A stretch of 64,000 nucleotides of DNA, from the NCBI GenBank assembly GCA_964489525.1, contig CAZAYY010000021.1, forward strand, positions 104-64,103, read 5' to 3'. This stretch comes from an uncultured Anaerolineales bacterium (GTDB lineage Bacteria; Chloroflexota; Anaerolineae; Anaerolineales; JABWBV01). Numbering within the stretch: position 1 is the stretch's first letter; every line of letters begins with the position of its first letter. The notes under the pieces are model-generated. The model was not told the origin of the DNA. It saw nothing but the letters and a program-made list of their open reading frames with translations, and searched no databases. This document shows, one piece after another, positions 1 to 64,000 of this stretch. A program made the translations under genes and the position numbers.

Positions 1-1
1 C

Positions 2-169
2 GATTTGCAAACCGTAGCAGAGTATTTCGATTGGGTGACGCTGATCAACGTCCGGCGAATTGCCAGCGGACCCGTTGCGCAAGTGTTTACCGAAGAACAC
101 TTGCGCCTGGCGTATGGTGGGCGGGTGGCTTTCTTGTCCCAAAACAGCAGCCAACCTGCTCTCCCCTGA
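2..169 (+). CDS. metal ABC transporter ATP-binding protein, C-terminal fragment (5' end lies outside the window)
   Basis: Frame 2 is open from the window edge to TGA at 167-169. It reads [45 protein letters not shown]..., which resembles the C-terminal tail of MntB/ZnuC/TroB-type ATPases. It sits directly upstream of two ABC-3 permease genes. It is absent from the ORF track because no start lies in the window. Confidence 0.6.
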
Positions 170-182
170 GCCGGAGGAAAGA

Positions 183-1394
183 ATGCCGGATTTATTAACC
201 GACTTATTTTTGGATTACACACTGCGAACCATTGCTCTGGGGACTATGATCCTGGGCATCGTCAGCGCATCCCTTGGCTCTATCGCGCTGCTGCGCCGCC
301 AAAGCCTGTTAGGAGATGCCATATCCCACGCGGCACTGCCGGGGGTGGCTGTGGCCTTTATGCTTACAGGCAGCAAATCATCCCTTGTACTCATGGTAGG
401 GGCTGCCGTTGCCGGCCTGCTCGCCACACTGCTGATGCTGGTCATTACCCGCTACACCCGCATCAAAGAAGATACCAGCCTGGGCATTATCCTTTCCGTG
501 TTTTTTGGCGTGGGGCTGATGCTGCTTACCTTTTTACAGAGCAACCCCGACGCACGCCAGGCTGGCTTGAACACCTTTTTGTTCGGCCAGGCCGCCACAC
601 TTTTAGGGCGCGATGTCGCCGTCATGGGGGTTTTCGGCGGAATGGCCTTGCTGGCCCTGGTTCTTTTTTGGAAAGAAATTAAACTGCTTGCTTTCGACCA
701 GGACTACGCGGCCAGCCTGGGTTTTGATGTACAAAAAATTGAAGCCCTGGTCACCGGGCTTTTGGTTGTGGCCATTGTAATAGGCCTGCAGGCAGTAGGT
801 GTGGTCCTGATGAGCGCCATGGTGGTGGCCCCGGCTGCGGCAGCCCGTCAGTGGACTGACAGGTTAGGGCGCATGGTGGTGCTGGCAGCCGGGTTTGGGG
901 CGTTTTCGGGTGTGGTTGGGGCGGCCATCAGCAGCAGCGGCCAGGGGCTTTCCACCGGGCCTGTGATTGTCCTGGTGGCCAGCGGGCTGGTGCTGTTCTC
1001 TCTGCTGCTGGCACCCCGGCGTGGTGTTTTGGCAGTGTGGGTACAGCAGCGCCGCACCCAACAGCGCTACCAGGGCGAACAGGCCCTGGCCAGCCTCTAT
1101 CTGCTTGCGATCCAACACGACAACCCGCAATACCCGCACCCCATTGGCGCGCTGAAAGTCATGCAGCCCAACCAGGTGCTGCAAAAAACCCTCAAAACGC
1201 TCGAGCGCAGCGGCCTGGTGCGCAAAGCCCTGGACGACGAATGGGCGCTGACGCCCAAAGGGGTAGAGTACGCCCAAACCCTGGTAGACCCCCAATCCAT
1301 TGCCGCATTGAAAGGAACCCACCACCACCACACAAACAAACCCCAAACTATGGATGCCGGAAAAGGAAGCCCGCATGACCGCCACACAAATTGA
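183..1394 (+). CDS. metal (Mn/Zn/Fe) ABC transporter permease, ABC-3 family, with C-terminal winged-helix-like extension and His-rich tail
   Basis: The protein is multi-TM and typical of MntC/ZnuB/TroC (LGDAISHAALPGVA, VGVVLMSAMVVAPAAAAR). I moved the start from 60 to the ATG at 183, which has GGAGG at 173-177 and begins after the upstream stop at 169. About 100 aa after the last TM read LKTLERSGLVRKALDDEWALTPKGVEYAQTL and then GTHHHHT. Confidence 0.85.
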   Translation: MPDLLTDLFLDYTLRTIALGTMILGIVSASLGSIALLRRQSLLGDAISHAALPGVAVAFMLTGSKSSLVLMVGAAVAGLLATLLMLVITRYTRIKEDTSLGIILSVFFGVGLMLLTFLQSNPDARQAGLNTFLFGQAATLLGRDVAVMGVFGGMALLALVLFWKEIKLLAFDQDYAASLGFDVQKIEALVTGLLVVAIVIGLQAVGVVLMSAMVVAPAAAARQWTDRLGRMVVLAAGFGAFSGVVGAAISSSGQGLSTGPVIVLVASGLVLFSLLLAPRRGVLAVWVQQRRTQQRYQGEQALASLYLLAIQHDNPQYPHPIGALKVMQPNQVLQKTLKTLERSGLVRKALDDEWALTPKGVEYAQTLVDPQSIAALKGTHHHHTNKPQTMDAGKGSPHDRHTN

Positions 1395-2481
1395 AATCCA
1401 GCTAATTGGTGCCCTGGTAGCCATAGCCTGCGCCCTGCCGGGGGTTTTCCTGGTGCTGAGGCGCATGGCCATGTTAAGCGATGCCATCAGCCACACGGTG
1501 CTATTGGGCATCGTATTAACCTTTTTCGCCACCCAAGATCTTCGTTCTCCCTGGTTACTGGTGGGGGCGGCGGCAATGGGGGTGGTGACGGTGGCGTTGG
1601 TGGAACTGCTTAACCAAACTCGCCTGGTGCGTCAAGATGCTGCCATTGGCCTGGTTTTTCCGGCGCTGTTCAGCCTGGCCATCATCCTGATTTCGCGTTA
1701 TGCAGGTAGCGTCCACCTGGACACGGACGCCGTCCTTTTAGGTGAACTGGCCTTCGCGCCCTTTAACCGGTTTACGCTCTTTCGCTTGGACCTACCCCAG
1801 GCAGTGGTGACGGTTGGCGGCATTTTGCTGGTTCAGGTCATTTTCTTCGGTTTGTTTTATAAGGAATTAAAGCTCTCCACCTTTGACGCCGGTCTGGCTG
1901 CTGCGCTGGGCTTCTCGCCTGTGGTCCTGCACTATGCCCTGATGACCGTCGTCTCGATAACTGCGGTGGGGGCCTTTGATGTGGTTGGCTCCGTGCTTGT
2001 GGTCGCCCTTATGGTCGGCCCGGCCGCGGCGGCCTACCTGCTAACGAACCACCTGGGCAAAATGCTGGCCATCAGTGCGCTGACCGGCGCGGCCAGCGCA
2101 ATCAGTGGCTACTGGCTGGCCCGGGCGCTGGACGCAAACATTGCCGGCTCCATGGCCGCCATGACCGGATTCTTTTTCTTGCTCGCATTTTTATTTGCCC
2201 CCGAGCGGGGCCTGTTGGCCGCAGCCCGTCGGCAGGCGCGCCAGCGCTGGGAATTTGCCCAAATTGCCCTGGCCATCCACCTGCTCAATCATGAGGGACA
2301 CCCAGAAGCCGCTGAAGAAAACCAGGTCGGCCACCTCGGCCAACATCTGCGCTGGGACCCGGCTTTTGCAGAACAGGTGGTCCGAAGGGCCGTGGTTGCC
2401 GAGTTCATCCAGCGCCAGGGACACCATTTGTTCCTTACCGAACTGGGCCGCCAGGTCGCTCGACAGGCCATGAGCCGCTAA
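1375..2481 (+). CDS. metal ABC transporter permease, ABC-3 family (second subunit), with C-terminal soluble extension
   Basis: Carries the ABC-3 hallmark LSDAISHTVLLGIV and VGSVLVVALMVGPAAAAY. The start is placed at the ATG at 1375 (MTATQIEIQLIG) after AAGGAAG; it overlaps the upstream stop, suggesting translational coupling. The C-terminal ~90 aa (WEFAQIALAIHLLNHEG...FIQRQGHHLFLTELGRQVARQAM) look like a winged helix. Confidence 0.85.
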   Translation: MTATQIEIQLIGALVAIACALPGVFLVLRRMAMLSDAISHTVLLGIVLTFFATQDLRSPWLLVGAAAMGVVTVALVELLNQTRLVRQDAAIGLVFPALFSLAIILISRYAGSVHLDTDAVLLGELAFAPFNRFTLFRLDLPQAVVTVGGILLVQVIFFGLFYKELKLSTFDAGLAAALGFSPVVLHYALMTVVSITAVGAFDVVGSVLVVALMVGPAAAAYLLTNHLGKMLAISALTGAASAISGYWLARALDANIAGSMAAMTGFFFLLAFLFAPERGLLAAARRQARQRWEFAQIALAIHLLNHEGHPEAAEENQVGHLGQHLRWDPAFAEQVVRRAVVAEFIQRQGHHLFLTELGRQVARQAMSR

Positions 2482-2501
2482 AAGCGATTTCTGGAAAACA
2501 A

Positions 2502-2530
2502 TTGACAAAAACGCCTGGCGCGAGTATCAT
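2502..2530 (+). promoter_or_regulatory. sigma-70-type promoter for the left tRNA(CAT) copy
   Basis: TTGACA (2502-2507), a 17-nt spacer, then TATCAT (2525-2530). The tRNA 5' end lies at 2547, 16 nt after the -10 box. Confidence 0.5.
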
Positions 2531-2546
2531 TCACCCGCTAAAAATC

Positions 2547-2618
2547 GGCAAGGTAACTCAATGGCAGAGTAGCGGACTCATAAGCCGTAAGTTGTGGGTT
2601 CAAGTCCCACCCTTGCCA
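2547..2618 (+). tRNA. tRNA with CAT anticodon (Met, or Ile2 if lysidine-modified), copy 1
   Basis: Cloverleaf read by hand: acceptor GGCAAGG/CCTTGCC, D arm ACTC-AATGGCA-GAGT, anticodon loop CTCATAA, T arm GTGGG-TTCAAGT-CCCAC, discriminator A, no encoded CCA. Position 31/39 is an A/G mismatch in my fold. Confidence 0.85.
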
Positions 2619-2619
2619 C
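2547..2619 (+). repeat. direct repeat, left copy (attL-like), covers the whole tRNA
   Basis: Identical over 73 nt to 7568-7640 (ggcaaggtaactcaatggcagagtagcggactcataagccgtaagttgtgggttcaagtcccacccttgccac). The sequences diverge immediately outside the repeat. Confidence 0.9.
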
Positions 2620-2999
2620 TATCGTACATATGGCGGTATCGCCTGTACTTTACCAGCATATATGGTGTTTTCAATGTTCGGCTTTGCCTGAAAGATGGTG
2701 ATAATCCGCTACATATGGACACCACCAAACAAAAAAGCCAGCGGCTTAGACTGGCTTTGTTTGGTAAAATTGGTTCGCTGCTTGAATGCCAGTCCATTCT
2801 TGCGGCGGCCCGGTTGAATGTTCCAGCATTCACCGGGCAATTTTATTAAGTTCATTGTAAACCGGCTCTTGCAAAAAAGCAAGTACACGCGGGTTTATTT
2901 AATGCGCCCAAAAAACGGCGATATTTGCCCCGTTCTTTTCGTAAAGATATAAATGCCATGTTTGCCAGGAGAACGCCGGAAAAGGGCGGTTTTTGTGCT

Positions 3000-3248
3000 C
3001 TATGTTGGCTCAACAAACAGCAGCGACACCCCGAAGGGTTCACCCTCTCCCGAAAAGCGGCGCTCAATTTCCCCGTATGGGCAGCAAACCGGTTCCCCAT
3101 CAAAAGATTCTCGAAAAACCTGCACCAGCGTATCGGGTGGTATAGGCTCTGGCAGTTCCGGCGAAAGCACTTGAATAAATTTGATGGCATGGCGGCGAGA
3201 TGTCCCGGCGGTTTTTTCCAATCGGGCAATTCGGCTCTTAGGATTCAT
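3000..3248 (-). CDS. hypothetical protein (element cargo)
   Basis: This is the best-looking of four overlapping ORFs here. It reads MNPKSRIARLEKTAGTSRRHAIKF..., with AAGGAA about 6 nt upstream of the ATG at 3248 (the track start at 3266 was trimmed). I recognise no family. Confidence 0.45.
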   Translation of the reverse strand: MNPKSRIARLEKTAGTSRRHAIKFIQVLSPELPEPIPPDTLVQVFRESFDGEPVCCPYGEIERRFSGEGEPFGVSLLFVEPT

Positions 3249-3305
3249 GGGTAATTCCTTTTGCAAGTGATTCCAGGGCAGTTAAGCGGGTTTCAATCTC
3301 AGCAC

Positions 3306-3515
3306 TTAGACAAAAAAACCTAGTAACCCAAAAAGAAAACCGAATATTCCGAGAGTAAGCACTAACACCAACGCTAAGCCAAAAATGGTTGCCACGATAG
3401 AGATATTCCGAAGGTATTTTGTCTGTTTGATTTGTTCATCATGGATGGTTTTTAGCCACATAAAAAGAAGTTCGTTGGTGTTTGTTTCTGTTGGGATTCC
3501 GGGTACTTGATTCAT
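3306..3515 (-). CDS. small membrane protein, single C-terminal TM (element cargo)
   Basis: GGAGG lies 6 nt upstream of the ATG at 3515. The C-terminal hydrophobic stretch is IVATIFGLALVLVLTLGIFGFLFGLLGFFV. Confidence 0.55.
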   Translation of the reverse strand: MNQVPGIPTETNTNELLFMWLKTIHDEQIKQTKYLRNISIVATIFGLALVLVLTLGIFGFLFGLLGFFV

Positions 3516-3556
3516 GGTTTACCTCCAAAAAAAGATAATCTCATTAAAGCACAGTT

Positions 3557-3940
3557 TTACTTTCCGGTGAGAATTTGCTCTTCCAGGGCGACAAGTCTCT
3601 TTTCAATATTTACCAGGTTGTAATAGCGCTCCAGCAGTTCAAGAATATTGACGGCAGCAAGCCGGCGCGTATTGTCCTCACGCCCACCCGATTCCATGAT
3701 GTTTGCCAGGATTACAACGGCGCGCTCTCCCTGCCCGGCAAGACGGTTCAAAACCTTTTGGCGCATGGCGGCCCGGCCTGACTCCAAAGCGGCGAAAAAT
3801 TCGGGCTCCTGGAGCCAACGGTATACAGTCCTCACGGATACACCAGCGCGGGCGGCGGCGCTCTCGGATGGTTCCCCGGCCAGCAGCGCGGCAAGAACGG
3901 TTTCTTTTTGCGAAGTGGAATTTTTTCCCATAACTGACAC
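3557..3940 (-). CDS. helix-turn-helix DNA-binding protein (small-terminase-like or regulator)
   Basis: N-terminal HTH (SESAAARAGVSVRTVYRWLQEPEFFAAL) followed by a helical, coiled-coil-like tail. This layout is shared by phage TerS proteins and some regulators. The track start is GTG at 3940; an alternative ATG lies at 3931. Confidence 0.6.
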   Translation of the reverse strand: MSVMGKNSTSQKETVLAALLAGEPSESAAARAGVSVRTVYRWLQEPEFFAALESGRAAMRQKVLNRLAGQGERAVVILANIMESGGREDNTRRLAAVNILELLERYYNLVNIEKRLVALEEQILTGK

Positions 3941-3951
3941 CTACGGACATT

Positions 3952-4749
3952 TTACACAGCTTTAACTATTCCATCCGGCAATTTTACGGGTGAACGTTCA
4001 TACGGGTTCAATTTAGGCGGTATTCTCGCCTGCTTTGCGTTGTCTTTGGGCGCGCCTGGCTCTCTACCATCCGCTTCGCACCTGTCCAAAATCGCTTGAA
4101 TGTACTTCCAAGACGGCGCCCCATCCGTGACACTGAGAGCGGCTTCATTAACGGCTTGCTTCACCAATGGCTCACCATGCTTTGCTATGGCTTGAGTGAA
4201 ACCTTCCTGTATTGACTTGTTAGGCTTTACGCCAAAATAGTCATACCAAAAAGAAAAAAAAGCGGCGGCGGTGTTACCTGTCACGGGTGACTCACCCGTG
4301 ACCTCTATGTCTACCTCTTCCTCTGTGTCTCTGTATTTTTCTTGCTCTCCCTCTTGTTCTTGCTCTAAGTGTAACCCTGGTAATTTCAATTTTTCGCGGC
4401 GGCGCGCTTGACGTTCGCGCCATTGTTCGCGGTTCTTTGCTTGCTTCTCAATGTCCGGCCCTTGCTCTTCCATGAAACGGGCAATTTCAAGGACACCAGC
4501 GCGCTTAACCAAAAAACCGGCATTAAGCAATTCGTTTATCACACCATCCAATTCTGGCGGCGCGGTTCTCAAGTGCCAGGCCAAACGGTTTATATGCAAT
4601 GGCCCGGTATTGTCCACCAACGCCCCACCCGCGTCTTGCTTTGCTGCAAACAGGTACAATTTCAAGTACATTCCAGCAGCGGCGGGTGTCAGACTTTGAA
4701 AGTCAAAGTCCTCAAGCAATGTGTAGGGTATTTTTATCCAATGGTACAT
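3952..4749 (-). CDS. DnaD/phage-replication-domain-like protein
   Basis: The C-terminal segment FGVKPNKSIQEGFTQAIAKHGEPLVKQAVNEAALSVTDGAPSWKYIQAILDRCEADG resembles the DnaD/DnaB_2 replication-initiation domain. The start is moved to the ATG at 4749 (MYHWIKIPY), which has GAGGAA upstream. Confidence 0.6.
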   Translation of the reverse strand: MYHWIKIPYTLLEDFDFQSLTPAAAGMYLKLYLFAAKQDAGGALVDNTGPLHINRLAWHLRTAPPELDGVINELLNAGFLVKRAGVLEIARFMEEQGPDIEKQAKNREQWRERQARRREKLKLPGLHLEQEQEGEQEKYRDTEEEVDIEVTGESPVTGNTAAAFFSFWYDYFGVKPNKSIQEGFTQAIAKHGEPLVKQAVNEAALSVTDGAPSWKYIQAILDRCEADGREPGAPKDNAKQARIPPKLNPYERSPVKLPDGIVKAV

Positions 4750-4807
4750 AGGTTCCTCAAGGTGAACGCCGGGCATGCCAGCATTCCGACACGCCCGGCA
4801 GGTAAAT

Positions 4808-5230
4808 TCATTTTTGCCAAAGGGTTAATTGTACAATCGGGTTTTGTCCTTCCCGGCGCATCATCCACCCGGAAAGGGGTAGGGCAATTTGTTCGCCAAA
4901 GCCCCGATTGATTCGAAAACCGGCCTGCCGGATATGCTCAATACTTGCCGTATAGGTTTGGCGGGTTTCGGTGTCCAGGATTACAACCCTCACGGCCCCA
5001 AGATTTTCAGCAGCGGCGAGCAAGTCAATATCGTTTGCAATCGCGGGTGGGCGCTTCAAAAAATGTTTGGAGCCCTGCACCTGTTTGTGCAATGTCCCGG
5101 AATTGACATACCCGGCGCGCTTGCCGTTTGACAGGAAAACGGGTATATTTTTCTTAGAGGAGTTCGAGCCTTCGGTTCCTTTGCCCGGAATGCTCTGGTA
5201 CAGCATGCCGGGTTTTGTTTTTGGTGTCAT
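4808..5230 (-). CDS. hypothetical protein (element cargo)
   Basis: 140-aa ORF whose ATG overlaps the stop of the upstream RHH gene (ATGA at 5230). I recognise no family. Confidence 0.5.
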   Translation of the reverse strand: MTPKTKPGMLYQSIPGKGTEGSNSSKKNIPVFLSNGKRAGYVNSGTLHKQVQGSKHFLKRPPAIANDIDLLAAAENLGAVRVVILDTETRQTYTASIEHIRQAGFRINRGFGEQIALPLSGWMMRREGQNPIVQLTLWQK

Positions 5231-5451
5231 TATCCCACCCCTTCCCCATCCAGGGCAGCGGCGGCGCTCTCTGCCAGGTGAACGGCGGTTTCCAGCGCGT
5301 CAACGGCAGCAGCGGTTTCCAGGCGGGTAAGATACGTTTTCAGTGCCCGGCGGACAATTGAACCCCGCGAACGCTCTTCACGGAGGGCGGCCTGGGTAAG
5401 CCGCTCGTATAATTCGGGGTCAATTCGAATTGGGAAAATGTTCTTTTTCAT
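5230..5451 (-). CDS. ribbon-helix-helix (CopG/Arc-like) protein
   Basis: PIRIDPELYERLTQAALREERSRGSIVRRALKTYL fits the beta-strand plus two-helix RHH pattern. AAGGAG lies upstream of the ATG at 5451. Confidence 0.7.
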   Translation of the reverse strand: MKKNIFPIRIDPELYERLTQAALREERSRGSIVRRALKTYLTRLETAAAVDALETAVHLAESAAAALDGEGVG

Positions 5452-5587
5452 GGATAAACTCCTTTCGAGAATAAAAAAACACCAAAGAAAGAGAAACGCT
5501 TGCGGCGGCGTTTGTCTCTTCCTTTGGTGTCGTGTTACTTACTATGCTTATTATATTACGACACAGGCGAATTCTCCAGTGAATTTA

Positions 5588-5794
5588 TTACCACCGGCTT
5601 TTGTCCTCAGGGCAGCTTTGCCCCTCAGAAAGCCAACGCCCGGCAGCTTCCCCGGTGTCAATTTCCCCGGCCAGGGTATCGTCAAGTTCGAAGTCCTGAA
5701 ATTCTTGGGGCAAGCAGTAATAGTCAATGATAACCAGGTCATTGGACGATAAGCGCTCTCTCAATTGTTCTTCTGTCAATTTTTCGGGTGTCAT
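5588..5794 (-). CDS. hypothetical acidic protein (element cargo)
   Basis: 68-aa ORF with GGAGAA 6 nt upstream of the ATG. I recognise no family. Confidence 0.45.
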   Translation of the reverse strand: MTPEKLTEEQLRERLSSNDLVIIDYYCLPQEFQDFELDDTLAGEIDTGEAAGRWLSEGQSCPEDKSRW

Positions 5795-5955
5795 GTTCGG
5801 TTCTCCAATCGGGTAGGAAAGATGGATAAAAAGGTTTGGGTTCTACTCACTGAATACCACCACCAGCACAGGCGGCGCCCTACCCCACCACCGGCGGCGG
5901 CTTGTGCTTCTCCATTTTCCCTGGGGTTTCCATGCACGCGCATACATGCACGCCC

Positions 5956-6543
5956 CTATTTCTCAGCAATGCGCCGGAAAACGGCGCGGCCAGCGGGCGA
6001 TAACTCAAGCGGCGAATTGGAGCGTTCTCCATAGCGGGCAAGTCCAGCTTGCACCAGTGCGGCCCGGAATGTATCGAATTGGGCGCGGGTGAAAGGCTTC
6101 CCGGCCCCTGTCCATTGATTGACGGCGAGCCCATGCCCGGCCAGGACACCAACGGCAAGAGCCTTCAATTGGTGGTATTCGGCGGGTAAATCAATAAACC
6201 GGGTTTGCCTGCCATTCTCCTGGGTGACTTCCACCCGTAGGGGTTCCGGCCTGGGTGTCAATATGGGCAGCGGTTCAGGTTGGGTGGGTTCCTCTGGTAG
6301 TTCCGGCGGCCCATAGAGTGCATAATTGCGCGCCGTTTGCCAGCGTCCCTGAAGTGCATACCATTGCACAGCGGCCAAAACACACCCACCAGCAAGGGCA
6401 AGGTTTCCCGGCCCTTGCCAGCTTGCCAGATTTGCAATAGCGCCAACAGCAGCACCGGAAATCAATCCCGTCAAAACACTTTGGGCGGCGGGTATCACAA
6501 GTCCACTTTTCAAAGATTCCAGGGTGTCAAGTTCAGCGCTCAT
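5956..6543 (-). CDS. hypothetical protein: two N-terminal TM helices, Pro-rich linker, C-terminal wHTH-like domain
   Basis: TM segments are VIPAAQSVLTGLISGAAVGAIANLA and LALAGGCVLAAVQWYAL. The linker is PPELPEEPTQPEPLPILTPRPEP. The start overlaps the integrase stop by 4 nt. Confidence 0.5.
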   Translation of the reverse strand: MSAELDTLESLKSGLVIPAAQSVLTGLISGAAVGAIANLASWQGPGNLALAGGCVLAAVQWYALQGRWQTARNYALYGPPELPEEPTQPEPLPILTPRPEPLRVEVTQENGRQTRFIDLPAEYHQLKALAVGVLAGHGLAVNQWTGAGKPFTRAQFDTFRAALVQAGLARYGERSNSPLELSPAGRAVFRRIAEK

Positions 6544-7493
6544 TTTCGGCTCCTCTTATTTAGAAGTTTATCTACTGGACTCGCGGCGGCATGGGCAGCA
6601 GATAAATCGGATTCGGTTTGTTTGAGATAGCGCCGTACAATCTGTAAATCGGCATGCCCCATAAGGGTTTGCAATGAGAAAACGTCCATACCACAGCGTA
6701 GGCAGTTAATCGCAAACGCACGCCGGAATGAGTGCAATTCGGGCGGCTCAATGCCAGCAGCAGCGGCCCGGCGTTTGACGGCTTCGCGCAATCCCGAATA
6801 AGTCAATCTCTCCCCGGTTTGCCATGATGGGAAAAGCGGCCCGGCCTGGGTTCCCCGTTCAGCAAGCCAACGGCGCATGACACGCCGGGCGGTTTGTCCC
6901 AAAAATACCACCCGGAATTTGTCTCCCTTGCCATGCCGGATATACAGCGAGCCATTAACCGGGTTATAGTCCTGGACGTTCAGGGCGGTAAGTTCGCTTG
7001 CCCTGGAGCCGGTGTCAAGCAAGGTTAAGAAAATTGCCCTGTCTCTGATTCCCTGTTTCTCGTCACCACAGGCGGCAAGCAATTTTTCAATGTCTGCCAG
7101 CGACACCGGCTCTAATGGTTCCGGATTCAGTTTAGGCGGCTTAACTTTGGCGAATGGATTTTTCCATTGTACAGGTTCTGTTTCCAACGCCCACCAGCGA
7201 ACGAAAGCGCGCAGCGCTCTATAATGTTGGTGAACCCCACCGGCATTATTGCCCCGTTCCTGGAGCCAAAGCAAGAAGTTCCGAATAAAAAGCGCGTCAA
7301 TCTCGCCGGGCTCATTGACGGCGCGCAATTGGGCAAAAGTCAATAAGTTTTTAAATTTGTCCTGATAAAACTTCAGGGTACCAGGCGATACGCCGGCGGC
7401 CTGTCTGTCATGCAAGAAGGCTTCAATCCAGGTTTGCATGTCACTGGACACGGAAAAAGTTATAATCCGCTGCTCATGGGCTTTTGTGCTCAT
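6540..7493 (-). CDS. tyrosine recombinase / phage-type integrase
   Basis: An N-terminal SAM-like core-binding region is followed by a catalytic domain with LDTGSRASEL, HSFRRAFA, LMGHADLQIVRRYL (R..H-x-x-R..Y pattern). The start is moved to the ATG at 7493, which has AGGAG 8 nt upstream; the track start at 7502 is a GTG. Confidence 0.9.
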   Translation of the reverse strand: MSTKAHEQRIITFSVSSDMQTWIEAFLHDRQAAGVSPGTLKFYQDKFKNLLTFAQLRAVNEPGEIDALFIRNFLLWLQERGNNAGGVHQHYRALRAFVRWWALETEPVQWKNPFAKVKPPKLNPEPLEPVSLADIEKLLAACGDEKQGIRDRAIFLTLLDTGSRASELTALNVQDYNPVNGSLYIRHGKGDKFRVVFLGQTARRVMRRWLAERGTQAGPLFPSWQTGERLTYSGLREAVKRRAAAAGIEPPELHSFRRAFAINCLRCGMDVFSLQTLMGHADLQIVRRYLKQTESDLSAAHAAASPVDKLLNKRSRK

Positions 7494-7567
7494 CAAATAC
7501 ACTCCTATATATGCACTTTGCGCCCAAAAAATTGGGCATTTTGTCCATATATGGCGGTATTTTTCAG

Positions 7568-7639
7568 GGCAAGGTAACTCAATGGCAGAGTAGCGGACTC
7601 ATAAGCCGTAAGTTGTGGGTTCAAGTCCCACCCTTGCCA
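7568..7639 (+). tRNA. tRNA with CAT anticodon, copy 2 (identical to copy 1)
   Basis: Same 72-nt sequence as 2547-2618. It is followed by a terminator, but I see no consensus promoter between it and the integrase start. Confidence 0.85.
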
Positions 7640-7640
7640 C
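7568..7640 (+). repeat. direct repeat, right copy (attR-like)
   Basis: Identical over 73 nt to 2547-2619. Confidence 0.9.
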
Positions 7641-7643
7641 AGA

Positions 7644-7680
7644 AAAAAAGCAGTCCATAATTTGGGCTGCTTTTTGTTTT
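7644..7680 (+). terminator. rho-independent terminator after tRNA copy 2
   Basis: Stem GCAGTCC (7650-7656) pairs with GGGCTGC (7664-7670), including one G-T pair. The loop is ataattt, followed by TTTTTGTTTT. Confidence 0.6.
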
Positions 7681-7915
7681 GCAACTGCTTATCCCACCCT
7701 CTGCCAATGGCCTGGATAGGGTCCCTATAGGGGTTGGACAATAACAGCCATAAGCGCTTACCCCTTCTTCGTGAGCGCGGAAAAGGGGGAACTGTTATCC
7801 AATCTTCTTTGCTATAATAATCATACAGTAAAAAACCCTCCTTAATTCCATAAAAACTTCGGTAATGGTGAGAATAACGCCTCACCCGCACACCTGTTAC
7901 AGGTAAAGGAATGCG

Positions 7916-8356
7916 ATGTTCACAACGTACGATCAAACCCGCGAAATTCAAGTTGGCGACCATGCCTGGATGCGCAAACGCGTTTCGGATGAAGATGTGC
8001 GCACCTTTGCACGCATCAGCGGCGATGCAAACCCGGTGCACCTGGATGACACCTTCGCCGCCGCAACCATTTTCAAACAGCGCATTGCCCACGGCATGCT
8101 CACCGGTGCGCTCATCTCGGCTGTGCTGGGAATGCTGCTGCCAGGCCCGGGTGTGATCTACCTTTCGCAAACCCTGAATTTTAAAGCCCCGGTGTATATC
8201 GGCGATGAAATCACCGCAAAACTGGAAGTCACAGCCTACCGTCCCGACAGGCGCATCGTCACGCTGAAAACCGAAGTTTTCAACCAGGATGACAAACTCG
8301 TCCTGGATGGTGAAGCCGTGATGCTTGCCCCCCGGCCTAAAACGCCGGCAGAATAG
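7916..8356 (+). CDS. MaoC-like (R)-specific enoyl-CoA hydratase / dehydratase
   Basis: Hot-dog fold signature FARISGDANPVHLDDTFAAATIFKQRIAHGML. Confidence 0.85.
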   Translation: MFTTYDQTREIQVGDHAWMRKRVSDEDVRTFARISGDANPVHLDDTFAAATIFKQRIAHGMLTGALISAVLGMLLPGPGVIYLSQTLNFKAPVYIGDEITAKLEVTAYRPDRRIVTLKTEVFNQDDKLVLDGEAVMLAPRPKTPAE

Positions 8357-8488
8357 TTAAGCGTTATTTAGCTCTCAACTTTTCCGAAATTATTCAGGAG
8401 GCGCAAGGCAAATTGGTTTAATGTACGTCCGCGGTAAAGTCCAGCAGGACTTACCCTCCGCCATTGCCAACTGGCTTAAAGCCTGTGG

Positions 8489-8833
8489 TTAATTCGGGTC
8501 ATTCTTTTTCAACAGCTCGGCTTTACCCCATTTCTTGCAGGCTGGACAATTCAACAATGTCCAGCCTGCGGTTTGATTAAAACCATGCGGCGAAATCAAA
8601 TCCACCCAGAATGAGATTTCAAACTCGTGCTGGCAGTGTGGGCAGCGATGAGCGGTGTTCTGCGTATGCCAGCCCACCAGCCATACCAGGCCGGCAATCA
8701 CAATCAACCCCCAACCCAACCACCAATCTGGCAGCAGCCAAAATGCAGAGACTGAAACCACCAATAGATAAAGAGATATATAGACCAGGCTGCGGATTAC
8801 GTCTGCGCGGGTAGGTTTTGAATATGTATTCAT
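8489..8833 (-). CDS. membrane protein with C-terminal zinc-ribbon (CxxC...CxxC)
   Basis: Two TM helices are followed by CPHCQHEF...CPACKKWG. Its AGGTGG RBS overlaps the mgtE stop, with a 10-nt gap between the genes. Confidence 0.55.
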   Translation of the reverse strand: MNTYSKPTRADVIRSLVYISLYLLVVSVSAFWLLPDWWLGWGLIVIAGLVWLVGWHTQNTAHRCPHCQHEFEISFWVDLISPHGFNQTAGWTLLNCPACKKWGKAELLKKNDPN

Positions 8834-8843
8834 CTCAAACCAC

Positions 8844-10193
8844 CTACAAACCTAAAACCAGCCTGGCAATCGAAAAATAAATCAGCAAACCAGTTGCATC
8901 CACCAGGGTGGACATCACCGGGCCAGAGACTACGGTGGGGTCAATTTTAAGGCGGGCGGCCAACAAAGGTAGCAAAGAACCCATCGCATTAGCCCAAACC
9001 ACAATGGCAAGAATGGCCAGGGAGACTGTGAGTGCAACCCCCCAACCAGAACCCCAGGTAATGGCCCGCACAATCCCAAAGGCACCCATGCCCAACCCTA
9101 AAAGCAGCCCCACACGGAACTCGTGCCACAGGGCGTGCATCCCATCACGCAGGCCAATGTCGCCCACAGCCAGGGCTCGAATGATGGTGGCAGTGGTTTG
9201 CGAGCCAGCGTTGCCCCCGGTGCCAATCAGAAGCGGGATGAAATAAGCCAGCGCAACTACGGCCTGCAAATCTTTCTCGAACAGGCGCATCACCGTCCCG
9301 GTCAGGCTGCCGGTCACAAACAACAGCATCAGCCAACCAATCCGCTTTCCGGTAACTGTCAGCACACCGCTGCTCAGGTAAGAGTCATCCAATGGCTGGG
9401 CGCCACCCATGCGCTGGATGTCTTCAGTCGCTTCATCTTCCAGAACATCGACCACATCGTCAATGGTAATCACACCCAGCACCTGGCCTTGGGCGTCCAG
9501 AACAGGCATGGTATTCAAGTCATACCGCGCCATCAACCGGGCAACTTCTTCCTGGTCGGTTCCGGCCTGGACGGATAAGACTTCCCGGTTCATAATTTCG
9601 CCAATCGGACGGTTGGGGTCGTTAATCACCAGTTGGCGCAAGTCCAAAACCCCACACAACACCCCATGGCGGTCTACCACGAAGAAATCGTGAATGGTTT
9701 CGGCATCTGGCTCTAACTGGCGAATGGCCTGGATGGCTTCCTGAACGGTCATGCGGCGGCGCAGCGCCAGGAACTGGGAAGTCATCAGACCCCCAGCACT
9801 GTCGGAGCGGTGCAGCAGCAGTGGGTGAATTTCTTCGGGATCTTCCAACTGGCTGATGATTTTTTCCATCTGCTCGTCAGGAATCTCATTTAGCAGGTCA
9901 GCGGCTTCGTCTGGTTCCATCTCGTCCAGGATGGCCGCAGCGCGTTCCGGGGGCAGGGCAGCGACAAGGTCAGCCGCGTCTTCATCCTCCAGCTCTTCCA
10001 AAATGTCGGCGGTATCGGAAGGGTCGAGGTGGGTAAGCAGCGCAACCTGGTCTTCCTCATCAAGTTCTGCAATCAATTCGGCCTGGTCGGGCGAACGCAA
10101 TTCTTCCAGAATTTTAATGGCAAACTCAAGCCGGTCATCTTCAAGCGCATTGCGCAGCCGGTCGAGAATATGATCTAATTCAACCATGGTCAT
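8844..10193 (-). CDS. mgtE: magnesium transporter MgtE
   Basis: Acidic N-domain, a tandem CBS pair, and a C-terminal TM domain with GTGGNAGSQTTATIIRALAVG and DPTVVSGPVMSTLVDATGLLIYF. Confidence 0.92.
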   Translation of the reverse strand: MTMVELDHILDRLRNALEDDRLEFAIKILEELRSPDQAELIAELDEEDQVALLTHLDPSDTADILEELEDEDAADLVAALPPERAAAILDEMEPDEAADLLNEIPDEQMEKIISQLEDPEEIHPLLLHRSDSAGGLMTSQFLALRRRMTVQEAIQAIRQLEPDAETIHDFFVVDRHGVLCGVLDLRQLVINDPNRPIGEIMNREVLSVQAGTDQEEVARLMARYDLNTMPVLDAQGQVLGVITIDDVVDVLEDEATEDIQRMGGAQPLDDSYLSSGVLTVTGKRIGWLMLLFVTGSLTGTVMRLFEKDLQAVVALAYFIPLLIGTGGNAGSQTTATIIRALAVGDIGLRDGMHALWHEFRVGLLLGLGMGAFGIVRAITWGSGWGVALTVSLAILAIVVWANAMGSLLPLLAARLKIDPTVVSGPVMSTLVDATGLLIYFSIARLVLGL

Positions 10194-10200
10194 TTCAGCA

Positions 10201-10226
10201 CCTCCGATATTATTTCCCCCCGGAGG
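10201..10226 (-). promoter_or_regulatory. hairpin in the mgtE 5' leader that pairs the Shine-Dalgarno sequence
   Basis: The mRNA reads CCUCCG-GGGGGAAAUAAUAU-CGGAGG-UGCUGAA-AUG. The 6-bp stem includes the GGAGG that lies 7 nt from the start codon. Confidence 0.35.
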
Positions 10227-10349
10227 CAGTCATAAAGAGCCAGACAACGCCCGCCAGGGGTCAGGTAGAAAAGGGTTGGGTCACAGGCCTGTGCCTGTGC
10301 CGACTAGAGGCAGGTTCGTTCGTACTCATACAGTTAATATCACCTGATC

Positions 10350-10380
10350 AAAATAAAAAACAGGAATGGGACATCCTGCT
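10350..10380 (-). terminator. rho-independent terminator after the methyltransferase gene
   Basis: On the minus strand: CAGGA-tgtcccat-TCCTG followed by TTTTTTATTTT, 35 nt after the stop at 10415. Confidence 0.5.
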
Positions 10381-10414
10381 GTCAAGAAAATTATAGACGT
10401 AAGGGTGTAAATTG

Positions 10415-11212
10415 TCAAACCATTTTTCGGGCACGAATACCCAGAAAAAGTGGGATTTCCTGGTTCGCCAGGTTTTCGGCGGCAGCCCGTTCGCCGGCTG
10501 CAGTTTTGTAGGTGGGGATTTCCTTAACCTGGTCCACAAACAGCCCATACCGGCCAAGGGTGTTGAAATACACTTCAAGGGGGCGGTGAAAACTCCAACT
10601 CACCCCACCTTTTTGGCCGGGATGAGGCTTAAGGGGCACCGAAAGCGGGGTAAGGTAGCGGTCAACCCGGCGAAACTGGAGTTTTCGGCCCTCATCCCAT
10701 CCCCAGCCGCTCTGGCGGGGGATGCGAAAACAAGGGTGAACCATCAAAATCCCCACCCGGCCGCCGGGCTTTAAAGCCCAGGCCAAAGATTCCACCACCG
10801 CGTCCAGGGGATCCATATCCTGGATGCTCAGCAAAAAAGCCGCAGCATCATAGCCGCCAGGGTTCAGGCCCGGCAAGGCGGAAAGGCTGCGCGCATCGCC
10901 CAAGAAAAACCGCACTTTGGGGCCATGGTGTTTGCGAGCCAGTTCGAGCAGGCGCGGGCTGAGTTCTACACCGGTGTATTGGCCACCGGCTTTAAAGATA
11001 TATGGCGCCAACACACCCTGGCCTGAACCAATATCCAAAACCTGTTCGCCCGGATGGATATCTAACAAAGCCAACAAGGCGGGGATGGCGAGTTTTTGAT
11101 GGTGGTGACTGCCCCCTTTGCCCACCCAACCATCGTACCAGGCCGCCAGTGGATCCCAACTGGTGTTGGCAAACTGGCGCAGCGGCTTGCGTGAGATGGG
11201 TTTACCCGGCAT
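10415..11212 (-). CDS. class I SAM-dependent methyltransferase
   Basis: Motif I VLDIGSGQGVLAP and the post-I/II pattern. The start is probably the second Met (11212), which limits overlap with the upstream OsmC gene. Confidence 0.8.
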   Translation of the reverse strand: MPGKPISRKPLRQFANTSWDPLAAWYDGWVGKGGSHHHQKLAIPALLALLDIHPGEQVLDIGSGQGVLAPYIFKAGGQYTGVELSPRLLELARKHHGPKVRFFLGDARSLSALPGLNPGGYDAAAFLLSIQDMDPLDAVVESLAWALKPGGRVGILMVHPCFRIPRQSGWGWDEGRKLQFRRVDRYLTPLSVPLKPHPGQKGGVSWSFHRPLEVYFNTLGRYGLFVDQVKEIPTYKTAAGERAAAENLANQEIPLFLGIRARKMV

Positions 11213-11630
11213 GGTCTGGTGGCAGCACTTCAAAATCGTGAGTCACCTGTACGCCAGGGCGCAGCGTGTTGATGACAGAACAATACTTCTCTTCAGAAAG
11301 GGCAATGGCTCGCTCCACTTTTTTCGGGTCGAGGCTGCCGCGCACCACATAATGCAGGTGAATATGGGTAAAGTTCCAGGGCGGATCTTGCTGCTGTTCG
11401 CCGCTGCACTGCACTTCCAGGCTTTCCATGGGTTCACGCTGTTTGCGCAGAATGGAGATGACATCCCAGGCAGAGCACGAAGCGGCAGCAAGGAGAAGTA
11501 AATCGGATGGTTTTAAGCCAGTCCACTGCGGGTCTTTTTCTGCCCAGCTTCCCATCACCAGGGGTGTGCCTCGCGAATCGGCGCCAACCATCAACTGCGA
11601 ATCAAGCCATTTCAAAGAGACAGTTCCCAT
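11202..11630 (-). CDS. OsmC/Ohr family protein
   Basis: LLLLAAASCSAWDVISIL and ALSEEKYCSVINTL carry the two conserved Cys contexts of the OsmC family. Confidence 0.8.
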   Translation of the reverse strand: MGTVSLKWLDSQLMVGADSRGTPLVMGSWAEKDPQWTGLKPSDLLLLAAASCSAWDVISILRKQREPMESLEVQCSGEQQQDPPWNFTHIHLHYVVRGSLDPKKVERAIALSEEKYCSVINTLRPGVQVTHDFEVLPPDHAG

Positions 11631-11639
11631 TTTTCCTCC

Positions 11640-11972
11640 TTATTTTTCTGCATGGGCGCCTTCTGCAGGCGCAAAATAAACCAAAAGAACCAAATCTTGA
11701 ACTATTGAAATAAATTTGTGGGGAACACCGGGCGGAACATGGACGAAGGTTCCGGGCTCCACCTTGGTCACTTCATCTCCCACCTGAAGTTGGCCAACAC
11801 CCTTGACCACATAATACATTTCATCTTCAGAATGCGGATGCTGCAAATCTTGCGAGCCAACCGGCAAACGATACACCCCCACGCTCATCGCCGGAACCCG
11901 CATGGCTTCGGTGTAGCGGCGGTTAATTTGCTCTTGTTGAGCCACAATATCAGACACTCGGAACACATTCAT
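11640..11972 (-). CDS. cupin domain protein
   Basis: 110 aa with HPHSEDEMYYVVKGVG...PPGVPHKF, the cupin motifs G(X)5HxH and PxGxxH. Confidence 0.75.
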   Translation of the reverse strand: MNVFRVSDIVAQQEQINRRYTEAMRVPAMSVGVYRLPVGSQDLQHPHSEDEMYYVVKGVGQLQVGDEVTKVEPGTFVHVPPGVPHKFISIVQDLVLLVYFAPAEGAHAEK

Positions 11973-11993
11973 AAATACACTCCTCTCGTGGTT

Positions 11994-12893
11994 TCAATTT
12001 GCCTGGCGGAATTTGCGCCAATAGCGTTCAATGCCGGCGGCAGACATCCAGGTGGGGTTGGCCAGTTCAAACGCGGTGAGCGCTTCAGAACCGACCTGGA
12101 TAGCAGCAGCTCGCCCCGCCGCCCAGGCAGAAAGCTTTTCTTTCAAGGTTTCAATGGAGGGGTTGGCTGGCATCACCTCCAAAATGAAGGCTTCGGCAGC
12201 ATCCAGCTCGGCTTCCAGGGCATCCAGATGCCAGGCAGCGTCGTCATAAATTCCAAAATGGGTTGGGGCAATCCGGGAAAAACCCAGGGCGCGCAGTTTT
12301 GCCACACTCTGCCTCCAGGTCTCCAGGTGAAACTCTGGGGGCGGCATGGGGATCCGCAAATAGGGTCTGCCAGGAATGCGCACCCCACCCACATCGCCAG
12401 TGAAGCAAAGATCCCCAAGCACATATGCGAAATGATGGTTGGCATGACCAGGGGTATCCACCGGCAAAACTGAAAACTCCCCAATCTGAATGGGCTGCCC
12501 TTCTTCAACCACGACGAGCCGGCTTTCAGGAACGGGCAAAAATTCTCCCCAGAGCGCATCCATCCTATCGCCATAAATTCGGGTTGCGCTGGACAGCAGC
12601 TTCTCGGGGTTGGCCAGGTGCGGCGCACCCAACGGGTGGACATGAATACGAGCACCCTGGCGCGCCAGCCAGCCGGCTGCCCCGGCATGGTCGAGGTGAA
12701 TGTGGGTAAGGAGAACATCGGTCACGTCCCCGGGCGAATAGCCAAAACGGGCTAGTGCGGCAACCAACGGCTCTCGCGTGGACCCTGGCCCACACTCTAC
12801 CAAAGCAGCCCCACCTGAATGAGGCAGCAGGTAACAGGCCACAGCCAGGGGTTTTCCTTGAAAATTTAAGTCAAGGGTTTGGATTGTGATCAC
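11994..12893 (-). CDS. MBL-fold metallo-hydrolase
   Basis: LLTHIHLDHAG is the HxHxDH motif. The start is moved to the GTG at 12893 (MITIQTLDLNFQG), which has AGGAG 6 nt upstream. The track's longer N-terminus looks non-coding. Confidence 0.85.
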   Translation of the reverse strand: MITIQTLDLNFQGKPLAVACYLLPHSGGAALVECGPGSTREPLVAALARFGYSPGDVTDVLLTHIHLDHAGAAGWLARQGARIHVHPLGAPHLANPEKLLSSATRIYGDRMDALWGEFLPVPESRLVVVEEGQPIQIGEFSVLPVDTPGHANHHFAYVLGDLCFTGDVGGVRIPGRPYLRIPMPPPEFHLETWRQSVAKLRALGFSRIAPTHFGIYDDAAWHLDALEAELDAAEAFILEVMPANPSIETLKEKLSAWAAGRAAAIQVGSEALTAFELANPTWMSAAGIERYWRKFRQAN

Positions 12894-13012
12894 AAACAGC
12901 TCCTTTCCTGGTGTAAGGGGTTCACCCTCCCAACGTATTGTACCCACAAAACCCCCATATTTGCGCACCATTTTCCCCCATTTTCTCTGGATGTGACAAA
13001 CAGCCAATTTCA

Positions 13013-13061
13013 GGGGCAGGGCGCAAAGTTAAGAACTGCAAAGTTCTACCTCCCCTGCCCC
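13013..13061. other. nested inverted repeat (hairpin H1) in a long intergenic region
   Basis: The outer arms are GGGGCAGGG (13013-13021) and CCCTGCCCC (13053-13061). The inner arms are AGAACT (13032-13037) and AGTTCT (13042-13047). Confidence 0.6.
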
Positions 13062-13092
13062 CACCATTGCGCTGGAAAGAGGTTTTTTTACA

Positions 13093-13137
13093 GGTAATGG
13101 CCAACTGGCGGGTTCAGCCCACCAGTTGGCCATTACC
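13093..13137. other. 16-bp perfect inverted repeat (hairpin H2)
   Basis: GGTAATGGCCAACTGG (13093-13108), a 13-nt loop cgggttcagccca, then CCAGTTGGCCATTACC (13122-13137). Confidence 0.7.
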
Positions 13138-13228
13138 AGATCTTCTCCCCGCCCCAAAACCTCGGGAGGGGTTGGGGGTGGGGGTGGAAGGCGAGAATCG
13201 CAAATTCTAACAACATTTGCGCGCACCT
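13137..13228 (+). repeat. structured intergenic repeat, copy A
   Basis: The last 36 nt (gagaatcgcaaattctaacaacatttgcgcgcacct) match the reverse complement of 23854-23889 at 35/36. The upstream C-rich/G-rich part aligns with indels. It contains the hairpin CGCAAAT-tctaacaac-ATTTGCG (13199-13221). Confidence 0.75.
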
Positions 13229-13238
13229 CTTCAAAAGG

Positions 13239-13267
13239 TTGCCATACAGCAAAAATAATTTTACAAT
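13239..13267 (+). promoter_or_regulatory. candidate promoter of the cNMP-binding protein gene
   Basis: TTGCCA (13239-13244), a 17-nt spacer, then TACAAT (13262-13267). It lies 11 nt downstream of repeat copy A. Confidence 0.4.
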
Positions 13268-13334
13268 ATAATTAAACTAAACACCCACCAGAGAAAAAGG
13301 TTTTGATCATTCCGCACACAAGGAGAACTGCCCT

Positions 13335-13778
13335 ATGGAAGATTTAAGAGGAATTTTACGCAACGTGATGCTGTTTGCCAGCCTATCGGAAGATGACCTG
13401 GCAGAAGTGGCAAAAATTTGCAAAAAACAAGTTTTCCATCGGGGCGAAGTCATTGCACAACAAGGCTCGGCTGGCAACGAATTATTTATCATCACAGATG
13501 GGTTCGCCGAAGTTGCGGTACAAACCATGGAAGGCACTGCCCATGTGCTGGTCAACCTGGGCAGCGGCCAAATCATTGGTGAAATGTCACTCATAGACCA
13601 GGGACCCAGGTCAGCCACTGTTCGAGCCCTGAGCGAACCAACCGTAGTCCAAATGATTTTACGAGAAGATTTCGAACACCTTTGTGAAAAAAACACCCGG
13701 ATCGGTTATGTGGTGATGAAAGACATCGCCGCTGACCTGTCGTTTAAGCTGCGGCAGCGCAACCTGACCGTTGGCTAA
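13335..13778 (+). CDS. cyclic-nucleotide-binding domain protein (stand-alone CAP_ED)
   Basis: FHRGEVIAQQGSAGNELFIITDGFAEV...GQIIGEMSLIDQGPRSATVRAL is a canonical cNMP-binding cassette. AAGGAG lies upstream. Confidence 0.85.
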   Translation: MEDLRGILRNVMLFASLSEDDLAEVAKICKKQVFHRGEVIAQQGSAGNELFIITDGFAEVAVQTMEGTAHVLVNLGSGQIIGEMSLIDQGPRSATVRALSEPTVVQMILREDFEHLCEKNTRIGYVVMKDIAADLSFKLRQRNLTVG

Positions 13779-13789
13779 AGGGGAAAACC

Positions 13790-14002
13790 ATGGCGATATT
13801 TAAAGTCAGCTACGTTGTTATTGGCCGGGCACATCCCGGCACGATTGTAAACCTGCACCATCGCCCCCAGATTGGTGAGAGGGTGGAACTCAGCGACGAA
13901 GAATTTATTATTGTGGAAGTAATTGACCTGATGCCTCCACGTGGAGAGTTCCACTTCATCCACGCCACCTGCCGCCCCATCACCGAACAAGAATCTGTCT
14001 AA
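13790..14002 (+). CDS. hypothetical small protein
   Basis: 70-aa ORF starting 11 nt after the cNMP-binding gene, on the same strand. I recognise no family. Confidence 0.5.
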   Translation: MAIFKVSYVVIGRAHPGTIVNLHHRPQIGERVELSDEEFIIVEVIDLMPPRGEFHFIHATCRPITEQESV

Positions 14003-14016
14003 ACGCCCCTCATGAT

Positions 14017-14050
14017 CAAAAAAGGCCACCTGATAACGGTGGCCTTTTTG
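14017..14050. terminator. bidirectional rho-independent terminator
   Basis: AAAAAAA-GGCCACC-tgataac-GGTGGCC-TTTTT, between the convergent genes ending at 14002 (+) and 14098 (-). Confidence 0.7.
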
Positions 14051-14097
14051 ATTTGGTTTATGTTGAGCCAGCTCCCCTTGCTGAAAAAACCACTCAC

Positions 14098-14679
14098 TTA
14101 ACCAGCCTGGGTCTCAATCAGGGCATAGGTGCCATCCGAACGGCGGTAAAGCACATTAACTGAGCTGGTGTTGACATTATAGAACACAAAGAAATTATCG
14201 TGGCCGAGCAGCGTCATTTGCTCAATGGCTTCTTCTTCGTCCATCGGCACCAGGATAAAACGCTTGCGCCGGGAAATAACAGGCGCTTCTTCAACCACAG
14301 GTTCAAAGGGTAGGGCTTCAAGCGCTTCTTCTTCCATGGCGAAATCACCAGCCGATTTACCATCCCCGCGGCCGCGGTTGCGTTTCCCTTTATAACGGGC
14401 AATCTGGCGCTGCACTTTGTCCAGAGCCCGGTCAAACGCAACAAAAACATCATCCGCCTTTTCTTCCGAGCGCAAAATGAACCGGGTTCCGCGAACGGTG
14501 ATTTGCGCCACTTCCCGGTCAGAAATATTTCGGGCGGTTTTCACGTGATCCAGATCGACGCGTACTTCGTCAATACCATTCAGGTACCGGTCCAACCGAG
14601 AGGCCCGTTTGCGAATGTATTCGTCTATCCGGTCGGTGACCGTCATATTCTTGCTATAAATTTCCACGTTAACGGTCAT
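14098..14679 (-). CDS. hpf: ribosome hibernation promoting factor, long form
   Basis: The N-terminal RaiA/S30AE domain reads IYSKNMTVTDRIDEYIRKRASRLDRYL. The C-terminal dimerisation domain reads RRKRFILVPMDEEEAIEQMTLLGHDNFFVFYN. Confidence 0.9.
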   Translation of the reverse strand: MTVNVEIYSKNMTVTDRIDEYIRKRASRLDRYLNGIDEVRVDLDHVKTARNISDREVAQITVRGTRFILRSEEKADDVFVAFDRALDKVQRQIARYKGKRNRGRGDGKSAGDFAMEEEALEALPFEPVVEEAPVISRRKRFILVPMDEEEAIEQMTLLGHDNFFVFYNVNTSSVNVLYRRSDGTYALIETQAG

Positions 14680-14692
14680 AAGCTTGTTCCTC

Positions 14693-15445
14693 CTATAATA
14701 AAGTTGGGTTGGATAAAGAATCGGGCAAACCCTTAAAGGCTGCCCGGCCCAGGGTGAAGATATACACTCCGACCGCCTGGGCTTGTTTCAGCGCTTCGGC
14801 TGCTGCGTTTGTGGTCGCTCCGGTAGTCATTACATCATCAATGAGGAGTACATTTTGTCCAGCAACCTGGCGCGGGTCGGCTCGAAATGCACCGGCCATA
14901 TTTGCGTGCCGGTCCACAATTGAAAGGCCTACCTGGGATTGAGTTTCGCGAACCCGACGTAAAGCGTCTGGCCGGTGAGGCAGGTTCAAAAACAAAGCAA
15001 TCGGCAAAGAAATAAAGGCAGCCTGGTTATACCCCCTTGTGCGCATTCGATTTTCCGCTAATGGAACCGGGACCACCAGGGTCAGCGGCCATTGTTGGGC
15101 TTCAAGCATTTCTTTCGCCGGAAAAGCCAGGGCTTCTCCTAAAAACGCATTACCATGATACTTCAACTGATGGATTGCCTCCCGAAAAGGTCCATCAAAA
15201 ACTGCATAAGAACGGGCTGCATCAAACAGAGGAGACTGTTTTGAACAATCCGGGCAGGTTCGCCCAGGAGATAACGGCAAACCGCAGCGGGAACAAAAAG
15301 GCTCGTGAATGACGGTTGTGTTATGCTGGCAGGCTGCACACCAGGCCGCTCCCACCGCACCGCATCCAGCACAGGTGGGTGGAAAAACCAGGCCTACAGC
15401 AGCCCAGGCCCATTGGTAAAGTTCGTAGGCGGTCTTTCCCCGCAC
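14693..15445 (-). CDS. comFC: ComF family protein (phosphoribosyltransferase-like, ComFC)
   Basis: N-terminal Cys4 zinc finger (CAGCG...CAACQ...CSRCG) and the PRTase motif VLLIDDVMTTGATTNAAAEAL. Confidence 0.85.
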   Translation of the reverse strand: MRGKTAYELYQWAWAAVGLVFPPTCAGCGAVGAAWCAACQHNTTVIHEPFCSRCGLPLSPGRTCPDCSKQSPLFDAARSYAVFDGPFREAIHQLKYHGNAFLGEALAFPAKEMLEAQQWPLTLVVPVPLAENRMRTRGYNQAAFISLPIALFLNLPHRPDALRRVRETQSQVGLSIVDRHANMAGAFRADPRQVAGQNVLLIDDVMTTGATTNAAAEALKQAQAVGVYIFTLGRAAFKGLPDSLSNPTLL

Positions 15446-15459
15446 AAATCCATCCCTGG

Positions 15460-16407
15460 CTACAGCATTCCGCCCAACGCGGAATTCATCAGCAGCAAAG
15501 CTGCAGGGCCAAGAAGGATAATCATCAATGAAGGAAAGATTAAGAACGCCATCGGAAAAAGCATCTTAATCGGAGCTTTTTGAGCTTCTTCTTCCGCCAT
15601 CTGGCGGCGTTTGACTCGCATGGCTTCCGATTGTACGCGAAGAATGTTCGAAAGGCTCACACCCAGCTGATCGCTTTGAATCACTGCTGCAACAAAGCTG
15701 GTGATCTCAGGAATGCCCACCCGATCGGCCATTTCGCGCATGGCTTCCCGCCGGGTTTTACCAAGCTGAATTTCGCGCAAAGCCCGGGCAAAAACCAGGG
15801 AAAGCTCGGTATCCCACTTGGCCTGCACGCGGCTCATGGCTGCCTCAAACCCCAGGCCGGCCTCCACACAAATCGTCAGCAGGTCAAGCGCATCGGGCAA
15901 AGCCCTGCGAATGTCTTTCTGACGGCGCTGGATTTTGCTGGTAAGCCAGAGTTCTGGCACAAAAAAGCCAAGCAGTGCAAACAACGCCGCCAGAATAAAA
16001 CCCATTGAGCCTTTCAGGAAGCTGCCCTCCGGGGCAATATAGGAAATAAAAAGCATAAAAACCCCAATGGCAATCCCTGAAATTCGTAAGGTGAGAAAAA
16101 CCGTTGGGTCCAGGTTGCGGGGGTTTCCCGCCAGTTCGAGTTTACGAGCGGTTTGTTGAATGGAGTTTTGAGGTGTGAAGCGCAAGGCAAAAGCGCCCAT
16201 AGAACGCGCCATGGGAATCAACACACGTTCTGAAAACGATTGAGAAAGTTCAATTTGTTCGAGGTTTACGGTTTCACCGGTAATTGCGAACTCAGCCAGG
16301 CGGGCTTCCAGAGGGTCTTCGTCATCAGTGCGCAGGCCAATCACAACCAGGATAATGGCCACAACCAGAATGACGCCAGCAATGATCAGTAATGGCACAA
16401 GATTCAT
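15460..16407 (-). CDS. tadC: Flp pilus assembly platform protein TadC (T2SSF family)
   Basis: T2SSF domain (ALPDALDLLTICVEAGLGFEAAM) with N- and C-terminal TM segments. It lies downstream of tadB and cpaF. Confidence 0.85.
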   Translation of the reverse strand: MNLVPLLIIAGVILVVAIILVVIGLRTDDEDPLEARLAEFAITGETVNLEQIELSQSFSERVLIPMARSMGAFALRFTPQNSIQQTARKLELAGNPRNLDPTVFLTLRISGIAIGVFMLFISYIAPEGSFLKGSMGFILAALFALLGFFVPELWLTSKIQRRQKDIRRALPDALDLLTICVEAGLGFEAAMSRVQAKWDTELSLVFARALREIQLGKTRREAMREMADRVGIPEITSFVAAVIQSDQLGVSLSNILRVQSEAMRVKRRQMAEEEAQKAPIKMLFPMAFLIFPSLMIILLGPAALLLMNSALGGML

Positions 16408-16481
16408 AAAAACTCCTTGTTGTAGGGTTAATACCGAAATTTTGAATCAACCAAACGCATAGCAGCCAGCCAGGCTTGTGG

Positions 16482-17441
16482 CTAAATCTCGATATCGGCA
16501 ACCTTGTTCATTGCAAAATAACCAGCGACAATCATTAAACCGCCGGTAACCAGTATGGGAATACCGCACATGCGATTGCCTGGTAAGAAAAATTGCTCCA
16601 TGTAGCTTCGGTTAACAAACCACAGGAACAGCGCCAAAGCAATCGGCATAATCGCCAGAATGCGGCCTGAATACAAAACCTGGGCAACCAGGGTTTGAAT
16701 TTCCCGTTTAATCCGGATGCGTTCACGAATGGTAAAAGCAATGATATCCAAAATTTCGGAGAGATCACCACCGACCTCGCGTTGGATGTTCATGGCTGTG
16801 ATAATAAAGTCCAGGTCTTCACTGGGAATGCGGCGCAGCAAGTTGTTTAACGCCTCTGGCATCGGTAAGCCGAGTGCCATTTCGCGAACTACCCGGCGAA
16901 ACTCATCGCTAATTGGGGTGGGCAGTTCTTTTGCAACCGCCTCCATTGCCTGGACTGGCGAATAGCCCGCCCGCAGCCCATTGACCATCAGGCTGAGCAT
17001 ATCGGGAAGCTGGTCATTAAACGACTGCAGGCGCTTGGTTTTCTGGCTGTTTACATAAGCACGTGGCAAAAACGGACCAATGGCAGCCAATAAAATTGCG
17101 CCAATCTCGCCACCACCGTACATATAGCCAATGAAACCCAAGAAAGCAGAAGCAATAATAATCAGCGCCACATACTCGCCCGGCTTTAGCTTTAAATCGG
17201 CCTGGGCAAGCTCTTTTTTGATTCTCTCGCCAAAGTTCGTGCGTTCAACCCGAGCACCAATCCAATCGGTCAGGGGTGTAGAGTCTTTCTTGGGACCTTC
17301 TGCAATGAGCGGTTCGTCATAAATCTGCCCCAGGCGTTCATCCACAAGCGAGCGCTGGTTGCGCACGGTTACAAAACCAGCGATAAGAATCACGATCCCG
17401 AGGATACCGCCAATCACCAGGATTACGGTTACAAAATCCAT
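16482..17441 (-). CDS. tadB: Flp pilus assembly platform protein TadB (T2SSF family)
   Basis: T2SSF domain (QLPDMLSLMVNGLRAGYSPVQAMEAV). It is adjacent to cpaF. Confidence 0.85.
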   Translation of the reverse strand: MDFVTVILVIGGILGIVILIAGFVTVRNQRSLVDERLGQIYDEPLIAEGPKKDSTPLTDWIGARVERTNFGERIKKELAQADLKLKPGEYVALIIIASAFLGFIGYMYGGGEIGAILLAAIGPFLPRAYVNSQKTKRLQSFNDQLPDMLSLMVNGLRAGYSPVQAMEAVAKELPTPISDEFRRVVREMALGLPMPEALNNLLRRIPSEDLDFIITAMNIQREVGGDLSEILDIIAFTIRERIRIKREIQTLVAQVLYSGRILAIMPIALALFLWFVNRSYMEQFFLPGNRMCGIPILVTGGLMIVAGYFAMNKVADIEI

Positions 17442-17465
17442 CTTTCAGGCCTCCATTCGACCGGG

Positions 17466-18893
17466 TTACTTACGCCTTTGCTGAGCAAGGCCAAAAATTG
17501 TGGGCGGCAAATGAATGCCCGCCGCTTCAATTTTATCCATAAATTTGGGCCGCAGGCCGGTTGGGCGCAATCGACCCATAATTTTTCCGTTTTCCAACCC
17601 GGTTTGCTCAAACACAAAAATGTCTGTGGTCGTAATAACGGTGCCCTCCATCCCAGTGACTTCGGTGATGTAAACCACCTTGCGCGTGCCATCGCGCATC
17701 CGTTCCTGGTGGACAATCAAATCAACCGCGGAAGAGATTTGCTCTCGAATCGCTTTGACGGGCAATTCCATCCCCGCCATTAATGTCATGGTTTCGAGGC
17801 GAGAGAGGGTGTCGCGTGGGCTGTTGGAGTGGGCTGTGGTCATCGAACCATCGTGGCCGGTGTTCATGGCCTGGAGCATGTCCAGGGCGGCTTCATCACG
17901 AATTTCCCCGACCACGATCCGGTCGGGGCGCATACGTAGGGCGTTAATCACGAGGTGGCGAATGGTAATTTCACCCCGGCCTTCAATGTTGGCCGGGCGC
18001 GATTCCAACGTCACCACATGCTCCTGGCGAAGCTGCAGTTCGGCCGCGTTTTCAATGGTCAAAATCCGTTCATCGGCAGGAATAAAACTGGAGAGAATGT
18101 TGAGCAGGGTGGTTTTGCCAGAACCAGTGCCGCCCGACACCACAATGTTGAGACGGGCCATCACACAGGCTCGCAAAAATTGGAGCGCTTCAGGGGTCAG
18201 CGAACCAAACTCAACCAGCTGCTCCACCGTGATGGGCACTTTCGAAAACTTTCGGATGGTCAGGGTGGGGCCCACCAGGGAAATCGGAGGAATCACGGCA
18301 TTTACACGGGAACCGTCAGGAAGACGAGCATCTACATAGGGGCTGGATTCGTCAATCCGACGGCCCAGGGGCGCCACAATCCGGTCGATAATGCGCATCA
18401 CATGGTCATCACTTTCAAAAGTTACCGGCACTCGTTCAATCCGACCTTTACGTTCAATGTAGATATTCTTGGCCCCGTTAACCATAATTTCCGAAATTCC
18501 TTCGGCATCAATCAGCTCTTGCAGCGGGCCAAAACCAAGAATTTCAGCTGAGATTTGTTCAAACAAGCGCTGCCGTTCCGGCCGGGTGAGAATGATTTTT
18601 TCTTCCGCCAGAATTTGTTCAAAAAGTTCCTGGATTGTGCGCTTTACCTCAGCCGTTTTCGATACGTCAATCGAAGGATCCAATTCAGCCAATAAACGAT
18701 TCTGAACGCGCGTCTTTAAATCAAAATAGGTGTTTTGTTGAGGACTGACACCTGGAGGGGCAACCCGGCGCGTGCGCAGCGCTGCCAGGCGAGATTCTTC
18801 ATCGCCGGAAGACGGCCCGCCAGCAGAACCTGGGGTTTGGGGTTTTCCGGGCTGCTGCTGTCCTTGTTCAATTCTTCTCAGTAATGACGACAT
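17466..18893 (-). CDS. cpaF: Tad/Flp pilus secretion ATPase CpaF/TadA
   Basis: Walker A VSGGTGSGKTTLLN, GEIRDEAALDMLQAMNTGHDGSMTTAHSNS, and the FHA-less CpaF N-domain. Confidence 0.92.
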   Translation of the reverse strand: MSSLLRRIEQGQQQPGKPQTPGSAGGPSSGDEESRLAALRTRRVAPPGVSPQQNTYFDLKTRVQNRLLAELDPSIDVSKTAEVKRTIQELFEQILAEEKIILTRPERQRLFEQISAEILGFGPLQELIDAEGISEIMVNGAKNIYIERKGRIERVPVTFESDDHVMRIIDRIVAPLGRRIDESSPYVDARLPDGSRVNAVIPPISLVGPTLTIRKFSKVPITVEQLVEFGSLTPEALQFLRACVMARLNIVVSGGTGSGKTTLLNILSSFIPADERILTIENAAELQLRQEHVVTLESRPANIEGRGEITIRHLVINALRMRPDRIVVGEIRDEAALDMLQAMNTGHDGSMTTAHSNSPRDTLSRLETMTLMAGMELPVKAIREQISSAVDLIVHQERMRDGTRKVVYITEVTGMEGTVITTTDIFVFEQTGLENGKIMGRLRPTGLRPKFMDKIEAAGIHLPPTIFGLAQQRRK

Positions 18894-18912
18894 TCTTTAC
18901 TCCTCACACAGA

Positions 18913-20160
18913 TTATTTTCGTCCCAATCGCAAAGACTCAACAGATTCAGGTTCCATTAAAAATTTATGGACTGCTTCCGCAACGCTGGTAATTCCTTTT
19001 GCAACCGGTTGTGAACGATTTTTTGGATCGATCATAAAAGGAACACCACGGTTCACAGATGGCACCACAATTCTTTCATCAAAAGGCAGAATTACAGTAA
19101 ACTCCTTTTTCAGGTTCGCACTCACCCTTTCCGGGGTGATGGTGATGCGTTTGTCGTACTTATTCATCAAGAACAGGATATTGGCACTGTTGATGCCCAT
19201 CACATTGGCTACCTCAAAGAAGGAGCGCATCGCAGCAATCGAGGGAATATCCTGTGTGGTTACAGCCAGAATCACGTCACTGGCATCGAGGGCAGCAATT
19301 GTGCTGTCGGTTAACGCCGGAACAGTATCCACCAACACATAATCATAAATATTCCGGCAAAACTCCAACACTTTGAGAAACTGGTCACCGCTGATTTCTT
19401 CCGCCAGTTCCGGGCGGGGTGGCGCTGGCAGAATTTTTACACCAGAGTCATGGGTAACCACAACATTTTCAACCACCTCGCGTTCAAGTTTATCGGCTCG
19501 AATCGTCAGGTCACCAATGTGATTTTTGGCTTGCTGGTTGAAAAAAATGGATACATTGCCAAAGTGAAGGTTTCCATCCACCACAAGCACATTTTTACCT
19601 TCTTGTTTCAGATGGACCGCCAGGTTGGTCAGCAAGGTGGTGCAGCCATTGCCACCCTTTGGACTGTAAACCGAAACAATCACGCCATTTACGCTTCCGG
19701 CCTGTGCACTCATTTGAATCGGGCCAGAACCCGGCTTGGCGGCAACCACCGAAGTGGCTTTCTCGCGCTCTTCAGCAGCCATTTTCCCTGCCCGGCGGAT
19801 GGCCGAAATCAGCTCATCAATGTTGGGCGGTTTGGTCAGAAAATCGCGAGCGCCAGCCAACATGGCCCGGCGCATGTAGTTTGGATCCCCTTGAACTGAT
19901 AGGATTACGATTTGCGCCCACGCCTGCGACTGGCGGATTTTTTCAGTGGCAGTAATACCATCCATATCGGGCATATTGATGTCCATCAATATGACGTCGG
20001 GCTTGAGGGCATTCGTCGATTCAATAGCCTCTTTGCCCGTTTTTGCCATGCCAACCACTTCTACATCCGCCTCAAACTGCAGCAGTTTGCGGATGTTATC
20101 GCGAGTTTCAGCAATATCATCAACAATCAGGACACGTATCTTTCCTGGCGCCATAAACAA
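18913..20160 (-). CDS. response-regulator receiver fused to CpaE/TadZ-type ParA/MinD-like ATPase
   Basis: The N-terminal REC domain has an intact acidic pocket and acceptor context (VLIVDDIAETR...DVILMDINMPDMDG). The C-terminal part carries the deviant Walker A SPKGGNGCTTLLTNLA. Confidence 0.85.
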   Translation of the reverse strand: MFMAPGKIRVLIVDDIAETRDNIRKLLQFEADVEVVGMAKTGKEAIESTNALKPDVILMDINMPDMDGITATEKIRQSQAWAQIVILSVQGDPNYMRRAMLAGARDFLTKPPNIDELISAIRRAGKMAAEEREKATSVVAAKPGSGPIQMSAQAGSVNGVIVSVYSPKGGNGCTTLLTNLAVHLKQEGKNVLVVDGNLHFGNVSIFFNQQAKNHIGDLTIRADKLEREVVENVVVTHDSGVKILPAPPRPELAEEISGDQFLKVLEFCRNIYDYVLVDTVPALTDSTIAALDASDVILAVTTQDIPSIAAMRSFFEVANVMGINSANILFLMNKYDKRITITPERVSANLKKEFTVILPFDERIVVPSVNRGVPFMIDPKNRSQPVAKGITSVAEAVHKFLMEPESVESLRLGRK

Positions 20161-20182
20161 ACAACCTTTTATTCGCTACCCG

Positions 20183-21376
20183 CTATGGGGTGACAGCATC
20201 GTTACGCAATGGGGGCAGCTGCAGTTGATCCACTCTCGGCTCAAAACCATAAGGCAGTTTGAGCGGTAAGGGGATGTTATATTGGTTGAGCAAAAACTGC
20301 AAAGTGACCGCCTCGGTTTGGACAACCCCTTCATCGCGAGCCGAGCGCATGGCCAGGGTGAGCTGTGCGCCGCTGAACATGGCGTAATTAAGGGCGACTG
20401 CGTCTTGTGGAGAAACAATCAAGGTAATCACATCAGGAGGTAGCGGTTTTTCAGGGGCAACCTGCTCCGCAGGGACGGCTTCCGGGTTGGCGGGGTCTGG
20501 TGTTGGGGTGGGTTGGGCAGCCTGCTCGGCCAGTTCCTTTTCGTAGGCTTCATCTTCTTCGGTTTTGAACGAACCCACCTGCAGTACAATCGCATTTTGG
20601 ACGAGGGTTTGGCTCACCAGCCGTGGGCGCTGAGGTTCGGAAGGTACCACATGGAACGGCTGACTGAGGGTTTCATTCAGGTCTACCCGGCCAATCGGCG
20701 AAACGGCACCGCCCGAAATTATTTGTGCGGTCAGAATTTCCATCAGTTCATCCGTGGTCACCGAAGCACTGGCACCTTCTTCAGTGCCGCTGCCCAAAAC
20801 AATCGAGGGACCCGGAGCAATAATCGCGGAGGAATAGTTGGGCAGAATGGATTGGAAGTCAACATCCAGGTCCACCAGCTGAGCAGTCATAATCACATTG
20901 ACATGATCGCCCTTGCGCAAACCAAAGGCAACGGCTGATAAACGCGAAATAGGAATGGAGACTGCCACCTGGCCAGGAGGAATTTGCAAAGCAGCATCGG
21001 AACCATAGCTGGAAAGCCCTTCAATGCTGTCTACAATCATGGCAGGGGTGAGGAAAACTCCTGGTTCCATGTCGTACCGGGCCCGCATGCCAATTACCTG
21101 GGTCATATCGGTAATCAAAAGCCCGGCCACAGGGTCATCACGCGAAATAGAAACCATGGTTACCACATCTTCACTGATCACCTCTGAACGGGCAATGCGT
21201 TGGGTGGTAATGACAACGTTCAAAGGAACTGGGGTTGGGGTTGGCTGTACCTCCGGCACCAAAGGCACCTGGGTTTCACCACCACCTCCCGCAAGGCGGG
21301 GAAGTAATATGGCTACTGCACCAATCAAAACGATTAATACTAAGCCTAAGAGTAAAAACAATCTGCCTCGACGCAT
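20183..21376 (-). CDS. cpaB: Flp pilus assembly protein CpaB/RcpC
   Basis: N-terminal TM followed by SAF and RcpC-like domains. The start is moved to the ATG at 21376 (MRRGRLFLLLG), which has AGGAGG 7 nt upstream; the track start at 21394 is a TTG. Confidence 0.85.
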   Translation of the reverse strand: MRRGRLFLLLGLVLIVLIGAVAILLPRLAGGGGETQVPLVPEVQPTPTPVPLNVVITTQRIARSEVISEDVVTMVSISRDDPVAGLLITDMTQVIGMRARYDMEPGVFLTPAMIVDSIEGLSSYGSDAALQIPPGQVAVSIPISRLSAVAFGLRKGDHVNVIMTAQLVDLDVDFQSILPNYSSAIIAPGPSIVLGSGTEEGASASVTTDELMEILTAQIISGGAVSPIGRVDLNETLSQPFHVVPSEPQRPRLVSQTLVQNAIVLQVGSFKTEEDEAYEKELAEQAAQPTPTPDPANPEAVPAEQVAPEKPLPPDVITLIVSPQDAVALNYAMFSGAQLTLAMRSARDEGVVQTEAVTLQFLLNQYNIPLPLKLPYGFEPRVDQLQLPPLRNDAVTP

Positions 21377-21663
21377 TGACTTGCCTCCTAACAAAAGGTT
21401 GTCGGAATCATTTATCTAATTTTACATTAAATACTTAAAAAAAGCGAACATGTGTATACCACATTATTCCCATTACCCCCCTGTTTTTTCGCTTTTGCCC
21501 TGGTCCTTACCCAAAAAATCACATAACTGCTCACTCAATCCCCAAAAAACTCATCCCCATGAGGAAAAAGCCGCAAGGGAAGGTTGGGGTGGGGACATTT
21601 CAAATGGACACCTGGTAACGAAAATCCCAAGGCTTCGCTGTTTGGCAAGTGCAAACTTAAAAC

Positions 21664-21690
21664 ATAAAGGGCTCTTTTGGAGCCCTTTAT
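21664..21690 (-). terminator. hairpin terminator after flp
   Basis: On the minus strand: GGGCTC-caaaa-GAGCCC followed by TTTATGTT, 29 nt after the flp stop. Confidence 0.5.
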
Positions 21691-21718
21691 GTGCAGAGCC
21701 AATTTGTGCGCGCTCTAA

Positions 21719-21871
21719 TTAGATGTTAGAAATGATGTTCGAGAAAACATTACCGATGGCCGGTCCGAGCAGGGCAAGAATAACGATAACAACAACTGCA
21801 ACCAATACAAGAATCAACGCATATTCAACAAGACCCTGGCCCTTTTCTTGTTCTTTAGGAGCGAATAACAC
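21719..21871 (-). CDS. flp: Flp/Fap family pilin (50 aa), missing from the ORF track
   Basis: My hand translation of the minus strand gives (V)LFAPKEQEKGQGLVEYALILVLVAVVVIVILALLGPAIGNVFSNIISNI*. It has the G/xxxEY Flp processing motif and a hydrophobic core. GGAGG lies 7 nt upstream of the GTG at 21871. Confidence 0.85.
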   Translation of the reverse strand: MLFAPKEQEKGQGLVEYALILVLVAVVVIVILALLGPAIGNVFSNIISNI

Positions 21872-21928
21872 AGAAATCACCTCCTTTCTTCGCAAAGTGT
21901 ACCTTCATAAAATGGAAAGTCTGAAAAG

Positions 21929-21957
21929 ATTATAGACGATTTTTTTAATTGACGCAA
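21929..21957 (-). promoter_or_regulatory. candidate flp promoter
   Basis: On the minus strand: TTGCGT (21957-21952), a 17-nt spacer, then TATAAT (21934-21929), preceded by an A/T-rich UP-like tract. Confidence 0.5.
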
Positions 21958-21996
21958 TAGTACTAAAGGCGTAATCTGAAAGATTTTTATTTTTTA

Positions 21997-23070
21997 TTAA
22001 GCAATATCCGGTGATTTACTGGCAGGTATCTTAAAAATCACCTTGGCCCCTCTTCCGGGAAAGGTTTCCAGGCTGAAGGTGCCGCCAACCAGTTCAACCC
22101 GTTCGCGCACCACGCGCAACCCCACACTTTGCTCATTTTCAATCACTTCAGGATCAAAACCTTTGCCATTATCTTCAACAAACAGGTGAACTTCTTTGTC
22201 TGTGATATCTAAATGAGCCCTAATTTCGGTGCCCTGGCTGTGGTTAAGTGCGTTGCGCAGCAGTTCCTGGTACGAGCGAAAAACCACAACTTCCAGGTAT
22301 GACTCAAGCCGGCGTTCGGTGCCCGTAACCATGATATCGATGTCAATATTCGCGTGCTCTTTAACAGCATCCGTGTAGCGTTTAATGGTTGGGGCCAACC
22401 CCAGGTCATCCAACATCATCGGACGAAGTTCAAAAATGAAATCGCGCACTTTTTGCAAGGTCGAGGTTGCAGCGGTTTTAAGAACCGAAAGCTCCTCGCG
22501 TGCCCGGCCTTGGTCCAGGTCGAACAGGCGGGCTGCAATTTCGGTTTGCAAAATGAAATTGGAAAGGGTTTGAGCCGGGCCATCGTGCATCTGGCGAGAA
22601 AGGCGCAAACGTTCATCCTCCTGAGCGCGGATAATCGTTTCAACTGTGGCAAAGGAACCAGGCTTGGCTTTTTCTGGGGTTTCCGCGCGGTTGAACACCT
22701 GGTTCACTCGCTCTAATAACTCATAATATTTTTGCAGGGTAGTCTCTTCCTGTTCCATTTTTTCGAGCTGCCCACGCATAACAAATAATCGCTGCTGCGC
22801 GTCCAAAGCAGATTCGTACGCCGAGCGAACATCTGCAGCCGACATGGTTTGTAATTGAGCCTGCATTTGCTGGATTTGCGTCGTAATGGAAGCATTGCGC
22901 CGGGCAAGTTTATTGACTTCAACCTGGCTTTGTTGAATTTTGCGCATTAAATCGCGTTTCTGATACAAAACCTGGTCAATTTCCGAGGCGACAAATTGGC
23001 TGAAGGAATCGCCATCTTCTGCAATTGGTTCGGGATCCTGGTCCAAATCTGAAAACACCATCGAATTCAC
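21997..23070 (-). CDS. cytoplasmic sensor histidine kinase, DegS-like (HisKA_3 + HATPase_c)
   Basis: No TM segments. A long coiled-coil N-terminus is followed by the H-box ERLRLSRQMHDGPAQTLS and an ATPase domain (DNGKGF...GLRVVRERVELVGG). Confidence 0.88.
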   Translation of the reverse strand: MNSMVFSDLDQDPEPIAEDGDSFSQFVASEIDQVLYQKRDLMRKIQQSQVEVNKLARRNASITTQIQQMQAQLQTMSAADVRSAYESALDAQQRLFVMRGQLEKMEQEETTLQKYYELLERVNQVFNRAETPEKAKPGSFATVETIIRAQEDERLRLSRQMHDGPAQTLSNFILQTEIAARLFDLDQGRAREELSVLKTAATSTLQKVRDFIFELRPMMLDDLGLAPTIKRYTDAVKEHANIDIDIMVTGTERRLESYLEVVVFRSYQELLRNALNHSQGTEIRAHLDITDKEVHLFVEDNGKGFDPEVIENEQSVGLRVVRERVELVGGTFSLETFPGRGAKVIFKIPASKSPDIA

Positions 23071-23079
23071 TCCTTTTGG

Positions 23080-23775
23080 TTATGCTTCTTTACGGTCATG
23101 CAGCCTCACCCAACCATGGCGCAGCGCATATACAGCGGCCTGAGTTCGATCTTCTACTTCAAGTTTTCGTAAAATGGCGGTGACATGGTTCTTCACGGTT
23201 TGGTGGCTGATGCCAAGCCGCATCGCGATTTCTTTGTTGCTCAACCCCTGGGTAATACAAACCAAAACTTCCATCTCACGAATGGATAAGGGTTGGAGGG
23301 TTTCTTCTTGCTGGTCATTGACCTGGGTGGTGGAAGGCCCCACACGGGACTCAATCCACGTGTTCAAATCAGCCAGCGTATACACCTTTTCCCCAATGAC
23401 ATAATTCCCTGAAACCACTTCTCGAATCACCCGGGTTAGCAGTTCTGGGTGAATATCCTTGGCACAGTATGCTGCCGCTCCGGCACGCATGGAATGAATC
23501 ACCTGGGTCTGGTCGTCGTACCCCGTTAGCAAAATGATGCGCGTGGGCAATTTTTCAAGAATCAACTGGCGAGCCACCTGTTGGCCATTGATCCCAGGCA
23601 GGTTAATGTCCAAAATCACCACATCCGGGCGCACCGCCCGTAATATGGTCATGGCTTCATCCCCATTAGATGCCTGGCCTACAACCTCAAAATCCGGCTC
23701 AAAAGACAAGGCTTCTATTACACCCTGGCGAAAGAGAGGATGGTCATCAATGACTACCAAAGAAATTTGCCGCAT
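23080..23775 (-). CDS. NarL/FixJ-family response regulator (REC + LuxR-type HTH), DegU-like
   Basis: The REC domain reads VVIDDHPLFRQG...DVVILDINLPGING. The C-terminal HTH reads LSIREMEVLVCITQGLSNKEIAMRLGISHQTVKNHV. Confidence 0.9.
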   Translation of the reverse strand: MRQISLVVIDDHPLFRQGVIEALSFEPDFEVVGQASNGDEAMTILRAVRPDVVILDINLPGINGQQVARQLILEKLPTRIILLTGYDDQTQVIHSMRAGAAAYCAKDIHPELLTRVIREVVSGNYVIGEKVYTLADLNTWIESRVGPSTTQVNDQQEETLQPLSIREMEVLVCITQGLSNKEIAMRLGISHQTVKNHVTAILRKLEVEDRTQAAVYALRHGWVRLHDRKEA

Positions 23776-23809
23776 AATGGTTCACACCCAAATTGATTAA
23801 TTCTCAGAA

Positions 23810-23838
23810 AGTATAGCATATCCCATGAGGGCCTGCAA
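23810..23838 (-). promoter_or_regulatory. candidate promoter of the response-regulator/kinase pair
   Basis: On the minus strand: TTGCAG (23838-23833), a 17-nt spacer, then TGcTATACT (extended -10, 23815-23810). It lies 16 nt downstream of repeat copy B in the same relative orientation as copy A and its promoter. Confidence 0.35.
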
Positions 23839-23853
23839 TGCAATGATTGTGTT

Positions 23854-23934
23854 AGGTGCGCGCAAATGTTGTTAGAATTTGCGGTTCTCACTTTCCAACC
23901 CCACCCCAGGTTTGGGGCAGGGAGTTCAAATCTG
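23854..23934 (-). repeat. structured intergenic repeat, copy B (inverted relative to copy A)
   Basis: The reverse complement reads cagatttgaactccctgccccaaacctggggtggggttggaaagtgagaaccgcaaattctaacaacatttgcgcgcacct. It aligns with 13137-13228. Confidence 0.75.
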
Positions 23935-23963
23935 TGGTGGGGTAAAACCTGTACCCATCTTAA

Positions 23964-25469
23964 TCAGGGTACAACGGGCTTTTGCCATTGATAGACCGTC
24001 ATATTGGTTCCGCCTTGAGCTGGGGCAAACGGAGCCTGGGTTGAAAAAACCACCCGCCGGTCTTTTTCCAGGTAGGGATACCAGCCTGCCAGGGTGACCA
24101 GGTATTTCGGCTTGCGCTGGTCCAGGTAGGCTTCCAACTTTGGCTCATCCCGGATAAACGGAATGACATCCGGCAAAATCAGACCAGCCAGGTCCACAAT
24201 CGGGCGTTTGCCAAAATAGCCTAAAGCGCCAATATCATGCGCCGCCACCAGGGTTTGCGGGGCGCTGGTGGCCGCAATCCAACGAGCGGTTTCCACCATC
24301 TCCGACTCGATATAAGCAACATCCCTGGCATAAGCCTGCCCACCCAGTCCGCAAAAAACCAGCAGGGCTGCACCCACAGCCAATGACCAGGCCCGGCTGA
24401 GGATTCTCCGCCAGACAGTCCGGCTGTTTGGCCTTGCCCAGGCCGCCAGGCCTGCTAACGCCAACAGCAAAAAAACCGGTATGACAGGCATAATATAACG
24501 GCCATGCTGGTAGGTTACCGGCAGGCGAATGGCATACAATCCCAGGTAGCCCAACACCCAGAATATACTGGCCAACACAGGCCAGTTTTTTCGCCGCCAG
24601 GACTGGTAAGTTGTATTCAAAAAACCAGGCAGCAGCAAAGCCCCTACACCCACCAGGGGTAAACCCGCCTGCTGAACCAGGCGGACAAAGAGCGGCTGTT
24701 CGCGCAGCACAGCATATTCCGCCTGCTTGGCGAAAAATGTGTTCGGCCACCATGCGCCAGCCAGGGCCTGGTTAAAAACCAGGTACGGGAGAAACAGCGC
24801 TCCAAAACCCAAAAAAAACCAACCCAAAAGCCGCGCCCGAGTGAACCCCGCCTGGCGGCCAAAAGCGCCCACCAGCAGAACCGGGCCAAGCAGGGTGATG
24901 GCATCTGGCCGCAGCCAGGTACCCACCCCCACCAACCCACCCAACCCCAACCAGGCTAACGGGCGCGGGCGCATCCCAAGCGCAAGCCAACCCAATGCAG
25001 CAGTGACAACCACAGCAAAGCTCAGGGTTTCCATACCCGAAGCGGCCGCCCAAACCATGTGCCATTCCAAGACAAGCAGCAGCCCGGCCCAAAACGCATT
25101 CCCGGCTTTTTCAGGCGCATACGCCCGAAAAACAGACATCCCCACCAGGCCCAAGCCTGAAAGCGCCACCCAACCCAAAAAGAACGCCCATACCAGCGGC
25201 TCAACCCCAAGCGCATACCCCAATGCGAGCAGCACTGTCCAAAGCGGCGCGGTGGAGCCTGCCGTAGGTTGGCCAGGAAAAAACGACCACTCGCCGGACT
25301 GCCCCAGGCTGCGGGCGTAAGTTTGGTGAATCCAGGCATCGTCCAGCGGAAAACCAGGGCGGTAGAGCCAGGCGCTCGCCAGCAGATACAGTCCCACAAC
25401 CAGCCCGGCAGCCAGGCAAACCCAGGCATGCCAGCGCCATTTCCGCCAAAAAGCCGCAGCAAATTTCAT
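23964..25469 (-). CDS. polytopic membrane protein, putative GT-C glycosyltransferase (DDA-motif type)
   Basis: About 12 hydrophobic segments. An acidic motif follows TM1 (RPGFPLDDAWIHQTYARSLGQSGEW). There is a short C-terminal soluble domain. ATGA overlap with the upstream gene. Confidence 0.6.
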   Translation of the reverse strand: MKFAAAFWRKWRWHAWVCLAAGLVVGLYLLASAWLYRPGFPLDDAWIHQTYARSLGQSGEWSFFPGQPTAGSTAPLWTVLLALGYALGVEPLVWAFFLGWVALSGLGLVGMSVFRAYAPEKAGNAFWAGLLLVLEWHMVWAAASGMETLSFAVVVTAALGWLALGMRPRPLAWLGLGGLVGVGTWLRPDAITLLGPVLLVGAFGRQAGFTRARLLGWFFLGFGALFLPYLVFNQALAGAWWPNTFFAKQAEYAVLREQPLFVRLVQQAGLPLVGVGALLLPGFLNTTYQSWRRKNWPVLASIFWVLGYLGLYAIRLPVTYQHGRYIMPVIPVFLLLALAGLAAWARPNSRTVWRRILSRAWSLAVGAALLVFCGLGGQAYARDVAYIESEMVETARWIAATSAPQTLVAAHDIGALGYFGKRPIVDLAGLILPDVIPFIRDEPKLEAYLDQRKPKYLVTLAGWYPYLEKDRRVVFSTQAPFAPAQGGTNMTVYQWQKPVVP

Positions 25470-27079
25470 GGCAGCACCTCAAAAATCCGGGTTTCCCCAA
25501 CTGTATCCAGCAGCCGCAAGCCGGGTGAAGCCCCAGGGTCCTCGAACAGCCCGGCCAGCCCGGCCGGGTGATTGGCCTCCAAAACCACAAAACGGGCCTG
25601 GTAGCGCCGGGCGGCAGCCAGCAGCGCCCCTTCTCCCCCATCCGGAACCACGATCGCAGGGCGAGATGCAGCAGCAAAATACCCGGGGGGGTTGTTGATC
25701 ATCACAACATCGTCAGGCTGTGCACCCAATGCCTGCAGTTGGGATTCGACCTGGCGGTAGTGGCCATCAGGGGCATTCCAGGCCGGCGCCTGCGGGTCAG
25801 TGCCAATCACACGCCCCCAGCCGATAAACAGCGAAAGCCCGGCAGAGAAGAGAACCACAGAAAAGCTAAAAATTCGCCAGGCCTGGCGGGGGCGCCAACC
25901 GCGTGCCTGGCTTCCCCAACGAACAAAGACATCCAATCCAACCGCAGCAGCCAGCCAAAACAGCGGCTGCACAGCCGCACCCGAATGGAAAAAACCGCCG
26001 CGTGCCCCGGCAAAGGGAAAAATCACAGTCATCACGCCCATTGTAACCAGCCAGCCTAATACTCCCAACTGCACCACCCCCTCGCGGCGCAGCGTCCACA
26101 GCCCGACCAGCACCAGCGGCAGCAGGAAAATGCTGCCCTGCACAGCCAGCGTAGTTTGCAAATTTTGCCCCAGGGCAAAGGCGCGGGCCTGGAGCAGGCT
26201 TTCCCAACCAGCAGCCCACCAGTGTTCAAAAGTCAGCATGGTAGAAGGATAGATAAAGAGCTCGTCATAGGTGGTTAACCAAAGGGCACGCACACCTCCA
26301 GGAGCGAGTATTGAATTAAAAACCCCAAGGTTCCGCAGCGCCCAGGGGCCAAACACCAGGGCATAACCGGCCGCCAGCGCGACCGTGCGCAGCCCGGCCT
26401 GACGCAGCCGCACCCATATCGGGAGCGGGCCTGCATTGTAAAAACTCGCCAGAAACCCTACCCCAAGCCAGGTGAACCCATCCGCCCGCGAGAGATGCAT
26501 CAAACCAGCCATTGCCCCCATACCTGCAAACCCGGCCAGGCTGCGCGCCGCGAGTAAGCCAGGCGCACTGCCCGCCCCCTCTTGCAGCGAAAAACCCGCT
26601 AAAATCAACCAGGCCAAACCAAAAACCATATAAAGTCCAAATGTGTCTGTGGTGGTCAAAAATGGCAGGTAAAATCCGGGAAAACAAGCCAGCCATCCAG
26701 CCAGGCGGCTGATATCCTGCTTTTGAGTCCACTTGAACGCAAACCAGGCCGTCAGCGGCGGGATGCTCGCGGCAGCCAGGATGAACCCCAACCGGGCAGC
26801 GTTAAACTCGCCCAGCCACCCAAACCATTTCAACCCGGCTGCTGCCACCAGGGAGGCAAACGGCATCCAATATCCATGCGAGGGTTGGGGCAGGCCTTGC
26901 GGGTCGGAGAGATAATTCCACAACACCTTTTCTGTGAAGCCCTCTCCTTGCGCCAACTGCACCCCACCCATGTAATAATAATCGGCGTCCATATAGCCCG
27001 GCGCCTGTTGGAAAACCCCAACCAACAGCAGCAAACCCAGTGCAAGGCCAAATAATTGGAGAAAAAACGATCGCTTCAA
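25466..27079 (-). CDS. polytopic membrane protein, putative GT-C glycosyltransferase
   Basis: Motif APGYMDADYYYMGGVQLAQGEGF follows TM1. I prefer the TTG at 27079 as start: AAGGAG lies 5 nt upstream and it avoids overlap with the upstream stop at 27102. The track start is the ATG at 27121. Confidence 0.6.
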   Translation of the reverse strand: MKRSFFLQLFGLALGLLLLVGVFQQAPGYMDADYYYMGGVQLAQGEGFTEKVLWNYLSDPQGLPQPSHGYWMPFASLVAAAGLKWFGWLGEFNAARLGFILAAASIPPLTAWFAFKWTQKQDISRLAGWLACFPGFYLPFLTTTDTFGLYMVFGLAWLILAGFSLQEGAGSAPGLLAARSLAGFAGMGAMAGLMHLSRADGFTWLGVGFLASFYNAGPLPIWVRLRQAGLRTVALAAGYALVFGPWALRNLGVFNSILAPGGVRALWLTTYDELFIYPSTMLTFEHWWAAGWESLLQARAFALGQNLQTTLAVQGSIFLLPLVLVGLWTLRREGVVQLGVLGWLVTMGVMTVIFPFAGARGGFFHSGAAVQPLFWLAAAVGLDVFVRWGSQARGWRPRQAWRIFSFSVVLFSAGLSLFIGWGRVIGTDPQAPAWNAPDGHYRQVESQLQALGAQPDDVVMINNPPGYFAAASRPAIVVPDGGEGALLAAARRYQARFVVLEANHPAGLAGLFEDPGASPGLRLLDTVGETRIFEVLP

Positions 27080-27101
27080 AAAGGCTCCTTTATTCCAGCG
27101 G

Positions 27102-29090
27102 TCATGGCCCCGGCAGCGCATACAGCGTGTACACCTGGTTGTAATCCGTGGTTAAAACCAACTTGTCCAGCACCTGCTCAAAGCCCTGCCAATCGGCTGA
27201 ATTGTAGCGCGGCTCGGTGCGATAAAAAGATACCCCCTGCTGGTTCACCAGCACATGGCTGAACCCGGCAGCCTGCCAGGTTTCAATCATCTGGCCGGGG
27301 TTTTGCCCTTGCCGCCAGTCCATCAGCCAGCGGTCCACCACCTCGTCGGGGACACAAACGGGCGTGCAGTAAAAACTGCGCGGCTCCCAAAGCATCAACA
27401 CGCGACTGTTTTCAGGCAGCTCCATCAGCGACTGGAAAACCAGGCCAGCCATGCCCAGGTTGGTTTGTAAATATTCCTGGGTGGAAACCTGGGTTGTAAG
27501 CCAGCGAGCAGATCCCTGGCGCTGCAAGGCCACAGCAGATTGAACCCCATTTAACCCCAGCACGAGCAAAACCAGCACCCCAAACACCCGCCGCAGGCGC
27601 ACCCCAGGCCAGTGAACCGCCTGAACCCCTGCGAACCCCGCCCCTGCAAGTAAAGCCGCCGCAGGAAACAAGGCCCAATACAGGCGCGTTTGCACCAACA
27701 GCCCCGAAGCCAGGCTGGCAAACGCCCAAACCAACCAACCCAAGCCAAAAAACAGGGCCGCTGCCGACAGGGTTTGCCTGTGGCGGCTGGCCGCAAGGCT
27801 GGTGGGAAGAAAAGCCAAAACACCCAGGCCCAACAAAAGCGGGCCAATCGAAGCGCTGAAGCCAACTGCCGCTTCTCGCCCGTTTACTGTGGCCAACCAG
27901 GGAAGCAGCGGGGCCTGCCAGGCAGCCAGCCAGGCGGGTTGGTCCTGGTAAAGGTCAAGCCGCAGGCTGTTCATGGCCCCGGCAGGCAAAAAGAACGGGT
28001 AAAAAGGGCTGCCTGTGGTTGCCAGGTTCTTCATCCACCAGGGCAGAGAAACCAGCCCGGCAGCCAGCCCAAACACAACCACAGCCCAAAGCGCCTGCCG
28101 CCACCCGGCGCGGCGGGAATACCACCCCACCAATCCCAGGCCAGCCAGCAAAACTACGCCCGCCGTATATTTCGTCCCCAGGGCAAAACCAGCAAACATC
28201 CCGCCAAGAATGAGCAGCCGCACCGGGCGCTCTTCCTCGGCAGCCCACAAATCAAGGCAAGCAAACGCCCCCAGGCCAAACAGCAGGGTGAGCCAGTCCA
28301 CATACCCCCAACTGAGCGCACTGCTGAACGAAAAACCTGCCATTAGCGTTCCAACCGCCAGCCAGCCCTGGGTGGTTCCCAGGCGCTGAACGCCAAACGC
28401 CAGCAGCCCGGCCAGCGCCAGCAGCCCAAAAAGCCAGCCTATCACCGCAGCGGTTTCAATCCCGGCCAGGGCATACGCCCAGGTATACAGCATTTCCCCG
28501 GTTTGCGGCATGCCCCAAAACATCAGTTCCGGAACATATGTCACCCGGCCAGCGGCCAAGTACATTTTGGGCAGGGTGAAGTGGTAAACGAGGGCGTCGA
28601 ATTTCAGCGGAGGGGCAAGAGCAGTTACCAGGCCAAAACCCAACAGGCCGCCGCACAACACGCCCACCAATTTTTCCAGGCGGCCAGCGCTGCGCCAAAG
28701 AGCGCCCAGATCACCCCAGGCCAGCAGCCAGGCGAGCATGTCTTTTCGAAAAACCCAACCTAACCCAAGCAAAGCCGCCCAGGCCAACAGAGGGGAAACC
28801 CCCAAAAGGCTGCCCACCAGCAAAACACCCGCCCCCATCACCCCCAGGCCCAGGGCAGCCTGCAGGGCTGCCTGCGTTAAAGGGCGCAGCCCCAACCCGG
28901 GCGCAAACCGCCGGCCGATTGCCCCTGCCAGAGCAGCCAGCCCCCCTGCGAGCGTAAGCCGGAGCAAAGCAAGCCCCAGGCCGGCCGCAGCCTGGATGTC
29001 CAGCGGCTTGTTAACCCGGTAATACGCCGCCGTAACCAGCAGCAGCCAGGCAAGACCACCTAACGCAAGCCAACGAACAGAATGCTTCAT
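27102..29090 (-). CDS. polytopic membrane protein, putative GT-C glycosyltransferase (DAxxYH subfamily) with C-terminal soluble domain
   Basis: Motif LAPPLKFDALVYHFTLPKMYLAAGR...GEMLY. More than 12 hydrophobic segments. About 130 aa of C-terminal non-membrane domain. Confidence 0.6.
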   Translation of the reverse strand: MKHSVRWLALGGLAWLLLVTAAYYRVNKPLDIQAAAGLGLALLRLTLAGGLAALAGAIGRRFAPGLGLRPLTQAALQAALGLGVMGAGVLLVGSLLGVSPLLAWAALLGLGWVFRKDMLAWLLAWGDLGALWRSAGRLEKLVGVLCGGLLGFGLVTALAPPLKFDALVYHFTLPKMYLAAGRVTYVPELMFWGMPQTGEMLYTWAYALAGIETAAVIGWLFGLLALAGLLAFGVQRLGTTQGWLAVGTLMAGFSFSSALSWGYVDWLTLLFGLGAFACLDLWAAEEERPVRLLILGGMFAGFALGTKYTAGVVLLAGLGLVGWYSRRAGWRQALWAVVVFGLAAGLVSLPWWMKNLATTGSPFYPFFLPAGAMNSLRLDLYQDQPAWLAAWQAPLLPWLATVNGREAAVGFSASIGPLLLGLGVLAFLPTSLAASRHRQTLSAAALFFGLGWLVWAFASLASGLLVQTRLYWALFPAAALLAGAGFAGVQAVHWPGVRLRRVFGVLVLLVLGLNGVQSAVALQRQGSARWLTTQVSTQEYLQTNLGMAGLVFQSLMELPENSRVLMLWEPRSFYCTPVCVPDEVVDRWLMDWRQGQNPGQMIETWQAAGFSHVLVNQQGVSFYRTEPRYNSADWQGFEQVLDKLVLTTDYNQVYTLYALPGP

Positions 29091-30781
29091 GGCTGGTTTG
29101 CTCCAGTGGGATGGCGGAAATCATACACCAGCAGGTCACCCAGGGGAAAGGTATCTTCCAGGGAATAGTGGGTTTTGAACCAGGCCAGGTGGGGGTGTTC
29201 TGCTTCCCCCAGGGCGCGATACTCTGCTTCTTCCCGGGCAAAAATCACAAACCAGATCTGCCCGGCTCCAGCCGCTGCGCTGGCGGGGGATTCTTCTGCC
29301 AGCAAGCCCAACACCTGCTGGGTGGGCAAACCCAGTGTATCCTGCCCACTGCCTGGAATATCGGCAATATATGCCTGGGCCAGGCCAGGTTGGTAATAGG
29401 CCAACGGCAGCATTGTCAGTTTGTTGGCATGCACCAGGCGAAAACCCGGCTCAACTGCCTTGCTGGCTGCTACCTGTCCCAACAAATCAAATGGAGCATA
29501 GGGAAAACCCCGGTACCACAGGTGTTGGCTGTTGCCCAACTGCGAACCCAGGAAGAACAAACCAATGGCTGCCACCATCACCGGGCGCGGCAGGCGGGTG
29601 CCAGTCAGCGCCCAGGCCAACCAGAGCAAAAAGAATACCCCGGCAGGCAGCAGCGCCCGTTCAATATATACAGGCTGAACCTGCGAAATGAGAAACAAGA
29701 GCGCCACAGGGGCAAAAGCCATCCAGGCAAGCCAAAGGCCGCCCCAGGGTTTGGGGCCTGCCCGGCGAAAAGCCCGCCAGGTTTGCCAGCCAGCCAGGAC
29801 GATCAGAAAAATCATCACAAAAAGCGCCAGGGGCAGCCAGCCATCCGGAACAGGCAGGTTGGTGGTAAAGGTTAGCAGGGTTGTCAACAGCCTGCCCAGG
29901 CCGGGGCGGGTGGTCCAATAGGCCGTGTTGACCCGGGCCACCTGCGCCGGAAGCTGAATCAGCCAGGGCAGGTACAGCAGCACAGCCAGCAGCCCACCGG
30001 CCAGCGTCCCCAAAACGGGTTGCAATTTTCCGGAGGATAACGCCAAAGGCCGCAAACGGGCAAACGCAAAGTTCTCTTTTTCAGGGGCAATGCGTGGGGC
30101 GCCCCTTTCGGGTTGACGGGCAGCCCATTGTTCCCAAGCCCAAGTCATAAGTGGGGTGGCCGCCAGCGGCAGCAGGGTTACCACAGCCAGGGCGTGGGTA
30201 TATTGGGCCAGGGCGGCGCACACGCCAAAGGCAACCCACCAAAGCCACCGCCTCGTTTGCATGCCCAGCCAAAGCGCCAGGGCCGCCCCCACCAGGCTGG
30301 CAGACAAAAGGGCGTACATGCGAATTTCCTGGGCATAATGCACCTGGAAAGGAGAAAAAGCCAGGAAAAACCCGGCCAGCAGGGTAATTTTGAAGCGGTC
30401 TTGCGGCTGGGTTTCAAGTACACGCCAGACCAAACCGCAGGCCAGCGCAGCTGCAAGCAGCCCCAACCCCACGGAAAGAAGGCGCACCGCCACCAGCGAA
30501 TCGCCAAATGCATTCATCCAACCCCACAACAGGGTGTAATATCCCAGGGGGTGAATGTCTGCTGCAGTCCCGGCAGCGTTGACCGCCAGGGTGCCGTAAG
30601 CCATGGCGGTAGGACCTTGGGCGGAAAACAAAATCGAGAAGGCTTCATCGTACCAGATGGGACGGCTGGAAATGCCCAACAGGCGCACAAACCCAGCCAG
30701 GGTAAAACAACCCAGGCCCACAACAAACGGCCATTGAATTAAAGGGCGGGGCAAACGCTGGGGTTTCATCGGGCTGTCCAT
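29087..30781 (-). CDS. glycosyltransferase family 39/83-like (PMT_2/ArnT-like) membrane protein
   Basis: RPIWYDEAFSILFSAQG is the ArnT/PMT-type DE motif after TM1. The start is uncertain: ATG at 30781 or 30769. The track's GTG at 30880 would overlap the upstream gene by 73 nt. Confidence 0.7.
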   Translation of the reverse strand: MDSPMKPQRLPRPLIQWPFVVGLGCFTLAGFVRLLGISSRPIWYDEAFSILFSAQGPTAMAYGTLAVNAAGTAADIHPLGYYTLLWGWMNAFGDSLVAVRLLSVGLGLLAAALACGLVWRVLETQPQDRFKITLLAGFFLAFSPFQVHYAQEIRMYALLSASLVGAALALWLGMQTRRWLWWVAFGVCAALAQYTHALAVVTLLPLAATPLMTWAWEQWAARQPERGAPRIAPEKENFAFARLRPLALSSGKLQPVLGTLAGGLLAVLLYLPWLIQLPAQVARVNTAYWTTRPGLGRLLTTLLTFTTNLPVPDGWLPLALFVMIFLIVLAGWQTWRAFRRAGPKPWGGLWLAWMAFAPVALLFLISQVQPVYIERALLPAGVFFLLWLAWALTGTRLPRPVMVAAIGLFFLGSQLGNSQHLWYRGFPYAPFDLLGQVAASKAVEPGFRLVHANKLTMLPLAYYQPGLAQAYIADIPGSGQDTLGLPTQQVLGLLAEESPASAAAGAGQIWFVIFAREEAEYRALGEAEHPHLAWFKTHYSLEDTFPLGDLLVYDFRHPTGANQP

Positions 30782-30807
30782 CCGGGCGCGCACCAAAAGG
30801 AGCAATG

Positions 30808-32046
30808 CTACCTGAGGTTTTCTGAAAATTCGTGCAGCATCATTCGGGGCGAGCGCACTGCCCACCACCGCACCCACCACATCGCAAACAAGCAGAAAAA
30901 TGGAACCGGCAGGTACATCACCGCCTGCTCAACGTTTCCTTCAACGGTCCCCAAAAACAACGCCCACAGCCCCACCAGCAGGACAACCAGGGTGGCATAC
31001 ATCCATTGAACACCACCGGCTTTCCAACGCTGTTCCCACACCCGGAAAACCAACAGCATCACCGGGATGAGGGCCACAAAATGGGTGGTGGCCGTGCGCA
31101 AGGCGATGAAATTGGTCAGCACCAGGGTCATCAACGCTGTCCAGGTGAACCAGCGTTCGTCCTTGCCCCAGGCAAAAAACCACTCGGCAAACAAATAGAG
31201 AAAACCCAGCACATTTAAGGTGATATTGATGACACCGCGAATACCCGGGAGTCCATTGGCCAGAATGGAAACCACGGAGCCGATATCGGTGTAGCCGGGG
31301 TAAGCCACAATTTGCTGGAGCATTTGAATGGGCCAGGTGGGAATCAGCGCCATGGTAATCACAAATAAACCCACCGCACTGCCCGCCAGGCTGGCAAGTA
31401 AAATATACCGCCGCACCGAAAGTGCCCAGAGCACAATGAACGGCAGCAGCAAATAGACCATTTGCGGCTTGATGGTTGAAAGCGCAAGCAAAAACCCGGC
31501 CAGCACATCTTCCTTACGCTGGATGGCCAGTAAGCCCCAGATGATGAGAACCGTATTCAATGCTGCAATTTGACCATTAATCACATTGCGCACCCCCGAA
31601 TACCAAAGCAAGGCAAAAATCAGCAGGGCGGCCAGTTTGAGGGGTTTCACTTTCCAATCTACCAGGCGCAGGCTGAGAAACACACCAGCCACAAGGGCGG
31701 CTTGCAAAATGGTCATCCACAAAGCACGGGCAAAGGCAAAGTTTTCAAATAATGCCGGAATTCCAAAAAACACAATGGCATACAATGGATAAAGGTACGT
31801 GACCGGGTCTTCCCCAGGTCGAGCCGGGCGGCCATAATACCAGAACTGGCTTTCGCGGGTAACTTCATCGCTGTAAGGGTTGATTCCCTCCATCAGGTAC
31901 ATGCGCGAACCAAGGTAGCGCGGGACGAAATCTCCTCCACCAGGAAATTGTTCCGCAAAACGGTAATTCATCACTGTAACCCCAACCAGCGCGGCCCCTA
32001 ACAACAATAATACAACCAAAAAAAATAATCCACTTTGCTTGCGCAT
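30808..32046 (-). CDS. GT87/DUF2029-like membrane glycosyltransferase (PimE-like)
   Basis: FPGGGDFVPRYLGSRMYLMEGINPY fits the DUF2029 loop motif. 412 aa, about 10 TM segments, with STIKPQ in mid-protein. Confidence 0.65.
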   Translation of the reverse strand: MRKQSGLFFLVVLLLLGAALVGVTVMNYRFAEQFPGGGDFVPRYLGSRMYLMEGINPYSDEVTRESQFWYYGRPARPGEDPVTYLYPLYAIVFFGIPALFENFAFARALWMTILQAALVAGVFLSLRLVDWKVKPLKLAALLIFALLWYSGVRNVINGQIAALNTVLIIWGLLAIQRKEDVLAGFLLALSTIKPQMVYLLLPFIVLWALSVRRYILLASLAGSAVGLFVITMALIPTWPIQMLQQIVAYPGYTDIGSVVSILANGLPGIRGVINITLNVLGFLYLFAEWFFAWGKDERWFTWTALMTLVLTNFIALRTATTHFVALIPVMLLVFRVWEQRWKAGGVQWMYATLVVLLVGLWALFLGTVEGNVEQAVMYLPVPFFCLFAMWWVRWWAVRSPRMMLHEFSENLR

Positions 32047-32058
32047 GCAGCCTCCAGG

Positions 32059-33684
32059 TCAGGGTTCTGAAATGGGAAGGAGATATAAAACTAACCGGCC
32101 ATGCACCGGGGTAGTCTCCCCGGCAGGAAAATCATCGATAAATTCAACGTACAAAACCAGGTTCTCGGCTTCCGGGCCTAAAAATGGGCTAAAAGAATTC
32201 CAGATCATTTCTTCCCGGTCCACGAGATAGGTACCGCCTTGCTGGCGCAGATAGGCCAGGAGGCGGTTCTCCTGCCGGGCGGCAATCGCATTCCAATCTA
32301 CAACACCATCCAAGTTTATCACGCGGCGCTCCGCAAAATACCCCAAAATGCCGGAATTGAATGCCCCAATCACCGCATCCGGCGGTGTGGAGGAGCGCAC
32401 CCAATCGGAAGCCTGGATCCAATCCACCTGGCCAGGATAAACGGGTTCCGAAAAGGTCCGTTGCACCTGGAAAACCAGCAAAACCAACAGCGCCCCGGCC
32501 AGTCCAAGCCAGCCTTGGCGCCCCAGTTTAGCCAACAAATGAGCCAGCCCCAGCCCAACCACCAACGCCAGCAGCCCGGCCCAGGGTGCGTAATACCAGC
32601 CGCGCGGGTACCAGCGTACCAGGGTATGCACCCCCAATCCAACAGCCACCCCAGCCAGGGCCAGCCAGGCCAGGTACACCGGGGCAGCAGATAAATGGGA
32701 ATCTCTAGGTGCCATATGGGCCAACCAGCGTTTTACTCGCCGGGAAACCCTCCCCAGGCGCGCCAACAGAAGCACGCCTAAACCAGCCAGCAGGGCCGCT
32801 CCGCCATAAATCAGGAGTGCCCGAACGGCATAATTGATTACCGGCAGTTGGAAATCCTGCCAGAGATTTCCCCCCAGGCTGAAACGGTACTGCACCAACA
32901 AGGGCATGGCCACCGCAGAAGACTGCGTCCAATGGCCGGTGGCCAGGCGGCTCCAGGCAAACCAGGGTGCCACCACGAGCAGCCCAACCAGAGCATAGAC
33001 CAGCCAGCCCCAATCCAGGCTGCGTGTCCGCCGCAAAGAAACTACGAAAACCCCCAACGAAACAAACAAAACCAGGATGGCGAGGTCGGTACGAGCCAGG
33101 AAAGCCAGGCCGCCCAACGCCCCGGCAGCGGCCCACGAACGCCAGGTCCAGGTTTGAACCAACCAATCCATTGCCCAAATATAACCGGCGAGCACCAGCA
33201 TGGCCAGGGCCGTTTCCAACCCATTGACCGCCTCCATCGCCAGACGTAGGTTAAACAGGTAGAGCAGCGCCACAACCGCCCCACTGCCTTTTTGCCAGCG
33301 CTCTGCCAGCAGGGCAAACCCGGTGGCCGCTAACACATCCAGCCCAGCGCCCAAAACCAGCGCACCGCGTAAAGCCACGTCTGCCGCCTCGCCAGGGAAA
33401 ATGCTGCAGCATAAAGCGGCCTTGAACCAGGGCGCCAGCATGAGCACCCACAGCGGGTGAAACCCATTGGCCGGGTTAACCCCATCAAAAGTCACCCCTT
33501 GCCCTAAAACCAGGTTGCGAACAATCACAAAGTAGTAAAAAGCATCATCTGGCAGGGTAAAATCGAGGATGAAGTCCAACGGCGCAAAAGCCAACACCAG
33601 TCGCGCTGCAAGCCCGGACAGTATAATCCCAACCAACACCGGGTTTTGCCACCAATTGGGTTCAGGGTTTTGCTTTATCAACAT
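32059..33684 (-). CDS. polytopic membrane protein, putative GT-C glycosyltransferase (DDA-motif type)
   Basis: Motif TLPDDAFYYFVIVRNLVLGQGVTFDGVNPANGFHPLW. C-terminal soluble domain of about 120 aa. Confidence 0.6.
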   Translation of the reverse strand: MLIKQNPEPNWWQNPVLVGIILSGLAARLVLAFAPLDFILDFTLPDDAFYYFVIVRNLVLGQGVTFDGVNPANGFHPLWVLMLAPWFKAALCCSIFPGEAADVALRGALVLGAGLDVLAATGFALLAERWQKGSGAVVALLYLFNLRLAMEAVNGLETALAMLVLAGYIWAMDWLVQTWTWRSWAAAGALGGLAFLARTDLAILVLFVSLGVFVVSLRRTRSLDWGWLVYALVGLLVVAPWFAWSRLATGHWTQSSAVAMPLLVQYRFSLGGNLWQDFQLPVINYAVRALLIYGGAALLAGLGVLLLARLGRVSRRVKRWLAHMAPRDSHLSAAPVYLAWLALAGVAVGLGVHTLVRWYPRGWYYAPWAGLLALVVGLGLAHLLAKLGRQGWLGLAGALLVLLVFQVQRTFSEPVYPGQVDWIQASDWVRSSTPPDAVIGAFNSGILGYFAERRVINLDGVVDWNAIAARQENRLLAYLRQQGGTYLVDREEMIWNSFSPFLGPEAENLVLYVEFIDDFPAGETTPVHGRLVLYLLPISEP

Positions 33685-33765
33685 CTAAACTATACCAGGA
33701 AGAAATTACCGCCTACCGTGCCGGGCAGTGCCGCAAATCGGTGGACAACCAGGATTATACCCGTT

Positions 33766-35916
33766 ATGGAAGTGCTGCTTCACCCTCTAGAAGTCCTATC
33801 TCTTCTCGGAAAAAGTGCCGCCGGGCTTGGGCTTATCGCGGTCTGCCTGTATCTGTCTCACACACTGGCAGAGCGCCTGCTGCCCACAGGCAGCGGGTTG
33901 GCTTTGCGCTGGGCAGGCACGGCTGCCGCCGGGATGTGGCTGGCCCAGGTGGGCTTTCACGGCCTGGCTGCGGTTGGAATCTTCCAGATCGGTTGGGCGC
34001 TCATCTTGGGAGTCCTCGCCAGCGGTTTGACTATGCGAATATCACCACTCCCGGTTTTCGGGCAGGCTCTCCTGCGGGACGGGCGTACCCTTGCCCGCCG
34101 CCTCCGCTGGCTTGCCACTACCCCATTCCGCTGGGTTTTCTTGCCCGCTCTGCTGCTTGCTTTGCTGACCGCACTCAGAGCCAGCTTGCTGCCCAACCTG
34201 GGCTGGGACTCGCTGACCTACCATACTCCCAAAGCCGCTTTTTGGGTCCAGGCTGGCGGTTACACCACCCTGCCCAGCCCGGGTGGTTGGGGCCAGTATT
34301 ACCAGAACCTGTTTGGCGGTGGAGAAATTTTTTCCGCCTGGGCCATGCTGCCCTTTCACAATGACCTGCTGGTGGGCTGGGTAGATGTCGTCCAATGGGT
34401 CTTTTTGGGCCTGGCGCTCTATACCTTTGGCCGCACCCTGGCGCTGAAACCCGCCCTGGCGCTGTTGGGGGCGGTGTATGTGCTGTTTATTCCGGCAGTT
34501 TGGTACCCGGTAGGCAGCGGGTACGTGGACAATGGCCTCAACCTGGCGCTTACCCTGGGGTTGGTGTTTTCGATCCAGGCCGTCAAAACCCGGCAGTACC
34601 GAGCCCTGCTGCTGGCTGGCATGGCTTTTGGCACTGCGGTGGCCGTCAAGGTGGTGGTGCTGCCCGCGGCCGGGCTGGTTTTCCTGGTGCTGTTGGGGTA
34701 CACAGCCTGGCCGAAAAACCCGCCAGCCGCCAAAAGTCACCCGCTTTTTCCGCTGCTGGCAGCCGGGCTGGCCGGGGCGCTGATGGTTGTGCCCTGGTTG
34801 GCAATCAACCTCCAACAAACCGGGCTGCCGCTGGCCGGGCTGCCCGTTCAGGTGGGCGGCCTGCGCCTGGGGGACCTGACACCCACCCTGGCCTGGTACC
34901 AAGAACGACCCGAACTTGCCCAAACCGGCCTGGCCGAGGAAGTGGTTGCCCTGGCGCGCATGTTCCGCTCCCCACTCACCCAAACCCCCCACCTGAGTGT
35001 GCTTTCGCTGGTTTCTTTGCTTCTATTTCCCGTAATGGTTGTGCGGTGGCTGCGGCAATCACCCTCACATGAGGCCGTAGGGCGATTAGCAGGGCTGCTG
35101 GCGCTGGCCGTGACCATCGGGGTGCTGCTCTATTTTTATCAACCTGCCTTCAAAGTCATCCGGCTGCTCTGGCCGCTGGTCACAGCCCGTTTTCTGCTGC
35201 CGGTTTTCACCTGGACAGTGTTCGCCAGCCTGGCGTTGTTCCACCACCCCAAAAAAACCAACCCCCACGCCTGGTTCATCGCAGCCAGTGCCCTGCTCCA
35301 CATGGGGGCAGGTGCCTTCTTTGGCTGGGCTGGTTTTGAATATGTCGCCGCTGCGGTTTGGGGCGGGGTGCTCATCCTTGCGCCGGTCCTGCTGGCTTTT
35401 TTGGCCAAGGCCGGCCGGGTTCGGACTGCCTGGGCTGTTGGCCTGGTTTTATGCCTGGCTGCCGGGGTGGGATTGAGCCTGTACCGGGCCGAAACCCGCT
35501 ACCAGGCCGCGGTCGAAAGCCTGGTGTACGACCCCGTACACACCTACTGGGTTCCCACCGCGGCGCAGGTAGACCAACCCGGCGCACCAGTCACCGTGGC
35601 CATCACTGCTGGCCCCCATCAAAACGCCGATAACTGGTTCATGGCCTTTTTTATGGGCAGCGAACTGCAAAACACGTTGGTGTACCTGCCGGTTGCAGCC
35701 GGTGGCGAGATTGTAGATTTTTACCCACCGGGCGAGTTAGAAGAAAGCGCCAACCAGGAGGCCTGGCTGGCGCGACTTGAACAGCATGGGGTGGATTATG
35801 TAATGAGCTTTGAACCAGCCAGTATTGAACTGGCCTGGATGGAAAGCCAACCTGCCCGCTTTGAACGGGTTTCCGGCAGCGGGCAGCGCTGGGGGCTGTA
35901 CCGGGTTATCCCTTAG
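33766..35916 (+). CDS. polytopic membrane protein, putative GT-C glycosyltransferase (DxxxYH subfamily) with C-terminal soluble domain
   Basis: Motif LPNLGWDSLTYHTPKAAFWVQAG...GGGEIF. The start is moved to the ATG at 33766 (MEVLLHPLEV) because the track start at 33646 would overlap the divergent gene that starts at 33684. Confidence 0.6.
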   Translation: MEVLLHPLEVLSLLGKSAAGLGLIAVCLYLSHTLAERLLPTGSGLALRWAGTAAAGMWLAQVGFHGLAAVGIFQIGWALILGVLASGLTMRISPLPVFGQALLRDGRTLARRLRWLATTPFRWVFLPALLLALLTALRASLLPNLGWDSLTYHTPKAAFWVQAGGYTTLPSPGGWGQYYQNLFGGGEIFSAWAMLPFHNDLLVGWVDVVQWVFLGLALYTFGRTLALKPALALLGAVYVLFIPAVWYPVGSGYVDNGLNLALTLGLVFSIQAVKTRQYRALLLAGMAFGTAVAVKVVVLPAAGLVFLVLLGYTAWPKNPPAAKSHPLFPLLAAGLAGALMVVPWLAINLQQTGLPLAGLPVQVGGLRLGDLTPTLAWYQERPELAQTGLAEEVVALARMFRSPLTQTPHLSVLSLVSLLLFPVMVVRWLRQSPSHEAVGRLAGLLALAVTIGVLLYFYQPAFKVIRLLWPLVTARFLLPVFTWTVFASLALFHHPKKTNPHAWFIAASALLHMGAGAFFGWAGFEYVAAAVWGGVLILAPVLLAFLAKAGRVRTAWAVGLVLCLAAGVGLSLYRAETRYQAAVESLVYDPVHTYWVPTAAQVDQPGAPVTVAITAGPHQNADNWFMAFFMGSELQNTLVYLPVAAGGEIVDFYPPGELEESANQEAWLARLEQHGVDYVMSFEPASIELAWMESQPARFERVSGSGQRWGLYRVIP

Positions 35917-36832
35917 TGCGGAAAAATTCCAGGGTTTGGGCCAGGCCGTCTTCCAGCGAGACCTGCGGCTCCCAGCCCAGTTCGCTGCCAATCCGGCCCG
36001 CATCCAGAATGCTGCGGAACACCTCGCCCGGTTTGCCGGGGCCATAATTGGCCGGAAGCGAATAGCCGCTGACTTTCTTCAAGACTTCGTAAATTTTATT
36101 AATCGAAGTACCAACCCCGGTGCCGATGTTGTAGGCCCGGCGGTTGCTGGCCGGGTTATCCAAAACCATCAGGTTCGCCCGGACCACATCGCCCACGAAC
36201 ACAAAATCGCGTTCCTGGTCCCCGGTGCCATAAATGGTCAGGGGTTTTTCGGCCAACATCCGCTGGGCAAAAATGGCCACCACACCGGCCTCGCCAAACG
36301 GGTCCTGGCGGGGACCGTAGATATTGGCATAGCGCAGGGTGGTATATTCCAGGCCGTAGGTCACAGCATACAGGTGCAGGTACATTTCAAAAGCATACTT
36401 GGCCGCGCCATAGGGCGAGAGCGGCTGGATGGGGTGTTTTTCATCGCAGGGCAGGTAGGTGGGGTCGCCATACACTGTGCCGCCGGAGGAGCTAAAAACC
36501 ACCTTCTTCACCCCGGTTTTACGGGCATTTTCCAGCAGGTTTAACCCGCCCAGGATGTTGATATCGGCGTCCAACATCGGGTTTTCCACCGAAACGTTCA
36601 CACTCATCTGGGCAGCATGGTGGTTGACCACATCCGGGCGTTCGCGCTCAAACACATCCTTCAATGCAGCGTCGCGAATGTCCATTTCGTAAAAGTTTGC
36701 AGCAGGATTGATGTTTTCACGTTTTCCTGTGGCCAGGTTGTCCACCACCACCACCTGGTGGCCGTTGGCAATCAACGCATCGCCAATTTGGGAAGCGATA
36801 AACCCCGCACCGCCTGTGATTAAGATTTTCAT
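35906..36832 (-). CDS. NAD-dependent nucleotide-sugar epimerase/dehydratase (GalE-like)
   Basis: MKILITGGAGFIASQIGDAL is the Rossmann GxxGxxG. SPYGAAKYAFE is the catalytic YxxxK. It overlaps the convergent upstream gene by 11 nt. Confidence 0.88.
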   Translation of the reverse strand: MKILITGGAGFIASQIGDALIANGHQVVVVDNLATGKRENINPAANFYEMDIRDAALKDVFERERPDVVNHHAAQMSVNVSVENPMLDADINILGGLNLLENARKTGVKKVVFSSSGGTVYGDPTYLPCDEKHPIQPLSPYGAAKYAFEMYLHLYAVTYGLEYTTLRYANIYGPRQDPFGEAGVVAIFAQRMLAEKPLTIYGTGDQERDFVFVGDVVRANLMVLDNPASNRRAYNIGTGVGTSINKIYEVLKKVSGYSLPANYGPGKPGEVFRSILDAGRIGSELGWEPQVSLEDGLAQTLEFFRTKG

Positions 36833-36898
36833 GGGAATGTCTCCTCTTGAAGGTATGATTTAGAAATGATTCAGCCCCACCCCCAGGCGGTTATTATT

Positions 36899-38461
36899 TT
36901 ATCGCACTCGCCGGTAAATGGCGTAGCCTGGAAACGTGGTTTCTAACGCAAACTCCCCAGCCGCCAGGACAGCATCGTAAATCTTCCACTTGCGGCTGAA
37001 TGGCCCCACCACCAGGTAATCGGGGTCGCCTGAGAGGGGATCATATAAAATCGGCTGGTTTTGGCCCAAAGAATCGTTTTGAATACCCGTAACGCTCACC
37101 GAAGCAGGGGGATAGTGGTATGGGCGCTCCAACATAAAAAAGAGTTCGCTGTCATAGGTCTCAATCCTGGCGGTGGGCGGGGTGTTCTGGTTCAGGTATG
37201 CAGCGGTTTGGGCAGCCCCGGTGTGGCTGGTGAGGAACACCAACAGCACAATGCCGCTCGTGATCACAAATGCCAGCACCAGCCAGCCAGCCACCAGCCA
37301 GGGTAGCACCAACCGGCTGGCATTTTTCAGCCGGTCAGCCAGCGTCCCACCCCGGGCACTCCCCGCCTGGCGCAATTCGAGCAGCAGGCGGCGAAAACGC
37401 AGCCCGCGCGTACATTCAACCACCGCCTCTGCCGAGAACAAAGACCCCAAAAACACCGGGATAAACAGGTAGCGCACAAACGCCATCCCCAACAGGGCAT
37501 ACCAGCCCAACCAACTGATTACCAATCCCAAAATGGCCAGGCGGGTGAGTAAACCGGCCCGTTCGACCAGGGGAACGCCATTTCGCCAGGCTACCCAGGT
37601 TTTCCACAAAGCCCAGGCCGCACCCACCAGGGTGAGTAGGCCAAAGGTAAACAGGTGGCCCAGCGCCTCGGCCCGCACAGGCCCATCCAGCACAAGGGCT
37701 GTCACCTGGAACAAACCGGGCATCTCCTCCCCCTGCCCCACGCGCTCCACCAGGGAAAACAACCCGCTCACCAGGGGTTGGCGCAGCCCCCAGGCCGCGG
37801 CAGTCACCAGCGCCAACAACCCGGCCTCGCGCCACCAGTGCTGCCAGAGCGCGGCCAGCAGCGCACCCGCCAGCCCCACCCACCAAAAAGGCACCACCTG
37901 GGCCTTGCTGATCAGCGCCGCCGCAAAAAACGCCCCTGCCCCTGCACCCCCCAACCAGGGCCGCCCAGCCAACCCGATATACAAGCAGCCAAAACCAGCC
38001 GCCAAAAACAGCAAAGCCGTGATCTCGCCCAACACTTGGCGGCCAATCAGAATGGGATGCAGTTCATTGGCCATTGGCGCCAGCAAAACCAACCCCAATG
38101 CCAGCCCGGCCGTTTTGGGCGAAGAAAGGCGGCGCGCCAGCAGGTAGAACACCCCCAGCGCCGCCAGCATCCCCAACACACCCGGCAGCCGCCCCTGCCA
38201 CGTTCCAACCCCAAAGAGCCTAAAGCTCAGCGCTGCCAGCCCGGTGACTGGCAAATGCCCAGAGAGCGTGGGCCCGGCCTCCTGCCCATTGCGATACAAA
38301 CCAAAGAAACCATCCTGCGCCCAACTGCGCGCCACCCCCAACGTCCAGCCCTCATCCCACCACAAGGATGGGACGCGCCCAAGGTCGGAGAAGAAGGCGA
38401 AGAGGAGGATTATCACCAATAAGGCATTACCGAACCAGAGCAGTTTTTTTTGGGCAAACAT
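36899..38461 (-). CDS. glycosyltransferase family 39/83-like (PMT_2/ArnT-like) membrane protein
   Basis: Motif VPSLWWDEGWTLGVARSWAQDG. The start is moved to the ATG at 38461 (MFAQKKLLWF); the track start at 38473 is a TTG inside the upstream gene. Confidence 0.7.
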   Translation of the reverse strand: MFAQKKLLWFGNALLVIILLFAFFSDLGRVPSLWWDEGWTLGVARSWAQDGFFGLYRNGQEAGPTLSGHLPVTGLAALSFRLFGVGTWQGRLPGVLGMLAALGVFYLLARRLSSPKTAGLALGLVLLAPMANELHPILIGRQVLGEITALLFLAAGFGCLYIGLAGRPWLGGAGAGAFFAAALISKAQVVPFWWVGLAGALLAALWQHWWREAGLLALVTAAAWGLRQPLVSGLFSLVERVGQGEEMPGLFQVTALVLDGPVRAEALGHLFTFGLLTLVGAAWALWKTWVAWRNGVPLVERAGLLTRLAILGLVISWLGWYALLGMAFVRYLFIPVFLGSLFSAEAVVECTRGLRFRRLLLELRQAGSARGGTLADRLKNASRLVLPWLVAGWLVLAFVITSGIVLLVFLTSHTGAAQTAAYLNQNTPPTARIETYDSELFFMLERPYHYPPASVSVTGIQNDSLGQNQPILYDPLSGDPDYLVVGPFSRKWKIYDAVLAAGEFALETTFPGYAIYRRVR

Positions 38462-38465
38462 ATCA

Positions 38466-39410
38466 CTACCCAAACAATTTTTGTTTCAACACAATAAACA
38501 CTTTTGCCCGTTCGCCCAGCAGCATCACCAAACCCAGGGCTATCCAGGCAGCCAAATTAAGAGCCCAGGTTTTTACTGCCTTCCATAATCCTTTCCGGGC
38601 CGCCTGGGCATCGTCCAACATCAAAGCCCCTGCGCCCCAATACAAATAAAAAGATGAGCGAGTTGAACGAGCCAGGGTCAGAAAAATCGGGCTGGCCTCG
38701 ATTTTGCGCATCAAATGGTTAAAGCCTGCCAACATCTGCTGCTTGTTTTGAGAACCGCTGCCAACCCGGTGACGGTACAGGCCTGTAGGTTGGGCCTGGT
38801 ACGCCGCCCCCCCTTGGGACGTTAGCCGATACCAATAATCCCAATCTTCATTCCCTGCCATAACGGGGTCAAAACCGCCCACTTGTGCTGCATATTCCGC
38901 CCGCACCATCGCCGCATGAATTGGGAAGGGATTTTGTTTCATGAAAACCAGGGCATTTTGGCGAGGACTGCCCAACGACATCTTAATTCTGGGCCGGTCA
39001 AAAAAGGGGCGGGCTAAAGCTGTCTCCTGGCCCTCTTCAAAGAACAGGGTATCCGAAAAAACGACGCAAACTGCAGGATGGTTTTCCAAATAACCGGTTT
39101 GCAGTTCCAACTTTCCCGGAAGAAACAAGTCATCAGCATCCAGAAACACAAGGTATTTCCCGGAAGCCGCCTGCAGCCCGGTATTGCGCGCCGCACTGAC
39201 CCCCCGGTTGGGCTGGTTGATAAGGTGAATACGCCCAGCATACGGCGCTAAAACCGAGAGCGTTTCATCGGTAGAACCATCGTTGACCACAATAATCTCC
39301 ACGGCCGGGTAATCCTGGGCTAACACACTTTCCACCGCCAAACAAATGTGCCTGGCAGCGTTGTATGCCGGAATAATGACCGAGATGGTGGGTGCATCAG
39401 GGCTGACCAT
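38466..39410 (-). CDS. glycosyltransferase family 2
   Basis: ISVIIPAYNAARHICLAVESVLAQDYPAVEIIVVNDGSTDET and FLDADD. The start is moved to the ATG at 39410, 2 nt after the upstream stop; the track start at 39557 overlaps that gene by 145 nt. Confidence 0.88.
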   Translation of the reverse strand: MVSPDAPTISVIIPAYNAARHICLAVESVLAQDYPAVEIIVVNDGSTDETLSVLAPYAGRIHLINQPNRGVSAARNTGLQAASGKYLVFLDADDLFLPGKLELQTGYLENHPAVCVVFSDTLFFEEGQETALARPFFDRPRIKMSLGSPRQNALVFMKQNPFPIHAAMVRAEYAAQVGGFDPVMAGNEDWDYWYRLTSQGGAAYQAQPTGLYRHRVGSGSQNKQQMLAGFNHLMRKIEASPIFLTLARSTRSSFYLYWGAGALMLDDAQAARKGLWKAVKTWALNLAAWIALGLVMLLGERAKVFIVLKQKLFG

Positions 39411-39412
39411 GT

Positions 39413-40483
39413 TTATCCTAACCACCCTGTATTTAAGCCAATCCGCTCCATCACCATCTGAAAGGTGTTTTGAATTGTGTTCATACGTGGCAACCGAGGA
39501 CTGATTCGAAATGCCCAGGCCAAAGCCAACAGCGAATATTTCCAGGAAATTTTCCAATTCTCCAATGCAAGCCAGTACAGCTTATCACCAATTACCCACC
39601 TGAGGGCTGGGCGGCTATAACCACCCTCATCAAGAACATGCGCATCCTGAAAGTAAACATCGCATAACAAATCCACCGCCAGCTTAAGGAGGGTTGGAGG
39701 CTGTCCAGGCTGTAAAGGCTGATAAAGAGCGGTAACAGCCTCGAGCGGAACTTCCCGCCCTAAAAAGCCAGTCAAGTTTCTATACACAACCTGAACTGCC
39801 CTGGCGTTTTGTCTCTCTGAATGCACCTGAGAAACGCCTCTATCATGCACCCGATACAGCAAAAGCACTTCGGGTAAATTTGCCAGCTTCGTCACCTGGG
39901 CAAACCGTGACCAAAGTGCATAATCCTCTGCAGTCGAGGACATTGTTTCGTAATGGCCAACTTGTTCGAGGAGCGGCCTTCGGAACATAACAGTAGATGC
40001 GCCAAATGAATTTGAAAGTAACAAATGTGAACGAATTTGAGATGGCGAAGTGGGAGGTTTCACAATGGACCCCTTTACCCCCTGTTTATCGATTATTTGA
40101 TAATAGGCCCCGACGATACCAATTTCATGGTTTTGCTCCATGAAAGCAACCTGCTTTTCCAATCGGTTAGGAAGCGCAATATCATCAGCATCCATGCTGG
40201 CAATGTACTTTCCGCTTGAATGATCAACACACTTATTTCTTGAAATGGAAATTCCCTGATTACCTGAATTCCGATATAAAGATATTCTTTGGTCGCGTTG
40301 AGAGTATTGGTATAGGATTTTCCAAGTTTGATCATTCGATCCATCATCAACGATGATAAGCTCAAAATTTGAATACGTTTGTTCTAATACACTTTGGATA
40401 GCCGCACCAACATAATCTTCACAGTTGTAAACTGGCATGTTAACACTAACTAAAGGTGCAGCTGATTTAATGTCTTGCATCAA
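39413..40483 (-). CDS. glycosyltransferase family 2 (inside the low-GC cassette)
   Basis: VSVNMPVYNCEDYVGAAIQSVLEQTYSNFELIIVDDGSNDQT and SMDADD. Hand-counted lines give about 43-45% GC. Confidence 0.88.
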   Translation of the reverse strand: MMQDIKSAAPLVSVNMPVYNCEDYVGAAIQSVLEQTYSNFELIIVDDGSNDQTWKILYQYSQRDQRISLYRNSGNQGISISRNKCVDHSSGKYIASMDADDIALPNRLEKQVAFMEQNHEIGIVGAYYQIIDKQGVKGSIVKPPTSPSQIRSHLLLSNSFGASTVMFRRPLLEQVGHYETMSSTAEDYALWSRFAQVTKLANLPEVLLLYRVHDRGVSQVHSERQNARAVQVVYRNLTGFLGREVPLEAVTALYQPLQPGQPPTLLKLAVDLLCDVYFQDAHVLDEGGYSRPALRWVIGDKLYWLALENWKISWKYSLLALAWAFRISPRLPRMNTIQNTFQMVMERIGLNTGWLG

Positions 40484-41352
40484 TTTATTTGTATCCAGTC
40501 TGGGGGGATTCTATCGTGATTATTTGAAGCGATACTTCTAAACCATTGTTGCGGAGCTACAACAATTTTTTTAGAATAATTACAAAGCCACGCCCCCCAC
40601 CAACTAAAAGAACTATTTGCAATGATATGATGTTGACAATGAGCCATCAACCATAAATCTTCATAATCACTTCCAACCCATTTATTTTCAATAAAAGTTG
40701 TGGGATAACCTATTTGTAAATTTTGCATAGCCCAGATCGGGTCATCCGAGAACACATAAAAATGCGGGGCAGCAGTTTGAGCAGCTATCCTCTCAATGGC
40801 TTTTTGATAATATTCGCTTGAACAAACTCCATGGAAATCTGCCGTTTCAGGATGAGTTACATAATCGCCACGGCGAATATGTAAACTGACAGGACAAGGA
40901 GTACTACTAATCTCAGCCAATAAGCGTTGGCTGTTATTGCTGATGCCTTTGGGTGTCAGTTCAGCCCGGACTAACATTTCAATATCATTAAAATACTTAT
41001 AACTTTGCCAATAGCCGATATACAAAGTTTGCCGCTTGCGCTTGAATATATTTTGGTCATATTCACAGATATCCTTCTCAAGAATAACAGGTTTGAGAAA
41101 ATCGGGGAGCACCTGGGTGATATATCGCAAAGAAGTTCGTTTAAACCATATCAACCGCGGGTCGAATTTTTCTGAAAGAAGGGTATCAGCGCAGATATTG
41201 AATTTATCAAGTTGAAATTTTCGGCGTGTTTGTTCGCGGAAAAAGGAAAGGTCTAGTTTCAAGGGTGTTTCACTGGCAATCGAAAGCGCTCTTCCAAAAA
41301 CATATTGAAATAGCTGGTTGCCCAGCCCACCTTGTAAATAGATGGTAATCAA
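40480..41352 (-). CDS. glycosyltransferase family 11, alpha-1,2-fucosyltransferase-like (inside the low-GC cassette)
   Basis: GT11 motifs: MITIYLQGGLGNQLFQYVFG, VSLHIRRGDYV, FYVFSDD, ANSSFSWWGAWL. Hand-counted lines give 33-35% GC. Confidence 0.88.
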   Translation of the reverse strand: MITIYLQGGLGNQLFQYVFGRALSIASETPLKLDLSFFREQTRRKFQLDKFNICADTLLSEKFDPRLIWFKRTSLRYITQVLPDFLKPVILEKDICEYDQNIFKRKRQTLYIGYWQSYKYFNDIEMLVRAELTPKGISNNSQRLLAEISSTPCPVSLHIRRGDYVTHPETADFHGVCSSEYYQKAIERIAAQTAAPHFYVFSDDPIWAMQNLQIGYPTTFIENKWVGSDYEDLWLMAHCQHHIIANSSFSWWGAWLCNYSKKIVVAPQQWFRSIASNNHDRIPPDWIQIN

Positions 41353-41514
41353 GTGCGATGTCTCCTGCGGTCCACCAGTTCTCCGCTTTATTCCAGGCTT
41401 TTATGTGCACACAAAATGAAATATTCTACAACCATAGCCCCCAAAGGCCCAAACAATGCCTGCAAACGGCGGGAGGCTTTTTGATCAATTGTTTTCATAA
41501 GCACCCGTAGGCAG

Positions 41515-42750
41515 CTAAAGTTTTTGAATATTTACTTCATGTAATGTGGCCAGCAGTCCAGTAGCAGCGCTGCTTCGGTACAATTGACCATGTTGAGCCA
41601 CATTTGAAATGGTTACGTGCCCCTGGTTGGGCATATAATAAAACGTCTGCCCATGACTGGACAGACCTACAACAAACTGAAAATCTGTACTTGTCACCGG
41701 AAAGTCAACCTGAAAACGAACGCAATACCGGCCAGGTTCCAAATCACGCGGCAGTGACCAAAACGTAGCGACGGGCACAGATTCAAAGGTGGTGATTCCA
41801 GCCGCAGCAATGACATGCCCTACTTTTTCAAACATCTCAAACTCTAGTTCAATTTGCCAGGGTTCAAAGATTTGAAAAGTTGACTGAGGTTTACCACTCT
41901 GATTGTAAAATCGTAAAAATCGCCCCACGCCTGGAGATGAACCTGGCATAAGGGAGAGCTTTACCTCGGCGGATGAAGCGCCCGCCCTTTCAATTAAATA
42001 TTGATGAATAACCTGGCCAACTGGCCCTTGCATGAGCAACTGGCCTTTATCTACCAGCAATCCCGTACTACATAAACCCCGAATAGCCCCCATATTATGG
42101 CTCACAAACAACACCGTCCGACCGCCCTGCGCCACTTGGCCCATCTTACCCAGGCATTTTTTCTGAAATTCGGCATCACCTACCGCCAGCACCTCATCAA
42201 TCACCAATACTTCCGGCTCCAGGTGGGCGGCCACGGCGAAAGCCAGGCGGACGTACATGCCGCTGGAATAGCGTTTGACGGGGGTGTCGAGGAACTTCTC
42301 AATCTCGGCAAAGTCTACAATTTCATCAAACTTACGCTCAATTTCGTGGCGGTGCATGCCCAGGATGGCGCCGTTCAGGTAAATATTCTCCCGCCCGGTC
42401 AGTTCCGGGTGAAAGCCGGTGCCTACTTCCAACAAAGAGGCCACCCGCCCGCGCAGGATGGCGCGGCCGTGGGTGGGTTTGGTGATGCGCGACAGAATCT
42501 TCAGCAGCGTGCTCTTGCCTGCCCCATTGCGACCAATGATGCCCACCACCTCGCCCGGCTGCACTTCGAACGAGACGTCTTTCAGCGCCCAAATGGTGTC
42601 ATAATCCGGGGACGCATGCCCGCTCAACCGGCGAAAAGGCGCAGACAGCGTGTTCATCACCGACTCGCGCAGCGAACCATACGGGTCCTGCCGCGCCCCA
42701 ATCCGGTACTGCTTGCTGATATTCTCAACCTGAATGATGGGCTGTGTCAT
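41515..42750 (-). CDS. wzt: polysaccharide ABC transporter ATP-binding protein Wzt/TagH-type with C-terminal extra domain
   Basis: Walker A GIIGRNGAGKSTLLK, signature YSSGMYVRLAFA, Walker B LVIDEVLAVGD. There are about 160 additional C-terminal aa, a position where characterised Wzt proteins carry a glycan-binding module. Confidence 0.88.
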   Translation of the reverse strand: MTQPIIQVENISKQYRIGARQDPYGSLRESVMNTLSAPFRRLSGHASPDYDTIWALKDVSFEVQPGEVVGIIGRNGAGKSTLLKILSRITKPTHGRAILRGRVASLLEVGTGFHPELTGRENIYLNGAILGMHRHEIERKFDEIVDFAEIEKFLDTPVKRYSSGMYVRLAFAVAAHLEPEVLVIDEVLAVGDAEFQKKCLGKMGQVAQGGRTVLFVSHNMGAIRGLCSTGLLVDKGQLLMQGPVGQVIHQYLIERAGASSAEVKLSLMPGSSPGVGRFLRFYNQSGKPQSTFQIFEPWQIELEFEMFEKVGHVIAAAGITTFESVPVATFWSLPRDLEPGRYCVRFQVDFPVTSTDFQFVVGLSSHGQTFYYMPNQGHVTISNVAQHGQLYRSSAATGLLATLHEVNIQKL

Positions 42751-42816
42751 TTTTGCATTTACAAATTTAACATTTAAAATTTAACATTTTGCATTTTGCA
42801 TTTTGCATTTATCATT

Positions 42817-43683
42817 TCACACAATATCCGCAAACTGGTCTTCCATCTTTTTGAAGTATACCAGACCCGTAAACAGCAGCAGCGCGACCACGCCAGCCGA
42901 GACGAGGATCATTGGCCCCACGAAGGTCTCGGTGCCCAAGATGGCCCATCGAAAGCCTTCAATCACACCCGTCATCGGGTTCAGGCTGTACAACAGCCGC
43001 CACTGCTCTGGGATAAGTGTGCTGGAATAGGCCACCGGTGTGGCAAACAGCCAGAACTGGGTCAGGAAGGGCAGAGTGTAGCGCACGTCGCGGTATTTTA
43101 CGTTCAACGCCGACAGCCACAGTCCCACGGAAATCGCCGTCAGGATGGCGAAAGCCACCAGGAATGGGATAACCAGCAGCCGCCAGGTAAACGGGACCCC
43201 GTACCCCAGCATGAGCACGAGCAGCACAGCGAACGAAATGGCAAAATCGAGCAGCCCGGCCATCACAGAAGAAATCGGAATAACCAGCCTGGGGAAATAT
43301 ACCTTGGAAATCAAGTTCTGGTCGGTCACCAGGCTGGTGCTGGATTGGGTGAGGGCATAGGCAAACAACTGCCAGGGCAGCAATGCGGTAAAGGTGAACA
43401 CCGGGTATGCCACACCATCCGAAGGTAGCCCGGCTAACCGGCCAAAAATGACGCTGAAGACCAGCATGGTGAGCAGCGGCTGGAGCAGCGCCCAGGCCGC
43501 GCCCAGGGCGGTTTGCTTGTAGCGCACCTTGACATCGCGCCAGGTGAGAAAGTAGAGCAGGTCGCGATACCGCCACAAGTCGGCCAACTGTAAATCGATA
43601 AAGCGGCGCGGCGGTTCGATGACGATTTCCTGCTGTGAGGGTGGGTGTTCGATAGAGTGAGTTTCTGGAAGGATCATAAGCAC
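42817..43683 (-). CDS. wzm: polysaccharide ABC transporter permease Wzm (ABC-2 type)
   Basis: DLWRYRDLLYFLTWRDVKVRYKQTALGAAWALLQP is the typical ABC-2 N-terminal motif. Six TM segments. Confidence 0.88.
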   Translation of the reverse strand: MLMILPETHSIEHPPSQQEIVIEPPRRFIDLQLADLWRYRDLLYFLTWRDVKVRYKQTALGAAWALLQPLLTMLVFSVIFGRLAGLPSDGVAYPVFTFTALLPWQLFAYALTQSSTSLVTDQNLISKVYFPRLVIPISSVMAGLLDFAISFAVLLVLMLGYGVPFTWRLLVIPFLVAFAILTAISVGLWLSALNVKYRDVRYTLPFLTQFWLFATPVAYSSTLIPEQWRLLYSLNPMTGVIEGFRWAILGTETFVGPMILVSAGVVALLLFTGLVYFKKMEDQFADIV

Positions 43684-43813
43684 CAGGCCTTACATACCGT
43701 GAACGATAAATTTTTCAACTCTGTGCATGTATATGCATTTCGAGCCAATTTGGCCTCTATTGCGATGGGGGAGCGTTTCCCACAAAACACCTGGTAATCT
43801 CTCCAATTGGCTG

Positions 43814-44764
43814 TCATCCCTGGCTCCTTCCCGGCTGCTGGCTCCACACCCAGCGCGTTAGCCGCACATACACATCAGCAAACCCGGAGCGCCCTGTAAC
43901 CCATTGTACCAACTTTAAAGCGATAGCCCGCATCCCAAACCCCAGCACAGCCGCTAACCATACCAAACCATGCTTCCACGCAGGGAAAACATAATACTGC
44001 CGGAAATAGCGGATGGCGCTGCGATATTCGCTTTGCTTGGCCCATTCCCGCACTTTGGAGAGGGACTGGTCACCGAGGTGAGTAATGATGCTTTCTGCCA
44101 CATACGCCACCTGGAAACCCCGCCGCTGGTAGCGATGACACCATTCCACGTCTTCAAAATAAAAATCGAAGCCCTCATCCAGGAGCCCCACCTGGTCAAG
44201 TTCTGCACGGCGCACCAGCATGGCCGCGCCCGAAATACACGGAACAGGGCCAGTCGCCCGGCGTTCCAGGCGCCGCTGCTGCCAGCGCTCCCACAAACGG
44301 CCTGTGGGGAAACCCGGGTCCAGAAAAAGCAAAAAGGCGATATAAGCAAACGGAGATGGTAAACGCCTCGCACTGCTAGATTGAACAACGCCCTCAACAG
44401 AGACCAGGCGCGGGCCAACCATCCCCCATTTGGGGTGGGTTTCCAATGCTTGAATCAATACTTCCAAAGCACCAGGATGCAGCACGGTATCGTTATTGAG
44501 TACCAGAACGTACTTACCCCGCGCCTGGCGAATCCCTAGGTTATAGTTTTTCGAAAATCCCTGAAGAGGCTTCACAGGAATCACCGTAACATTCGAGTAC
44601 TGTTGCTTAATCGGTATGGCTACCGACTCCATCTCATAGTTGTCAACCACCAGTGCCTCAAAAATAAGCCCTGGAGGCGAAGCATAAAGTGATTCTAAAC
44701 AACGTAACGTATCCGCTAAACCGTTGACATTCACAGTTACAATCGATAGATATGGTTCAATCAT
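43814..44764 (-). CDS. glycosyltransferase family 2 (WbbL/rhamnosyltransferase-like layout)
   Basis: LSIVTVNVNGLADTLRCLESL...VVDNYEMES...GFSKNYNLGIRQARGKYVLVLNNDT. Confidence 0.8.
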   Translation of the reverse strand: MIEPYLSIVTVNVNGLADTLRCLESLYASPPGLIFEALVVDNYEMESVAIPIKQQYSNVTVIPVKPLQGFSKNYNLGIRQARGKYVLVLNNDTVLHPGALEVLIQALETHPKWGMVGPRLVSVEGVVQSSSARRLPSPFAYIAFLLFLDPGFPTGRLWERWQQRRLERRATGPVPCISGAAMLVRRAELDQVGLLDEGFDFYFEDVEWCHRYQRRGFQVAYVAESIITHLGDQSLSKVREWAKQSEYRSAIRYFRQYYVFPAWKHGLVWLAAVLGFGMRAIALKLVQWVTGRSGFADVYVRLTRWVWSQQPGRSQG

Positions 44765-45576
44765 CTCGGTCTCCGAGCCACAATAACAAATTCACCGCAT
44801 GTGAGTTCGTCCCGGCTGTAGTCCCCCAGTTCTGCTTCGAGTTGCGGCGTGAGCAGCGCCTCGCCTTCTCGCACATGGCAATAATGGGCAACTATCTCAA
44901 AATAATTGGCAAACGCAGCCAGATACTGGCTGACGCGCCACTGGTTCAACGGCACATGAAAAGGCAGCCGCCGCTGGCGCAAATGGTCCCACGGCTCCAC
45001 ACCGTCCGGGAGCAGGTTCATAGGCAGCGCCATTAGCTGAACATTATGCCCACCAGACAAGCTGGTAAACAGGTGGATACTGGTAAACACAACTCCGCCC
45101 GGACGGGTCACCCGATACAGTTCGGCAATCACCGCCGGCACATCCAAAAAATGTTCGAATGCCGCGGTCGAAGTTACCAAGTCAAACAGCGCCGCGCCAA
45201 AAGGTAGTTTTGCAGCATTGGCGCACAATAGCACCGGCTCCACAGGCGTTGGCGCGATCGGTAGGTGCAGGGCAAACAACCAACGGGCAAACTGATACAG
45301 CCTGCGCACAAATCGGCCAGAAATCGTCCAGGTAGCTTCGGGCCGGTTTACAAGGTCAATCCCTACAACAGCATATCCCCGTCGTTTCAGAATTTGTGTT
45401 TGGGGTTGGAGCTCTCCATTGGCCAGGTCCAAGACAACCAATGGCTGCCGCAAATCCAGGTAAGGCGCAACCTGTGCATCGCGCAGCCGCGCAGCCTCCA
45501 ACTCGCGCCGGGTGCGCATGCCGCTGATTAATTCCCAGAAAAAATAGCCGTAATCAAACCAAGTCGGACCAGGCAT
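44761..45576 (-). CDS. SAM-dependent methyltransferase-like protein (divergent motif I)
   Basis: LVVLDLANGE...LPFGAALFDLVTSTAAFEHFLD...RVTRPGGVV resembles the Methyltransf_11 core, with an insertion. ATGA overlap with the downstream GT2. Confidence 0.6.
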   Translation of the reverse strand: MPGPTWFDYGYFFWELISGMRTRRELEAARLRDAQVAPYLDLRQPLVVLDLANGELQPQTQILKRRGYAVVGIDLVNRPEATWTISGRFVRRLYQFARWLFALHLPIAPTPVEPVLLCANAAKLPFGAALFDLVTSTAAFEHFLDVPAVIAELYRVTRPGGVVFTSIHLFTSLSGGHNVQLMALPMNLLPDGVEPWDHLRQRRLPFHVPLNQWRVSQYLAAFANYFEIVAHYCHVREGEALLTPQLEAELGDYSRDELTCGEFVIVARRPR

Positions 45577-45585
45577 TGAAAAACC

Positions 45586-46749
45586 TCAATAGATATCGGG
45601 AAAACGACCTGCCTGCGAGGGCGGATGGTGTTCGCCCGCCAACACCCGCTCCCAGGCATCCAACATCTGCTGCAACCCAAAATGTTGCTCGACATGCATT
45701 CGGGCGGCTTGGCCGCGTTGGGCGGCCTCCTCCGGGTCGCCCAACGCGGCCCGCAAACCCTCTGCTAACGCCGCCGGGTCTTCGGGTGAGACAAGCCAGC
45801 CAAACCGCTCATCAGGCAGCAGTTCCAGGCAGCCATCCACCCGGCTCGCCACGACAGGCAGCCCGGCCGCCATTGCCTCCATCAGCGCATTCGGCATCCC
45901 TTCAAATCGCGAAGGCTGCACATAAACATCAAACGAATGCAGCCAGGAAAGCGTCTCATCCTGGTATCCCACAAAATGCACCCTCTTTACCAGTGCCATT
46001 TCGGCCACCATCTGGCGCAAGTGCACTTCCGCCGGGCCAAGCCCCAATAACACAAGCTGGACTTCCCCGGGCAGCCAGGTTAAAGCCTTCAAAAGAATAT
46101 CGAACCCTTTTTGCGGGTCCAGGCGACCTACGCTGCCCAAAACCAGCGTTCCCGGTGGAAGGTTCAACTGCCGTCGGCGGTCCACCAGCAGTTGTGTCCC
46201 GCCATGGGGCGAAAACCGCCGGGCATCAACGCCATTGGGAATCACCAGAATCCGGGCCGGGTTTGCCCCTTCTTCTTGTTGGGCAAACGCCCGCACCTGG
46301 CGGCTGTTCAACACCACCGCATCGACCCACCGCATCGTCCAGCGCACCAACCACCGCTGCCAACCGCGGTAAAGAATGTTGCGCGCCCGAATAGAGGACA
46401 CAATGCGCGGCACCGCCGCCTGGTGGGCCAGCCAGCGCCCTAAGACATCTGAATAAAACAAGAAAGTAACCGCCACATCAAAGCGTCCACGCCGCAGCCA
46501 ATTCCAGATTCGCCCCACGCCCCAACCCACGGCCAGCGCCCTCCGGCCCACAAAACGCACCTCCGCCCCTGCCTGGGTCATGGCGTCTACTACCCGCACA
46601 TCCCATGAGCGATTAAGGCAAATGACCACCTGTTGGTGGCCTCGCAGTCCCAGGCCATACACCAACTGGCTCAGCGCCTGCTGCGTTCCATCGCCTCTCA
46701 GGTGGTCAATCAGATAAACAATCCGCACAAAAACGCCCTTTCGCCGCAC
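45586..46749 (-). CDS. glycosyltransferase family 4 (GT-B, Glycos_transf_1)
   Basis: C-terminal motif PSRFEGMPNALMEAMAAGLPVVASRVDG. Confidence 0.88.
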   Translation of the reverse strand: MRRKGVFVRIVYLIDHLRGDGTQQALSQLVYGLGLRGHQQVVICLNRSWDVRVVDAMTQAGAEVRFVGRRALAVGWGVGRIWNWLRRGRFDVAVTFLFYSDVLGRWLAHQAAVPRIVSSIRARNILYRGWQRWLVRWTMRWVDAVVLNSRQVRAFAQQEEGANPARILVIPNGVDARRFSPHGGTQLLVDRRRQLNLPPGTLVLGSVGRLDPQKGFDILLKALTWLPGEVQLVLLGLGPAEVHLRQMVAEMALVKRVHFVGYQDETLSWLHSFDVYVQPSRFEGMPNALMEAMAAGLPVVASRVDGCLELLPDERFGWLVSPEDPAALAEGLRAALGDPEEAAQRGQAARMHVEQHFGLQQMLDAWERVLAGEHHPPSQAGRFPDIY

Positions 46750-46755
46750 CGCCAG

Positions 46756-48258
46756 CTACGGAACAATCTCAATGTGACCTTTCCAACCTGCCGAAGCTTC
46801 AAAGGCCAGACCAGGGTCGGCGCTCTGGAAAATCGTCTGCCAGCGTTCCACATTGCTGGCAATCACCAGGTCTTCCACCGTAAACTGGCCCAGGGGGTAA
46901 GCCTCGCGGGTTCTCGCCCGGCGTATCAGTGGAATTCGCTCAATGTCAAACCCCATCAGACGCGCCCCCACCATATCAACCGCCACCGGGTTAAACCCGG
47001 CCAAAAGCACCCCGCTGTTTGCCGGGCGTGGCTTCAGCGGGCCTTCCTCCATCCCACCAATAATGCCATCGACAATTGAAAAATAGCGGCGCTGCAGTGT
47101 GGTTTGCAGCACCCCGGCGCGGTCGGCATACAACATTAACGTATTCAAATCCAACACCATGCGCCATACCGTATCATTGCCATGCCAATCGCCATCTTCT
47201 ACATGCTTCTCGCCCTCGGTTCCCAGGGTCTGGTCTAGCGCTGGCTTCGCCAACCGCTGGTACAGTTTAAGTAAAGGCACCCCCAGGTATTTCGCCGCCG
47301 CCTGGCCCCATCGGTGTGTAATCAAAATATCTTTCGCCAGTTCTTTCAGCTTAATATCCAGGCGCGTCGCATCTGCAAACAAATCCCCCCCCTGGTTGGG
47401 GCTGCCAGCCCGGTGATGGGGCAGCCAACGCTTTTCATTGGTGATACCCACCATATTCTTCAGACTCAAAGTCACCCCTGCCTTACGGTGGGTTTTCAAC
47501 TTAGACAGGCTAATCAATACATCTGTTTCAAGAATCCGGTTTGGTAGGCTGTATAAATGCTGGTGATTGCGATGCGCCTCAGCGCTGGCATTTTCATAAA
47601 AAGCCGCTGTGCTGCGCAGCCGGGCCGCATGGCGCTCAATCTCATGCAGCATACTGTCCCGCCCCAAGTCAATCACCCGATACCCGTCCGGGTCCCCCTC
47701 GAGCCGCTTCCCAACCACCATCACCCGGTCCGCATTACGCACCACCTGGATATCGCGCAAATCAACCAGGTCGATTTGCAAACCATGCTTTTCATTCAAA
47801 TCGGCTGTCATTGGGCCAATCCCGGTCAGGGCCAAAATACGGTCAAAATCCACCTCTTTGATAGGGGAGTCTGCAATCGTAATACGCCCCTCGCCCCGGT
47901 TGGCAATCAATACATAATCCAATACCGCTCGCACCACCGAACCATGTACCACAGAGGCATAGATACCCGGCAACCCTGCCGGATGGTCACTAACCACCAG
48001 GTTAGGTTTGAGAACAACCCGGTCGCCCGGCTGGATAATGCAGCCTAAAGGATTCCACTGGGGCGTACCAAAATTTTCCCGGTCCAACCCCAATAAAATC
48101 AACAGCTCGCGCACCGCCGCATACACAAAGTTATCCGGGTCGAGCGAGCCATCCTTCAGCGGCGCTTCCGGGTAGCGGGTTGGGGGATTAAAAGGGGGGC
48201 GCGCAGGATACTCGTACCGCCCCAGGTCATTCACAGCAACTTTTGGCGTAAACAGCAT
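46756..48258 (-). CDS. DUF362 domain-containing protein
   Basis: VVLKPNLV..., ISLSKLKTHRKAGVTLSLKNMVG, FSIVDGIIGGMEEGPL match my recollection of DUF362 landmarks. At 500 aa it is longer than I expect for the family. Confidence 0.65.
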   Translation of the reverse strand: MLFTPKVAVNDLGRYEYPARPPFNPPTRYPEAPLKDGSLDPDNFVYAAVRELLILLGLDRENFGTPQWNPLGCIIQPGDRVVLKPNLVVSDHPAGLPGIYASVVHGSVVRAVLDYVLIANRGEGRITIADSPIKEVDFDRILALTGIGPMTADLNEKHGLQIDLVDLRDIQVVRNADRVMVVGKRLEGDPDGYRVIDLGRDSMLHEIERHAARLRSTAAFYENASAEAHRNHQHLYSLPNRILETDVLISLSKLKTHRKAGVTLSLKNMVGITNEKRWLPHHRAGSPNQGGDLFADATRLDIKLKELAKDILITHRWGQAAAKYLGVPLLKLYQRLAKPALDQTLGTEGEKHVEDGDWHGNDTVWRMVLDLNTLMLYADRAGVLQTTLQRRYFSIVDGIIGGMEEGPLKPRPANSGVLLAGFNPVAVDMVGARLMGFDIERIPLIRRARTREAYPLGQFTVEDLVIASNVERWQTIFQSADPGLAFEASAGWKGHIEIVP

Positions 48259-48267
48259 AATTCATCC

Positions 48268-49668
48268 TTATCCAAGCTTCACAGCAACTTTAGAAATTGT
48301 AAACCGATATTTCCCCGAGGCCGCTGGCGGCAGGGCGTCAAATAAGAAAAATTTCACCTGGAACGCCGGGTCGCCATGGGTGTGAATCACGTCTTCCAAA
48401 AATGAAAACACCTTTTGCTGGTCAAATCCAGGGCCAGGCGCCAGTTGAATATGCAGCTCTTCTAACGTTTCCTGAATGACCCGAAACTGCTGAACCCCTT
48501 GTATTTTATAAAACAGGTGCGTAAAAAACTCGCCATGCAGCAGTTTACCAGATGGCGCAGTGATGATATCCGTTGTCCGGCCCACTACCCCCTGCATAAC
48601 TGGCAATCCCCGCCCACATGTGCAAGGGCCATCCCCAGGGCTGGCCATATCCCCATTTTCATAGCGAATCAGCGGCATTGCAAAATTATTCAGATTGGTC
48701 ACCACCACCCGGCCCGGCGAGCCAGGGGCGACAGGTCGCCCATCGGCGCCCAACAGTTCCAACAAATTGTTTTCCATCAACACATGCAGCCCGGCATGCG
48801 CGCTGCACTCATGGCCAATATTCCCCACTTCTCGGCAGCCATATCGGTCAAAGGCGGGTGCGCGAAAAGCCTGCTGCAGCAAAGCGCGGTCGGCCGGCGT
48901 CAGCACCTCTGTCGAAGTCTGGATGGCCCTGGGACGCACTGGCGGCAGCCCATCTTCCAGGATACCCCTCGCCAGCATGGTTACAGAAGATACATAAGCC
49001 ACCAGGATTTCAGGCTGCCAGCGCGCCAGCGCCGTTGCTGCCTGCCGGATGGTATCCTTCCGCAAATCAAATGTATTAATCCACAGCGTGTTGTATATCA
49101 CCCGGTCTTTCAAACGCCCCTGCCAACCTTTATGAGTTCGTGCATCATAATCCGACCCCCACAAAAAAGCCCAACGCGTCCCCAGTTCGTACCCGGTCAT
49201 CCGATAATTGCGCAGCAAGTCGGCGTCACCCCAGGCAATATAATTGGCATCCTGGAAGAACGTCAGCGGAAAGCCAGTCGACCCGCCCGTATGATTTTCC
49301 CGCAGCGAAGACCGGTCCACATTCTGCGCCAACAACTCATCCCCATAGATTTGAATATCTTGCTTGGTCAGCACTGGCAAAGCCGCCAGGTCCGCTGAAG
49401 AACGCACATTTTCCGGGCGCACACCCGCCGCATCCATCCGCCGACGATAAAAAGGCACACAGGCATAAGCATGTGCAATTAACTTTTGCAACTTGTTGTT
49501 TTGCAGTTCCACCAAACGTTCATGCGGCCACCATTGCGACTCTTCGAGGAAAGCGGCATGCCGGCCATAAGGCTGCCAACCATACACTCCCGCAAAAGCT
49601 GTTCGAATCGCCGCCTTGTGAATCTGGTACGCTGTATTCGTAAATATACCTTTTGGTTGTCGAGACAT
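48268..49668 (-). CDS. phenylacetate-CoA ligase / F390-synthetase-like adenylate-forming enzyme (CapK-type)
   Basis: The HTGGSTGFPLTF AMP-binding P-loop variant, LVAYVSS, FDRYGCREVG, and a C-terminal GKYRF. Confidence 0.8.
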   Translation of the reverse strand: MSRQPKGIFTNTAYQIHKAAIRTAFAGVYGWQPYGRHAAFLEESQWWPHERLVELQNNKLQKLIAHAYACVPFYRRRMDAAGVRPENVRSSADLAALPVLTKQDIQIYGDELLAQNVDRSSLRENHTGGSTGFPLTFFQDANYIAWGDADLLRNYRMTGYELGTRWAFLWGSDYDARTHKGWQGRLKDRVIYNTLWINTFDLRKDTIRQAATALARWQPEILVAYVSSVTMLARGILEDGLPPVRPRAIQTSTEVLTPADRALLQQAFRAPAFDRYGCREVGNIGHECSAHAGLHVLMENNLLELLGADGRPVAPGSPGRVVVTNLNNFAMPLIRYENGDMASPGDGPCTCGRGLPVMQGVVGRTTDIITAPSGKLLHGEFFTHLFYKIQGVQQFRVIQETLEELHIQLAPGPGFDQQKVFSFLEDVIHTHGDPAFQVKFFLFDALPPAASGKYRFTISKVAVKLG

Positions 49669-49748
49669 ATCAGCCCATATTTACCCGATTACGCCAAAAA
49701 CCAACAACTTGCCAGTCCTGTGCCCAAGCTGTGACAACGGCATATCCA

Positions 49749-50918
49749 TCATCCCACAACGGGCGTTACAGCCCTTTTCCTCAGGAGAAATAAATCGGAA
49801 AATGCCGCCGCCGCCCCATCCCACGTAAACAACTGTGCCCGTTGGCGCGAGGCTGCGCCCAACTGGCGCGCCAGGCTCCGATCCTGGGCAAAGCGGGAGA
49901 GTACAGCGACGAGGGCTTCAAGGTCATTCCAATCGAACAAAAAACCGTTTTCGCCAGGGAGAACCAGTTCTTCCATGCCGCCGGCGCGTGTGGCAACAAT
50001 CGGCAGCCCAGCCGCCATGGCTTCCAGGGTAGCCACGCTCATCCCTTCGTTGAAGGAGGGTAAAACAAATACATCCGCGGCGGCGTAGTGGGCAGCAATC
50101 TGCTCCCGTGGGATGTAACCAAGAAAATGGACCTGCTCCTGAACACCTAACTCAGCCCCCAGCGCCTGGTAAGCCAACAGCGAATCGCCATCCCCTACCA
50201 GGTGGATTTGTACCGGCAGCGCGGCGTCCATCAACCGGCGCGCCGCCTGGATAAGCAATCGCTGGCCTTTTCGTTCAATCAAACGCGCCACGCATAAGAT
50301 ATGCAGCGGCCCATCCGCCGGGGAACCGTGCGCCAACGGAAAACGCCCCAAGTCTACACCATTTGGAATGATTTCGATGGGCAGCGGGCGGTTTTCCACA
50401 CGGCGAATCATCCGGGCTTCATCCTGGCATTTTGCCACCACGCGCCCCGCCCCACGCCAGACCTGCCGAATCATAGGTGTCAATAGCGGATACAACCAGC
50501 CGTAGCGTTCTTCAAAACCAGGAATATCGGGGCCGCTCACCCGCACAATATAAGGTAAACCAAAGCGCTTTTTTAATAACCAGGCCACCACCCCCGCCGG
50601 AACCCCACTCCAGGCCATCACCAATTGGTAAGGACAATCCCGATACAGGCGAGCCGCAAAAGGAAAGGCACGTAAGGCGTAGGCCGCCAAGTCACGATTG
50701 CTGGCATGATGGATGTCGCGGCGTCCATCGCGCAGCTTGAACAAACGCAGGTTTTTTCCCAAATTTAGCGCTGTGTCCGGTTCGGGTCCAGCAGACGTTA
50801 CAAGGTCAATCTGGATTTCCGGGTGCCCATCAAAACGTTGGAGCAGTGCCTGGTTAACCGTTCCTGTGCCACCTCCGAGTGGGGGGTATTCATTGTTCAA
50901 CATTAAGATACGCATCAA
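49749..50918 (-). CDS. glycosyltransferase family 4 (GT-B)
   Basis: N-terminal LNNEYPPLGGGTG and C-terminal PSFNEGMSVATLEAMAAGLPIVATRAGG. Confidence 0.88.
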   Translation of the reverse strand: MMRILMLNNEYPPLGGGTGTVNQALLQRFDGHPEIQIDLVTSAGPEPDTALNLGKNLRLFKLRDGRRDIHHASNRDLAAYALRAFPFAARLYRDCPYQLVMAWSGVPAGVVAWLLKKRFGLPYIVRVSGPDIPGFEERYGWLYPLLTPMIRQVWRGAGRVVAKCQDEARMIRRVENRPLPIEIIPNGVDLGRFPLAHGSPADGPLHILCVARLIERKGQRLLIQAARRLMDAALPVQIHLVGDGDSLLAYQALGAELGVQEQVHFLGYIPREQIAAHYAAADVFVLPSFNEGMSVATLEAMAAGLPIVATRAGGMEELVLPGENGFLFDWNDLEALVAVLSRFAQDRSLARQLGAASRQRAQLFTWDGAAAAFSDLFLLRKRAVTPVVG

Positions 50919-52027
50919 CCCTGCCCCGAGACCACCCGCCGCACCACGTACAACGGGCGGCGTTTCACTTCCTCAAAAATCCGGCCAATATATTCGCCCA
51001 TCACACCGAGGGTGATGAGTTGGATGCCAGACAAGAAAAAAACAGCGACGACGATCGTCGCAAACCCTGGCGGGCTAAGCCCCACAGTAATCCGCTGCAA
51101 AAAATATAACACCGCCAGCAAAATCGACAGCGCCGAGATGCCAAAGCCAATACCGGTGATGGCACGCAGCGGAAGGTAGCTGAACGAAACCAGGCCATCC
51201 AGAGCAAGGTAAAGCAGCCTGCTGAAGGTAAACTTGGGCGTGCCCGCATGGCGGGCATGGCGTTCGTAGGCCAGGCCGGTCTGGCGCAGACCCACCCAAC
51301 TGCGAATGCCGCGCACAAAGCGGTTGCGTTCGGGCATCTGCACCAACAAATCTACCACCCGGCGGTCCATAATGCAGAAATCGCCAGAATCCAACGGGAT
51401 GTCAATACTGGCCACACGCTGCAGCAGGCGGTAAAAAAGGGTGTAAGCGAGTCGCTTCAACGGGCCCTCTTTGCGCTTGGCGCGGATGGCGTAAACAACA
51501 TCGTAGCCTTCACGCCATTTTTCAATGAACATGGGCAGCACTTCGGGGGGGTCTTGCAGGTCGGCGTCCATGATGATGACCGATTGGCCGCGGGCGTATT
51601 CCAACCCGGCGCTGATGGCGGCCTGGTGGCCAAAGTTGCGGGCCAGTTCCACCACCACCACCCGCCGGTCCTGGCCTGCAAACTGCAGGGCCAGCGGCAG
51701 GCTCCGGTCGCGGCTGCCATCATCCACGAACACCAGTTCGTAATCGGGCATCTTTTCGCCCAACACGCCAACAAGCCGGGTGTACAGTTCGGGCAGGTTA
51801 TCTTCCTCGTTGAAAACGGGAATCACCACCGATACCAGCGGGCGCGGGGAAGCCGGTCCGTTTGGCGGCTGCCCGGAAGCCTGGGCCTGGGCGAGAACCT
51901 GGGCCAGCGCCTGGCAAAACGCCAGTGCCTGGGCAGGGTCCGCCGTGGGAATGCTGCCAGGGGATAAAAACCCCGGCGGCATTTCGGGCGCAGGTTGGTT
52001 AGGTGAGCGGGTTGGTTCGTACGCCAT
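50915..52027 (-). CDS. polyprenyl-phosphate glycosyltransferase (GT2; DPM1/ArnC/GtrB-like) with two C-terminal TM helices and a P/A/Q-rich N-terminal extension
   Basis: VSVVIPVFNEEDNLPELYTRL...VFVDDGSRD...IMDADLQDPPE and a C-terminal pair of TM helices. The first ~55 aa are low complexity (PNQPAPEMPPGF...AQAQASGQPPNGPASP). Confidence 0.85.
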   Translation of the reverse strand: MAYEPTRSPNQPAPEMPPGFLSPGSIPTADPAQALAFCQALAQVLAQAQASGQPPNGPASPRPLVSVVIPVFNEEDNLPELYTRLVGVLGEKMPDYELVFVDDGSRDRSLPLALQFAGQDRRVVVVELARNFGHQAAISAGLEYARGQSVIIMDADLQDPPEVLPMFIEKWREGYDVVYAIRAKRKEGPLKRLAYTLFYRLLQRVASIDIPLDSGDFCIMDRRVVDLLVQMPERNRFVRGIRSWVGLRQTGLAYERHARHAGTPKFTFSRLLYLALDGLVSFSYLPLRAITGIGFGISALSILLAVLYFLQRITVGLSPPGFATIVVAVFFLSGIQLITLGVMGEYIGRIFEEVKRRPLYVVRRVVSGQG

Positions 52028-52118
52028 TCAAAAAGTCCTTAACAGCGGAACTCACTGTGTCCACAGGTGATTATAATGCCTTCCGAACCAGTAAAACACA
52101 TCATTTGAATATCACACC

Positions 52119-54152
52119 TCATTTGCAGGTAATTTCCAATACCTGAACAACCGGCGTTTCGAACAGTACCTGCGTGCAGGCCGGGCGAAAGCGTTCTTCA
52201 AAAACCTGGTAGGCGGCGGCCTGCCTTCCCGATGGATCGCTGGCAGCCATCACCCGTGCATCACCCAGGCTGTACAGCAAATGGGTGACGCCCATGGTGT
52301 GCAGGGCGGATGCAGCTTCGGGCACACCCAGGTTGGCCAGGGCCAGCCGGGTCCAGGCAGATTGGTCGCCATCGGGCAGGCAGCGGGGGCAGTAGTAGGT
52401 GCGCCCATCGCCCATTTGCAGCACAGCGCTGCCCGGCGGCAGAGAGGTTTGGATAAAGTTCCAGGCAGGGTAGTTGTCCACCGTGCGCATCAGAAAGGCG
52501 GTTTTGCTTTCCTGGCCCAGAGCCACCCGCCAGGGCGCATAAAAAAAGAAGTTCACCGAGGTAAGCACCATGCTGACCGCTGCCACAAGAACCAGCGCGG
52601 CCAGGGGTACAAAGCGCAGCGGCCGCTTTAGCCCCGCCTCGATCCGCTGCAGCACCCAGACCGCCAACACAGCCCAAAGCGGGAAAACCGGCAGCAAAAA
52701 CCGGATTTGTTGAGAGCCCAGCGCCCAGGCAATAAAAAGCAGCAGCGAAATTCCAGCAAGCCTATCCAGGCCTTGCGAATGGGTATGCCGGCGCGCCAGC
52801 CAGGGGTATAGCAAAGCCAGGGGAAACAGCGGGCTGAGTGCCTCATACAGCTTGAGGGTGCTGAACTGGCCCGGCTGGGTGTACAGGTTAAACGGCAGCA
52901 AAACAAAATCGAGCAGGCTGCGCCCAACCCCGAAGCTCTGCAGGTAGGTGGAAAGCAGATCCACCCGCAGGGCGTCCCACCCCGGGCCGCCCCAAAGAAT
53001 GGGGTAGACCGGGTTTCCGGCCAGCACCCAGCTTTTCAGGTACCAGGGCAGCCCGAACAAGACCGCCGGAAGTCCATACCAAAGGCCGGCCCAGGCGGCT
53101 GCCTGCAGGCGAACCCGCAGCCCAAAACCACGCAAGTCCTGTGAGCGCAAAGCCGCCGCCAGCACCCACAGGCCAAGCGCAAATGCCCCGGCCAGCGCCA
53201 GAGATTTGACGCCAATGACCAGCCCGGCAAAAACCCCGGCCAGCGCCAAAAAATGCTTGTCTTCTGTCTCGCGCCAGCGCAGCAGCCCAAACACCGCCAG
53301 CCCCAAATCCACGGCCCAGAGAATATCCACCAGGGCATCGCTCGCCCAAAGCGGCAGCGCCCAAACCCCAAGCAAAATCACCAGAGCCATCCAGCCCAGG
53401 CGGCCAGCAGGGCCTGCCCAGCGCCGGGCAAAAATCCAGGTCAGCAGCACCAGCCCTAACCCGGCCGAAAAATGCACCAGCCGGGCAAAGATGTCGCTGC
53501 CAAAAGCCAGGCCAATGGCAAAGAGCATCTCTCCCGCAAAGGGCAGGTTGGCCTGCCAGATGTCCGGCAGCAGGATGAATCGTCCGGCATCAAAGAAATA
53601 CCGCAAGGCTTCCAGGTGATACATTATTGCATCATAATGCACGGGCGGGGCAAGCGCCACCAGGCCGGTCATCGCTGCCACCAGCAAGCCAAACCCCAAA
53701 CCCAACCAGCCCCAAAAACCCAGGCTGCCCCACCCTGCCCGAGTTTCACGCAGCGCACCCCAGGCGCGGCCCAAGGCGCTCCAGGCCCCGGCGCTGTTAA
53801 CCACGCCCGCCGCTGCCAGCCCAACCCCCACCCATATGGGAGAAAATAAACCAAGCAAAGCCAGCGCAGTGACACCCAGGCCCAAAACGCCCTGGCCTAA
53901 AAAGAGGGCCAAGGCGCCTTTCTCCAAAGAGGTTAGCCCGGCCAGGCGAAACAGCGCGAAAAGCTTCAACCCTAACCCCAACGCTGCAAACAGGAACCCT
54001 GCCAGCAGAAGCAGCGCAAATAAAGCATCCCAGGCTGCATGCAGGCCCAGGCTGTCCATCCCGCGTTCAGGGGCCAGCCAGCGGGCAAACGCCAACAGGC
54101 TCAAGAACAATATCCAGCCGATTCGGGCCGGGTTGGGGATAAGTGGTTTCAT
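52119..54152 (-). CDS. polytopic membrane protein, putative GT-C glycosyltransferase (DAxxYH subfamily) with C-terminal soluble domain
   Basis: LAPPVHYDAIMYHLEALRYFFDAGR...AGEMLF closely parallels the motif of the 27102-29090 product. About 140 aa C-terminal soluble domain. Confidence 0.6.
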   Translation of the reverse strand: MKPLIPNPARIGWILFLSLLAFARWLAPERGMDSLGLHAAWDALFALLLLAGFLFAALGLGLKLFALFRLAGLTSLEKGALALFLGQGVLGLGVTALALLGLFSPIWVGVGLAAAGVVNSAGAWSALGRAWGALRETRAGWGSLGFWGWLGLGFGLLVAAMTGLVALAPPVHYDAIMYHLEALRYFFDAGRFILLPDIWQANLPFAGEMLFAIGLAFGSDIFARLVHFSAGLGLVLLTWIFARRWAGPAGRLGWMALVILLGVWALPLWASDALVDILWAVDLGLAVFGLLRWRETEDKHFLALAGVFAGLVIGVKSLALAGAFALGLWVLAAALRSQDLRGFGLRVRLQAAAWAGLWYGLPAVLFGLPWYLKSWVLAGNPVYPILWGGPGWDALRVDLLSTYLQSFGVGRSLLDFVLLPFNLYTQPGQFSTLKLYEALSPLFPLALLYPWLARRHTHSQGLDRLAGISLLLFIAWALGSQQIRFLLPVFPLWAVLAVWVLQRIEAGLKRPLRFVPLAALVLVAAVSMVLTSVNFFFYAPWRVALGQESKTAFLMRTVDNYPAWNFIQTSLPPGSAVLQMGDGRTYYCPRCLPDGDQSAWTRLALANLGVPEAASALHTMGVTHLLYSLGDARVMAASDPSGRQAAAYQVFEERFRPACTQVLFETPVVQVLEITCK

Positions 54153-54186
54153 CCAATACCTTGTTTGCGGTTCGTTTACAATCGGC

Positions 54187-55701
54187 CTACCGGGTAAAAA
54201 TCACAGCCTTATCATCTTCGTAGGCCTTTTGCCAGCCTTCCGCCTCCAAAAAGCGCAGCACAGGCGTGCCTTTTTCGAGAAACACAACCCGCACCTGCCA
54301 GCGGTCCAACACTTGCTGCCAGCCGTCATCTGCCCGCACCACCTGAAGCCACTGGCCGAGGATTTCATCGTTATACAAATCCGTCCGCCCATCCACAAAG
54401 GTCGGGTATTCAGGCAGCGCCCACAAGATGTAGCCGCCCCAGTTGTAAGAATTGAACAGGTTGCCCGGCGGGCGGGTTTCTTTTAAGTACTCAACGGCCC
54501 TCACCGGGTAGTTGTCGGCAATAAATTTCTCGTTAATCGAAAGTGGCACGACCAGGGTGGTTTTGAGGGCCACGACCAGAAATACGACAATCAGCAAAAA
54601 TAGGTTAACCCGCGATTGCAGCTTGGTGGGAGGACGCTCGCCCAGCTTAAACGGGCGCAGCCCAAGCCACTTTTGCCAGTGGTCCACCACCAGCCCGGCA
54701 TGGCGCGAGAGCACAATCGGCGAAGCCAGGGCAAACAGGGCAATGTTGCGCCCTGCCAGCAGGCCCATATAGGCAAACACAGCCACCAGCAGAAAATCAA
54801 TCGTCTCCAAACCCCGGCGCGAGGCCCCCACCGCTCCCAGGGTGAGCAGCAGCATCCAGGCAAACGGCTGCACGCTCAGGTTTTGAAAATCGGGCGGCTG
54901 CCACTCCTGGATGTAGTCCTGCAAAATCTGCATATTGACCGTTTCAAAAGGATAGAGCAGTTGGTCCACCCCATAAGGCGAAATGGTCATCGCGACAACC
55001 AGGATAAGGCCAACCACAAAAAGCTGCCAGACTTTGCGAAAAGCCTGCGAAACTGCAATGTCCAGGCTCGGGTCCGGCACCTCACCAAAGGAGCGGGCTT
55101 TACGAGCGGCGTTTCTGCGCTTCCACAACGCCCCCAACCAGTCCAGGCTAAAGCCAACCCCGTATACCAGCCCAATGATAATGCCATTGGCGAAACCACC
55201 GTGGCTGTTGGCCCAAACCACCATTAGAATGGGCAACAGCCACAGGCGGTTTTTGCGGTCGTAACGATAGTCCTCCAGGATAAAGAGAAAGACGCCCGAA
55301 AGAAAAAGTGTCATTAAATGCGGCCGGGCAGACCAAAAAATGCCCGAAACGGTAACCGCCAGGATGAGAATAAAGGCCTTGAGAAATTCTCCGCCTTCCA
55401 TCGCTTTCCAGACAAAATAAAAAGCGGCTGTAATGATCATCGCCACCCAAAGGTTTAACCAACCGGGGCCAACCACCCGGTACACCAACATCAAAGGAAT
55501 TTGCAGCAGCCAGGCCGGGTAATCCCAATCCTCCCCATAGCGGGTGTAGGAAAAAGGGTCAGTAAGCGGCACCGCCCGGTTTTCCAGAATCCACTCCCCG
55601 GTGCGAATGTGCCACCAGGTGTCGGTGTCCAGCGAAATCCGGGCGGTCATGGCAAACACCGCCAGGAAAGTAATCCAAACAAGCAGCCGGCGGGTACTCA
55701 C
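54187..55701 (-). CDS. polytopic membrane protein, putative GT-C-like
   Basis: Acidic loop RISLDTDTWWHIRTGEWILENRAVPLTDPFSYT after TM1, about 11 TM segments, and a C-terminal soluble domain of ~110 aa. Confidence 0.55.
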   Translation of the reverse strand: MSTRRLLVWITFLAVFAMTARISLDTDTWWHIRTGEWILENRAVPLTDPFSYTRYGEDWDYPAWLLQIPLMLVYRVVGPGWLNLWVAMIITAAFYFVWKAMEGGEFLKAFILILAVTVSGIFWSARPHLMTLFLSGVFLFILEDYRYDRKNRLWLLPILMVVWANSHGGFANGIIIGLVYGVGFSLDWLGALWKRRNAARKARSFGEVPDPSLDIAVSQAFRKVWQLFVVGLILVVAMTISPYGVDQLLYPFETVNMQILQDYIQEWQPPDFQNLSVQPFAWMLLLTLGAVGASRRGLETIDFLLVAVFAYMGLLAGRNIALFALASPIVLSRHAGLVVDHWQKWLGLRPFKLGERPPTKLQSRVNLFLLIVVFLVVALKTTLVVPLSINEKFIADNYPVRAVEYLKETRPPGNLFNSYNWGGYILWALPEYPTFVDGRTDLYNDEILGQWLQVVRADDGWQQVLDRWQVRVVFLEKGTPVLRFLEAEGWQKAYEDDKAVIFTR

Positions 55702-56723
55702 ACTTGCTCCTTTGGATTGAATAAGCGGGTATACCAGCCTTTTCCCATTTCTACCATGGGTTTCTCAAGCGGTTCCAGCCAGCTTAAGCCCATAGAAACA
55801 CCCCAGGCTGAGGGTCGTTCAGGTTTATGCAGAAACACCCACAGCACAAAGGGGTAAAGCATGGCTGCGCTGCGCCAATGTTCTGAAAAACCCATCAACA
55901 CAATGGGAAGCCACAAAAAACCCCACAAAATGTACCGCTGCCATGTTCGAACCCTGCCCAACGCGGGGAGCAAGGGGATGTAGTGGTTGACCATCATATA
56001 AGGGAATAGCAGAGCACCTGCGCACATCAGGCGGTCGGGGTCACGGTCAAAACGGAGGGTATAGAGCATCATCCCCAGGGCAGCCGCTCCAAATGGCCAA
56101 CCCAATCGCCAAGCGCTGATATTGTGAACGCTCACCAGACTTCCAGCATCCTGGGCAACACCTAGTTGGGTTATGGGCCATAACCCCCACACCAGAAAAG
56201 TGAGCAGGCCAAACACAGCCGCCATCCAAAGCCAACGAAAACGAGCAAACAAAGCCCAAATCACCACCTGAGGCTTAATCAGCACCAGGGGAATCCCCCA
56301 GGGCAGCAGCGCCAGGCCTAAAATCAAAAAGGCATCGGCAGGCCCGTGCGAAAGGCTGACCAGGATTGGGAAGTTAAACCCTGCCATGGCAACGGCAATG
56401 GTATTGTGGGATATTTTCCAGGTATAAAAAGCAACAATGACCCACCCCAGGGCAGTAAACCAGGTTTTCCCTCCCTCCCAATTAAACAGGCCGAAAAACC
56501 AGGCAGACCAGGGCGGGTAAAACCGCAGCCCGTCGGGCTGGGTATAAAAACGGTTCCAGTCCGAAAGTTCATCCTGGGGCAAAATGGAAAACAACTGCCA
56601 AACCAGACCAAAAATCACACCCCAAATTACCAGAGATAACCAGGGTTTGAGCCAGGGATATTGCTTATTTCTGGCTTCTACCCAGGCAGCCAGCGAAGAT
56701 TGGGTTGGCGGGTCTTCAGACAT
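55698..56723 (-). CDS. polytopic membrane protein, possibly GT87/DUF2029-related
   Basis: 341 aa with about 9 TM segments. LVLIKPQVVIW echoes STIKPQMVYL of the 30808-32046 product. ATGA overlap with the downstream gene. Confidence 0.45.
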   Translation of the reverse strand: MSEDPPTQSSLAAWVEARNKQYPWLKPWLSLVIWGVIFGLVWQLFSILPQDELSDWNRFYTQPDGLRFYPPWSAWFFGLFNWEGGKTWFTALGWVIVAFYTWKISHNTIAVAMAGFNFPILVSLSHGPADAFLILGLALLPWGIPLVLIKPQVVIWALFARFRWLWMAAVFGLLTFLVWGLWPITQLGVAQDAGSLVSVHNISAWRLGWPFGAAALGMMLYTLRFDRDPDRLMCAGALLFPYMMVNHYIPLLPALGRVRTWQRYILWGFLWLPIVLMGFSEHWRSAAMLYPFVLWVFLHKPERPSAWGVSMGLSWLEPLEKPMVEMGKGWYTRLFNPKEQV

Positions 56724-56833
56724 TGCAGATGCTTCGAATAACCATTAGAATACACCAAAAGACAACAGCCCTAAAAATGGGTAATGCTATTATAAAGCAT
56801 CCTCTACCAACCGACCGATGACCTGAGGGTTAA

Positions 56834-58276
56834 GTGCACCCCCAAAAATTCCTACCCAACCTCGCATACACCCAATCCCGCCGCGCCCACTGGGATAAAG
56901 TTGCCCAGAGCATGCCCACCCTGAGCCGCTGGAGCCGTTTCTACCAGCAAAAACTGGCCGAATATTACCGGTTTTTCATCCCCCCAGGTTTAAGGGTTTT
57001 GGAATTGGGCTGCGGCAGAGGCGATTTGCTGGCCGCGCTGGAGCCTTCTTATGGTGTCGGGATTGATTTTTCCGGTCAAATGCTCAAACAAGCAAATGCC
57101 CATTACCCCAGTCTGCACTTTGTCCAAGGCGATGCCCATGCACTCCCCATGGGAACCCATTTTGATGTGGTGATTCTGTCCGACCTGGTCAACGACCTGT
57201 GGGATGTCCAGCAGATGTTGGAAGGCTTACAGCGGGTTTGCCAGCCCCACACCCGAATCATCCTTAATACTTTTTCATACCTCTGGGAAGCCCCCCTGAC
57301 CCTGGCGCAGCGCGCTGGCTTAAGTAAGCCCAGCCTGGAACAAAACTGGCTGGCCGTGGAAGACCTGGAACACCTGCTGCACCTGACGGGATATGAGTTG
57401 GTTCGCCGCCGCCGGGCTTTGCTGCTGCCTTTGTATCTCCCTCTGATAACCACCATTGCCAACCGCTATCTCGCCCATCTCTGGCCTTTCAACCACGGCG
57501 CATTGACCAACTTCCTGGTGGCGCGCCCGGCGCCCTGCCCAAAGGCACCCAACAAGGCCCCGCTGGTTTCGGTCATCGTCCCGGCCCGCAACGAAGCGGG
57601 CAATATCCAGGCCGTGTTTGAACGCACCCCAGAAATGGGCGCCGGGACCGAATTGGTGTTTGTGGAAGGCCATTCAACCGATGACACCTTCGCCGCCATT
57701 CAAGCAGCCATCAACCAATTCCCCCAGCGAAAAGCCCAACTTCACCGGCAAACTGGCAAAGGCAAAGGCGACGCCGTCCGGCTGGGCTTTTCCAAAGCCC
57801 GTGGCGACATCCTGATGATTCTGGATGCCGACCTGACCGTACCCCCGGAAGACCTGTCCCGCTTTTATGAAGCCCTGGTCTCTGGCAAAGGCGAATTTAT
57901 TAACGGGGTGCGGCTGGTTTACCCGATGGAAAACCAGGCGATGCGCTCGCTCAACAAACTGGGCAACAAGTTCTTCAGTATTGCGTTTTCCTGGCTGCTC
58001 GGCCAACCCATCAAAGATACCCTGTGCGGCACGAAAGTGCTGTGGAAAAAAGATTATCAGAAAATCGCCGACAACCGCGCCTACTTTGGCGACTTCGACC
58101 CCTTTGGCGATTTCGACCTTCTCTTCGGCGCGGCCCGCCTGAACCTGAAAATTGTAGACCTGCCCGTGCGCTACCAAGCCCGGCGCTACGGCCAAACCAA
58201 CATCAGCCGCTGGAAACACGGCTGGCTGCTGCTGCGCATGGTGGCCTTCGCTGCAGGGAAGCTAAAGTTTGTTTAA
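56834..58276 (+). CDS. bifunctional-looking fusion: class I SAM methyltransferase (N) + GT2 DPM1-like glycosyltransferase (C)
   Basis: The N-terminal half has VLELGCGRGDLLAAL...DVVILSDLVNDL. The C-terminal half has VSVIVPARNEAGNIQAV...FVEGHSTDDT...ILDADLTVPPEDL. GTG start at 56834 with GAGGG upstream. Confidence 0.8.
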   Translation: MHPQKFLPNLAYTQSRRAHWDKVAQSMPTLSRWSRFYQQKLAEYYRFFIPPGLRVLELGCGRGDLLAALEPSYGVGIDFSGQMLKQANAHYPSLHFVQGDAHALPMGTHFDVVILSDLVNDLWDVQQMLEGLQRVCQPHTRIILNTFSYLWEAPLTLAQRAGLSKPSLEQNWLAVEDLEHLLHLTGYELVRRRRALLLPLYLPLITTIANRYLAHLWPFNHGALTNFLVARPAPCPKAPNKAPLVSVIVPARNEAGNIQAVFERTPEMGAGTELVFVEGHSTDDTFAAIQAAINQFPQRKAQLHRQTGKGKGDAVRLGFSKARGDILMILDADLTVPPEDLSRFYEALVSGKGEFINGVRLVYPMENQAMRSLNKLGNKFFSIAFSWLLGQPIKDTLCGTKVLWKKDYQKIADNRAYFGDFDPFGDFDLLFGAARLNLKIVDLPVRYQARRYGQTNISRWKHGWLLLRMVAFAAGKLKFV

Positions 58277-58343
58277 GGGGACCTGATCCAACCCAGGTTT
58301 TTACCAATCAAAAGTTCGTTCATCTGGGCGTGGTGGGTGTTTT

Positions 58344-60011
58344 TCATGGCGATGGATTCAAATCAAGGTCACGAGGCTCTACTTTTTCAGAAAGCGCATA
58401 GAACACATCATAATCCCCAATCCGGGTTTCTTTCCAGGTCACGCCCAGGGCGGTGAAACCAGCCCGCAGGCGTTCGTTCAGTTCTGGGTGGTGGGTGGTG
58501 ATGTAGGCGGCTCGTTCAGCTGAATCCACCTCCACCTGGTAAAGCGCATAACGGTTGTCGCGGCTGGTGTAGCGAAAATCCAGGTGGTATGGCAGCGCCG
58601 GGACGTAAACCAATTCTTCAGCCGATTCAAAAGCCAACGGGTACGCCACCCAATAATTGGTATATCCATGCACCTCGCCATTTTCTTTAAGGAAATCCTG
58701 CAGTGCATCTATATGCCGGTGGTCAACCCAGGTAACCGGGTAAAACTGGGTGGTAATGCCCGGCGGGTAGCGCAGGGCGCTCTGCACGTTTCCTGCAAGG
58801 TGAAACACCAACACCATGACCACCAGGCCAAGTGCCCAACCACCATAATGCTGCTTAAGAGAATCAATGAACGCTGCCGCAAATAACGCCATGGGAACTG
58901 CCAGGGGCAAAAAATAGCGCCCGGAAGGGTCAGCGCCAAAGGGGGTGAACACAAACCCAATCACCAGCGCCGCCATCACGCCTTTAAGCAGCCCCTGGCC
59001 TGGGTTGACTTCCACAGCCAGGGCAGGCTCTGGCAGGCCTTTTTTCCCGCCTAAAACTCGCCAAAACACGGCTGCCCAAAACATGAGCACAAACGGAATC
59101 AAGGGCAGAGCCAGCCAGCGAATTTCCCAGGGGGGACGAAAACCCAAAATGACCGTGGTGCCCAATACCAGGAAAGAAAACAAATGCTGCAACACCGAAT
59201 CAAAAACAGAAAGCCCCCCTACCCCTGCAATAGCCCCGCCGCCCATTTCAAACAGCAAAACATCCAACCCTCTGTTGACCGCAAACCACAACCAGGGAAA
59301 TGCCCCGAGTGCCAGCCCGGCCAGCCCAACAGCAACCAGCCCCAACAAATGCGGCAGGGGCATCCCAGCCCGGACGTGCCGGGCAGCCCAAAACAACAGC
59401 ATGATTGCAACCGGTATCGAAAAAACCAGGGTAAGCCCAAAAGCCCACACCCCCACTCCAACCAGCAAACCCATCCAGGCAAACCGCCCTGCCAACCTGG
59501 CAGGGCGCTCCTCGCCCACGCCCTGGCCTGCTACCCCCAACCCGGCCAACATGAGCAAATTGCCCAACAAGAGCGCCTCGCCGTACCCGCCCAGGCTGGC
59601 CGTGGTATACAAAGTGGTGTTCACGGTTGGAATGGCCAGCAGCCAGGCCGCCAGCGCACCGACCTGCCAGCGGCGAAAAATCTTTTCTCCCAATAACGCA
59701 GTGGTAATGATGGTTCCCAGGTATAACAACACCTGAACATGCCGGATCACCCAGGCGTGCTGGCCAAAAACCAGGAAGCCCAGGGCTACCAACATTGCAT
59801 CCAGGCTGCCCATGTATGCCTGGCCGTAGAAAAAAACGGGAAAAGACCCCTGCAGCATATGCCGGGCCATCAGGGCAACAATCGCCTCATCGGAATTTAA
59901 AGGAACCACATCCGCCAACAGCAGCGCCATTTTTAAAAGCGCACTCACCAGCAGCCCACCAACCAGCCAGGCAAATTTTTGAGTCTTTAAAGGCATTGGC
60001 AAAAGTTTCAT
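58344..60011 (-). CDS. glycosyltransferase family 39/83-like (PMT_2/ArnT-like) membrane protein
   Basis: Motif VVPLNSDEAIVALMARHMLQGSFPVFFYGQAYMG after TM1. There is a C-terminal soluble domain. Confidence 0.65.
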   Translation of the reverse strand: MKLLPMPLKTQKFAWLVGGLLVSALLKMALLLADVVPLNSDEAIVALMARHMLQGSFPVFFYGQAYMGSLDAMLVALGFLVFGQHAWVIRHVQVLLYLGTIITTALLGEKIFRRWQVGALAAWLLAIPTVNTTLYTTASLGGYGEALLLGNLLMLAGLGVAGQGVGEERPARLAGRFAWMGLLVGVGVWAFGLTLVFSIPVAIMLLFWAARHVRAGMPLPHLLGLVAVGLAGLALGAFPWLWFAVNRGLDVLLFEMGGGAIAGVGGLSVFDSVLQHLFSFLVLGTTVILGFRPPWEIRWLALPLIPFVLMFWAAVFWRVLGGKKGLPEPALAVEVNPGQGLLKGVMAALVIGFVFTPFGADPSGRYFLPLAVPMALFAAAFIDSLKQHYGGWALGLVVMVLVFHLAGNVQSALRYPPGITTQFYPVTWVDHRHIDALQDFLKENGEVHGYTNYWVAYPLAFESAEELVYVPALPYHLDFRYTSRDNRYALYQVEVDSAERAAYITTHHPELNERLRAGFTALGVTWKETRIGDYDVFYALSEKVEPRDLDLNPSP

Positions 60012-60158
60012 AAATCAAGCATTGGGTGACCAGTAATAGAATGAGAAGGGTTGCCTTTGAACAAAGTATAATCCTGGTATGCAGCAGGCAAGGCTGCTCA
60101 AACAAAACTGGCAAACCGGGCAAGAAACTCTGCAAAAGTATAATCCCGAAAATGTTTT

Positions 60159-61859
60159 ATGGCACACTCCAAAAGTCCTACTGTACACCAACCCCGCCAG
60201 CCTGCCCATATGAACCTGAACCCGGTTCTGCTGGCGTCCCTGGTAGGTCTGGCAGCACTGGCAGCCCGGGTCCTACCTGGGGCTCGCACCATTGACGATG
60301 CCTATATCACCTTCCGCTATGCTTATAACCTACTCAGCGGCAGCGGATTGGTATATAACCCTGGCGAGTGGGTTTTGGGCACCACCACACCAGTGTATGC
60401 TGCGCTGATGGCGTTTTCAGGTTTTTTTGCAGGCGGACCGCAGGCGAATTTCCCGGTGCTCGCCCTGGGAATCAACATCATCGCCGATATCCTGACGTGC
60501 TGGCTGCTGCTCTGGTTGGGAAGAAAGGGTCAGATTCCAGCAGCCGGGGCTGCTGCAGCGCTGGCCTGGGCAGTTTTGCCCTTTAGCGTAACTTTCGCCA
60601 TTGGCGGGCTGGAAACCAGCCTGTTTGTCTTGCTGCTAACCGCAACCACCAGTGCCCATCTGGCAGAGCGTCGAGTTTGGACCGCCTTTCTGGCCGCCCT
60701 CAGCCTGCTCACCCGGCCCGATGCGCTGCTGCTGCTGGGTCCGCTAGCCCTCGACCGGTTCTGGACGGGCTGGGCTGCGCCCTGGCTGGCGCACCGGAAA
60801 TCCAAACTCGACCATTCCGCCCCCAAAAAAGCCGCGCCGCAGCAAGGCAGCAATCATCGCCCCAACATCACCTGGGGTGAAGCTGCTGCCGCCACAGTGC
60901 CTGTTTTGGCCTGGTTCGGGTATGCAACCCTGGTCTATGGCAGCCCGCTGCCTCACTCCGTAACCGCCAAAAGCGTGGCTTACCTGCTGCCGGACACCCA
61001 GGCATTCGTCCGGCTGCTGCAGCACTACACCACCCCCTTCATGGAAAACCTGGCCTTTGGCGTGCCGGCGATCTGGGTTGGGGTCTTTCTACATCCATTT
61101 TTATTTCTGGTAGGCGCCCGGCGGCTGGCTCGTACAGCACCCCGGTTGTGGCCCTGGCTGCTGTACCCCTGGGTTTTTTTTGTGGTCTTCGCCATCGCCA
61201 ACCCGCTCATTTTTCGCTGGTACCTGACCCCGCCGCTGGTTCCCTATATCTTTACCATCCTGGCCGGGGTGGCAACCCTGGGCGGGGATGTTCATTCAGC
61301 GCTGGCCGGGCGGTTTAAAGGCGCCCCCTCCCTGGCCTTGCTGGGCCGGGTCGCCCTCGTGATTGTGCCAGCGGCCCTGGCGCTGAATGGATGGGTGCGC
61401 CAGCCTGACCACGGGCTGACCCGACCTGCCCCTGACATGGCCTGGTATGCCCTGGAGCTGGAATATGCCAAGGCGGCAAACCTGCTGCTTAAAGAAATCG
61501 ATGGAAAACAACCTTTGCCAACGATTGCCGCTGGCGATGTGGGCGTGATTGGCTACGTCACCCGTGCGCCCATCCTCGACCTGGTGGGGTTGAATTCTCC
61601 CCAATCGGTGAGGTACTACCCCCTGCCGCCGGAAATGCATGCCAACACCTTCGCGGTCGCGCCGGATTTAATCCTCTCAGAAATGCCCGATTACATCGTA
61701 CTGCTCGAAGTATATGGGCGCGAGTCTTTGTTCAAAAACCCCCAATTCCAGCAAACTTATACCCTGCTCTACCGGATCGAAACCGATATTTATGGCAGCG
61801 AAGGGATGTTGATTTTCAAGAAGAAAAGCAACGAATCAGGCCCACCCCCGGCCCCATAG
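60159..61859 (+). CDS. polytopic membrane protein, putative GT-C glycosyltransferase (DDA-motif type)
   Basis: Motif ARTIDDAYITFRYAYNLLSGSGLVYNPGEWVLGTTTP. An alternative start lies at ATG 60210 (MNLNPVLL). C-terminal soluble domain of ~150 aa. Confidence 0.65.
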   Translation: MAHSKSPTVHQPRQPAHMNLNPVLLASLVGLAALAARVLPGARTIDDAYITFRYAYNLLSGSGLVYNPGEWVLGTTTPVYAALMAFSGFFAGGPQANFPVLALGINIIADILTCWLLLWLGRKGQIPAAGAAAALAWAVLPFSVTFAIGGLETSLFVLLLTATTSAHLAERRVWTAFLAALSLLTRPDALLLLGPLALDRFWTGWAAPWLAHRKSKLDHSAPKKAAPQQGSNHRPNITWGEAAAATVPVLAWFGYATLVYGSPLPHSVTAKSVAYLLPDTQAFVRLLQHYTTPFMENLAFGVPAIWVGVFLHPFLFLVGARRLARTAPRLWPWLLYPWVFFVVFAIANPLIFRWYLTPPLVPYIFTILAGVATLGGDVHSALAGRFKGAPSLALLGRVALVIVPAALALNGWVRQPDHGLTRPAPDMAWYALELEYAKAANLLLKEIDGKQPLPTIAAGDVGVIGYVTRAPILDLVGLNSPQSVRYYPLPPEMHANTFAVAPDLILSEMPDYIVLLEVYGRESLFKNPQFQQTYTLLYRIETDIYGSEGMLIFKKKSNESGPPPAP

Positions 61860-61903
61860 AGTATCGTCCCCAGGCGGGTACACCTACCTGGGGACGATAC
61901 TCT
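61858..61903. terminator. 17-bp perfect hairpin between convergent genes (candidate bidirectional terminator)
   Basis: AGAGTATCGTCCCCAGG (61858-61874), loop cgggtacaccta, CCTGGGGACGATACTCT (61887-61903). The left arm overlaps the stop codon at 61857-61859. There is no clear U-tract. Confidence 0.5.
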
Positions 61904-61929
61904 ACAAATTCTACAGAAAACAAAGCGTT

Positions 61930-63159
61930 TTAGCCCAGGTACTCGCGCAGCTTTCTGCGCACTGCCGGGTGACGCAGCCGGCTGAGGGCTTGCGCTTCAA
62001 TCTGGCGGACGCGTTCGCGGGTAACCCCCATTTTGCGGCCCACCTCTTCAAGGGTATACGCCTGGCCATCCATCAATCCATAGCGAAGCTGCAAAATCCG
62101 CACCTCACGAGGCGGCAGGCTGCTCAGCACTTCTTCCAAATGTTCGCGCAGCAGGTTATAGGTCGCCGTTTCATCTGGTGCAGAGGCTTCGGTATCTTCA
62201 ATAAAATCCCCCAAGACCGAATCTTCCTCATCATCGGTCGGGGTTTCCAAAGACAATGGGCGCCGCGCAACCTGGATCATGTTCTCGACTTTTTTCGCCG
62301 GGACATCCAACGCCGCGGCCAACTCATCCACCGATGGGTCGCGCCCCAAACGTTGGGTTAACTGGTGTTGGATGCGCAGCAGCTTGTTAATCTGATCGCC
62401 CATGTGAACGGGTACGCGAATCGTCCGCCCCTGGTCCGCAATGGCCCGGGTGACAGCCTGGCGAATCCACCAGGTGGCGTATGTGCTGAACTTGTGACCG
62501 CGGCGGTAGTCAAATTTTTTGGCAGCCCGAATCAGGCCAATATTACCCTCTTGAATTAAATCCAGAAAAGGCACCCCGCGCCCCATGTATTTTTTCGCCA
62601 CGCTGATTACGAGGCGCGAATTGGCGGTGATCAAGTGTTCGCGAGCGGCCCAACCATCCTCAATTTGCATGCGAAGTGCATCCCGGCGGCGGCTGTCCAA
62701 TTCTCCCCTGGCAAGCTCTTCACGCGACACCCGTCCACGCTCAATTCGCTGCGCCAAATCCACTTCTTGTTCTGCAGTTAACAGGGGAACCCGGCCAACT
62801 TCTTTCAGATACAAACCAATCATATCGTCTGTATCAATATTGGACAGGTAGTTTTCATCGGCTACGGCATCTTGCCGCAGGTCTTCCTCCATTTCATCTT
62901 CTTCAGCAATCAGGTCTTGCTCAGAAGGTTCAATAAGCGCCAGGTCTTCAATGTAATTCACCCCGGCACTCAACAGGGCGGCAAAAGTCTCCTCCAACTG
63001 GTCCACATCCTGCTCGGCTTCTGGGAAGAACATGAGGATATCATCAATCGTGACAAAGCCTTTCTGCCTCCCCAATTCAATCAAGCGCGCAATGGGGGAA
63101 AAATCCTCATCATCCTCATCCTCATCCATGTCTTTAAGCACAGAATCGTCAATCTTCAT
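61930..63159 (-). CDS. rpoD: primary RNA polymerase sigma factor (sigma-70 family, RpoD/SigA)
   Basis: Acidic region 1.1, then LIQEGNIGLIRAAKKFDYRRGHKFSTYATWWIRQAVTRAIADQGRTIRVPVHM (regions 2.x) and the region 4.2 sequence TLEEVGRKMGVTRERVRQIEAQAL. Confidence 0.93.
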   Translation of the reverse strand: MKIDDSVLKDMDEDEDDEDFSPIARLIELGRQKGFVTIDDILMFFPEAEQDVDQLEETFAALLSAGVNYIEDLALIEPSEQDLIAEEDEMEEDLRQDAVADENYLSNIDTDDMIGLYLKEVGRVPLLTAEQEVDLAQRIERGRVSREELARGELDSRRRDALRMQIEDGWAAREHLITANSRLVISVAKKYMGRGVPFLDLIQEGNIGLIRAAKKFDYRRGHKFSTYATWWIRQAVTRAIADQGRTIRVPVHMGDQINKLLRIQHQLTQRLGRDPSVDELAAALDVPAKKVENMIQVARRPLSLETPTDDEEDSVLGDFIEDTEASAPDETATYNLLREHLEEVLSSLPPREVRILQLRYGLMDGQAYTLEEVGRKMGVTRERVRQIEAQALSRLRHPAVRRKLREYLG

Positions 63160-64000
63160 ATGTATAAATCCTGATCCTTATATTTGAAGGGGGCCAATTC
63201 CTAGAACGTTTTTCAGACGAAAGGTGGAAATTCAAGCTGGATTTTTCAAAAAACCTATTAACAGAATACTCTTCTTTCCATATTATGGCAACCACTTTTA
63301 TTGAGGAGATACTGCAGATATGCCGGGTTTGTTTGCGTTGAAAATTTTCTAAAAGTTGGTCGGCTTCCCTGTCTAAACCACAGGCAGGTGAAAATCCATT
63401 CCAGGTTTCAATCCCAATTGTATGATCCCGAATTGAAGAGAAAATAAAAGCATTCCTTTGAAACTCGTCGTTCCTAAAAGCGTTTGTGGATCTTTCTTTT
63501 AAATTAAAAAATTTGGAAGCAATGTTGCCTGTAACAATATACAGAATAAAAAAACGAAAGTCAAGCGGTTAACTTTTTTTTAATCAAGCACTCATGCCAG
63601 GTGCTTGTCTTTACCAATAGCCTCACGGTTTGGTTGCGAGATACAAAAGCAGATTCCGCACGATTACATTAAAATAAAATTAATTTTTCATGGTGAAAAG
63701 CGCAAATTGCTTGCAGTGATTAGAAAGTCATGGTAACAATATGGAATAAAGTTAACCTAACTTTAATTTTTATGCTTCTGTTTCAATCTCTTTACACAAA
63801 TTGATTGCTTTTGCCCATGCAGCACCCTAACCAGGTGTATGAATAACGTTATTTTAACGGCGCAGGGCAAAGTGTAATCGAGTATCCAATAAGGAGGATC
63901 ATGAAAAGAAGGTCTCCCTTCTTATAGGGCAGACAACCCCAAGAACATCGTTAACCAAAAGAGCAAATTGGGTTTCCCGGCGAACCTGAAGGGAGAACTG

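What the first reader, a model, noticed from the sequence alone, without database searches (positions are those of the whole stretch)
2547..7640. Minimal (5,021-bp period) integrase element flanked by two complete identical tRNA(CAT) genes; the tRNA promoter and terminator are split between the copies
Seen in the sequence:
- A 73-nt perfect direct repeat, each copy a whole tRNA.
- Copy 1 keeps a near-consensus promoter (TTGACA-N17-TATCAT) but has no adjacent terminator.
- Copy 2 has the hairpin plus T-run terminator but abuts the integrase start, with no obvious promoter.
- Between the copies lie nine minus-strand ORFs: tyrosine integrase, a 2-TM plus wHTH-like protein, RHH, a DnaD-like replication protein, an HTH protein with a TerS-like layout, a small TM protein and three unknowns.
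- Several hand-counted lines give 33-47% GC.
- No capsid, portal, large terminase, tail, relaxase or T4SS genes are present.

Inference: this is a site-specific integrative element whose attP spans the entire tRNA. Its size and gene set fit either a minimalist phage satellite (int + rep + TerS-like, comparable in scale to the ~5.5-kb PICMI class) or a tiny integrative plasmid. To my knowledge neither has been characterised in this kind of organism.
Basis: partly seen in the sequence, partly recalled or inferred. Interest (0 to 1): 0.6.

Follow-up and report, generated by a model that had tools for sequence, protein, structure and literature searches.

The report
Small satellite-like element inside tRNA gene
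A 5-kb mobile element sits in a tRNA gene of a Chloroflexota-type genome and carries little more than an integrase, a replication starter and a phage small-terminase-like protein; that is the gene set of a virus-parasitising "satellite", a kind of element not yet described in this phylum, but its mobility is unproven.

Summary
Two identical 73-nt tRNA(CAT) genes lie 5,021 bp apart. The host promoter sits before copy 1 and the host terminator after copy 2. Nine minus-strand ORFs lie between them, with no structural or conjugation genes.

It is an integrated mobile element with an intact Xer-like tyrosine integrase. Its deduced attP holds the whole tRNA, flanked by an exact 12-mer on each side.

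The gene cassette recurs in unrelated metagenome contigs next to other tRNAs (RHH, a conserved 140-aa protein, a DnaD-like Rep, and in one case the TerS-like protein). It is therefore a real element family.

The 127-aa HTH protein belongs to a small-terminase (TerS) family. Its relatives sit just upstream of the large terminase in two phages. They also occur, without a large terminase, in two Streptococcus satellite prophages. The window element has no large terminase.

Best reading (about 0.45): a minimal phage satellite, unrelated by gene content to PICMI. Rivals are a deleted prophage remnant and an integrative plasmid.

No empty site, circular junction or helper phage could be found, and no close relative exists in any collection searched. 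I class it as a new variant of a known kind, of moderate interest.

The parts
2502..2530 (+). Host sigma-70-type promoter of the tRNA (TTGACA-17-TATCAT). It now drives copy 1.
   Evidence: 11 of 12 consensus positions; sequence.
2547..2619 (+). tRNA(CAT) copy 1, the attL core. Complete gene, no encoded CCA.
2628..2639 (+). 12-mer ATATGGCGGTAT, 8 nt after copy 1. An exact second copy lies 7 nt before copy 2. Candidate accessory or arm-type site of attP.
   Evidence: the only two exact copies in 64 kb. A near-identical motif lies next to int in L018.
2657..2665 (.). CATATATGG motif; the palindromic core CATATATG spans 2657-2664.
   Evidence: All exact matches in the window lie at the two element ends.
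2729..2765 (.). Bidirectional terminator-like hairpin. It ends the minus-strand operon and could stop read-through from tRNA copy 1.
   Evidence: z = -4.1 and -3.6.
3000..3266 (-). 88-aa ORF, unknown function.
   Evidence: no family match.
3306..3515 (-). 69-aa ORF with a hydrophobic C-terminus; GC 37.6%.
   Evidence: no family match.
3557..3940 (-). 127-aa HTH protein, a probable small terminase (TerS).
   Evidence: - PHROG TerS families at 1e-4; relatives reach 1e-7 to 1e-10.
- AF2 model (pLDDT 80): HTH plus two long helices.
- Best PDB match 2ao9; BFVD matches include TerS proteins, best E 1.3e-4.
- Homologues lie upstream of TerL in PQ006093.1 and MT836267.1, and occur in satellites Javan328 and Javan586.
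3952..4776 (-). Rep: replisome-organiser N-domain plus a DnaD-like C-domain. The NCBI call is 265 aa, starting at 4749.
   Evidence: - phrog_186, 5.5e-15.
- TIGR01446 DnaD domain, 0.002.
- 441 remote relatives.
- Motif F..EQGP...R..W..RQ...R.
4808..5230 (-). 140-aa protein, conserved partner directly upstream of Rep. Function unknown.
   Evidence: Homologues at 40-41% identity directly upstream of Rep in L018, L020 and L027. The AF2 single-sequence model was unusable.
5230..5451 (-). 73-aa ribbon-helix-helix (CopG/Arc-like) regulator. Its stop overlaps the p140 start (TAATG).
   Evidence: RHH genes occupy the same position in L017, L018, L019 and L020.
5472..5578 (-). Intergenic control region: promoter-like site (5578-5550, TGGAGA-17-TATAAT) and a 23-nt inverted repeat (5472-5494 / 5515-5537) upstream of the RHH operon.
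   Evidence: The function is inferred.
5588..5794 (-). 68-aa acidic ORF, unknown function.
   Evidence: no family match.
5956..6543 (-). 195-aa protein. By eye it has two N-terminal hydrophobic helices, a Pro-rich linker and a C-terminal domain. Its start overlaps the int stop (ATGA).
   Evidence: no family match.
6540..7502 (-). Xer-like tyrosine integrase. The NCBI call is 317 aa from the ATG at 7493.
   Evidence: - Pfam PF00589, 1e-31.
- Xer models at 1e-39 to 1e-43, but below their cut-offs.
- Catalytic residues conserved in the family alignment.
7545..7560 (.). Palindrome CCATATATGG followed by the second exact 12-mer ATATGGCGGTAT, between the int start and tRNA copy 2.
7568..7640 (+). 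tRNA(CAT) copy 2, the attR core.
   Evidence: A Logan contig starts exactly 30 nt inside its 3' end.
7649..7681 (+). Host intrinsic terminator of the tRNA gene.
   Evidence: -21.3 kcal/mol, z = -4.15.

Best explanation
This is an intact 5,021-bp mobile element: 4,948 bp of unique DNA plus one tRNA-length repeat. It is integrated in a tRNA(CAT) gene of a Chloroflexota-type bacterium.

Shown by the sequence:
- An Xer-like tyrosine integrase gene lies next to attR.
- The identity block equals the whole tRNA gene.
- The same 12-mer flanks that block on both element sides, so the deduced circular attP reads 12-mer - 7 nt - tRNA - 8 nt - 12-mer.

Inferred life cycle:
1. The integrase excises the element. 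It may need a helper protein such as the int-overlapping 195-aa ORF or the RHH protein.
2. The RHH/p140/Rep operon starts replication of the circle. Rep acts as a DnaD-like replisome organiser that recruits host helicase.
3. The element's own small terminase (TerS) binds element DNA and hands it to the large terminase and capsids of a helper phage, probably as head-to-tail concatemers.

On this reading it is a minimal phage satellite that supplies only integration, replication and packaging specificity.
For: Integrated element:
- Perfect 73-nt repeats that equal the tRNA.
- Integrase with conserved catalytic residues.
- Lower GC and GC3 than the host flanks.
- Tightly packed, uninterrupted ORFs with ATGA and TAATG overlaps.
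- Exact 12-mers at both ends and nowhere else in 64 kb.

Real family:
- int..RHH-p140-Rep synteny in L018, L020 and L027, and int-RHH-Rep-TerS-like synteny in L019. Protein identities are 30-51%, and the elements lie next to other tRNAs (Leu, Thr, Arg).
- The L025/L026 member also has a whole-tRNA block.

TerS:
- PHROG TerS families.
- Predicted fold of HTH plus helical hairpin, with 2ao9 and BFVD TerS matches.
- Homologues directly upstream of TerL in a complete circular phage and in MT836267.1.
- Homologues without TerL in Streptococcus satellite prophages Javan328 and Javan586, downstream of their replication genes.

Not a phage or known plasmid:
- No TerL, capsid or conjugation genes in the element.
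- The Rep family is absent from IMG/VR, INPHARED phages and PLSDB plasmids.

Precedent: small int + rep + TerS elements without capsid genes are packaged as concatemers (VEIMEs, PMC9618062; PICMI, PMC10803314).
Against: - There is no evidence of excision, circular form, encapsidation or a helper phage. The ten largest other ORFs of the window show no phage structural genes.
- The window protein's own TerS matches are weak (1e-4 in PHROGs; 30% identity, E 8e-5 to 1e-3 by tblastn).
- Relatives of the TerS-like gene in L014 and L016 are not next to a recognisable TerL.
- Other Rep-family elements are longer than 5.6-7.4 kb and lack the TerS-like gene right after Rep, so the family may consist of larger elements or phages.
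- The gene order int - replication - TerS is also that of a temperate phage cut short after TerS.
Confidence: 0.45

Rival explanations
1. Deletion remnant of a temperate phage. A full prophage integrated at this tRNA lost everything between TerS and its far end. What remains is int, the early/replication module, TerS and two small terminal ORFs between intact att sites.
For: - The gene order int - regulator - replication - TerS matches temperate siphophage layout.
- TerS homologues sit next to TerL in real phages.
- A GC dip and a small membrane-protein ORF, which could be a leftover lysis gene, follow TerS.
- Relatives L025 and L027 extend beyond 5.6-7.4 kb with many small same-strand ORFs, including an HNH endonuclease.
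Against: - Both att repeats and both 12-mers are perfect and all ORFs are intact.
- Rep directly followed by TerS is conserved in the distant L019 element.
- The Rep family was not found in 2.9 million IMG/VR viral contigs or 50,697 phage records, although the integrase family was.
Confidence: 0.22
2. Small integrative plasmid or other non-phage element. It excises and replicates through Rep, with RHH acting as a CopG-like copy-number regulator. It spreads by vesicles, transformation or mobilisation. The HTH protein is a DNA-binding regulator or excision factor, not a terminase.
For: - An RHH(CopG-like)-Rep arrangement is plasmid-like.
- There are no phage structural genes.
- The Rep family is absent from viral collections.
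- TerS-like relatives in L014 and L016 are not next to a recognisable TerL.
- The HTH also gives weak matches to transposase and excisionase HTH models.
Against: - The Rep family is also absent from 72,556 PLSDB plasmids.
- There is no relaxase, oriT-type or FtsK-like transfer gene.
- The Rep's best matches are phage DnaD-like loaders.
- The HTH family occupies the TerS position in two phages and occurs in two named satellites.
Confidence: 0.2
3. Assembly artefact. A free circular element that carries a tRNA identical to the chromosomal one was threaded into the chromosome by the assembler through the 73-nt repeat.
For: - The window comes from a metagenome-assembled contig (68.6 kb, NCBI).
- Short-k assemblies break exactly at the repeat.
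Against: - A free circle with this tRNA would still be the same element in its excised state, so the biology is unchanged.
- Related contigs from independent samples also join int to a tRNA.
- The host promoter and terminator lie exactly at the outer edges.
Confidence: 0.05

Closest known systems
Phage-inducible chromosomal islands (PICI/SaPI type), including the in-silico 'Streptococcus satellite prophages' Javan328 and Javan586 (PMC6813308)
   Same: - Integrase at one end, then regulators, a replication module and a TerS-type gene near the far end.
- No TerL or capsid genes.
- The window's 127-aa protein has detectable homologues in Javan328 (30% identity over 87% of its length); its relative P0128 has one in Javan586.
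   Different: - About half the size (5.0 kb against 8-15 kb).
- The replication protein is a DnaD-like organiser, not a primase/helicase.
- The integrase is Xer-like.
- No capsid-remodelling genes, and no Stl-type repressor was identified.
- Chloroflexota host.
- Helper induction is untested.
PICMI (phage-inducible chromosomal minimalist islands, Vibrionaceae; PMC10803314)
   Same: - A minimalist integrative element of a few genes, with no capsid genes.
- A gene overlaps int by ATGA; in PICMI that gene (iolg) is needed for excision.
- The concatemer packaging model would solve the size problem.
   Different: - No AlpA, no DUF3987/DUF5906 primase, and not inserted next to fis.
- Different phylum.
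- The window element has a TerS-like gene, which is not among the genes the PICMI paper describes. It is not a PICMI member.
VEIMEs (virion-encapsidated integrative mobile elements of marine bacteria; PMC9618062)
   Same: Small integrative elements with integrase, replication genes and, in some, TerS homologues or HNH. They have no capsid genes and are found integrated in host genomes.
   Different: VEIMEs are defined by being observed as concatemers inside virions, which is not available here. No sequence relationship was tested, and the hosts are different.
tRNA-gene genomic islands of the Islander type (PMC4383910)
   Same: A tyrosine integrase, with the target tRNA gene and a direct-orientation copy marking the two island ends.
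   Different: The 'displaced fragment' here is a complete, identical tRNA gene. Islander's filter rejects matches that fall within a full-length tRNA gene, so this configuration is discarded by design.
Actinomycete integrative plasmids (pSAM2, SLP1). This entry rests on my own knowledge and was not tested here.
   Same: Small int + rep elements that integrate in tRNA genes. As I recall, SLP1's att identity block covers a whole tRNA-Tyr gene.
   Different: Those carry FtsK-like transfer genes and rolling-circle Rep proteins. None was found here.

Membership tests
tRNA-integrating tyrosine-recombinase element | Tyrosine recombinase with the catalytic Arg-Lys-His-Arg-His/Trp-Tyr set | tested here: met
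   PF00589, 1e-31. R164, K189/K192, R257, H280 and Y289 are invariant and H254 is nearly invariant in the family alignment A5.
tRNA-integrating tyrosine-recombinase element | Target tRNA gene and a same-orientation copy bracketing the element, with int inside | tested here: met
   The copy is full length (73 of 73 nt).
tRNA-integrating tyrosine-recombinase element | Empty site (attB) in related genomes, or an attP circle | tested here: inconclusive
   The exact tRNA gave no match in genome, viral or metagenome collections. The nearest relatives (67% identity in the flanking permease) have no tRNA at the syntenic place.
PICMI | AlpA regulator (PF05930/PF12728) | tested here: not met
   No protein reaches these models. 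PF12728 matches the HTH protein at only 0.016, below its cut-off. The definition is taken from PMC10803314.
PICMI | Primase with DUF3987/DUF5906 | tested here: not met
   Rep matches DnaD-like and replisome-organiser models only.
PICMI | Integration next to fis, in Vibrionaceae | tested here: not met
   The site is a tRNA(CAT) gene. The flanks are most similar to Chloroflexota MAGs.
PICI-type phage satellite | int + replication module + packaging-redirection gene (TerS), without TerL or a full structural set | tested here: met
   The TerS call rests on remote homology and on the gene position of homologues.
PICI-type phage satellite | Induction, replication and packaging dependent on a helper phage | not testable with these tools
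   Needs reads, virion DNA or experiments. No helper was identified in the window.
PICI-type phage satellite | Typical size of about 10-15 kb with master repressor and primase-rep | tested here: not met
   The element is 5.0 kb. It has an RHH regulator and a DnaD-like Rep instead.
Phage small terminase (TerS) | N-terminal HTH DNA-binding domain followed by a helical oligomerisation core | tested here: met
   AF2 model with pLDDT 80: helices 6-20, 25-32 and 36-43, then long helices 46-83 and 89-125. The best PDB match is 2ao9 (E 0.44, not significant). The best BFVD match has E 1.3e-4.
Phage small terminase (TerS) | Gene immediately upstream of TerL | tested here: not met
   There is no TerL in the element. 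Homologues do meet this in PQ006093.1 and MT836267.1. Absence of TerL is expected for a satellite TerS.
DnaD-like / phage replisome-organiser initiators | Replisome-organiser N-domain plus DnaD C-domain | tested here: inconclusive
   phrog_186 at 5.5e-15 over residues 10-236. Pfam PF09681 (0.039) and TIGR01446 (0.002) both fall below their cut-offs.

The most novel reading that the evidence does not exclude
This is the first recognised phage-satellite lineage of Chloroflexota. It would be a family of minimal elements (Xer-like int, RHH, p140, DnaD-like Rep, own TerS) that use a complete tRNA gene as attP. They therefore leave two intact tRNA copies, which makes them invisible to island finders that look for tRNA fragments. 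They would be packaged as concatemers by unknown helper phages.
Probability: 0.3. Interest if true: 0.6.

Novelty: new variant of a known kind. Interest (0 to 1): 0.42.

Why it matters
- If it is a satellite, it extends phage parasitism by satellites to a phylum where none is described. It would also add a very small architecture built from gene families (Rep, p140) that have no counterpart in phage or plasmid databases.
- It shows a blind spot in practice. Elements whose att block is a whole tRNA gene are thrown out by the standard tRNA-fragment logic (Islander).
- A 5-kb unit with an integrase, defined att sites and a replication module could become a genetic tool for Chloroflexota, which to my knowledge are poorly tractable.

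Tried and rejected
- **Exact tRNA search.** The 72-nt tRNA was searched in genome, viral and metagenome collections to find attB, attP or sister elements. There were no matches.
- **Empty site by synteny.** I used the flanking permease. The relatives are too distant (at most 67% identity) and have no tRNA there.
- **Source contigs.** The look-up for the integrase found nothing on record. Those for the MaoC-type protein and the 195-aa ORF gave only about 1-2 kb Logan contigs that break at the repeat.
- **A 5,021-nt contig** carrying a related integrase (L009) looked like a circular twin. It is a coincidence, with host-like genes and no tRNA.
- **Rep relatives.** None in IMG/VR (two scans, five peptide patterns), INPHARED or PLSDB.
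- **TerS-like and p140 alignments** found nothing in IMG/VR.
- **p140 structure.** The single-sequence model had pLDDT 38 and was unusable.
- **Profile of the HTH family against PDB sequences** gave nothing meaningful.
- **Other searches.** No defence genes by PADLOC. No iterons or tandem repeats that would mark an origin.
- **PICMI membership** was rejected on three defining features.

Full report
**1. Observation**

ARAGORN finds only two tRNA genes in the 64-kb window. Both are tRNA-Met(CAT) on the + strand, at 2547-2619 and 7568-7640, and Rfam confirms both at 67.9 bits. The repeat finder gives one 73-nt direct repeat, 100% identical, with 5,021 bp spacing. The sequence diverges immediately outside both ends. 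CCA is not encoded.

The anticodon CAT does not tell elongator Met from Ile2. An initiator is unlikely, because the acceptor stem pairs G1-C71 (read from the sequence).

- The promoter TTGACA-17-TATCAT lies at 2502-2530 and matches 11 of 12 positions.
- The terminator after copy 2 is a strong hairpin with a U-run (-21.3 kcal/mol, z = -4.15).
- Three points need correction. A bidirectional terminator-like hairpin at about 2729-2765 lies 110 nt after copy 1. A promoter-like site lies about 100 nt before copy 2. The element's GC is 51.2% against 54.6% for the window, with GC3 of 0.39-0.59 (0.50-0.59 apart from the 69-aa ORF) against 0.56-0.70 for the host genes tested, mostly 0.63-0.70.

**2. Gene content**

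Nine minus-strand ORFs fill the interval.

| ORF | Coordinates | Best evidence |
|---|---|---|
| Integrase | 6540-7502 | Pfam 1e-31; closest NCBIfam models are XerA/XerC/XerD, all below cut-off; catalytic residues conserved |
| 195-aa ORF | 5956-6543 | No match; its ATG overlaps the int stop as ATGA |
| 68-aa ORF | 5588-5794 | No match |
| RHH protein | 5230-5451 | RHH_1, 3e-9 |
| 140-aa ORF (p140) | 4808-5230 | No match |
| Rep | 3952-4776 | phrog_186 DnaD-like loader, 5.5e-15; DnaD domain, 0.002 |
| 127-aa HTH protein | 3557-3940 | See section 5 |
| 69-aa ORF | 3306-3515 | No match |
| 88-aa ORF | 3000-3266 | No match |

None of them matches a capsid, portal, TerL, tail, relaxase, T4SS or defence family. 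At the DNA level only the tRNA matches anything in the phage or plasmid collections.

**3. att architecture**

The 12-mer ATATGGCGGTAT occurs exactly twice in 64 kb: 8 nt after copy 1 and 7 nt before copy 2. All exact CATATATGG motifs in the window also lie at the two element ends, and CCATATATGG at 7546-7555 is a perfect palindrome. After excision the circle would therefore read 12-mer - 7 nt - whole tRNA - 8 nt - 12-mer. This looks like a core flanked by accessory sites.

A near-identical motif (TATATATGGCGGTAC) lies between int and a different tRNA in the related contig L018. This argues that the motif belongs to the element's machinery, as an integrase or regulator site or the int promoter, and not to the target.

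**4. Host and relatives**

The flanking permease is at most 67% identical to Caldilineaceae and Anaerolineales MAGs, so the host is a Chloroflexota-type bacterium without a close sequenced relative. Those relatives have no tRNA at the site. The exact tRNA sequence is absent from all three collections. The empty-site test could therefore not be made.

The element's proteins exist only as singletons from one 68.6-kb NCBI contig, plus short Logan contigs of run SRR14492173.

Remote searches do reveal a family:
- Rep has 441 relatives that share its N-terminal 130-170 residues, with the motif F..EQGP...R..W..RQ...R.
- The integrase has more than 1,600 relatives of about 310 aa.

| Locus | Size | Content |
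|---|---|---|
| L018 | 2.7 kb | int (43%) - RHH - p140 (41%) - Rep (46%) |
| L020 | 1.4 kb | RHH - p140 - Rep |
| L027 | 5.7 kb | tRNA 3' end - int (51%) - 70-aa ORF - p140 (41%) - Rep |
| L019 | 4.8 kb | tRNA-Arg-like - int (30%) - RHH - Rep (41%) - HTH (32% over full length) |
| L025/L026 | 7.5 and 5.1 kb | complete tRNA-Thr - int (41%) - ... - Rep - HNH - at least 10 small ORFs |

The cassette is thus conserved across divergent elements that target different tRNAs.

The Logan contig L026 stops exactly 30 nt into the tRNA-Thr, and L001 starts exactly 30 nt before the end of the window's copy 2. Logan's k of 31 is my own knowledge. If that is right, the assembly graph branches exactly at the tRNA borders, so a whole-tRNA identity block is shared by at least two family members.

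Element size is unknown for all relatives. Two of them exceed 5.6 and 7.4 kb without a second att site.

**5. The TerS question**

- The window protein matches TerS PHROGs only at about 1e-4. Its relatives reach 1e-7 to 1e-10.
- An AF2 model from a five-sequence alignment (pLDDT 80) shows a three-helix HTH followed by two long antiparallel helices.
- The best PDB matches are all chains of 2ao9, a Bacillus prophage phBC6A51 protein, but they are not significant (E 0.44).
- BFVD gives E 1.3e-4, with many targets named terminase small subunit or phBC6A51-type homeodomain.
- tblastn against 50,697 phage records gives four matches, and these are the most informative evidence:
  - In the complete circular Bajarodcaudo virus 2, the homologue is followed by one 80-aa ORF, then the large terminase and portal.
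  - In MT836267.1 it overlaps by 4 nt a 460-aa TerL (phrog_3717, 1e-48).
  - One match is Streptococcus satellite phage Javan328. The relative P0128 matches satellite Javan586. In both, the gene lies downstream of the replication genes and there is no TerL (these satellites are defined in silico in PMC6813308).
  - The fourth match, MT837364.1, is a 7-kb unverified phage fragment in which the homologue lies between a sigma-factor gene and a tape-measure gene.
- A further relative lies in a 6.0-kb islet bounded by a 127-nt perfect repeat, with its own integrase and a Cro/CI regulator. That islet is directly beside a prophage whose integrase belongs to the window's integrase family (L041).

The family is therefore TerS by position in phages, and it recurs as an orphan in small integrase-bearing elements.

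**6. Interpretation**

That this is an integrated, apparently intact mobile element is well supported (about 0.9).

An element with int, a replication initiator and an orphan TerS, and nothing else recognisable, has the signature of a phage satellite. The closest analogues by function are PICI-type islands, VEIMEs and PICMI.

At 5 kb it could fill a capsid only as concatemers, as shown for PICMI and VEIMEs. That step is inferred here.

It is not a PICMI member: it has no AlpA, no DUF3987/DUF5906 primase and no fis site.

Rivals and weights:
- Prophage deletion remnant, 0.22. The gene order fits. The perfect ends, the conserved Rep-TerS adjacency in L019, and the absence of the Rep family from viral collections argue against it.
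- Integrative plasmid with the HTH protein as a regulator, 0.2. The RHH-Rep pair is plasmid-like, and TerS-like relatives in L014 and L016 lack a neighbouring TerL. But the Rep family is absent from PLSDB and there are no transfer genes.
- Assembly threading of an episome, 0.05.

**7. Novelty and limits**

Whole-tRNA att blocks are unusual. Of 3,919 Islander islands, 3,760 have 3' fragments and 159 have 5' fragments, and that pipeline rejects matches that fall within full-length tRNA genes. Such blocks are not unprecedented, as I recall for SLP1.

No phage satellite of Chloroflexota appears in the paper library.

All functional steps remain untested: excision, replication, packaging and the identity of a helper. 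The decisive data are junction-spanning reads and virion long reads.

Noticed in passing
L041 1-6129 (IMG/VR UViG_3300045970_000560, contig end): A 127-nt perfect direct repeat with a 6,002-bp period brackets an islet. The islet holds a 349-aa integrase, a Cro/CI HTH protein, a TerS-like 126-aa protein and unknown ORFs. It lies directly beside a prophage integrase of the window's family, with tail genes beyond. It may be a satellite in tandem with its helper, or a cycle in the assembly graph at a k-mer size of 127.
   Followed up: partly
L018, L019, L025, L026, L027 (first 50-180 nt of each): All contigs that carry the int-Rep cassette end within or right after a tRNA just upstream of int. The two Logan contigs L001 and L026 stop exactly 30 nt inside the repeat. 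These elements therefore break short-read assemblies systematically, which may explain why no full-length relative is available.
   Followed up: partly
L019 45-120: A tRNA-Arg(TCT)-like sequence lies on the same strand as int. Its last four acceptor-stem bases do not pair, and ARAGORN does not call it. It looks like an att-derived pseudo-tRNA with the opposite geometry to the window.
   Followed up: no
L028, L035/L036, L040, L043, L044 (IMG/VR loci): Related integrases (37-49% identity) in viral contigs also sit 50-190 nt from complete tRNA genes (Arg, Leu, Thr, Met-CAT), in either orientation. Targeting of tRNA genes seems general for this Xer-like integrase clade.
   Followed up: no
window 6540-6543: The 195-aa ORF starts inside the int stop codon (ATGA). 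This is the same overlap as the integrase-overlapping gene iolg, which PICMI needs for excision (PMC10803314). The ORF is a candidate excision factor.
   Followed up: no
window 60-2481: By eye, both tandem metal-ABC-type permease ORFs (444 and 375 aa) carry a C-terminal extension of about 90 aa. The extension looks like a winged-helix, DtxR-like domain fused to the membrane part.
   Followed up: no
window 23964-33684: A run of large minus-strand ORFs (501-662 aa) has no Pfam match at 1e-5. They are interleaved with PMT_2-type glycosyltransferases. This may be a cell-envelope glycosylation cluster.
   Followed up: no
L025 3772-4209: An HNH endonuclease gene directly follows Rep in the tRNA-Thr element. 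HNH genes often accompany terminases of cos-type phages.
   Followed up: no

What the first reader, a model, noticed from the sequence alone, without database searches (positions are those of the whole stretch)
23964..61859. Thirteen GT-C-like polytopic membrane proteins packed around a Wzm/Wzt export pathway in one 38-kb locus
Seen in the sequence:
- There are 13 ORFs of 341-756 aa, each with 9 or more hydrophobic segments.
- All but one have an acidic motif just after the first TM. Examples: LDDAWIH, MDADYYY, KFDALVYH, WYDEAF, GGGDFVPRY, LPDDAFYY, GWDSLTYH, WWDEGW, HYDAIMYH, LDTDTWWH, NSDEAI, IDDAYITF.
- They are interleaved with wzm/wzt, six soluble GTs (three GT2, two GT4, one GT11), two polyprenyl-phosphate-sugar-synthase-like GT2s, an epimerase and methyltransferases.
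- Most genes are co-directional with 0-10 nt gaps or ATGA overlaps, for example the run from 56723 down to 35906.

Established knowledge: GT-C enzymes (ArnT, PMTs, PimE, EmbA-C, AftA-D) act on the outer face of the membrane and use polyprenyl-phosphate sugars as donors.

Inference: an ABC-exported glycan is extensively rebuilt or branched outside the cell by a battery of lipid-donor-dependent transferases. This is formally analogous to mycobacterial LAM/arabinogalactan assembly, but in an unrelated gene context. I know of no characterised locus with this GT-C density. No initiating phosphoglycosyltransferase, Wzx, Wzy or ligase is recognisable in the window.
Basis: partly seen in the sequence, partly recalled or inferred. 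Interest (0 to 1): 0.72.

Follow-up and report, generated by a model that had tools for sequence, protein, structure and literature searches.

The report
Conserved membrane glycosyltransferase array with inserted exporter block
An Anaerolineales (Chloroflexota) bacterium has a conserved row of membrane-embedded sugar-transferase genes next to rpoD, and in this genome a variable block encoding an ABC polysaccharide exporter has been inserted into it, which points to an undescribed way of building the poorly understood Chloroflexota cell surface.

Summary
Window 23964-61859 carries 13 polytopic membrane proteins interleaved with wzm/wzt, six soluble GTs, a PgfS/ArnC-like polyprenyl-phosphate-sugar synthase, an epimerase and methyltransferases.

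Twelve of the 13 have evidence of GT-C ancestry:
- Pfam PMT_2 or GT87 hits for g8, g13, g9 and (below threshold) g10.
- An AlphaFold model (pLDDT 89) for g11, whose best 19 PDB matches are all GT-C enzymes.
- PMT_2-annotated homologues for g30 and g7.
- hhalign probabilities of 91-100% for g26, g5, g6, g31 and g28.

g27 is unresolved. It belongs to a very large family with no annotation.

In other Anaerolineales genomes, seven of these genes (g31, g30, g27, g9, g7, g6, g5) form a compact array. It sits between the same flanks, rpoD and a LuxR-type two-component system, and contains no wzm/wzt and no soluble GTs. The window therefore holds a lineage-conserved GT-C core plus a roughly 22-kb accessory block inserted into a variable slot.

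The likely function is glycan assembly on the outer face of the membrane from polyprenyl-phosphate sugars. This is inferred, not shown. I rate it a new variant of a known kind, of moderate interest.

The parts
23964..25469 (-). g5: core GT-C-like membrane protein with an LDDAWIH motif
   Evidence: Orthologues in L008, L010 and L002 (E 1e-105 to 1e-172). hhalign gives 93% to the g11 family, 99% to g31 and 98% to g10. The DD motif is conserved. No Pfam hit.
25466..27121 (-). g6: core GT-C-like membrane protein with an MDADYYY motif
   Evidence: Orthologues in L006, L008, L010 and L002. hhalign gives 92.8% to the g5 family and 86.5% to g7. The Asp is conserved. No Pfam hit.
27102..29090 (-). g7: core GT-C (PMT_2-like, DUF8201-type) with an FDALVYH motif
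   Evidence: Orthologues hit PMT_2; L003:7736-9571 scores E 7e-13. Orthologues are also annotated DUF8201. hhalign gives 99.8% to g11.
29087..30880 (-). g8: PMT_2 GT-C, semi-core; the true start is probably near 30781
   Evidence: Pfam PMT_2, 27.8 bits against a cut-off of 26.1. Orthologue in L011 at E 1e-139. hhalign gives 93% to g30.
30808..32046 (-). g9: core GT87-family GT-C
   Evidence: Pfam GT87, E 8e-13. Orthologues in L002, L006, L008, L010 and L011. D39 and the KPQ motif are invariant.
32059..33684 (-). g10: accessory GT-C-like protein, an old paralogue of g5
   Evidence: PMT_2 below threshold, E 5.9e-5. hhalign gives 98% to g5. No orthologue in the compact arrays.
33766..35916 (+). 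g11: accessory GT-C, 716 aa (the longest ORF starts at 33646)
   Evidence: AF2 model with pLDDT 89.3 and pTM 0.92. The best 19 Foldseek PDB matches are all GT-C enzymes, including ArnT 5ezm (E 3e-5), AglB, STT3, AftA, DPY19, PglB, EmbB and Pmt. D148 is invariant.
35906..36832 (-). g12: NAD-dependent sugar epimerase/dehydratase
   Evidence: Pfam Epimerase, E 6e-65.
36899..38473 (-). g13: accessory PMT_2 GT-C with a WWDEGW motif
   Evidence: Pfam PMT_2, 36.3 bits against a cut-off of 26.1.
38466..41352 (-). g14 and g15 (GT2) and g16 (GT11, fucosyltransferase-like); g15 and g16 are low in GC
   Evidence: Pfam hits. GC is 0.44 for g15 and 0.39 for g16.
41515..43683 (-). wzt (g17, 41515-42750, with a C-terminal extension) and wzm (g18, 42817-43683)
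   Evidence: Pfam ABC_tran, ABC2_membrane and a weak Wzt_C hit (E 8e-4, below cut-off). NCBIfam TagH and galactan-export Wzt models.
43814..50918 (-). g19 GT2, g20 methyltransferase, g21 GT4, g22 DUF362, g23 PaaK/CapK-like adenylate-forming ligase, g24 GT4
   Evidence: Pfam and NCBIfam hits.
50915..52027 (-). g25: polyprenyl-phosphate-sugar synthase-like GT2 (PgfS/ArnC/GtrB type) with two C-terminal TM helices
   Evidence: NCBIfam PgfS E 4e-82 and ArnC E 2e-57, both below the equivalog cut-offs. TM helices at 289-331. Its orthologue lies next to the core array in L003.
52119..54152 (-). g26: accessory GT-C, an old paralogue of g7 (28% identity)
   Evidence: hhalign gives 100% to g7 and 97.9% to g11. 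BLASTP identity.
54187..55701 (-). g27: core polytopic protein, GT-C-like by architecture only
   Evidence: Eleven hydrophobic segments plus a 120-aa C-terminal domain. D27 and W30 are invariant. The family has 22,646 cluster representatives. No Pfam, NCBIfam, PDB or hhalign link was found. Orthologues are present in L008 (two copies), L009, L010 and L011.
55698..56723 (-). g28: small accessory GT87-like protein
   Evidence: hhalign gives 91.5% (E 9e-7) to a GT87 profile, with the GQ and KPQ motifs aligned. The AF2 model has pLDDT 75.7. Foldseek is inconclusive: ArnT is the top match at E 0.77.
56834..58276 (+). g29: methyltransferase fused to GT2 (AglJ-like / dolichyl-phosphate-hexose-transferase-like), no TM helix
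   Evidence: Pfam and NCBIfam hits.
58344..60011 (-). g30: core ArnT/GT39-like GT-C (550 aa in the public annotation)
   Evidence: 2,557 homologues. Many of them carry PF13231 or are named ArnT-like or GT39. D36 and E37 are invariant. hhalign gives 93% to g11.
60159..61859 (+). g31: core GT-C-like protein with an IDDAYITF motif
   Evidence: NCBIfam AZOBR_p60025 glycopolymer-formation family E 2e-8 and AftB E 2e-4, both below cut-off. hhalign gives 99.2% to g5. Orthologues in L008-L011.
21997..23775 (-). Conserved left flank: histidine kinase (g3) and LuxR-type response regulator (g4)
   Evidence: Pfam hits. The same response regulator (and kinase in L010) follows the g5 orthologue in L008 and L010.
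61930..63159 (-). Conserved right flank: rpoD
   Evidence: Pfam hits. 80% identical to the L008 rpoD, which lies next to the g31 orthologue there.

Best explanation
The region is a composite surface-glycan locus of an Anaerolineales bacterium.

Part one is a lineage-conserved array of polytopic GT-C-type glycosyltransferase genes: g31, g30, g27, g9, g7, g6 and g5, with g8 in some genomes. It is fixed between rpoD and a LuxR-type two-component system.

Part two is a genome-specific block of about 22 kb (g26 to g10, roughly 32059-54152), together with g28 and g29. It sits in a variable slot of the array. It brings a Wzm/Wzt ABC exporter, six cytoplasmic GTs, a PgfS/GtrB/ArnC-like polyprenyl-phosphate-sugar synthase, an epimerase, methyltransferases, a CapK-like ligase and four more GT-C genes.

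Inferred mechanism:
1. The cytoplasmic GTs build a polymer on a polyprenyl carrier primed elsewhere in the genome.
2. Wzm/Wzt exports it.
3. g25, and perhaps g29, charge polyprenyl phosphate with single sugars.
4. The GT-C enzymes transfer these sugars on the outer face of the membrane, each through an invariant Asp in the first external loop.

The conserved core probably assembles or extends a lineage-wide envelope glycopolymer. The inserted block would add a strain-specific part.

Shown: gene content, GT-C ancestry for 12 of 13 proteins, and the core-plus-insertion structure. Inferred: donors, acceptors, order of reactions, and any coupling between the two parts.
For: GT-C identity:
- Pfam PMT_2 or GT87 hits.
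- The g11 AF2 model, with only GT-C enzymes among its 19 best PDB matches.
- g30 homologues annotated PMT_2, ArnT-like or GT39.
- g7 orthologues that hit PMT_2.
- A profile-profile network joining g5, g6, g7, g26, g10, g31, g11, g30 and g8 at 79-100% probability, and joining g28 to GT87 at 91.5%.
- An invariant Asp after the relevant TM helix in every family.
- Net positive charge before that helix in 12 of the 13 proteins (balanced in g10), consistent with an in-to-out helix.

Core plus insertion:
- L008 and L010 carry rpoD, g31, g30, g27, g9, g7, g6, g5 and the response regulator in that order, with no wzm/wzt inside.
- Identity to the window is 41-58% for the core proteins and 80% for rpoD.
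- L009 and L011 hold different sugar genes after g27.
- The block g9, g7, g6, g5 also occurs in L002, L003 and L006.
- g15 and g16 have 39-44% GC against 52-62% for the rest of the locus.
- Loci of the closest Wzt relatives lack these proteins.

Donor supply: g25 resembles PgfS and ArnC and has two C-terminal TM helices. Its orthologue directly follows the core array in L003.
Against: - There are no biochemical data.
- g27 has no homology or fold evidence. It could be a polymerase or ligase-type enzyme, or not a transferase at all.
- The fold search for g28 was inconclusive.
- Only two of the 13 proteins could be modelled.
- No GtrA-type flippase and no initiating phosphoglycosyltransferase are present in the window.
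- Only about seven related loci were inspected, each covering 10 kb or less either side of the match. Those genomes could carry wzm/wzt elsewhere and still feed the core array.
- The topology test is a crude charge count.
- Profile searches against PDB sequences found nothing for g11, g30 or g27.
Confidence: 0.6

Rival explanations
1. All 13 GT-C enzymes and the Wzm/Wzt pathway form one integrated pathway, in which a single ABC-exported glycan is extensively rebuilt outside the cell.
For: All the genes lie in one 38-kb stretch, mostly co-directional, and 9 of 16 junctions in the main run are tight. g25 supplies a lipid-linked donor. The accessory GT-C genes g26, g13, g11 and g10 travel with the wzm/wzt block.
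Against: The seven core genes occur as an intact array without wzm/wzt in L008 and L010. The closest Wzt relatives are not linked to these proteins. The low GC of g15 and g16 suggests the block has a mosaic origin.
Confidence: 0.2
2. The array glycosylates proteins. The PMT_2/GT39-like enzymes would O-glycosylate secreted or envelope proteins, such as Tad pilins or surface-layer proteins, rather than build a polysaccharide.
For: PMT_2 is the protein O-mannosyltransferase family. The best NCBIfam match of g25 is PgfS, from the Streptococcus mutans protein-glycosylation system. Tad pilus genes lie 3-9 kb away. T2SSE ATPase genes also lie near the g11 homologue in L004.
Against: Seven to eight mutually divergent GT-C families conserved as one array fit stepwise assembly of a complex glycan better than parallel protein transferases. 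GT87 members and the AftB-like g31 act on lipoglycans or polysaccharides in the known cases (established knowledge). Linkage to the Tad genes was not examined in the relatives; the fetched loci stop at the two-component genes.
Confidence: 0.12
3. Some members, above all g27, are not monosaccharide transferases using polyprenyl-phosphate sugars. They could be polymerases or ligases using polyprenyl-diphosphate donors (Wzy, WaaL or SEDS-like), or transporters. That would supply the polymerase or ligase that appears to be missing.
For: g27 has no link to any GT-C family. One homologue weakly hits an oligosaccharide repeat-unit polymerase model at E 0.004. Polymerases and ligases are also polytopic, have a GT-C-type fold and carry external acidic residues (PMC10920833).
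Against: The single weak hit occurs in 1 of 21 members. No Wzy_C hit appears at E <= 0.1. The N-terminal layout of g27 (TM1, a 39-residue loop with an invariant Asp, then four closely spaced TM helices) matches g5 and g30.
Confidence: 0.25

Closest known systems
Three-component extracytoplasmic glycosylation systems (GtrA/GtrB/Gtr*, and the pentofuranose systems described in PMC11127046)
   Same: A GT2 polyprenyl-phosphate-sugar synthase (g25) occurs together with GT-C transferases. These systems can act on glycans exported by ABC transporters (PMC11127046).
   Different: No GtrA-type flippase was found in the window. The known systems have one GT-C per system, whereas this locus has 12-13. 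Most of the GT-C genes here form a conserved array that is independent of the exporter.
Mycobacterial and corynebacterial arabinogalactan / LM-LAM assembly (EmbA-C, AftA-D, PimE, MptA-C)
   Same: Many different GT-C enzymes act in series outside the membrane with polyprenyl-phosphate sugars. A GT87 member and an AftB-like weak hit are present. An ABC-type exporter takes part in the pathway (established knowledge).
   Different: The phylum and gene context are unrelated. No UbiA/DprE-type donor genes are present. Sequence similarity is limited to the fold level. From memory, the M. tuberculosis embCAB-aftA-aftB region holds about six GT-C genes in roughly 35 kb, against 12-13 in 38 kb here.
Rhamnose-rich cell-wall polysaccharide loci of Gram-positive cocci and the S. 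mutans Pgf system
   Same: An ABC-exported backbone is combined with side-chain addition by GT-C enzymes outside the membrane, using a GtrB/PgfS-like synthase (PMC9574508, PMC10821137). g25 best matches PgfS.
   Different: Those loci carry one to three GT-C genes. They have no counterpart of the conserved rpoD-linked array.
Lumenal steps of eukaryotic N-glycan assembly (ALG3/9/12/6/8/10, then STT3)
   Same: A series of distinct GT-C enzymes uses polyprenol-phosphate monosaccharides on the non-cytoplasmic face. STT3 and ALG-type structures are among the fold matches.
   Different: The resemblance is an analogy only. No orthology was shown, no oligosaccharyltransferase motif was tested, and the acceptor is unknown.

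Membership tests
GT-C fold glycosyltransferases | Polytopic membrane protein with 8-14 TM helices | tested here: met
   Twelve proteins have 10-15 hydrophobic segments. g28 is almost entirely helical in its AF2 model. The g11 model shows a multi-helix membrane domain plus a C-terminal mixed alpha/beta domain.
GT-C fold glycosyltransferases | Three-dimensional similarity to solved GT-C structures | tested here: inconclusive
GT-C fold glycosyltransferases | Conserved acidic catalytic residue in the first extracytoplasmic loop | tested here: met
   An Asp is invariant in the alignments of the g11, g9, g28, g30, g27, g5, g6, g7, g8 and g31 families. Outward orientation is supported only by a charge count and by homology.
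GT-C fold glycosyltransferases | Sequence-profile membership of a recognised GT-C family (PMT_2/GT39/GT83, or GT87) | tested here: inconclusive
   Above the Pfam threshold: g8, g13 and g9. Below threshold: g10. Through homologues: g30 and g7. Through hhalign only: g5, g6, g26, g31, g11 and g28. None: g27.
GT-C fold glycosyltransferases | Use of a lipid-phosphate-linked sugar donor on the outer face of the membrane | not testable with these tools
   Only indirect support: a PgfS/ArnC-like synthase, g25, is in the locus.
Wzm/Wzt ABC-transporter-dependent glycan pathway | ABC-2 permease paired with a Wzt/TagH-type ATPase | tested here: met
   g18 hits ABC2_membrane at E 8e-22. g17 hits ABC_tran, and the NCBIfam TagH and galactan-export Wzt models at E 1e-55 to 5e-59, below the equivalog cut-offs.
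Wzm/Wzt ABC-transporter-dependent glycan pathway | Wzt C-terminal carbohydrate-binding domain together with a chain-terminating modification | tested here: inconclusive
   Wzt_C scores E 8e-4 and 19.9 bits against a cut-off of 30.4. Methyltransferases g20 and g29 are present, but a capping role was not tested.
Wzm/Wzt ABC-transporter-dependent glycan pathway | Initiating phosphoglycosyltransferase | tested here: not met
   None was found among the major ORFs of the 64-kb window. In the known systems this gene is often located elsewhere on the chromosome (PMC11127046).
Three-component (GtrA/GtrB/GT-C) glycosylation system | GtrB-like polyprenyl-phosphate-sugar synthase | tested here: met
   g25 matches PgfS at E 4e-82 and ArnC at E 2e-57, and has two C-terminal TM helices.
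Three-component (GtrA/GtrB/GT-C) glycosylation system | GtrA-family flippase | tested here: not met
   No ORF in the locus hits GtrA. The intergenic gaps are 162 nt or less, which leaves no room for an unlisted gene.
Mycobacterial arabinan/mannan-type assembly | Dedicated donor-synthesis genes (UbiA-type PRPP transferase, DprE1/E2, Ppm1) | tested here: not met
   No such Pfam hits were found in the window. Only the generic GT2 synthase-like genes g25 and g29 are present.

The most novel reading that the evidence does not exclude
The rpoD-linked array of seven to eight GT-C genes is the assembly line for a major glycopolymer of the Chloroflexota envelope, conserved across the lineage. The polymer would be built almost entirely on the outer face of the membrane from polyprenyl-phosphate sugars, like a bacterial counterpart of the ER-lumenal ALG series or of mycobacterial arabinan synthesis. 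This polymer would form the non-lipid outer layers that make these organisms, which lack LPS and BAM, look diderm-like. The slot after g27 would act like an O-antigen locus and diversify the surface between strains.
Probability: 0.2. Interest if true: 0.8.

Novelty: new variant of a known kind. Interest (0 to 1): 0.55.

Why it matters
The make-up of the Chloroflexota cell envelope is still an open question. These bacteria stain Gram-negative and can look multilayered, but they lack the LPS and BAM pathways. The outer layers are suspected to be polysaccharide or protein (PMC13319060).

A conserved chromosomal array of seven to eight different GT-C enzymes gives a concrete and testable genetic candidate for how such layers are made. 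The array has a strain-variable slot that can take up a complete ABC-exporter pathway.

The locus also points to at least one very large family of membrane proteins with no annotation (g27), and to several GT-C-related families that current Pfam and NCBIfam models miss.

I found no paper describing this array in the searched literature.

Tried and rejected
- Profile searches of the g11, g30 and g27 family alignments against PDB sequences found nothing useful. The only g27 matches were chance hits to kinases.
- Pfam and NCBIfam scans of 21 members of the g27 family gave nothing. Cluster names were all 'hypothetical protein'.
- Single-sequence phmmer among the 13 proteins linked only g5 with g10 and g7 with g26. 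Profiles enlarged with orthologues were needed.
- The link between g9 and g28 depends on the make-up of the profile. It is 88-91% with diverse GT87 paralogues, 27% with a four-sequence profile, and below 5% with a profile of closer g9 relatives lacking two divergent L002 paralogues.
- Promoter and terminator scans returned mostly intragenic matches and say nothing about operon structure.
- The g11 homologue with 40% identity (L004/L005) lies outside any GT-C cluster, next to GFO_IDH_MocA and DegT genes. g11 is therefore accessory, not core.
- I considered and dropped the idea that the ABC transporter upstream of rpoD in L008-L010 is Wzm/Wzt. It comes with ABC_transp_aux and DUF4340 genes, and its ATPase matches g17 only at E 1e-16 to 1e-20.
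- An exact look-up of the window's own proteins found only a 3-kb Logan contig and an unnamed NCBI contig of 68,576 bp. The source organism is therefore known only as a relative of Anaerolineales MAGs.

Full report
**Gene map and check of the observation**

ORF listing and translation give 28 genes between 23964 and 61859. Thirteen encode polytopic membrane proteins:

| Gene | Coordinates | Strand |
|---|---|---|
| g5 | 23964-25469 | - |
| g6 | 25466-27121 | - |
| g7 | 27102-29090 | - |
| g8 | 29087-30880 | - |
| g9 | 30808-32046 | - |
| g10 | 32059-33684 | - |
| g11 | 33646/33766-35916 | + |
| g13 | 36899-38473 | - |
| g26 | 52119-54152 | - |
| g27 | 54187-55701 | - |
| g28 | 55698-56723 | - |
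| g30 | 58344-60011 | - |
| g31 | 60159-61859 | + |

- GT2: g14, g15, g19.
- GT4: g21, g24.
- GT11: g16.
- Wzm (g18) and Wzt (g17).
- Epimerase g12 and methyltransferase g20.
- g25, a PgfS/ArnC-like GT2 (E 4e-82 and 2e-57) with two C-terminal TM helices.
- g29, a methyltransferase-GT2 fusion.
- Also g22 (DUF362) and g23 (PaaK/CapK-like ligase).

No initiating phosphoglycosyltransferase, Wzx, Wzy_C or GtrA hit appears in any major ORF of the window.

Some details need correcting.
- In g7, g11 and g26 the acidic motif follows the 3rd-5th hydrophobic segment.
- g28 also has a motif, with D55-W56 invariant.
- Only 9 of the 16 junctions in the run g28 to g12 are tight.

An acidic residue close to a TM helix is expected by chance. 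The informative result is that the Asp is invariant in every family alignment. The 15 residues before the preceding helix are net positive in 12 of the 13 proteins and balanced in g10. This is a crude sign that the helix runs from inside to outside.

**Are the 13 proteins GT-C?**

Direct Pfam hits are few:
- PMT_2 above threshold for g8 and g13.
- PMT_2 just below threshold for g10.
- GT87 for g9.

The proteins are very divergent from each other. phmmer links only g5 with g10 and g7 with g26.

For g11 I collected 16 homologues. The AF2 model has pLDDT 89.3 and pTM 0.92. Its best 19 PDB matches are all GT-C enzymes: ArnT, AglB, STT3, AftA, DPY19, PglB, EmbB and Pmt1/2/4. Unrelated transporters follow only at low probability.

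g30 has more than 2,500 homologues at about 50-60% identity. Many of the listed ones carry PF13231 or are named ArnT-like or GT39.

Orthologues of g7 hit PMT_2, with a best E of 7e-13.

Profiles enlarged with orthologues from related loci give the following hhalign links:

| Pair | Probability |
|---|---|
| g7-g26 | 100% |
| g7-g11 | 99.8% |
| g5-g31 | 99.2% |
| g5-g10 | 98% |
| g8-g30 | 93.4% |
| g5-g11 | 93.1% |
| g5-g6 | 92.8% |
| g6-g7 | 86.5% |
| g11-g30 | 79-93% |

The g5-g11 alignment starts at the Asp motif in both proteins.

g28 aligns to a diverse GT87 profile at 91.5% (E 9e-7), with the GQ and KPQ motifs matched. Its own AF2 model (pLDDT 75.7) gave only non-significant matches to ArnT, ALG12 and ALG9.

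g27 stays unresolved.
- It belongs to a very large family: 22,646 cluster representatives at E <= 1e-3 and 1,538 at E <= 1e-30.
- It has no Pfam, NCBIfam, PDB or hhalign link, and all source names are 'hypothetical protein'.
- Only its architecture and an invariant Asp after TM1 resemble GT-C.

In total, 12 of 13 have some evidence of GT-C ancestry. The evidence is strong for about seven and rests on profile comparison for the rest.

**Context in related genomes**

A genome scan with g9 placed the relatives in Anaerolineales MAGs. Look-ups around homologues then showed the key pattern.

- **L008** (Anaerolineales, GCA_054665115.1). The order is rpoD, a 294-aa gene, g31 (opposite strand), g30, g27, a second g27, g9, g7, g6, g5, and a LuxR-type response regulator.
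- **L010** (GCA_964503625.1). The order is the same, with one g27, an extra PMT_2-like gene, and a response regulator plus kinase at the end.

These are the same flanks as in the window, where rpoD is g32 and the response regulator and kinase are g4 and g3. Identity to the window is 41-58% for the membrane proteins and 80% for rpoD. Neither array contains wzm/wzt or any soluble GT.

- **L009 and L011** keep rpoD, g31, g30 and g27. Different sugar-nucleotide genes then follow (epimerases, DegT, dTDP-sugar enzymes, a GT2) before GT87 or g7-type genes resume.
- **L002, L003 and L006** carry the g9, g7, g6, g5 block, with extra GT87 or PMT_2 paralogues. In L003, orthologues of g25 and g24 follow directly after the block.

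The accessory GT-C genes have no orthologue in the compact arrays. The 40%-identical homologue of g11 sits in an unrelated context.

Looked at from the exporter side, the 80 metagenomic loci with the closest Wzt relatives (800 kb in total) include only one with any detectable homologue of the 13 proteins.

g15 and g16 have 39-44% GC, against 52-62% for the rest of the locus.

The window is therefore a conserved GT-C core into which an accessory block of about 22 kb has been inserted (g26 to g10, including wzm/wzt). g28, g29 and g8 are further additions.

**Mechanism**

Shown by the analyses here:
- The gene content.
- The GT-C ancestry.
- The invariant Asp residues.
- The presence of a GtrB/ArnC/PgfS-type synthase.
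- The composite structure of the locus.

Inferred from established knowledge of GT-C enzymes and of three-component and ABC-dependent pathways (PMC11127046, PMC9574508):
1. Cytoplasmic GTs build a polymer on a carrier that is primed elsewhere in the genome.
2. Wzm/Wzt exports it. A methyl cap read by the C-terminal extension of Wzt is possible but untested. The Wzt_C hit is below threshold.
3. g25, and possibly g29, make polyprenyl-phosphate sugars.
4. The GT-C enzymes add these sugars outside the membrane.

Because the core array is conserved without the exporter, it most likely makes or extends a lineage-wide envelope glycopolymer. The slot after g27 would add strain-specific chemistry.

Three alternatives remain open:
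- Protein O-glycosylation.
- A polymerase or ligase role for g27. Such enzymes are also polytopic and have GT-C-type folds (PMC10920833).

**Comparison with known systems and novelty**

The logic matches three known kinds of system: three-component extracytoplasmic glycosylation, rhamnose-rich cell-wall polysaccharide loci, and mycobacterial arabinogalactan/LAM assembly. Several defining parts of those systems were looked for and not found here:
- No GtrA flippase.
- No UbiA/DprE donor genes.
- No primer transferase in the window.

The number and conservation of the GT-C genes go beyond those systems. From memory, not tested here, the M. tuberculosis embCAB-aftA-aftB region has about six GT-C genes.

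Literature searches found no description of GT-C arrays in Chloroflexota. The nature of the Chloroflexota outer envelope layers is an open question (PMC13319060).

I rate this a new variant of a known kind, with moderate interest (0.55). The most novel reading still open is that the array builds the enigmatic outer layers of the Chloroflexota envelope. I give that about 0.2 probability.

Noticed in passing
window 2547-7640: Two identical 73-nt tRNA-Met genes (2547-2619 and 7568-7640, both on the + strand) bracket a 4.9-kb segment. The segment carries a tyrosine integrase (6540-7502, - strand) and several ORFs with no Pfam hit. It looks like a small element integrated at tRNA-Met.
   Followed up: partly
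window 14693-21394: A Tad/Flp pilus gene set lies just left of the two-component genes: TadB/C-like T2SSF (two genes), a CpaF-like T2SSE ATPase, a response-regulator-ParA/CpaE-like ATPase, and CpaB/RcpC. T2SSE genes also lie near the g11 homologue in L004. A possible link to pilin glycosylation was not tested.
   Followed up: no
window 39413-41352: g15 (GT2) and g16 (GT11) have 44% and 39% GC, against 52-62% for the rest of the locus. This suggests recent horizontal acquisition inside the accessory block.
   Followed up: partly
window 54187-55701 (g27): g27 belongs to a very large family of membrane proteins of about 490 aa (22,646 50%-identity cluster representatives at E <= 1e-3). No Pfam or NCBIfam model covers it and it has no solved relative. 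It has a strongly conserved C-terminal motif, YNWGGYLIW...FIDGRxDxYGDE.
   Followed up: partly
L008 11626-14579: The compact array in Anaerolineales GCA_054665115.1 carries the g27 orthologue as a tandem duplicate. Both copies are about 53% identical to g27.
   Followed up: no
window 46756-49668: A DUF362 protein (g22) and a PaaK/F390-synthetase/CapK-like adenylate-forming enzyme (g23) sit among the cytoplasmic GTs. This hints at a non-sugar acyl or amino-acid substituent on the glycan.
   Followed up: no
window 63160-64000: About 840 nt next to the rpoD start contain no long ORF on the rpoD (minus) strand; only that strand was translated. GC for 62001-64000 is 0.47. In relatives an ABC_tran / ABC2_membrane / ABC_transp_aux / DUF4340 operon lies beyond rpoD.
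   Followed up: no
L003 9387-13542: The orthologues of g9, g6 and g5 in this uncultured Chloroflexia MAG are split into several ORFs. The cause is probably frameshift errors in the assembly, or pseudogenes.
   Followed up: no
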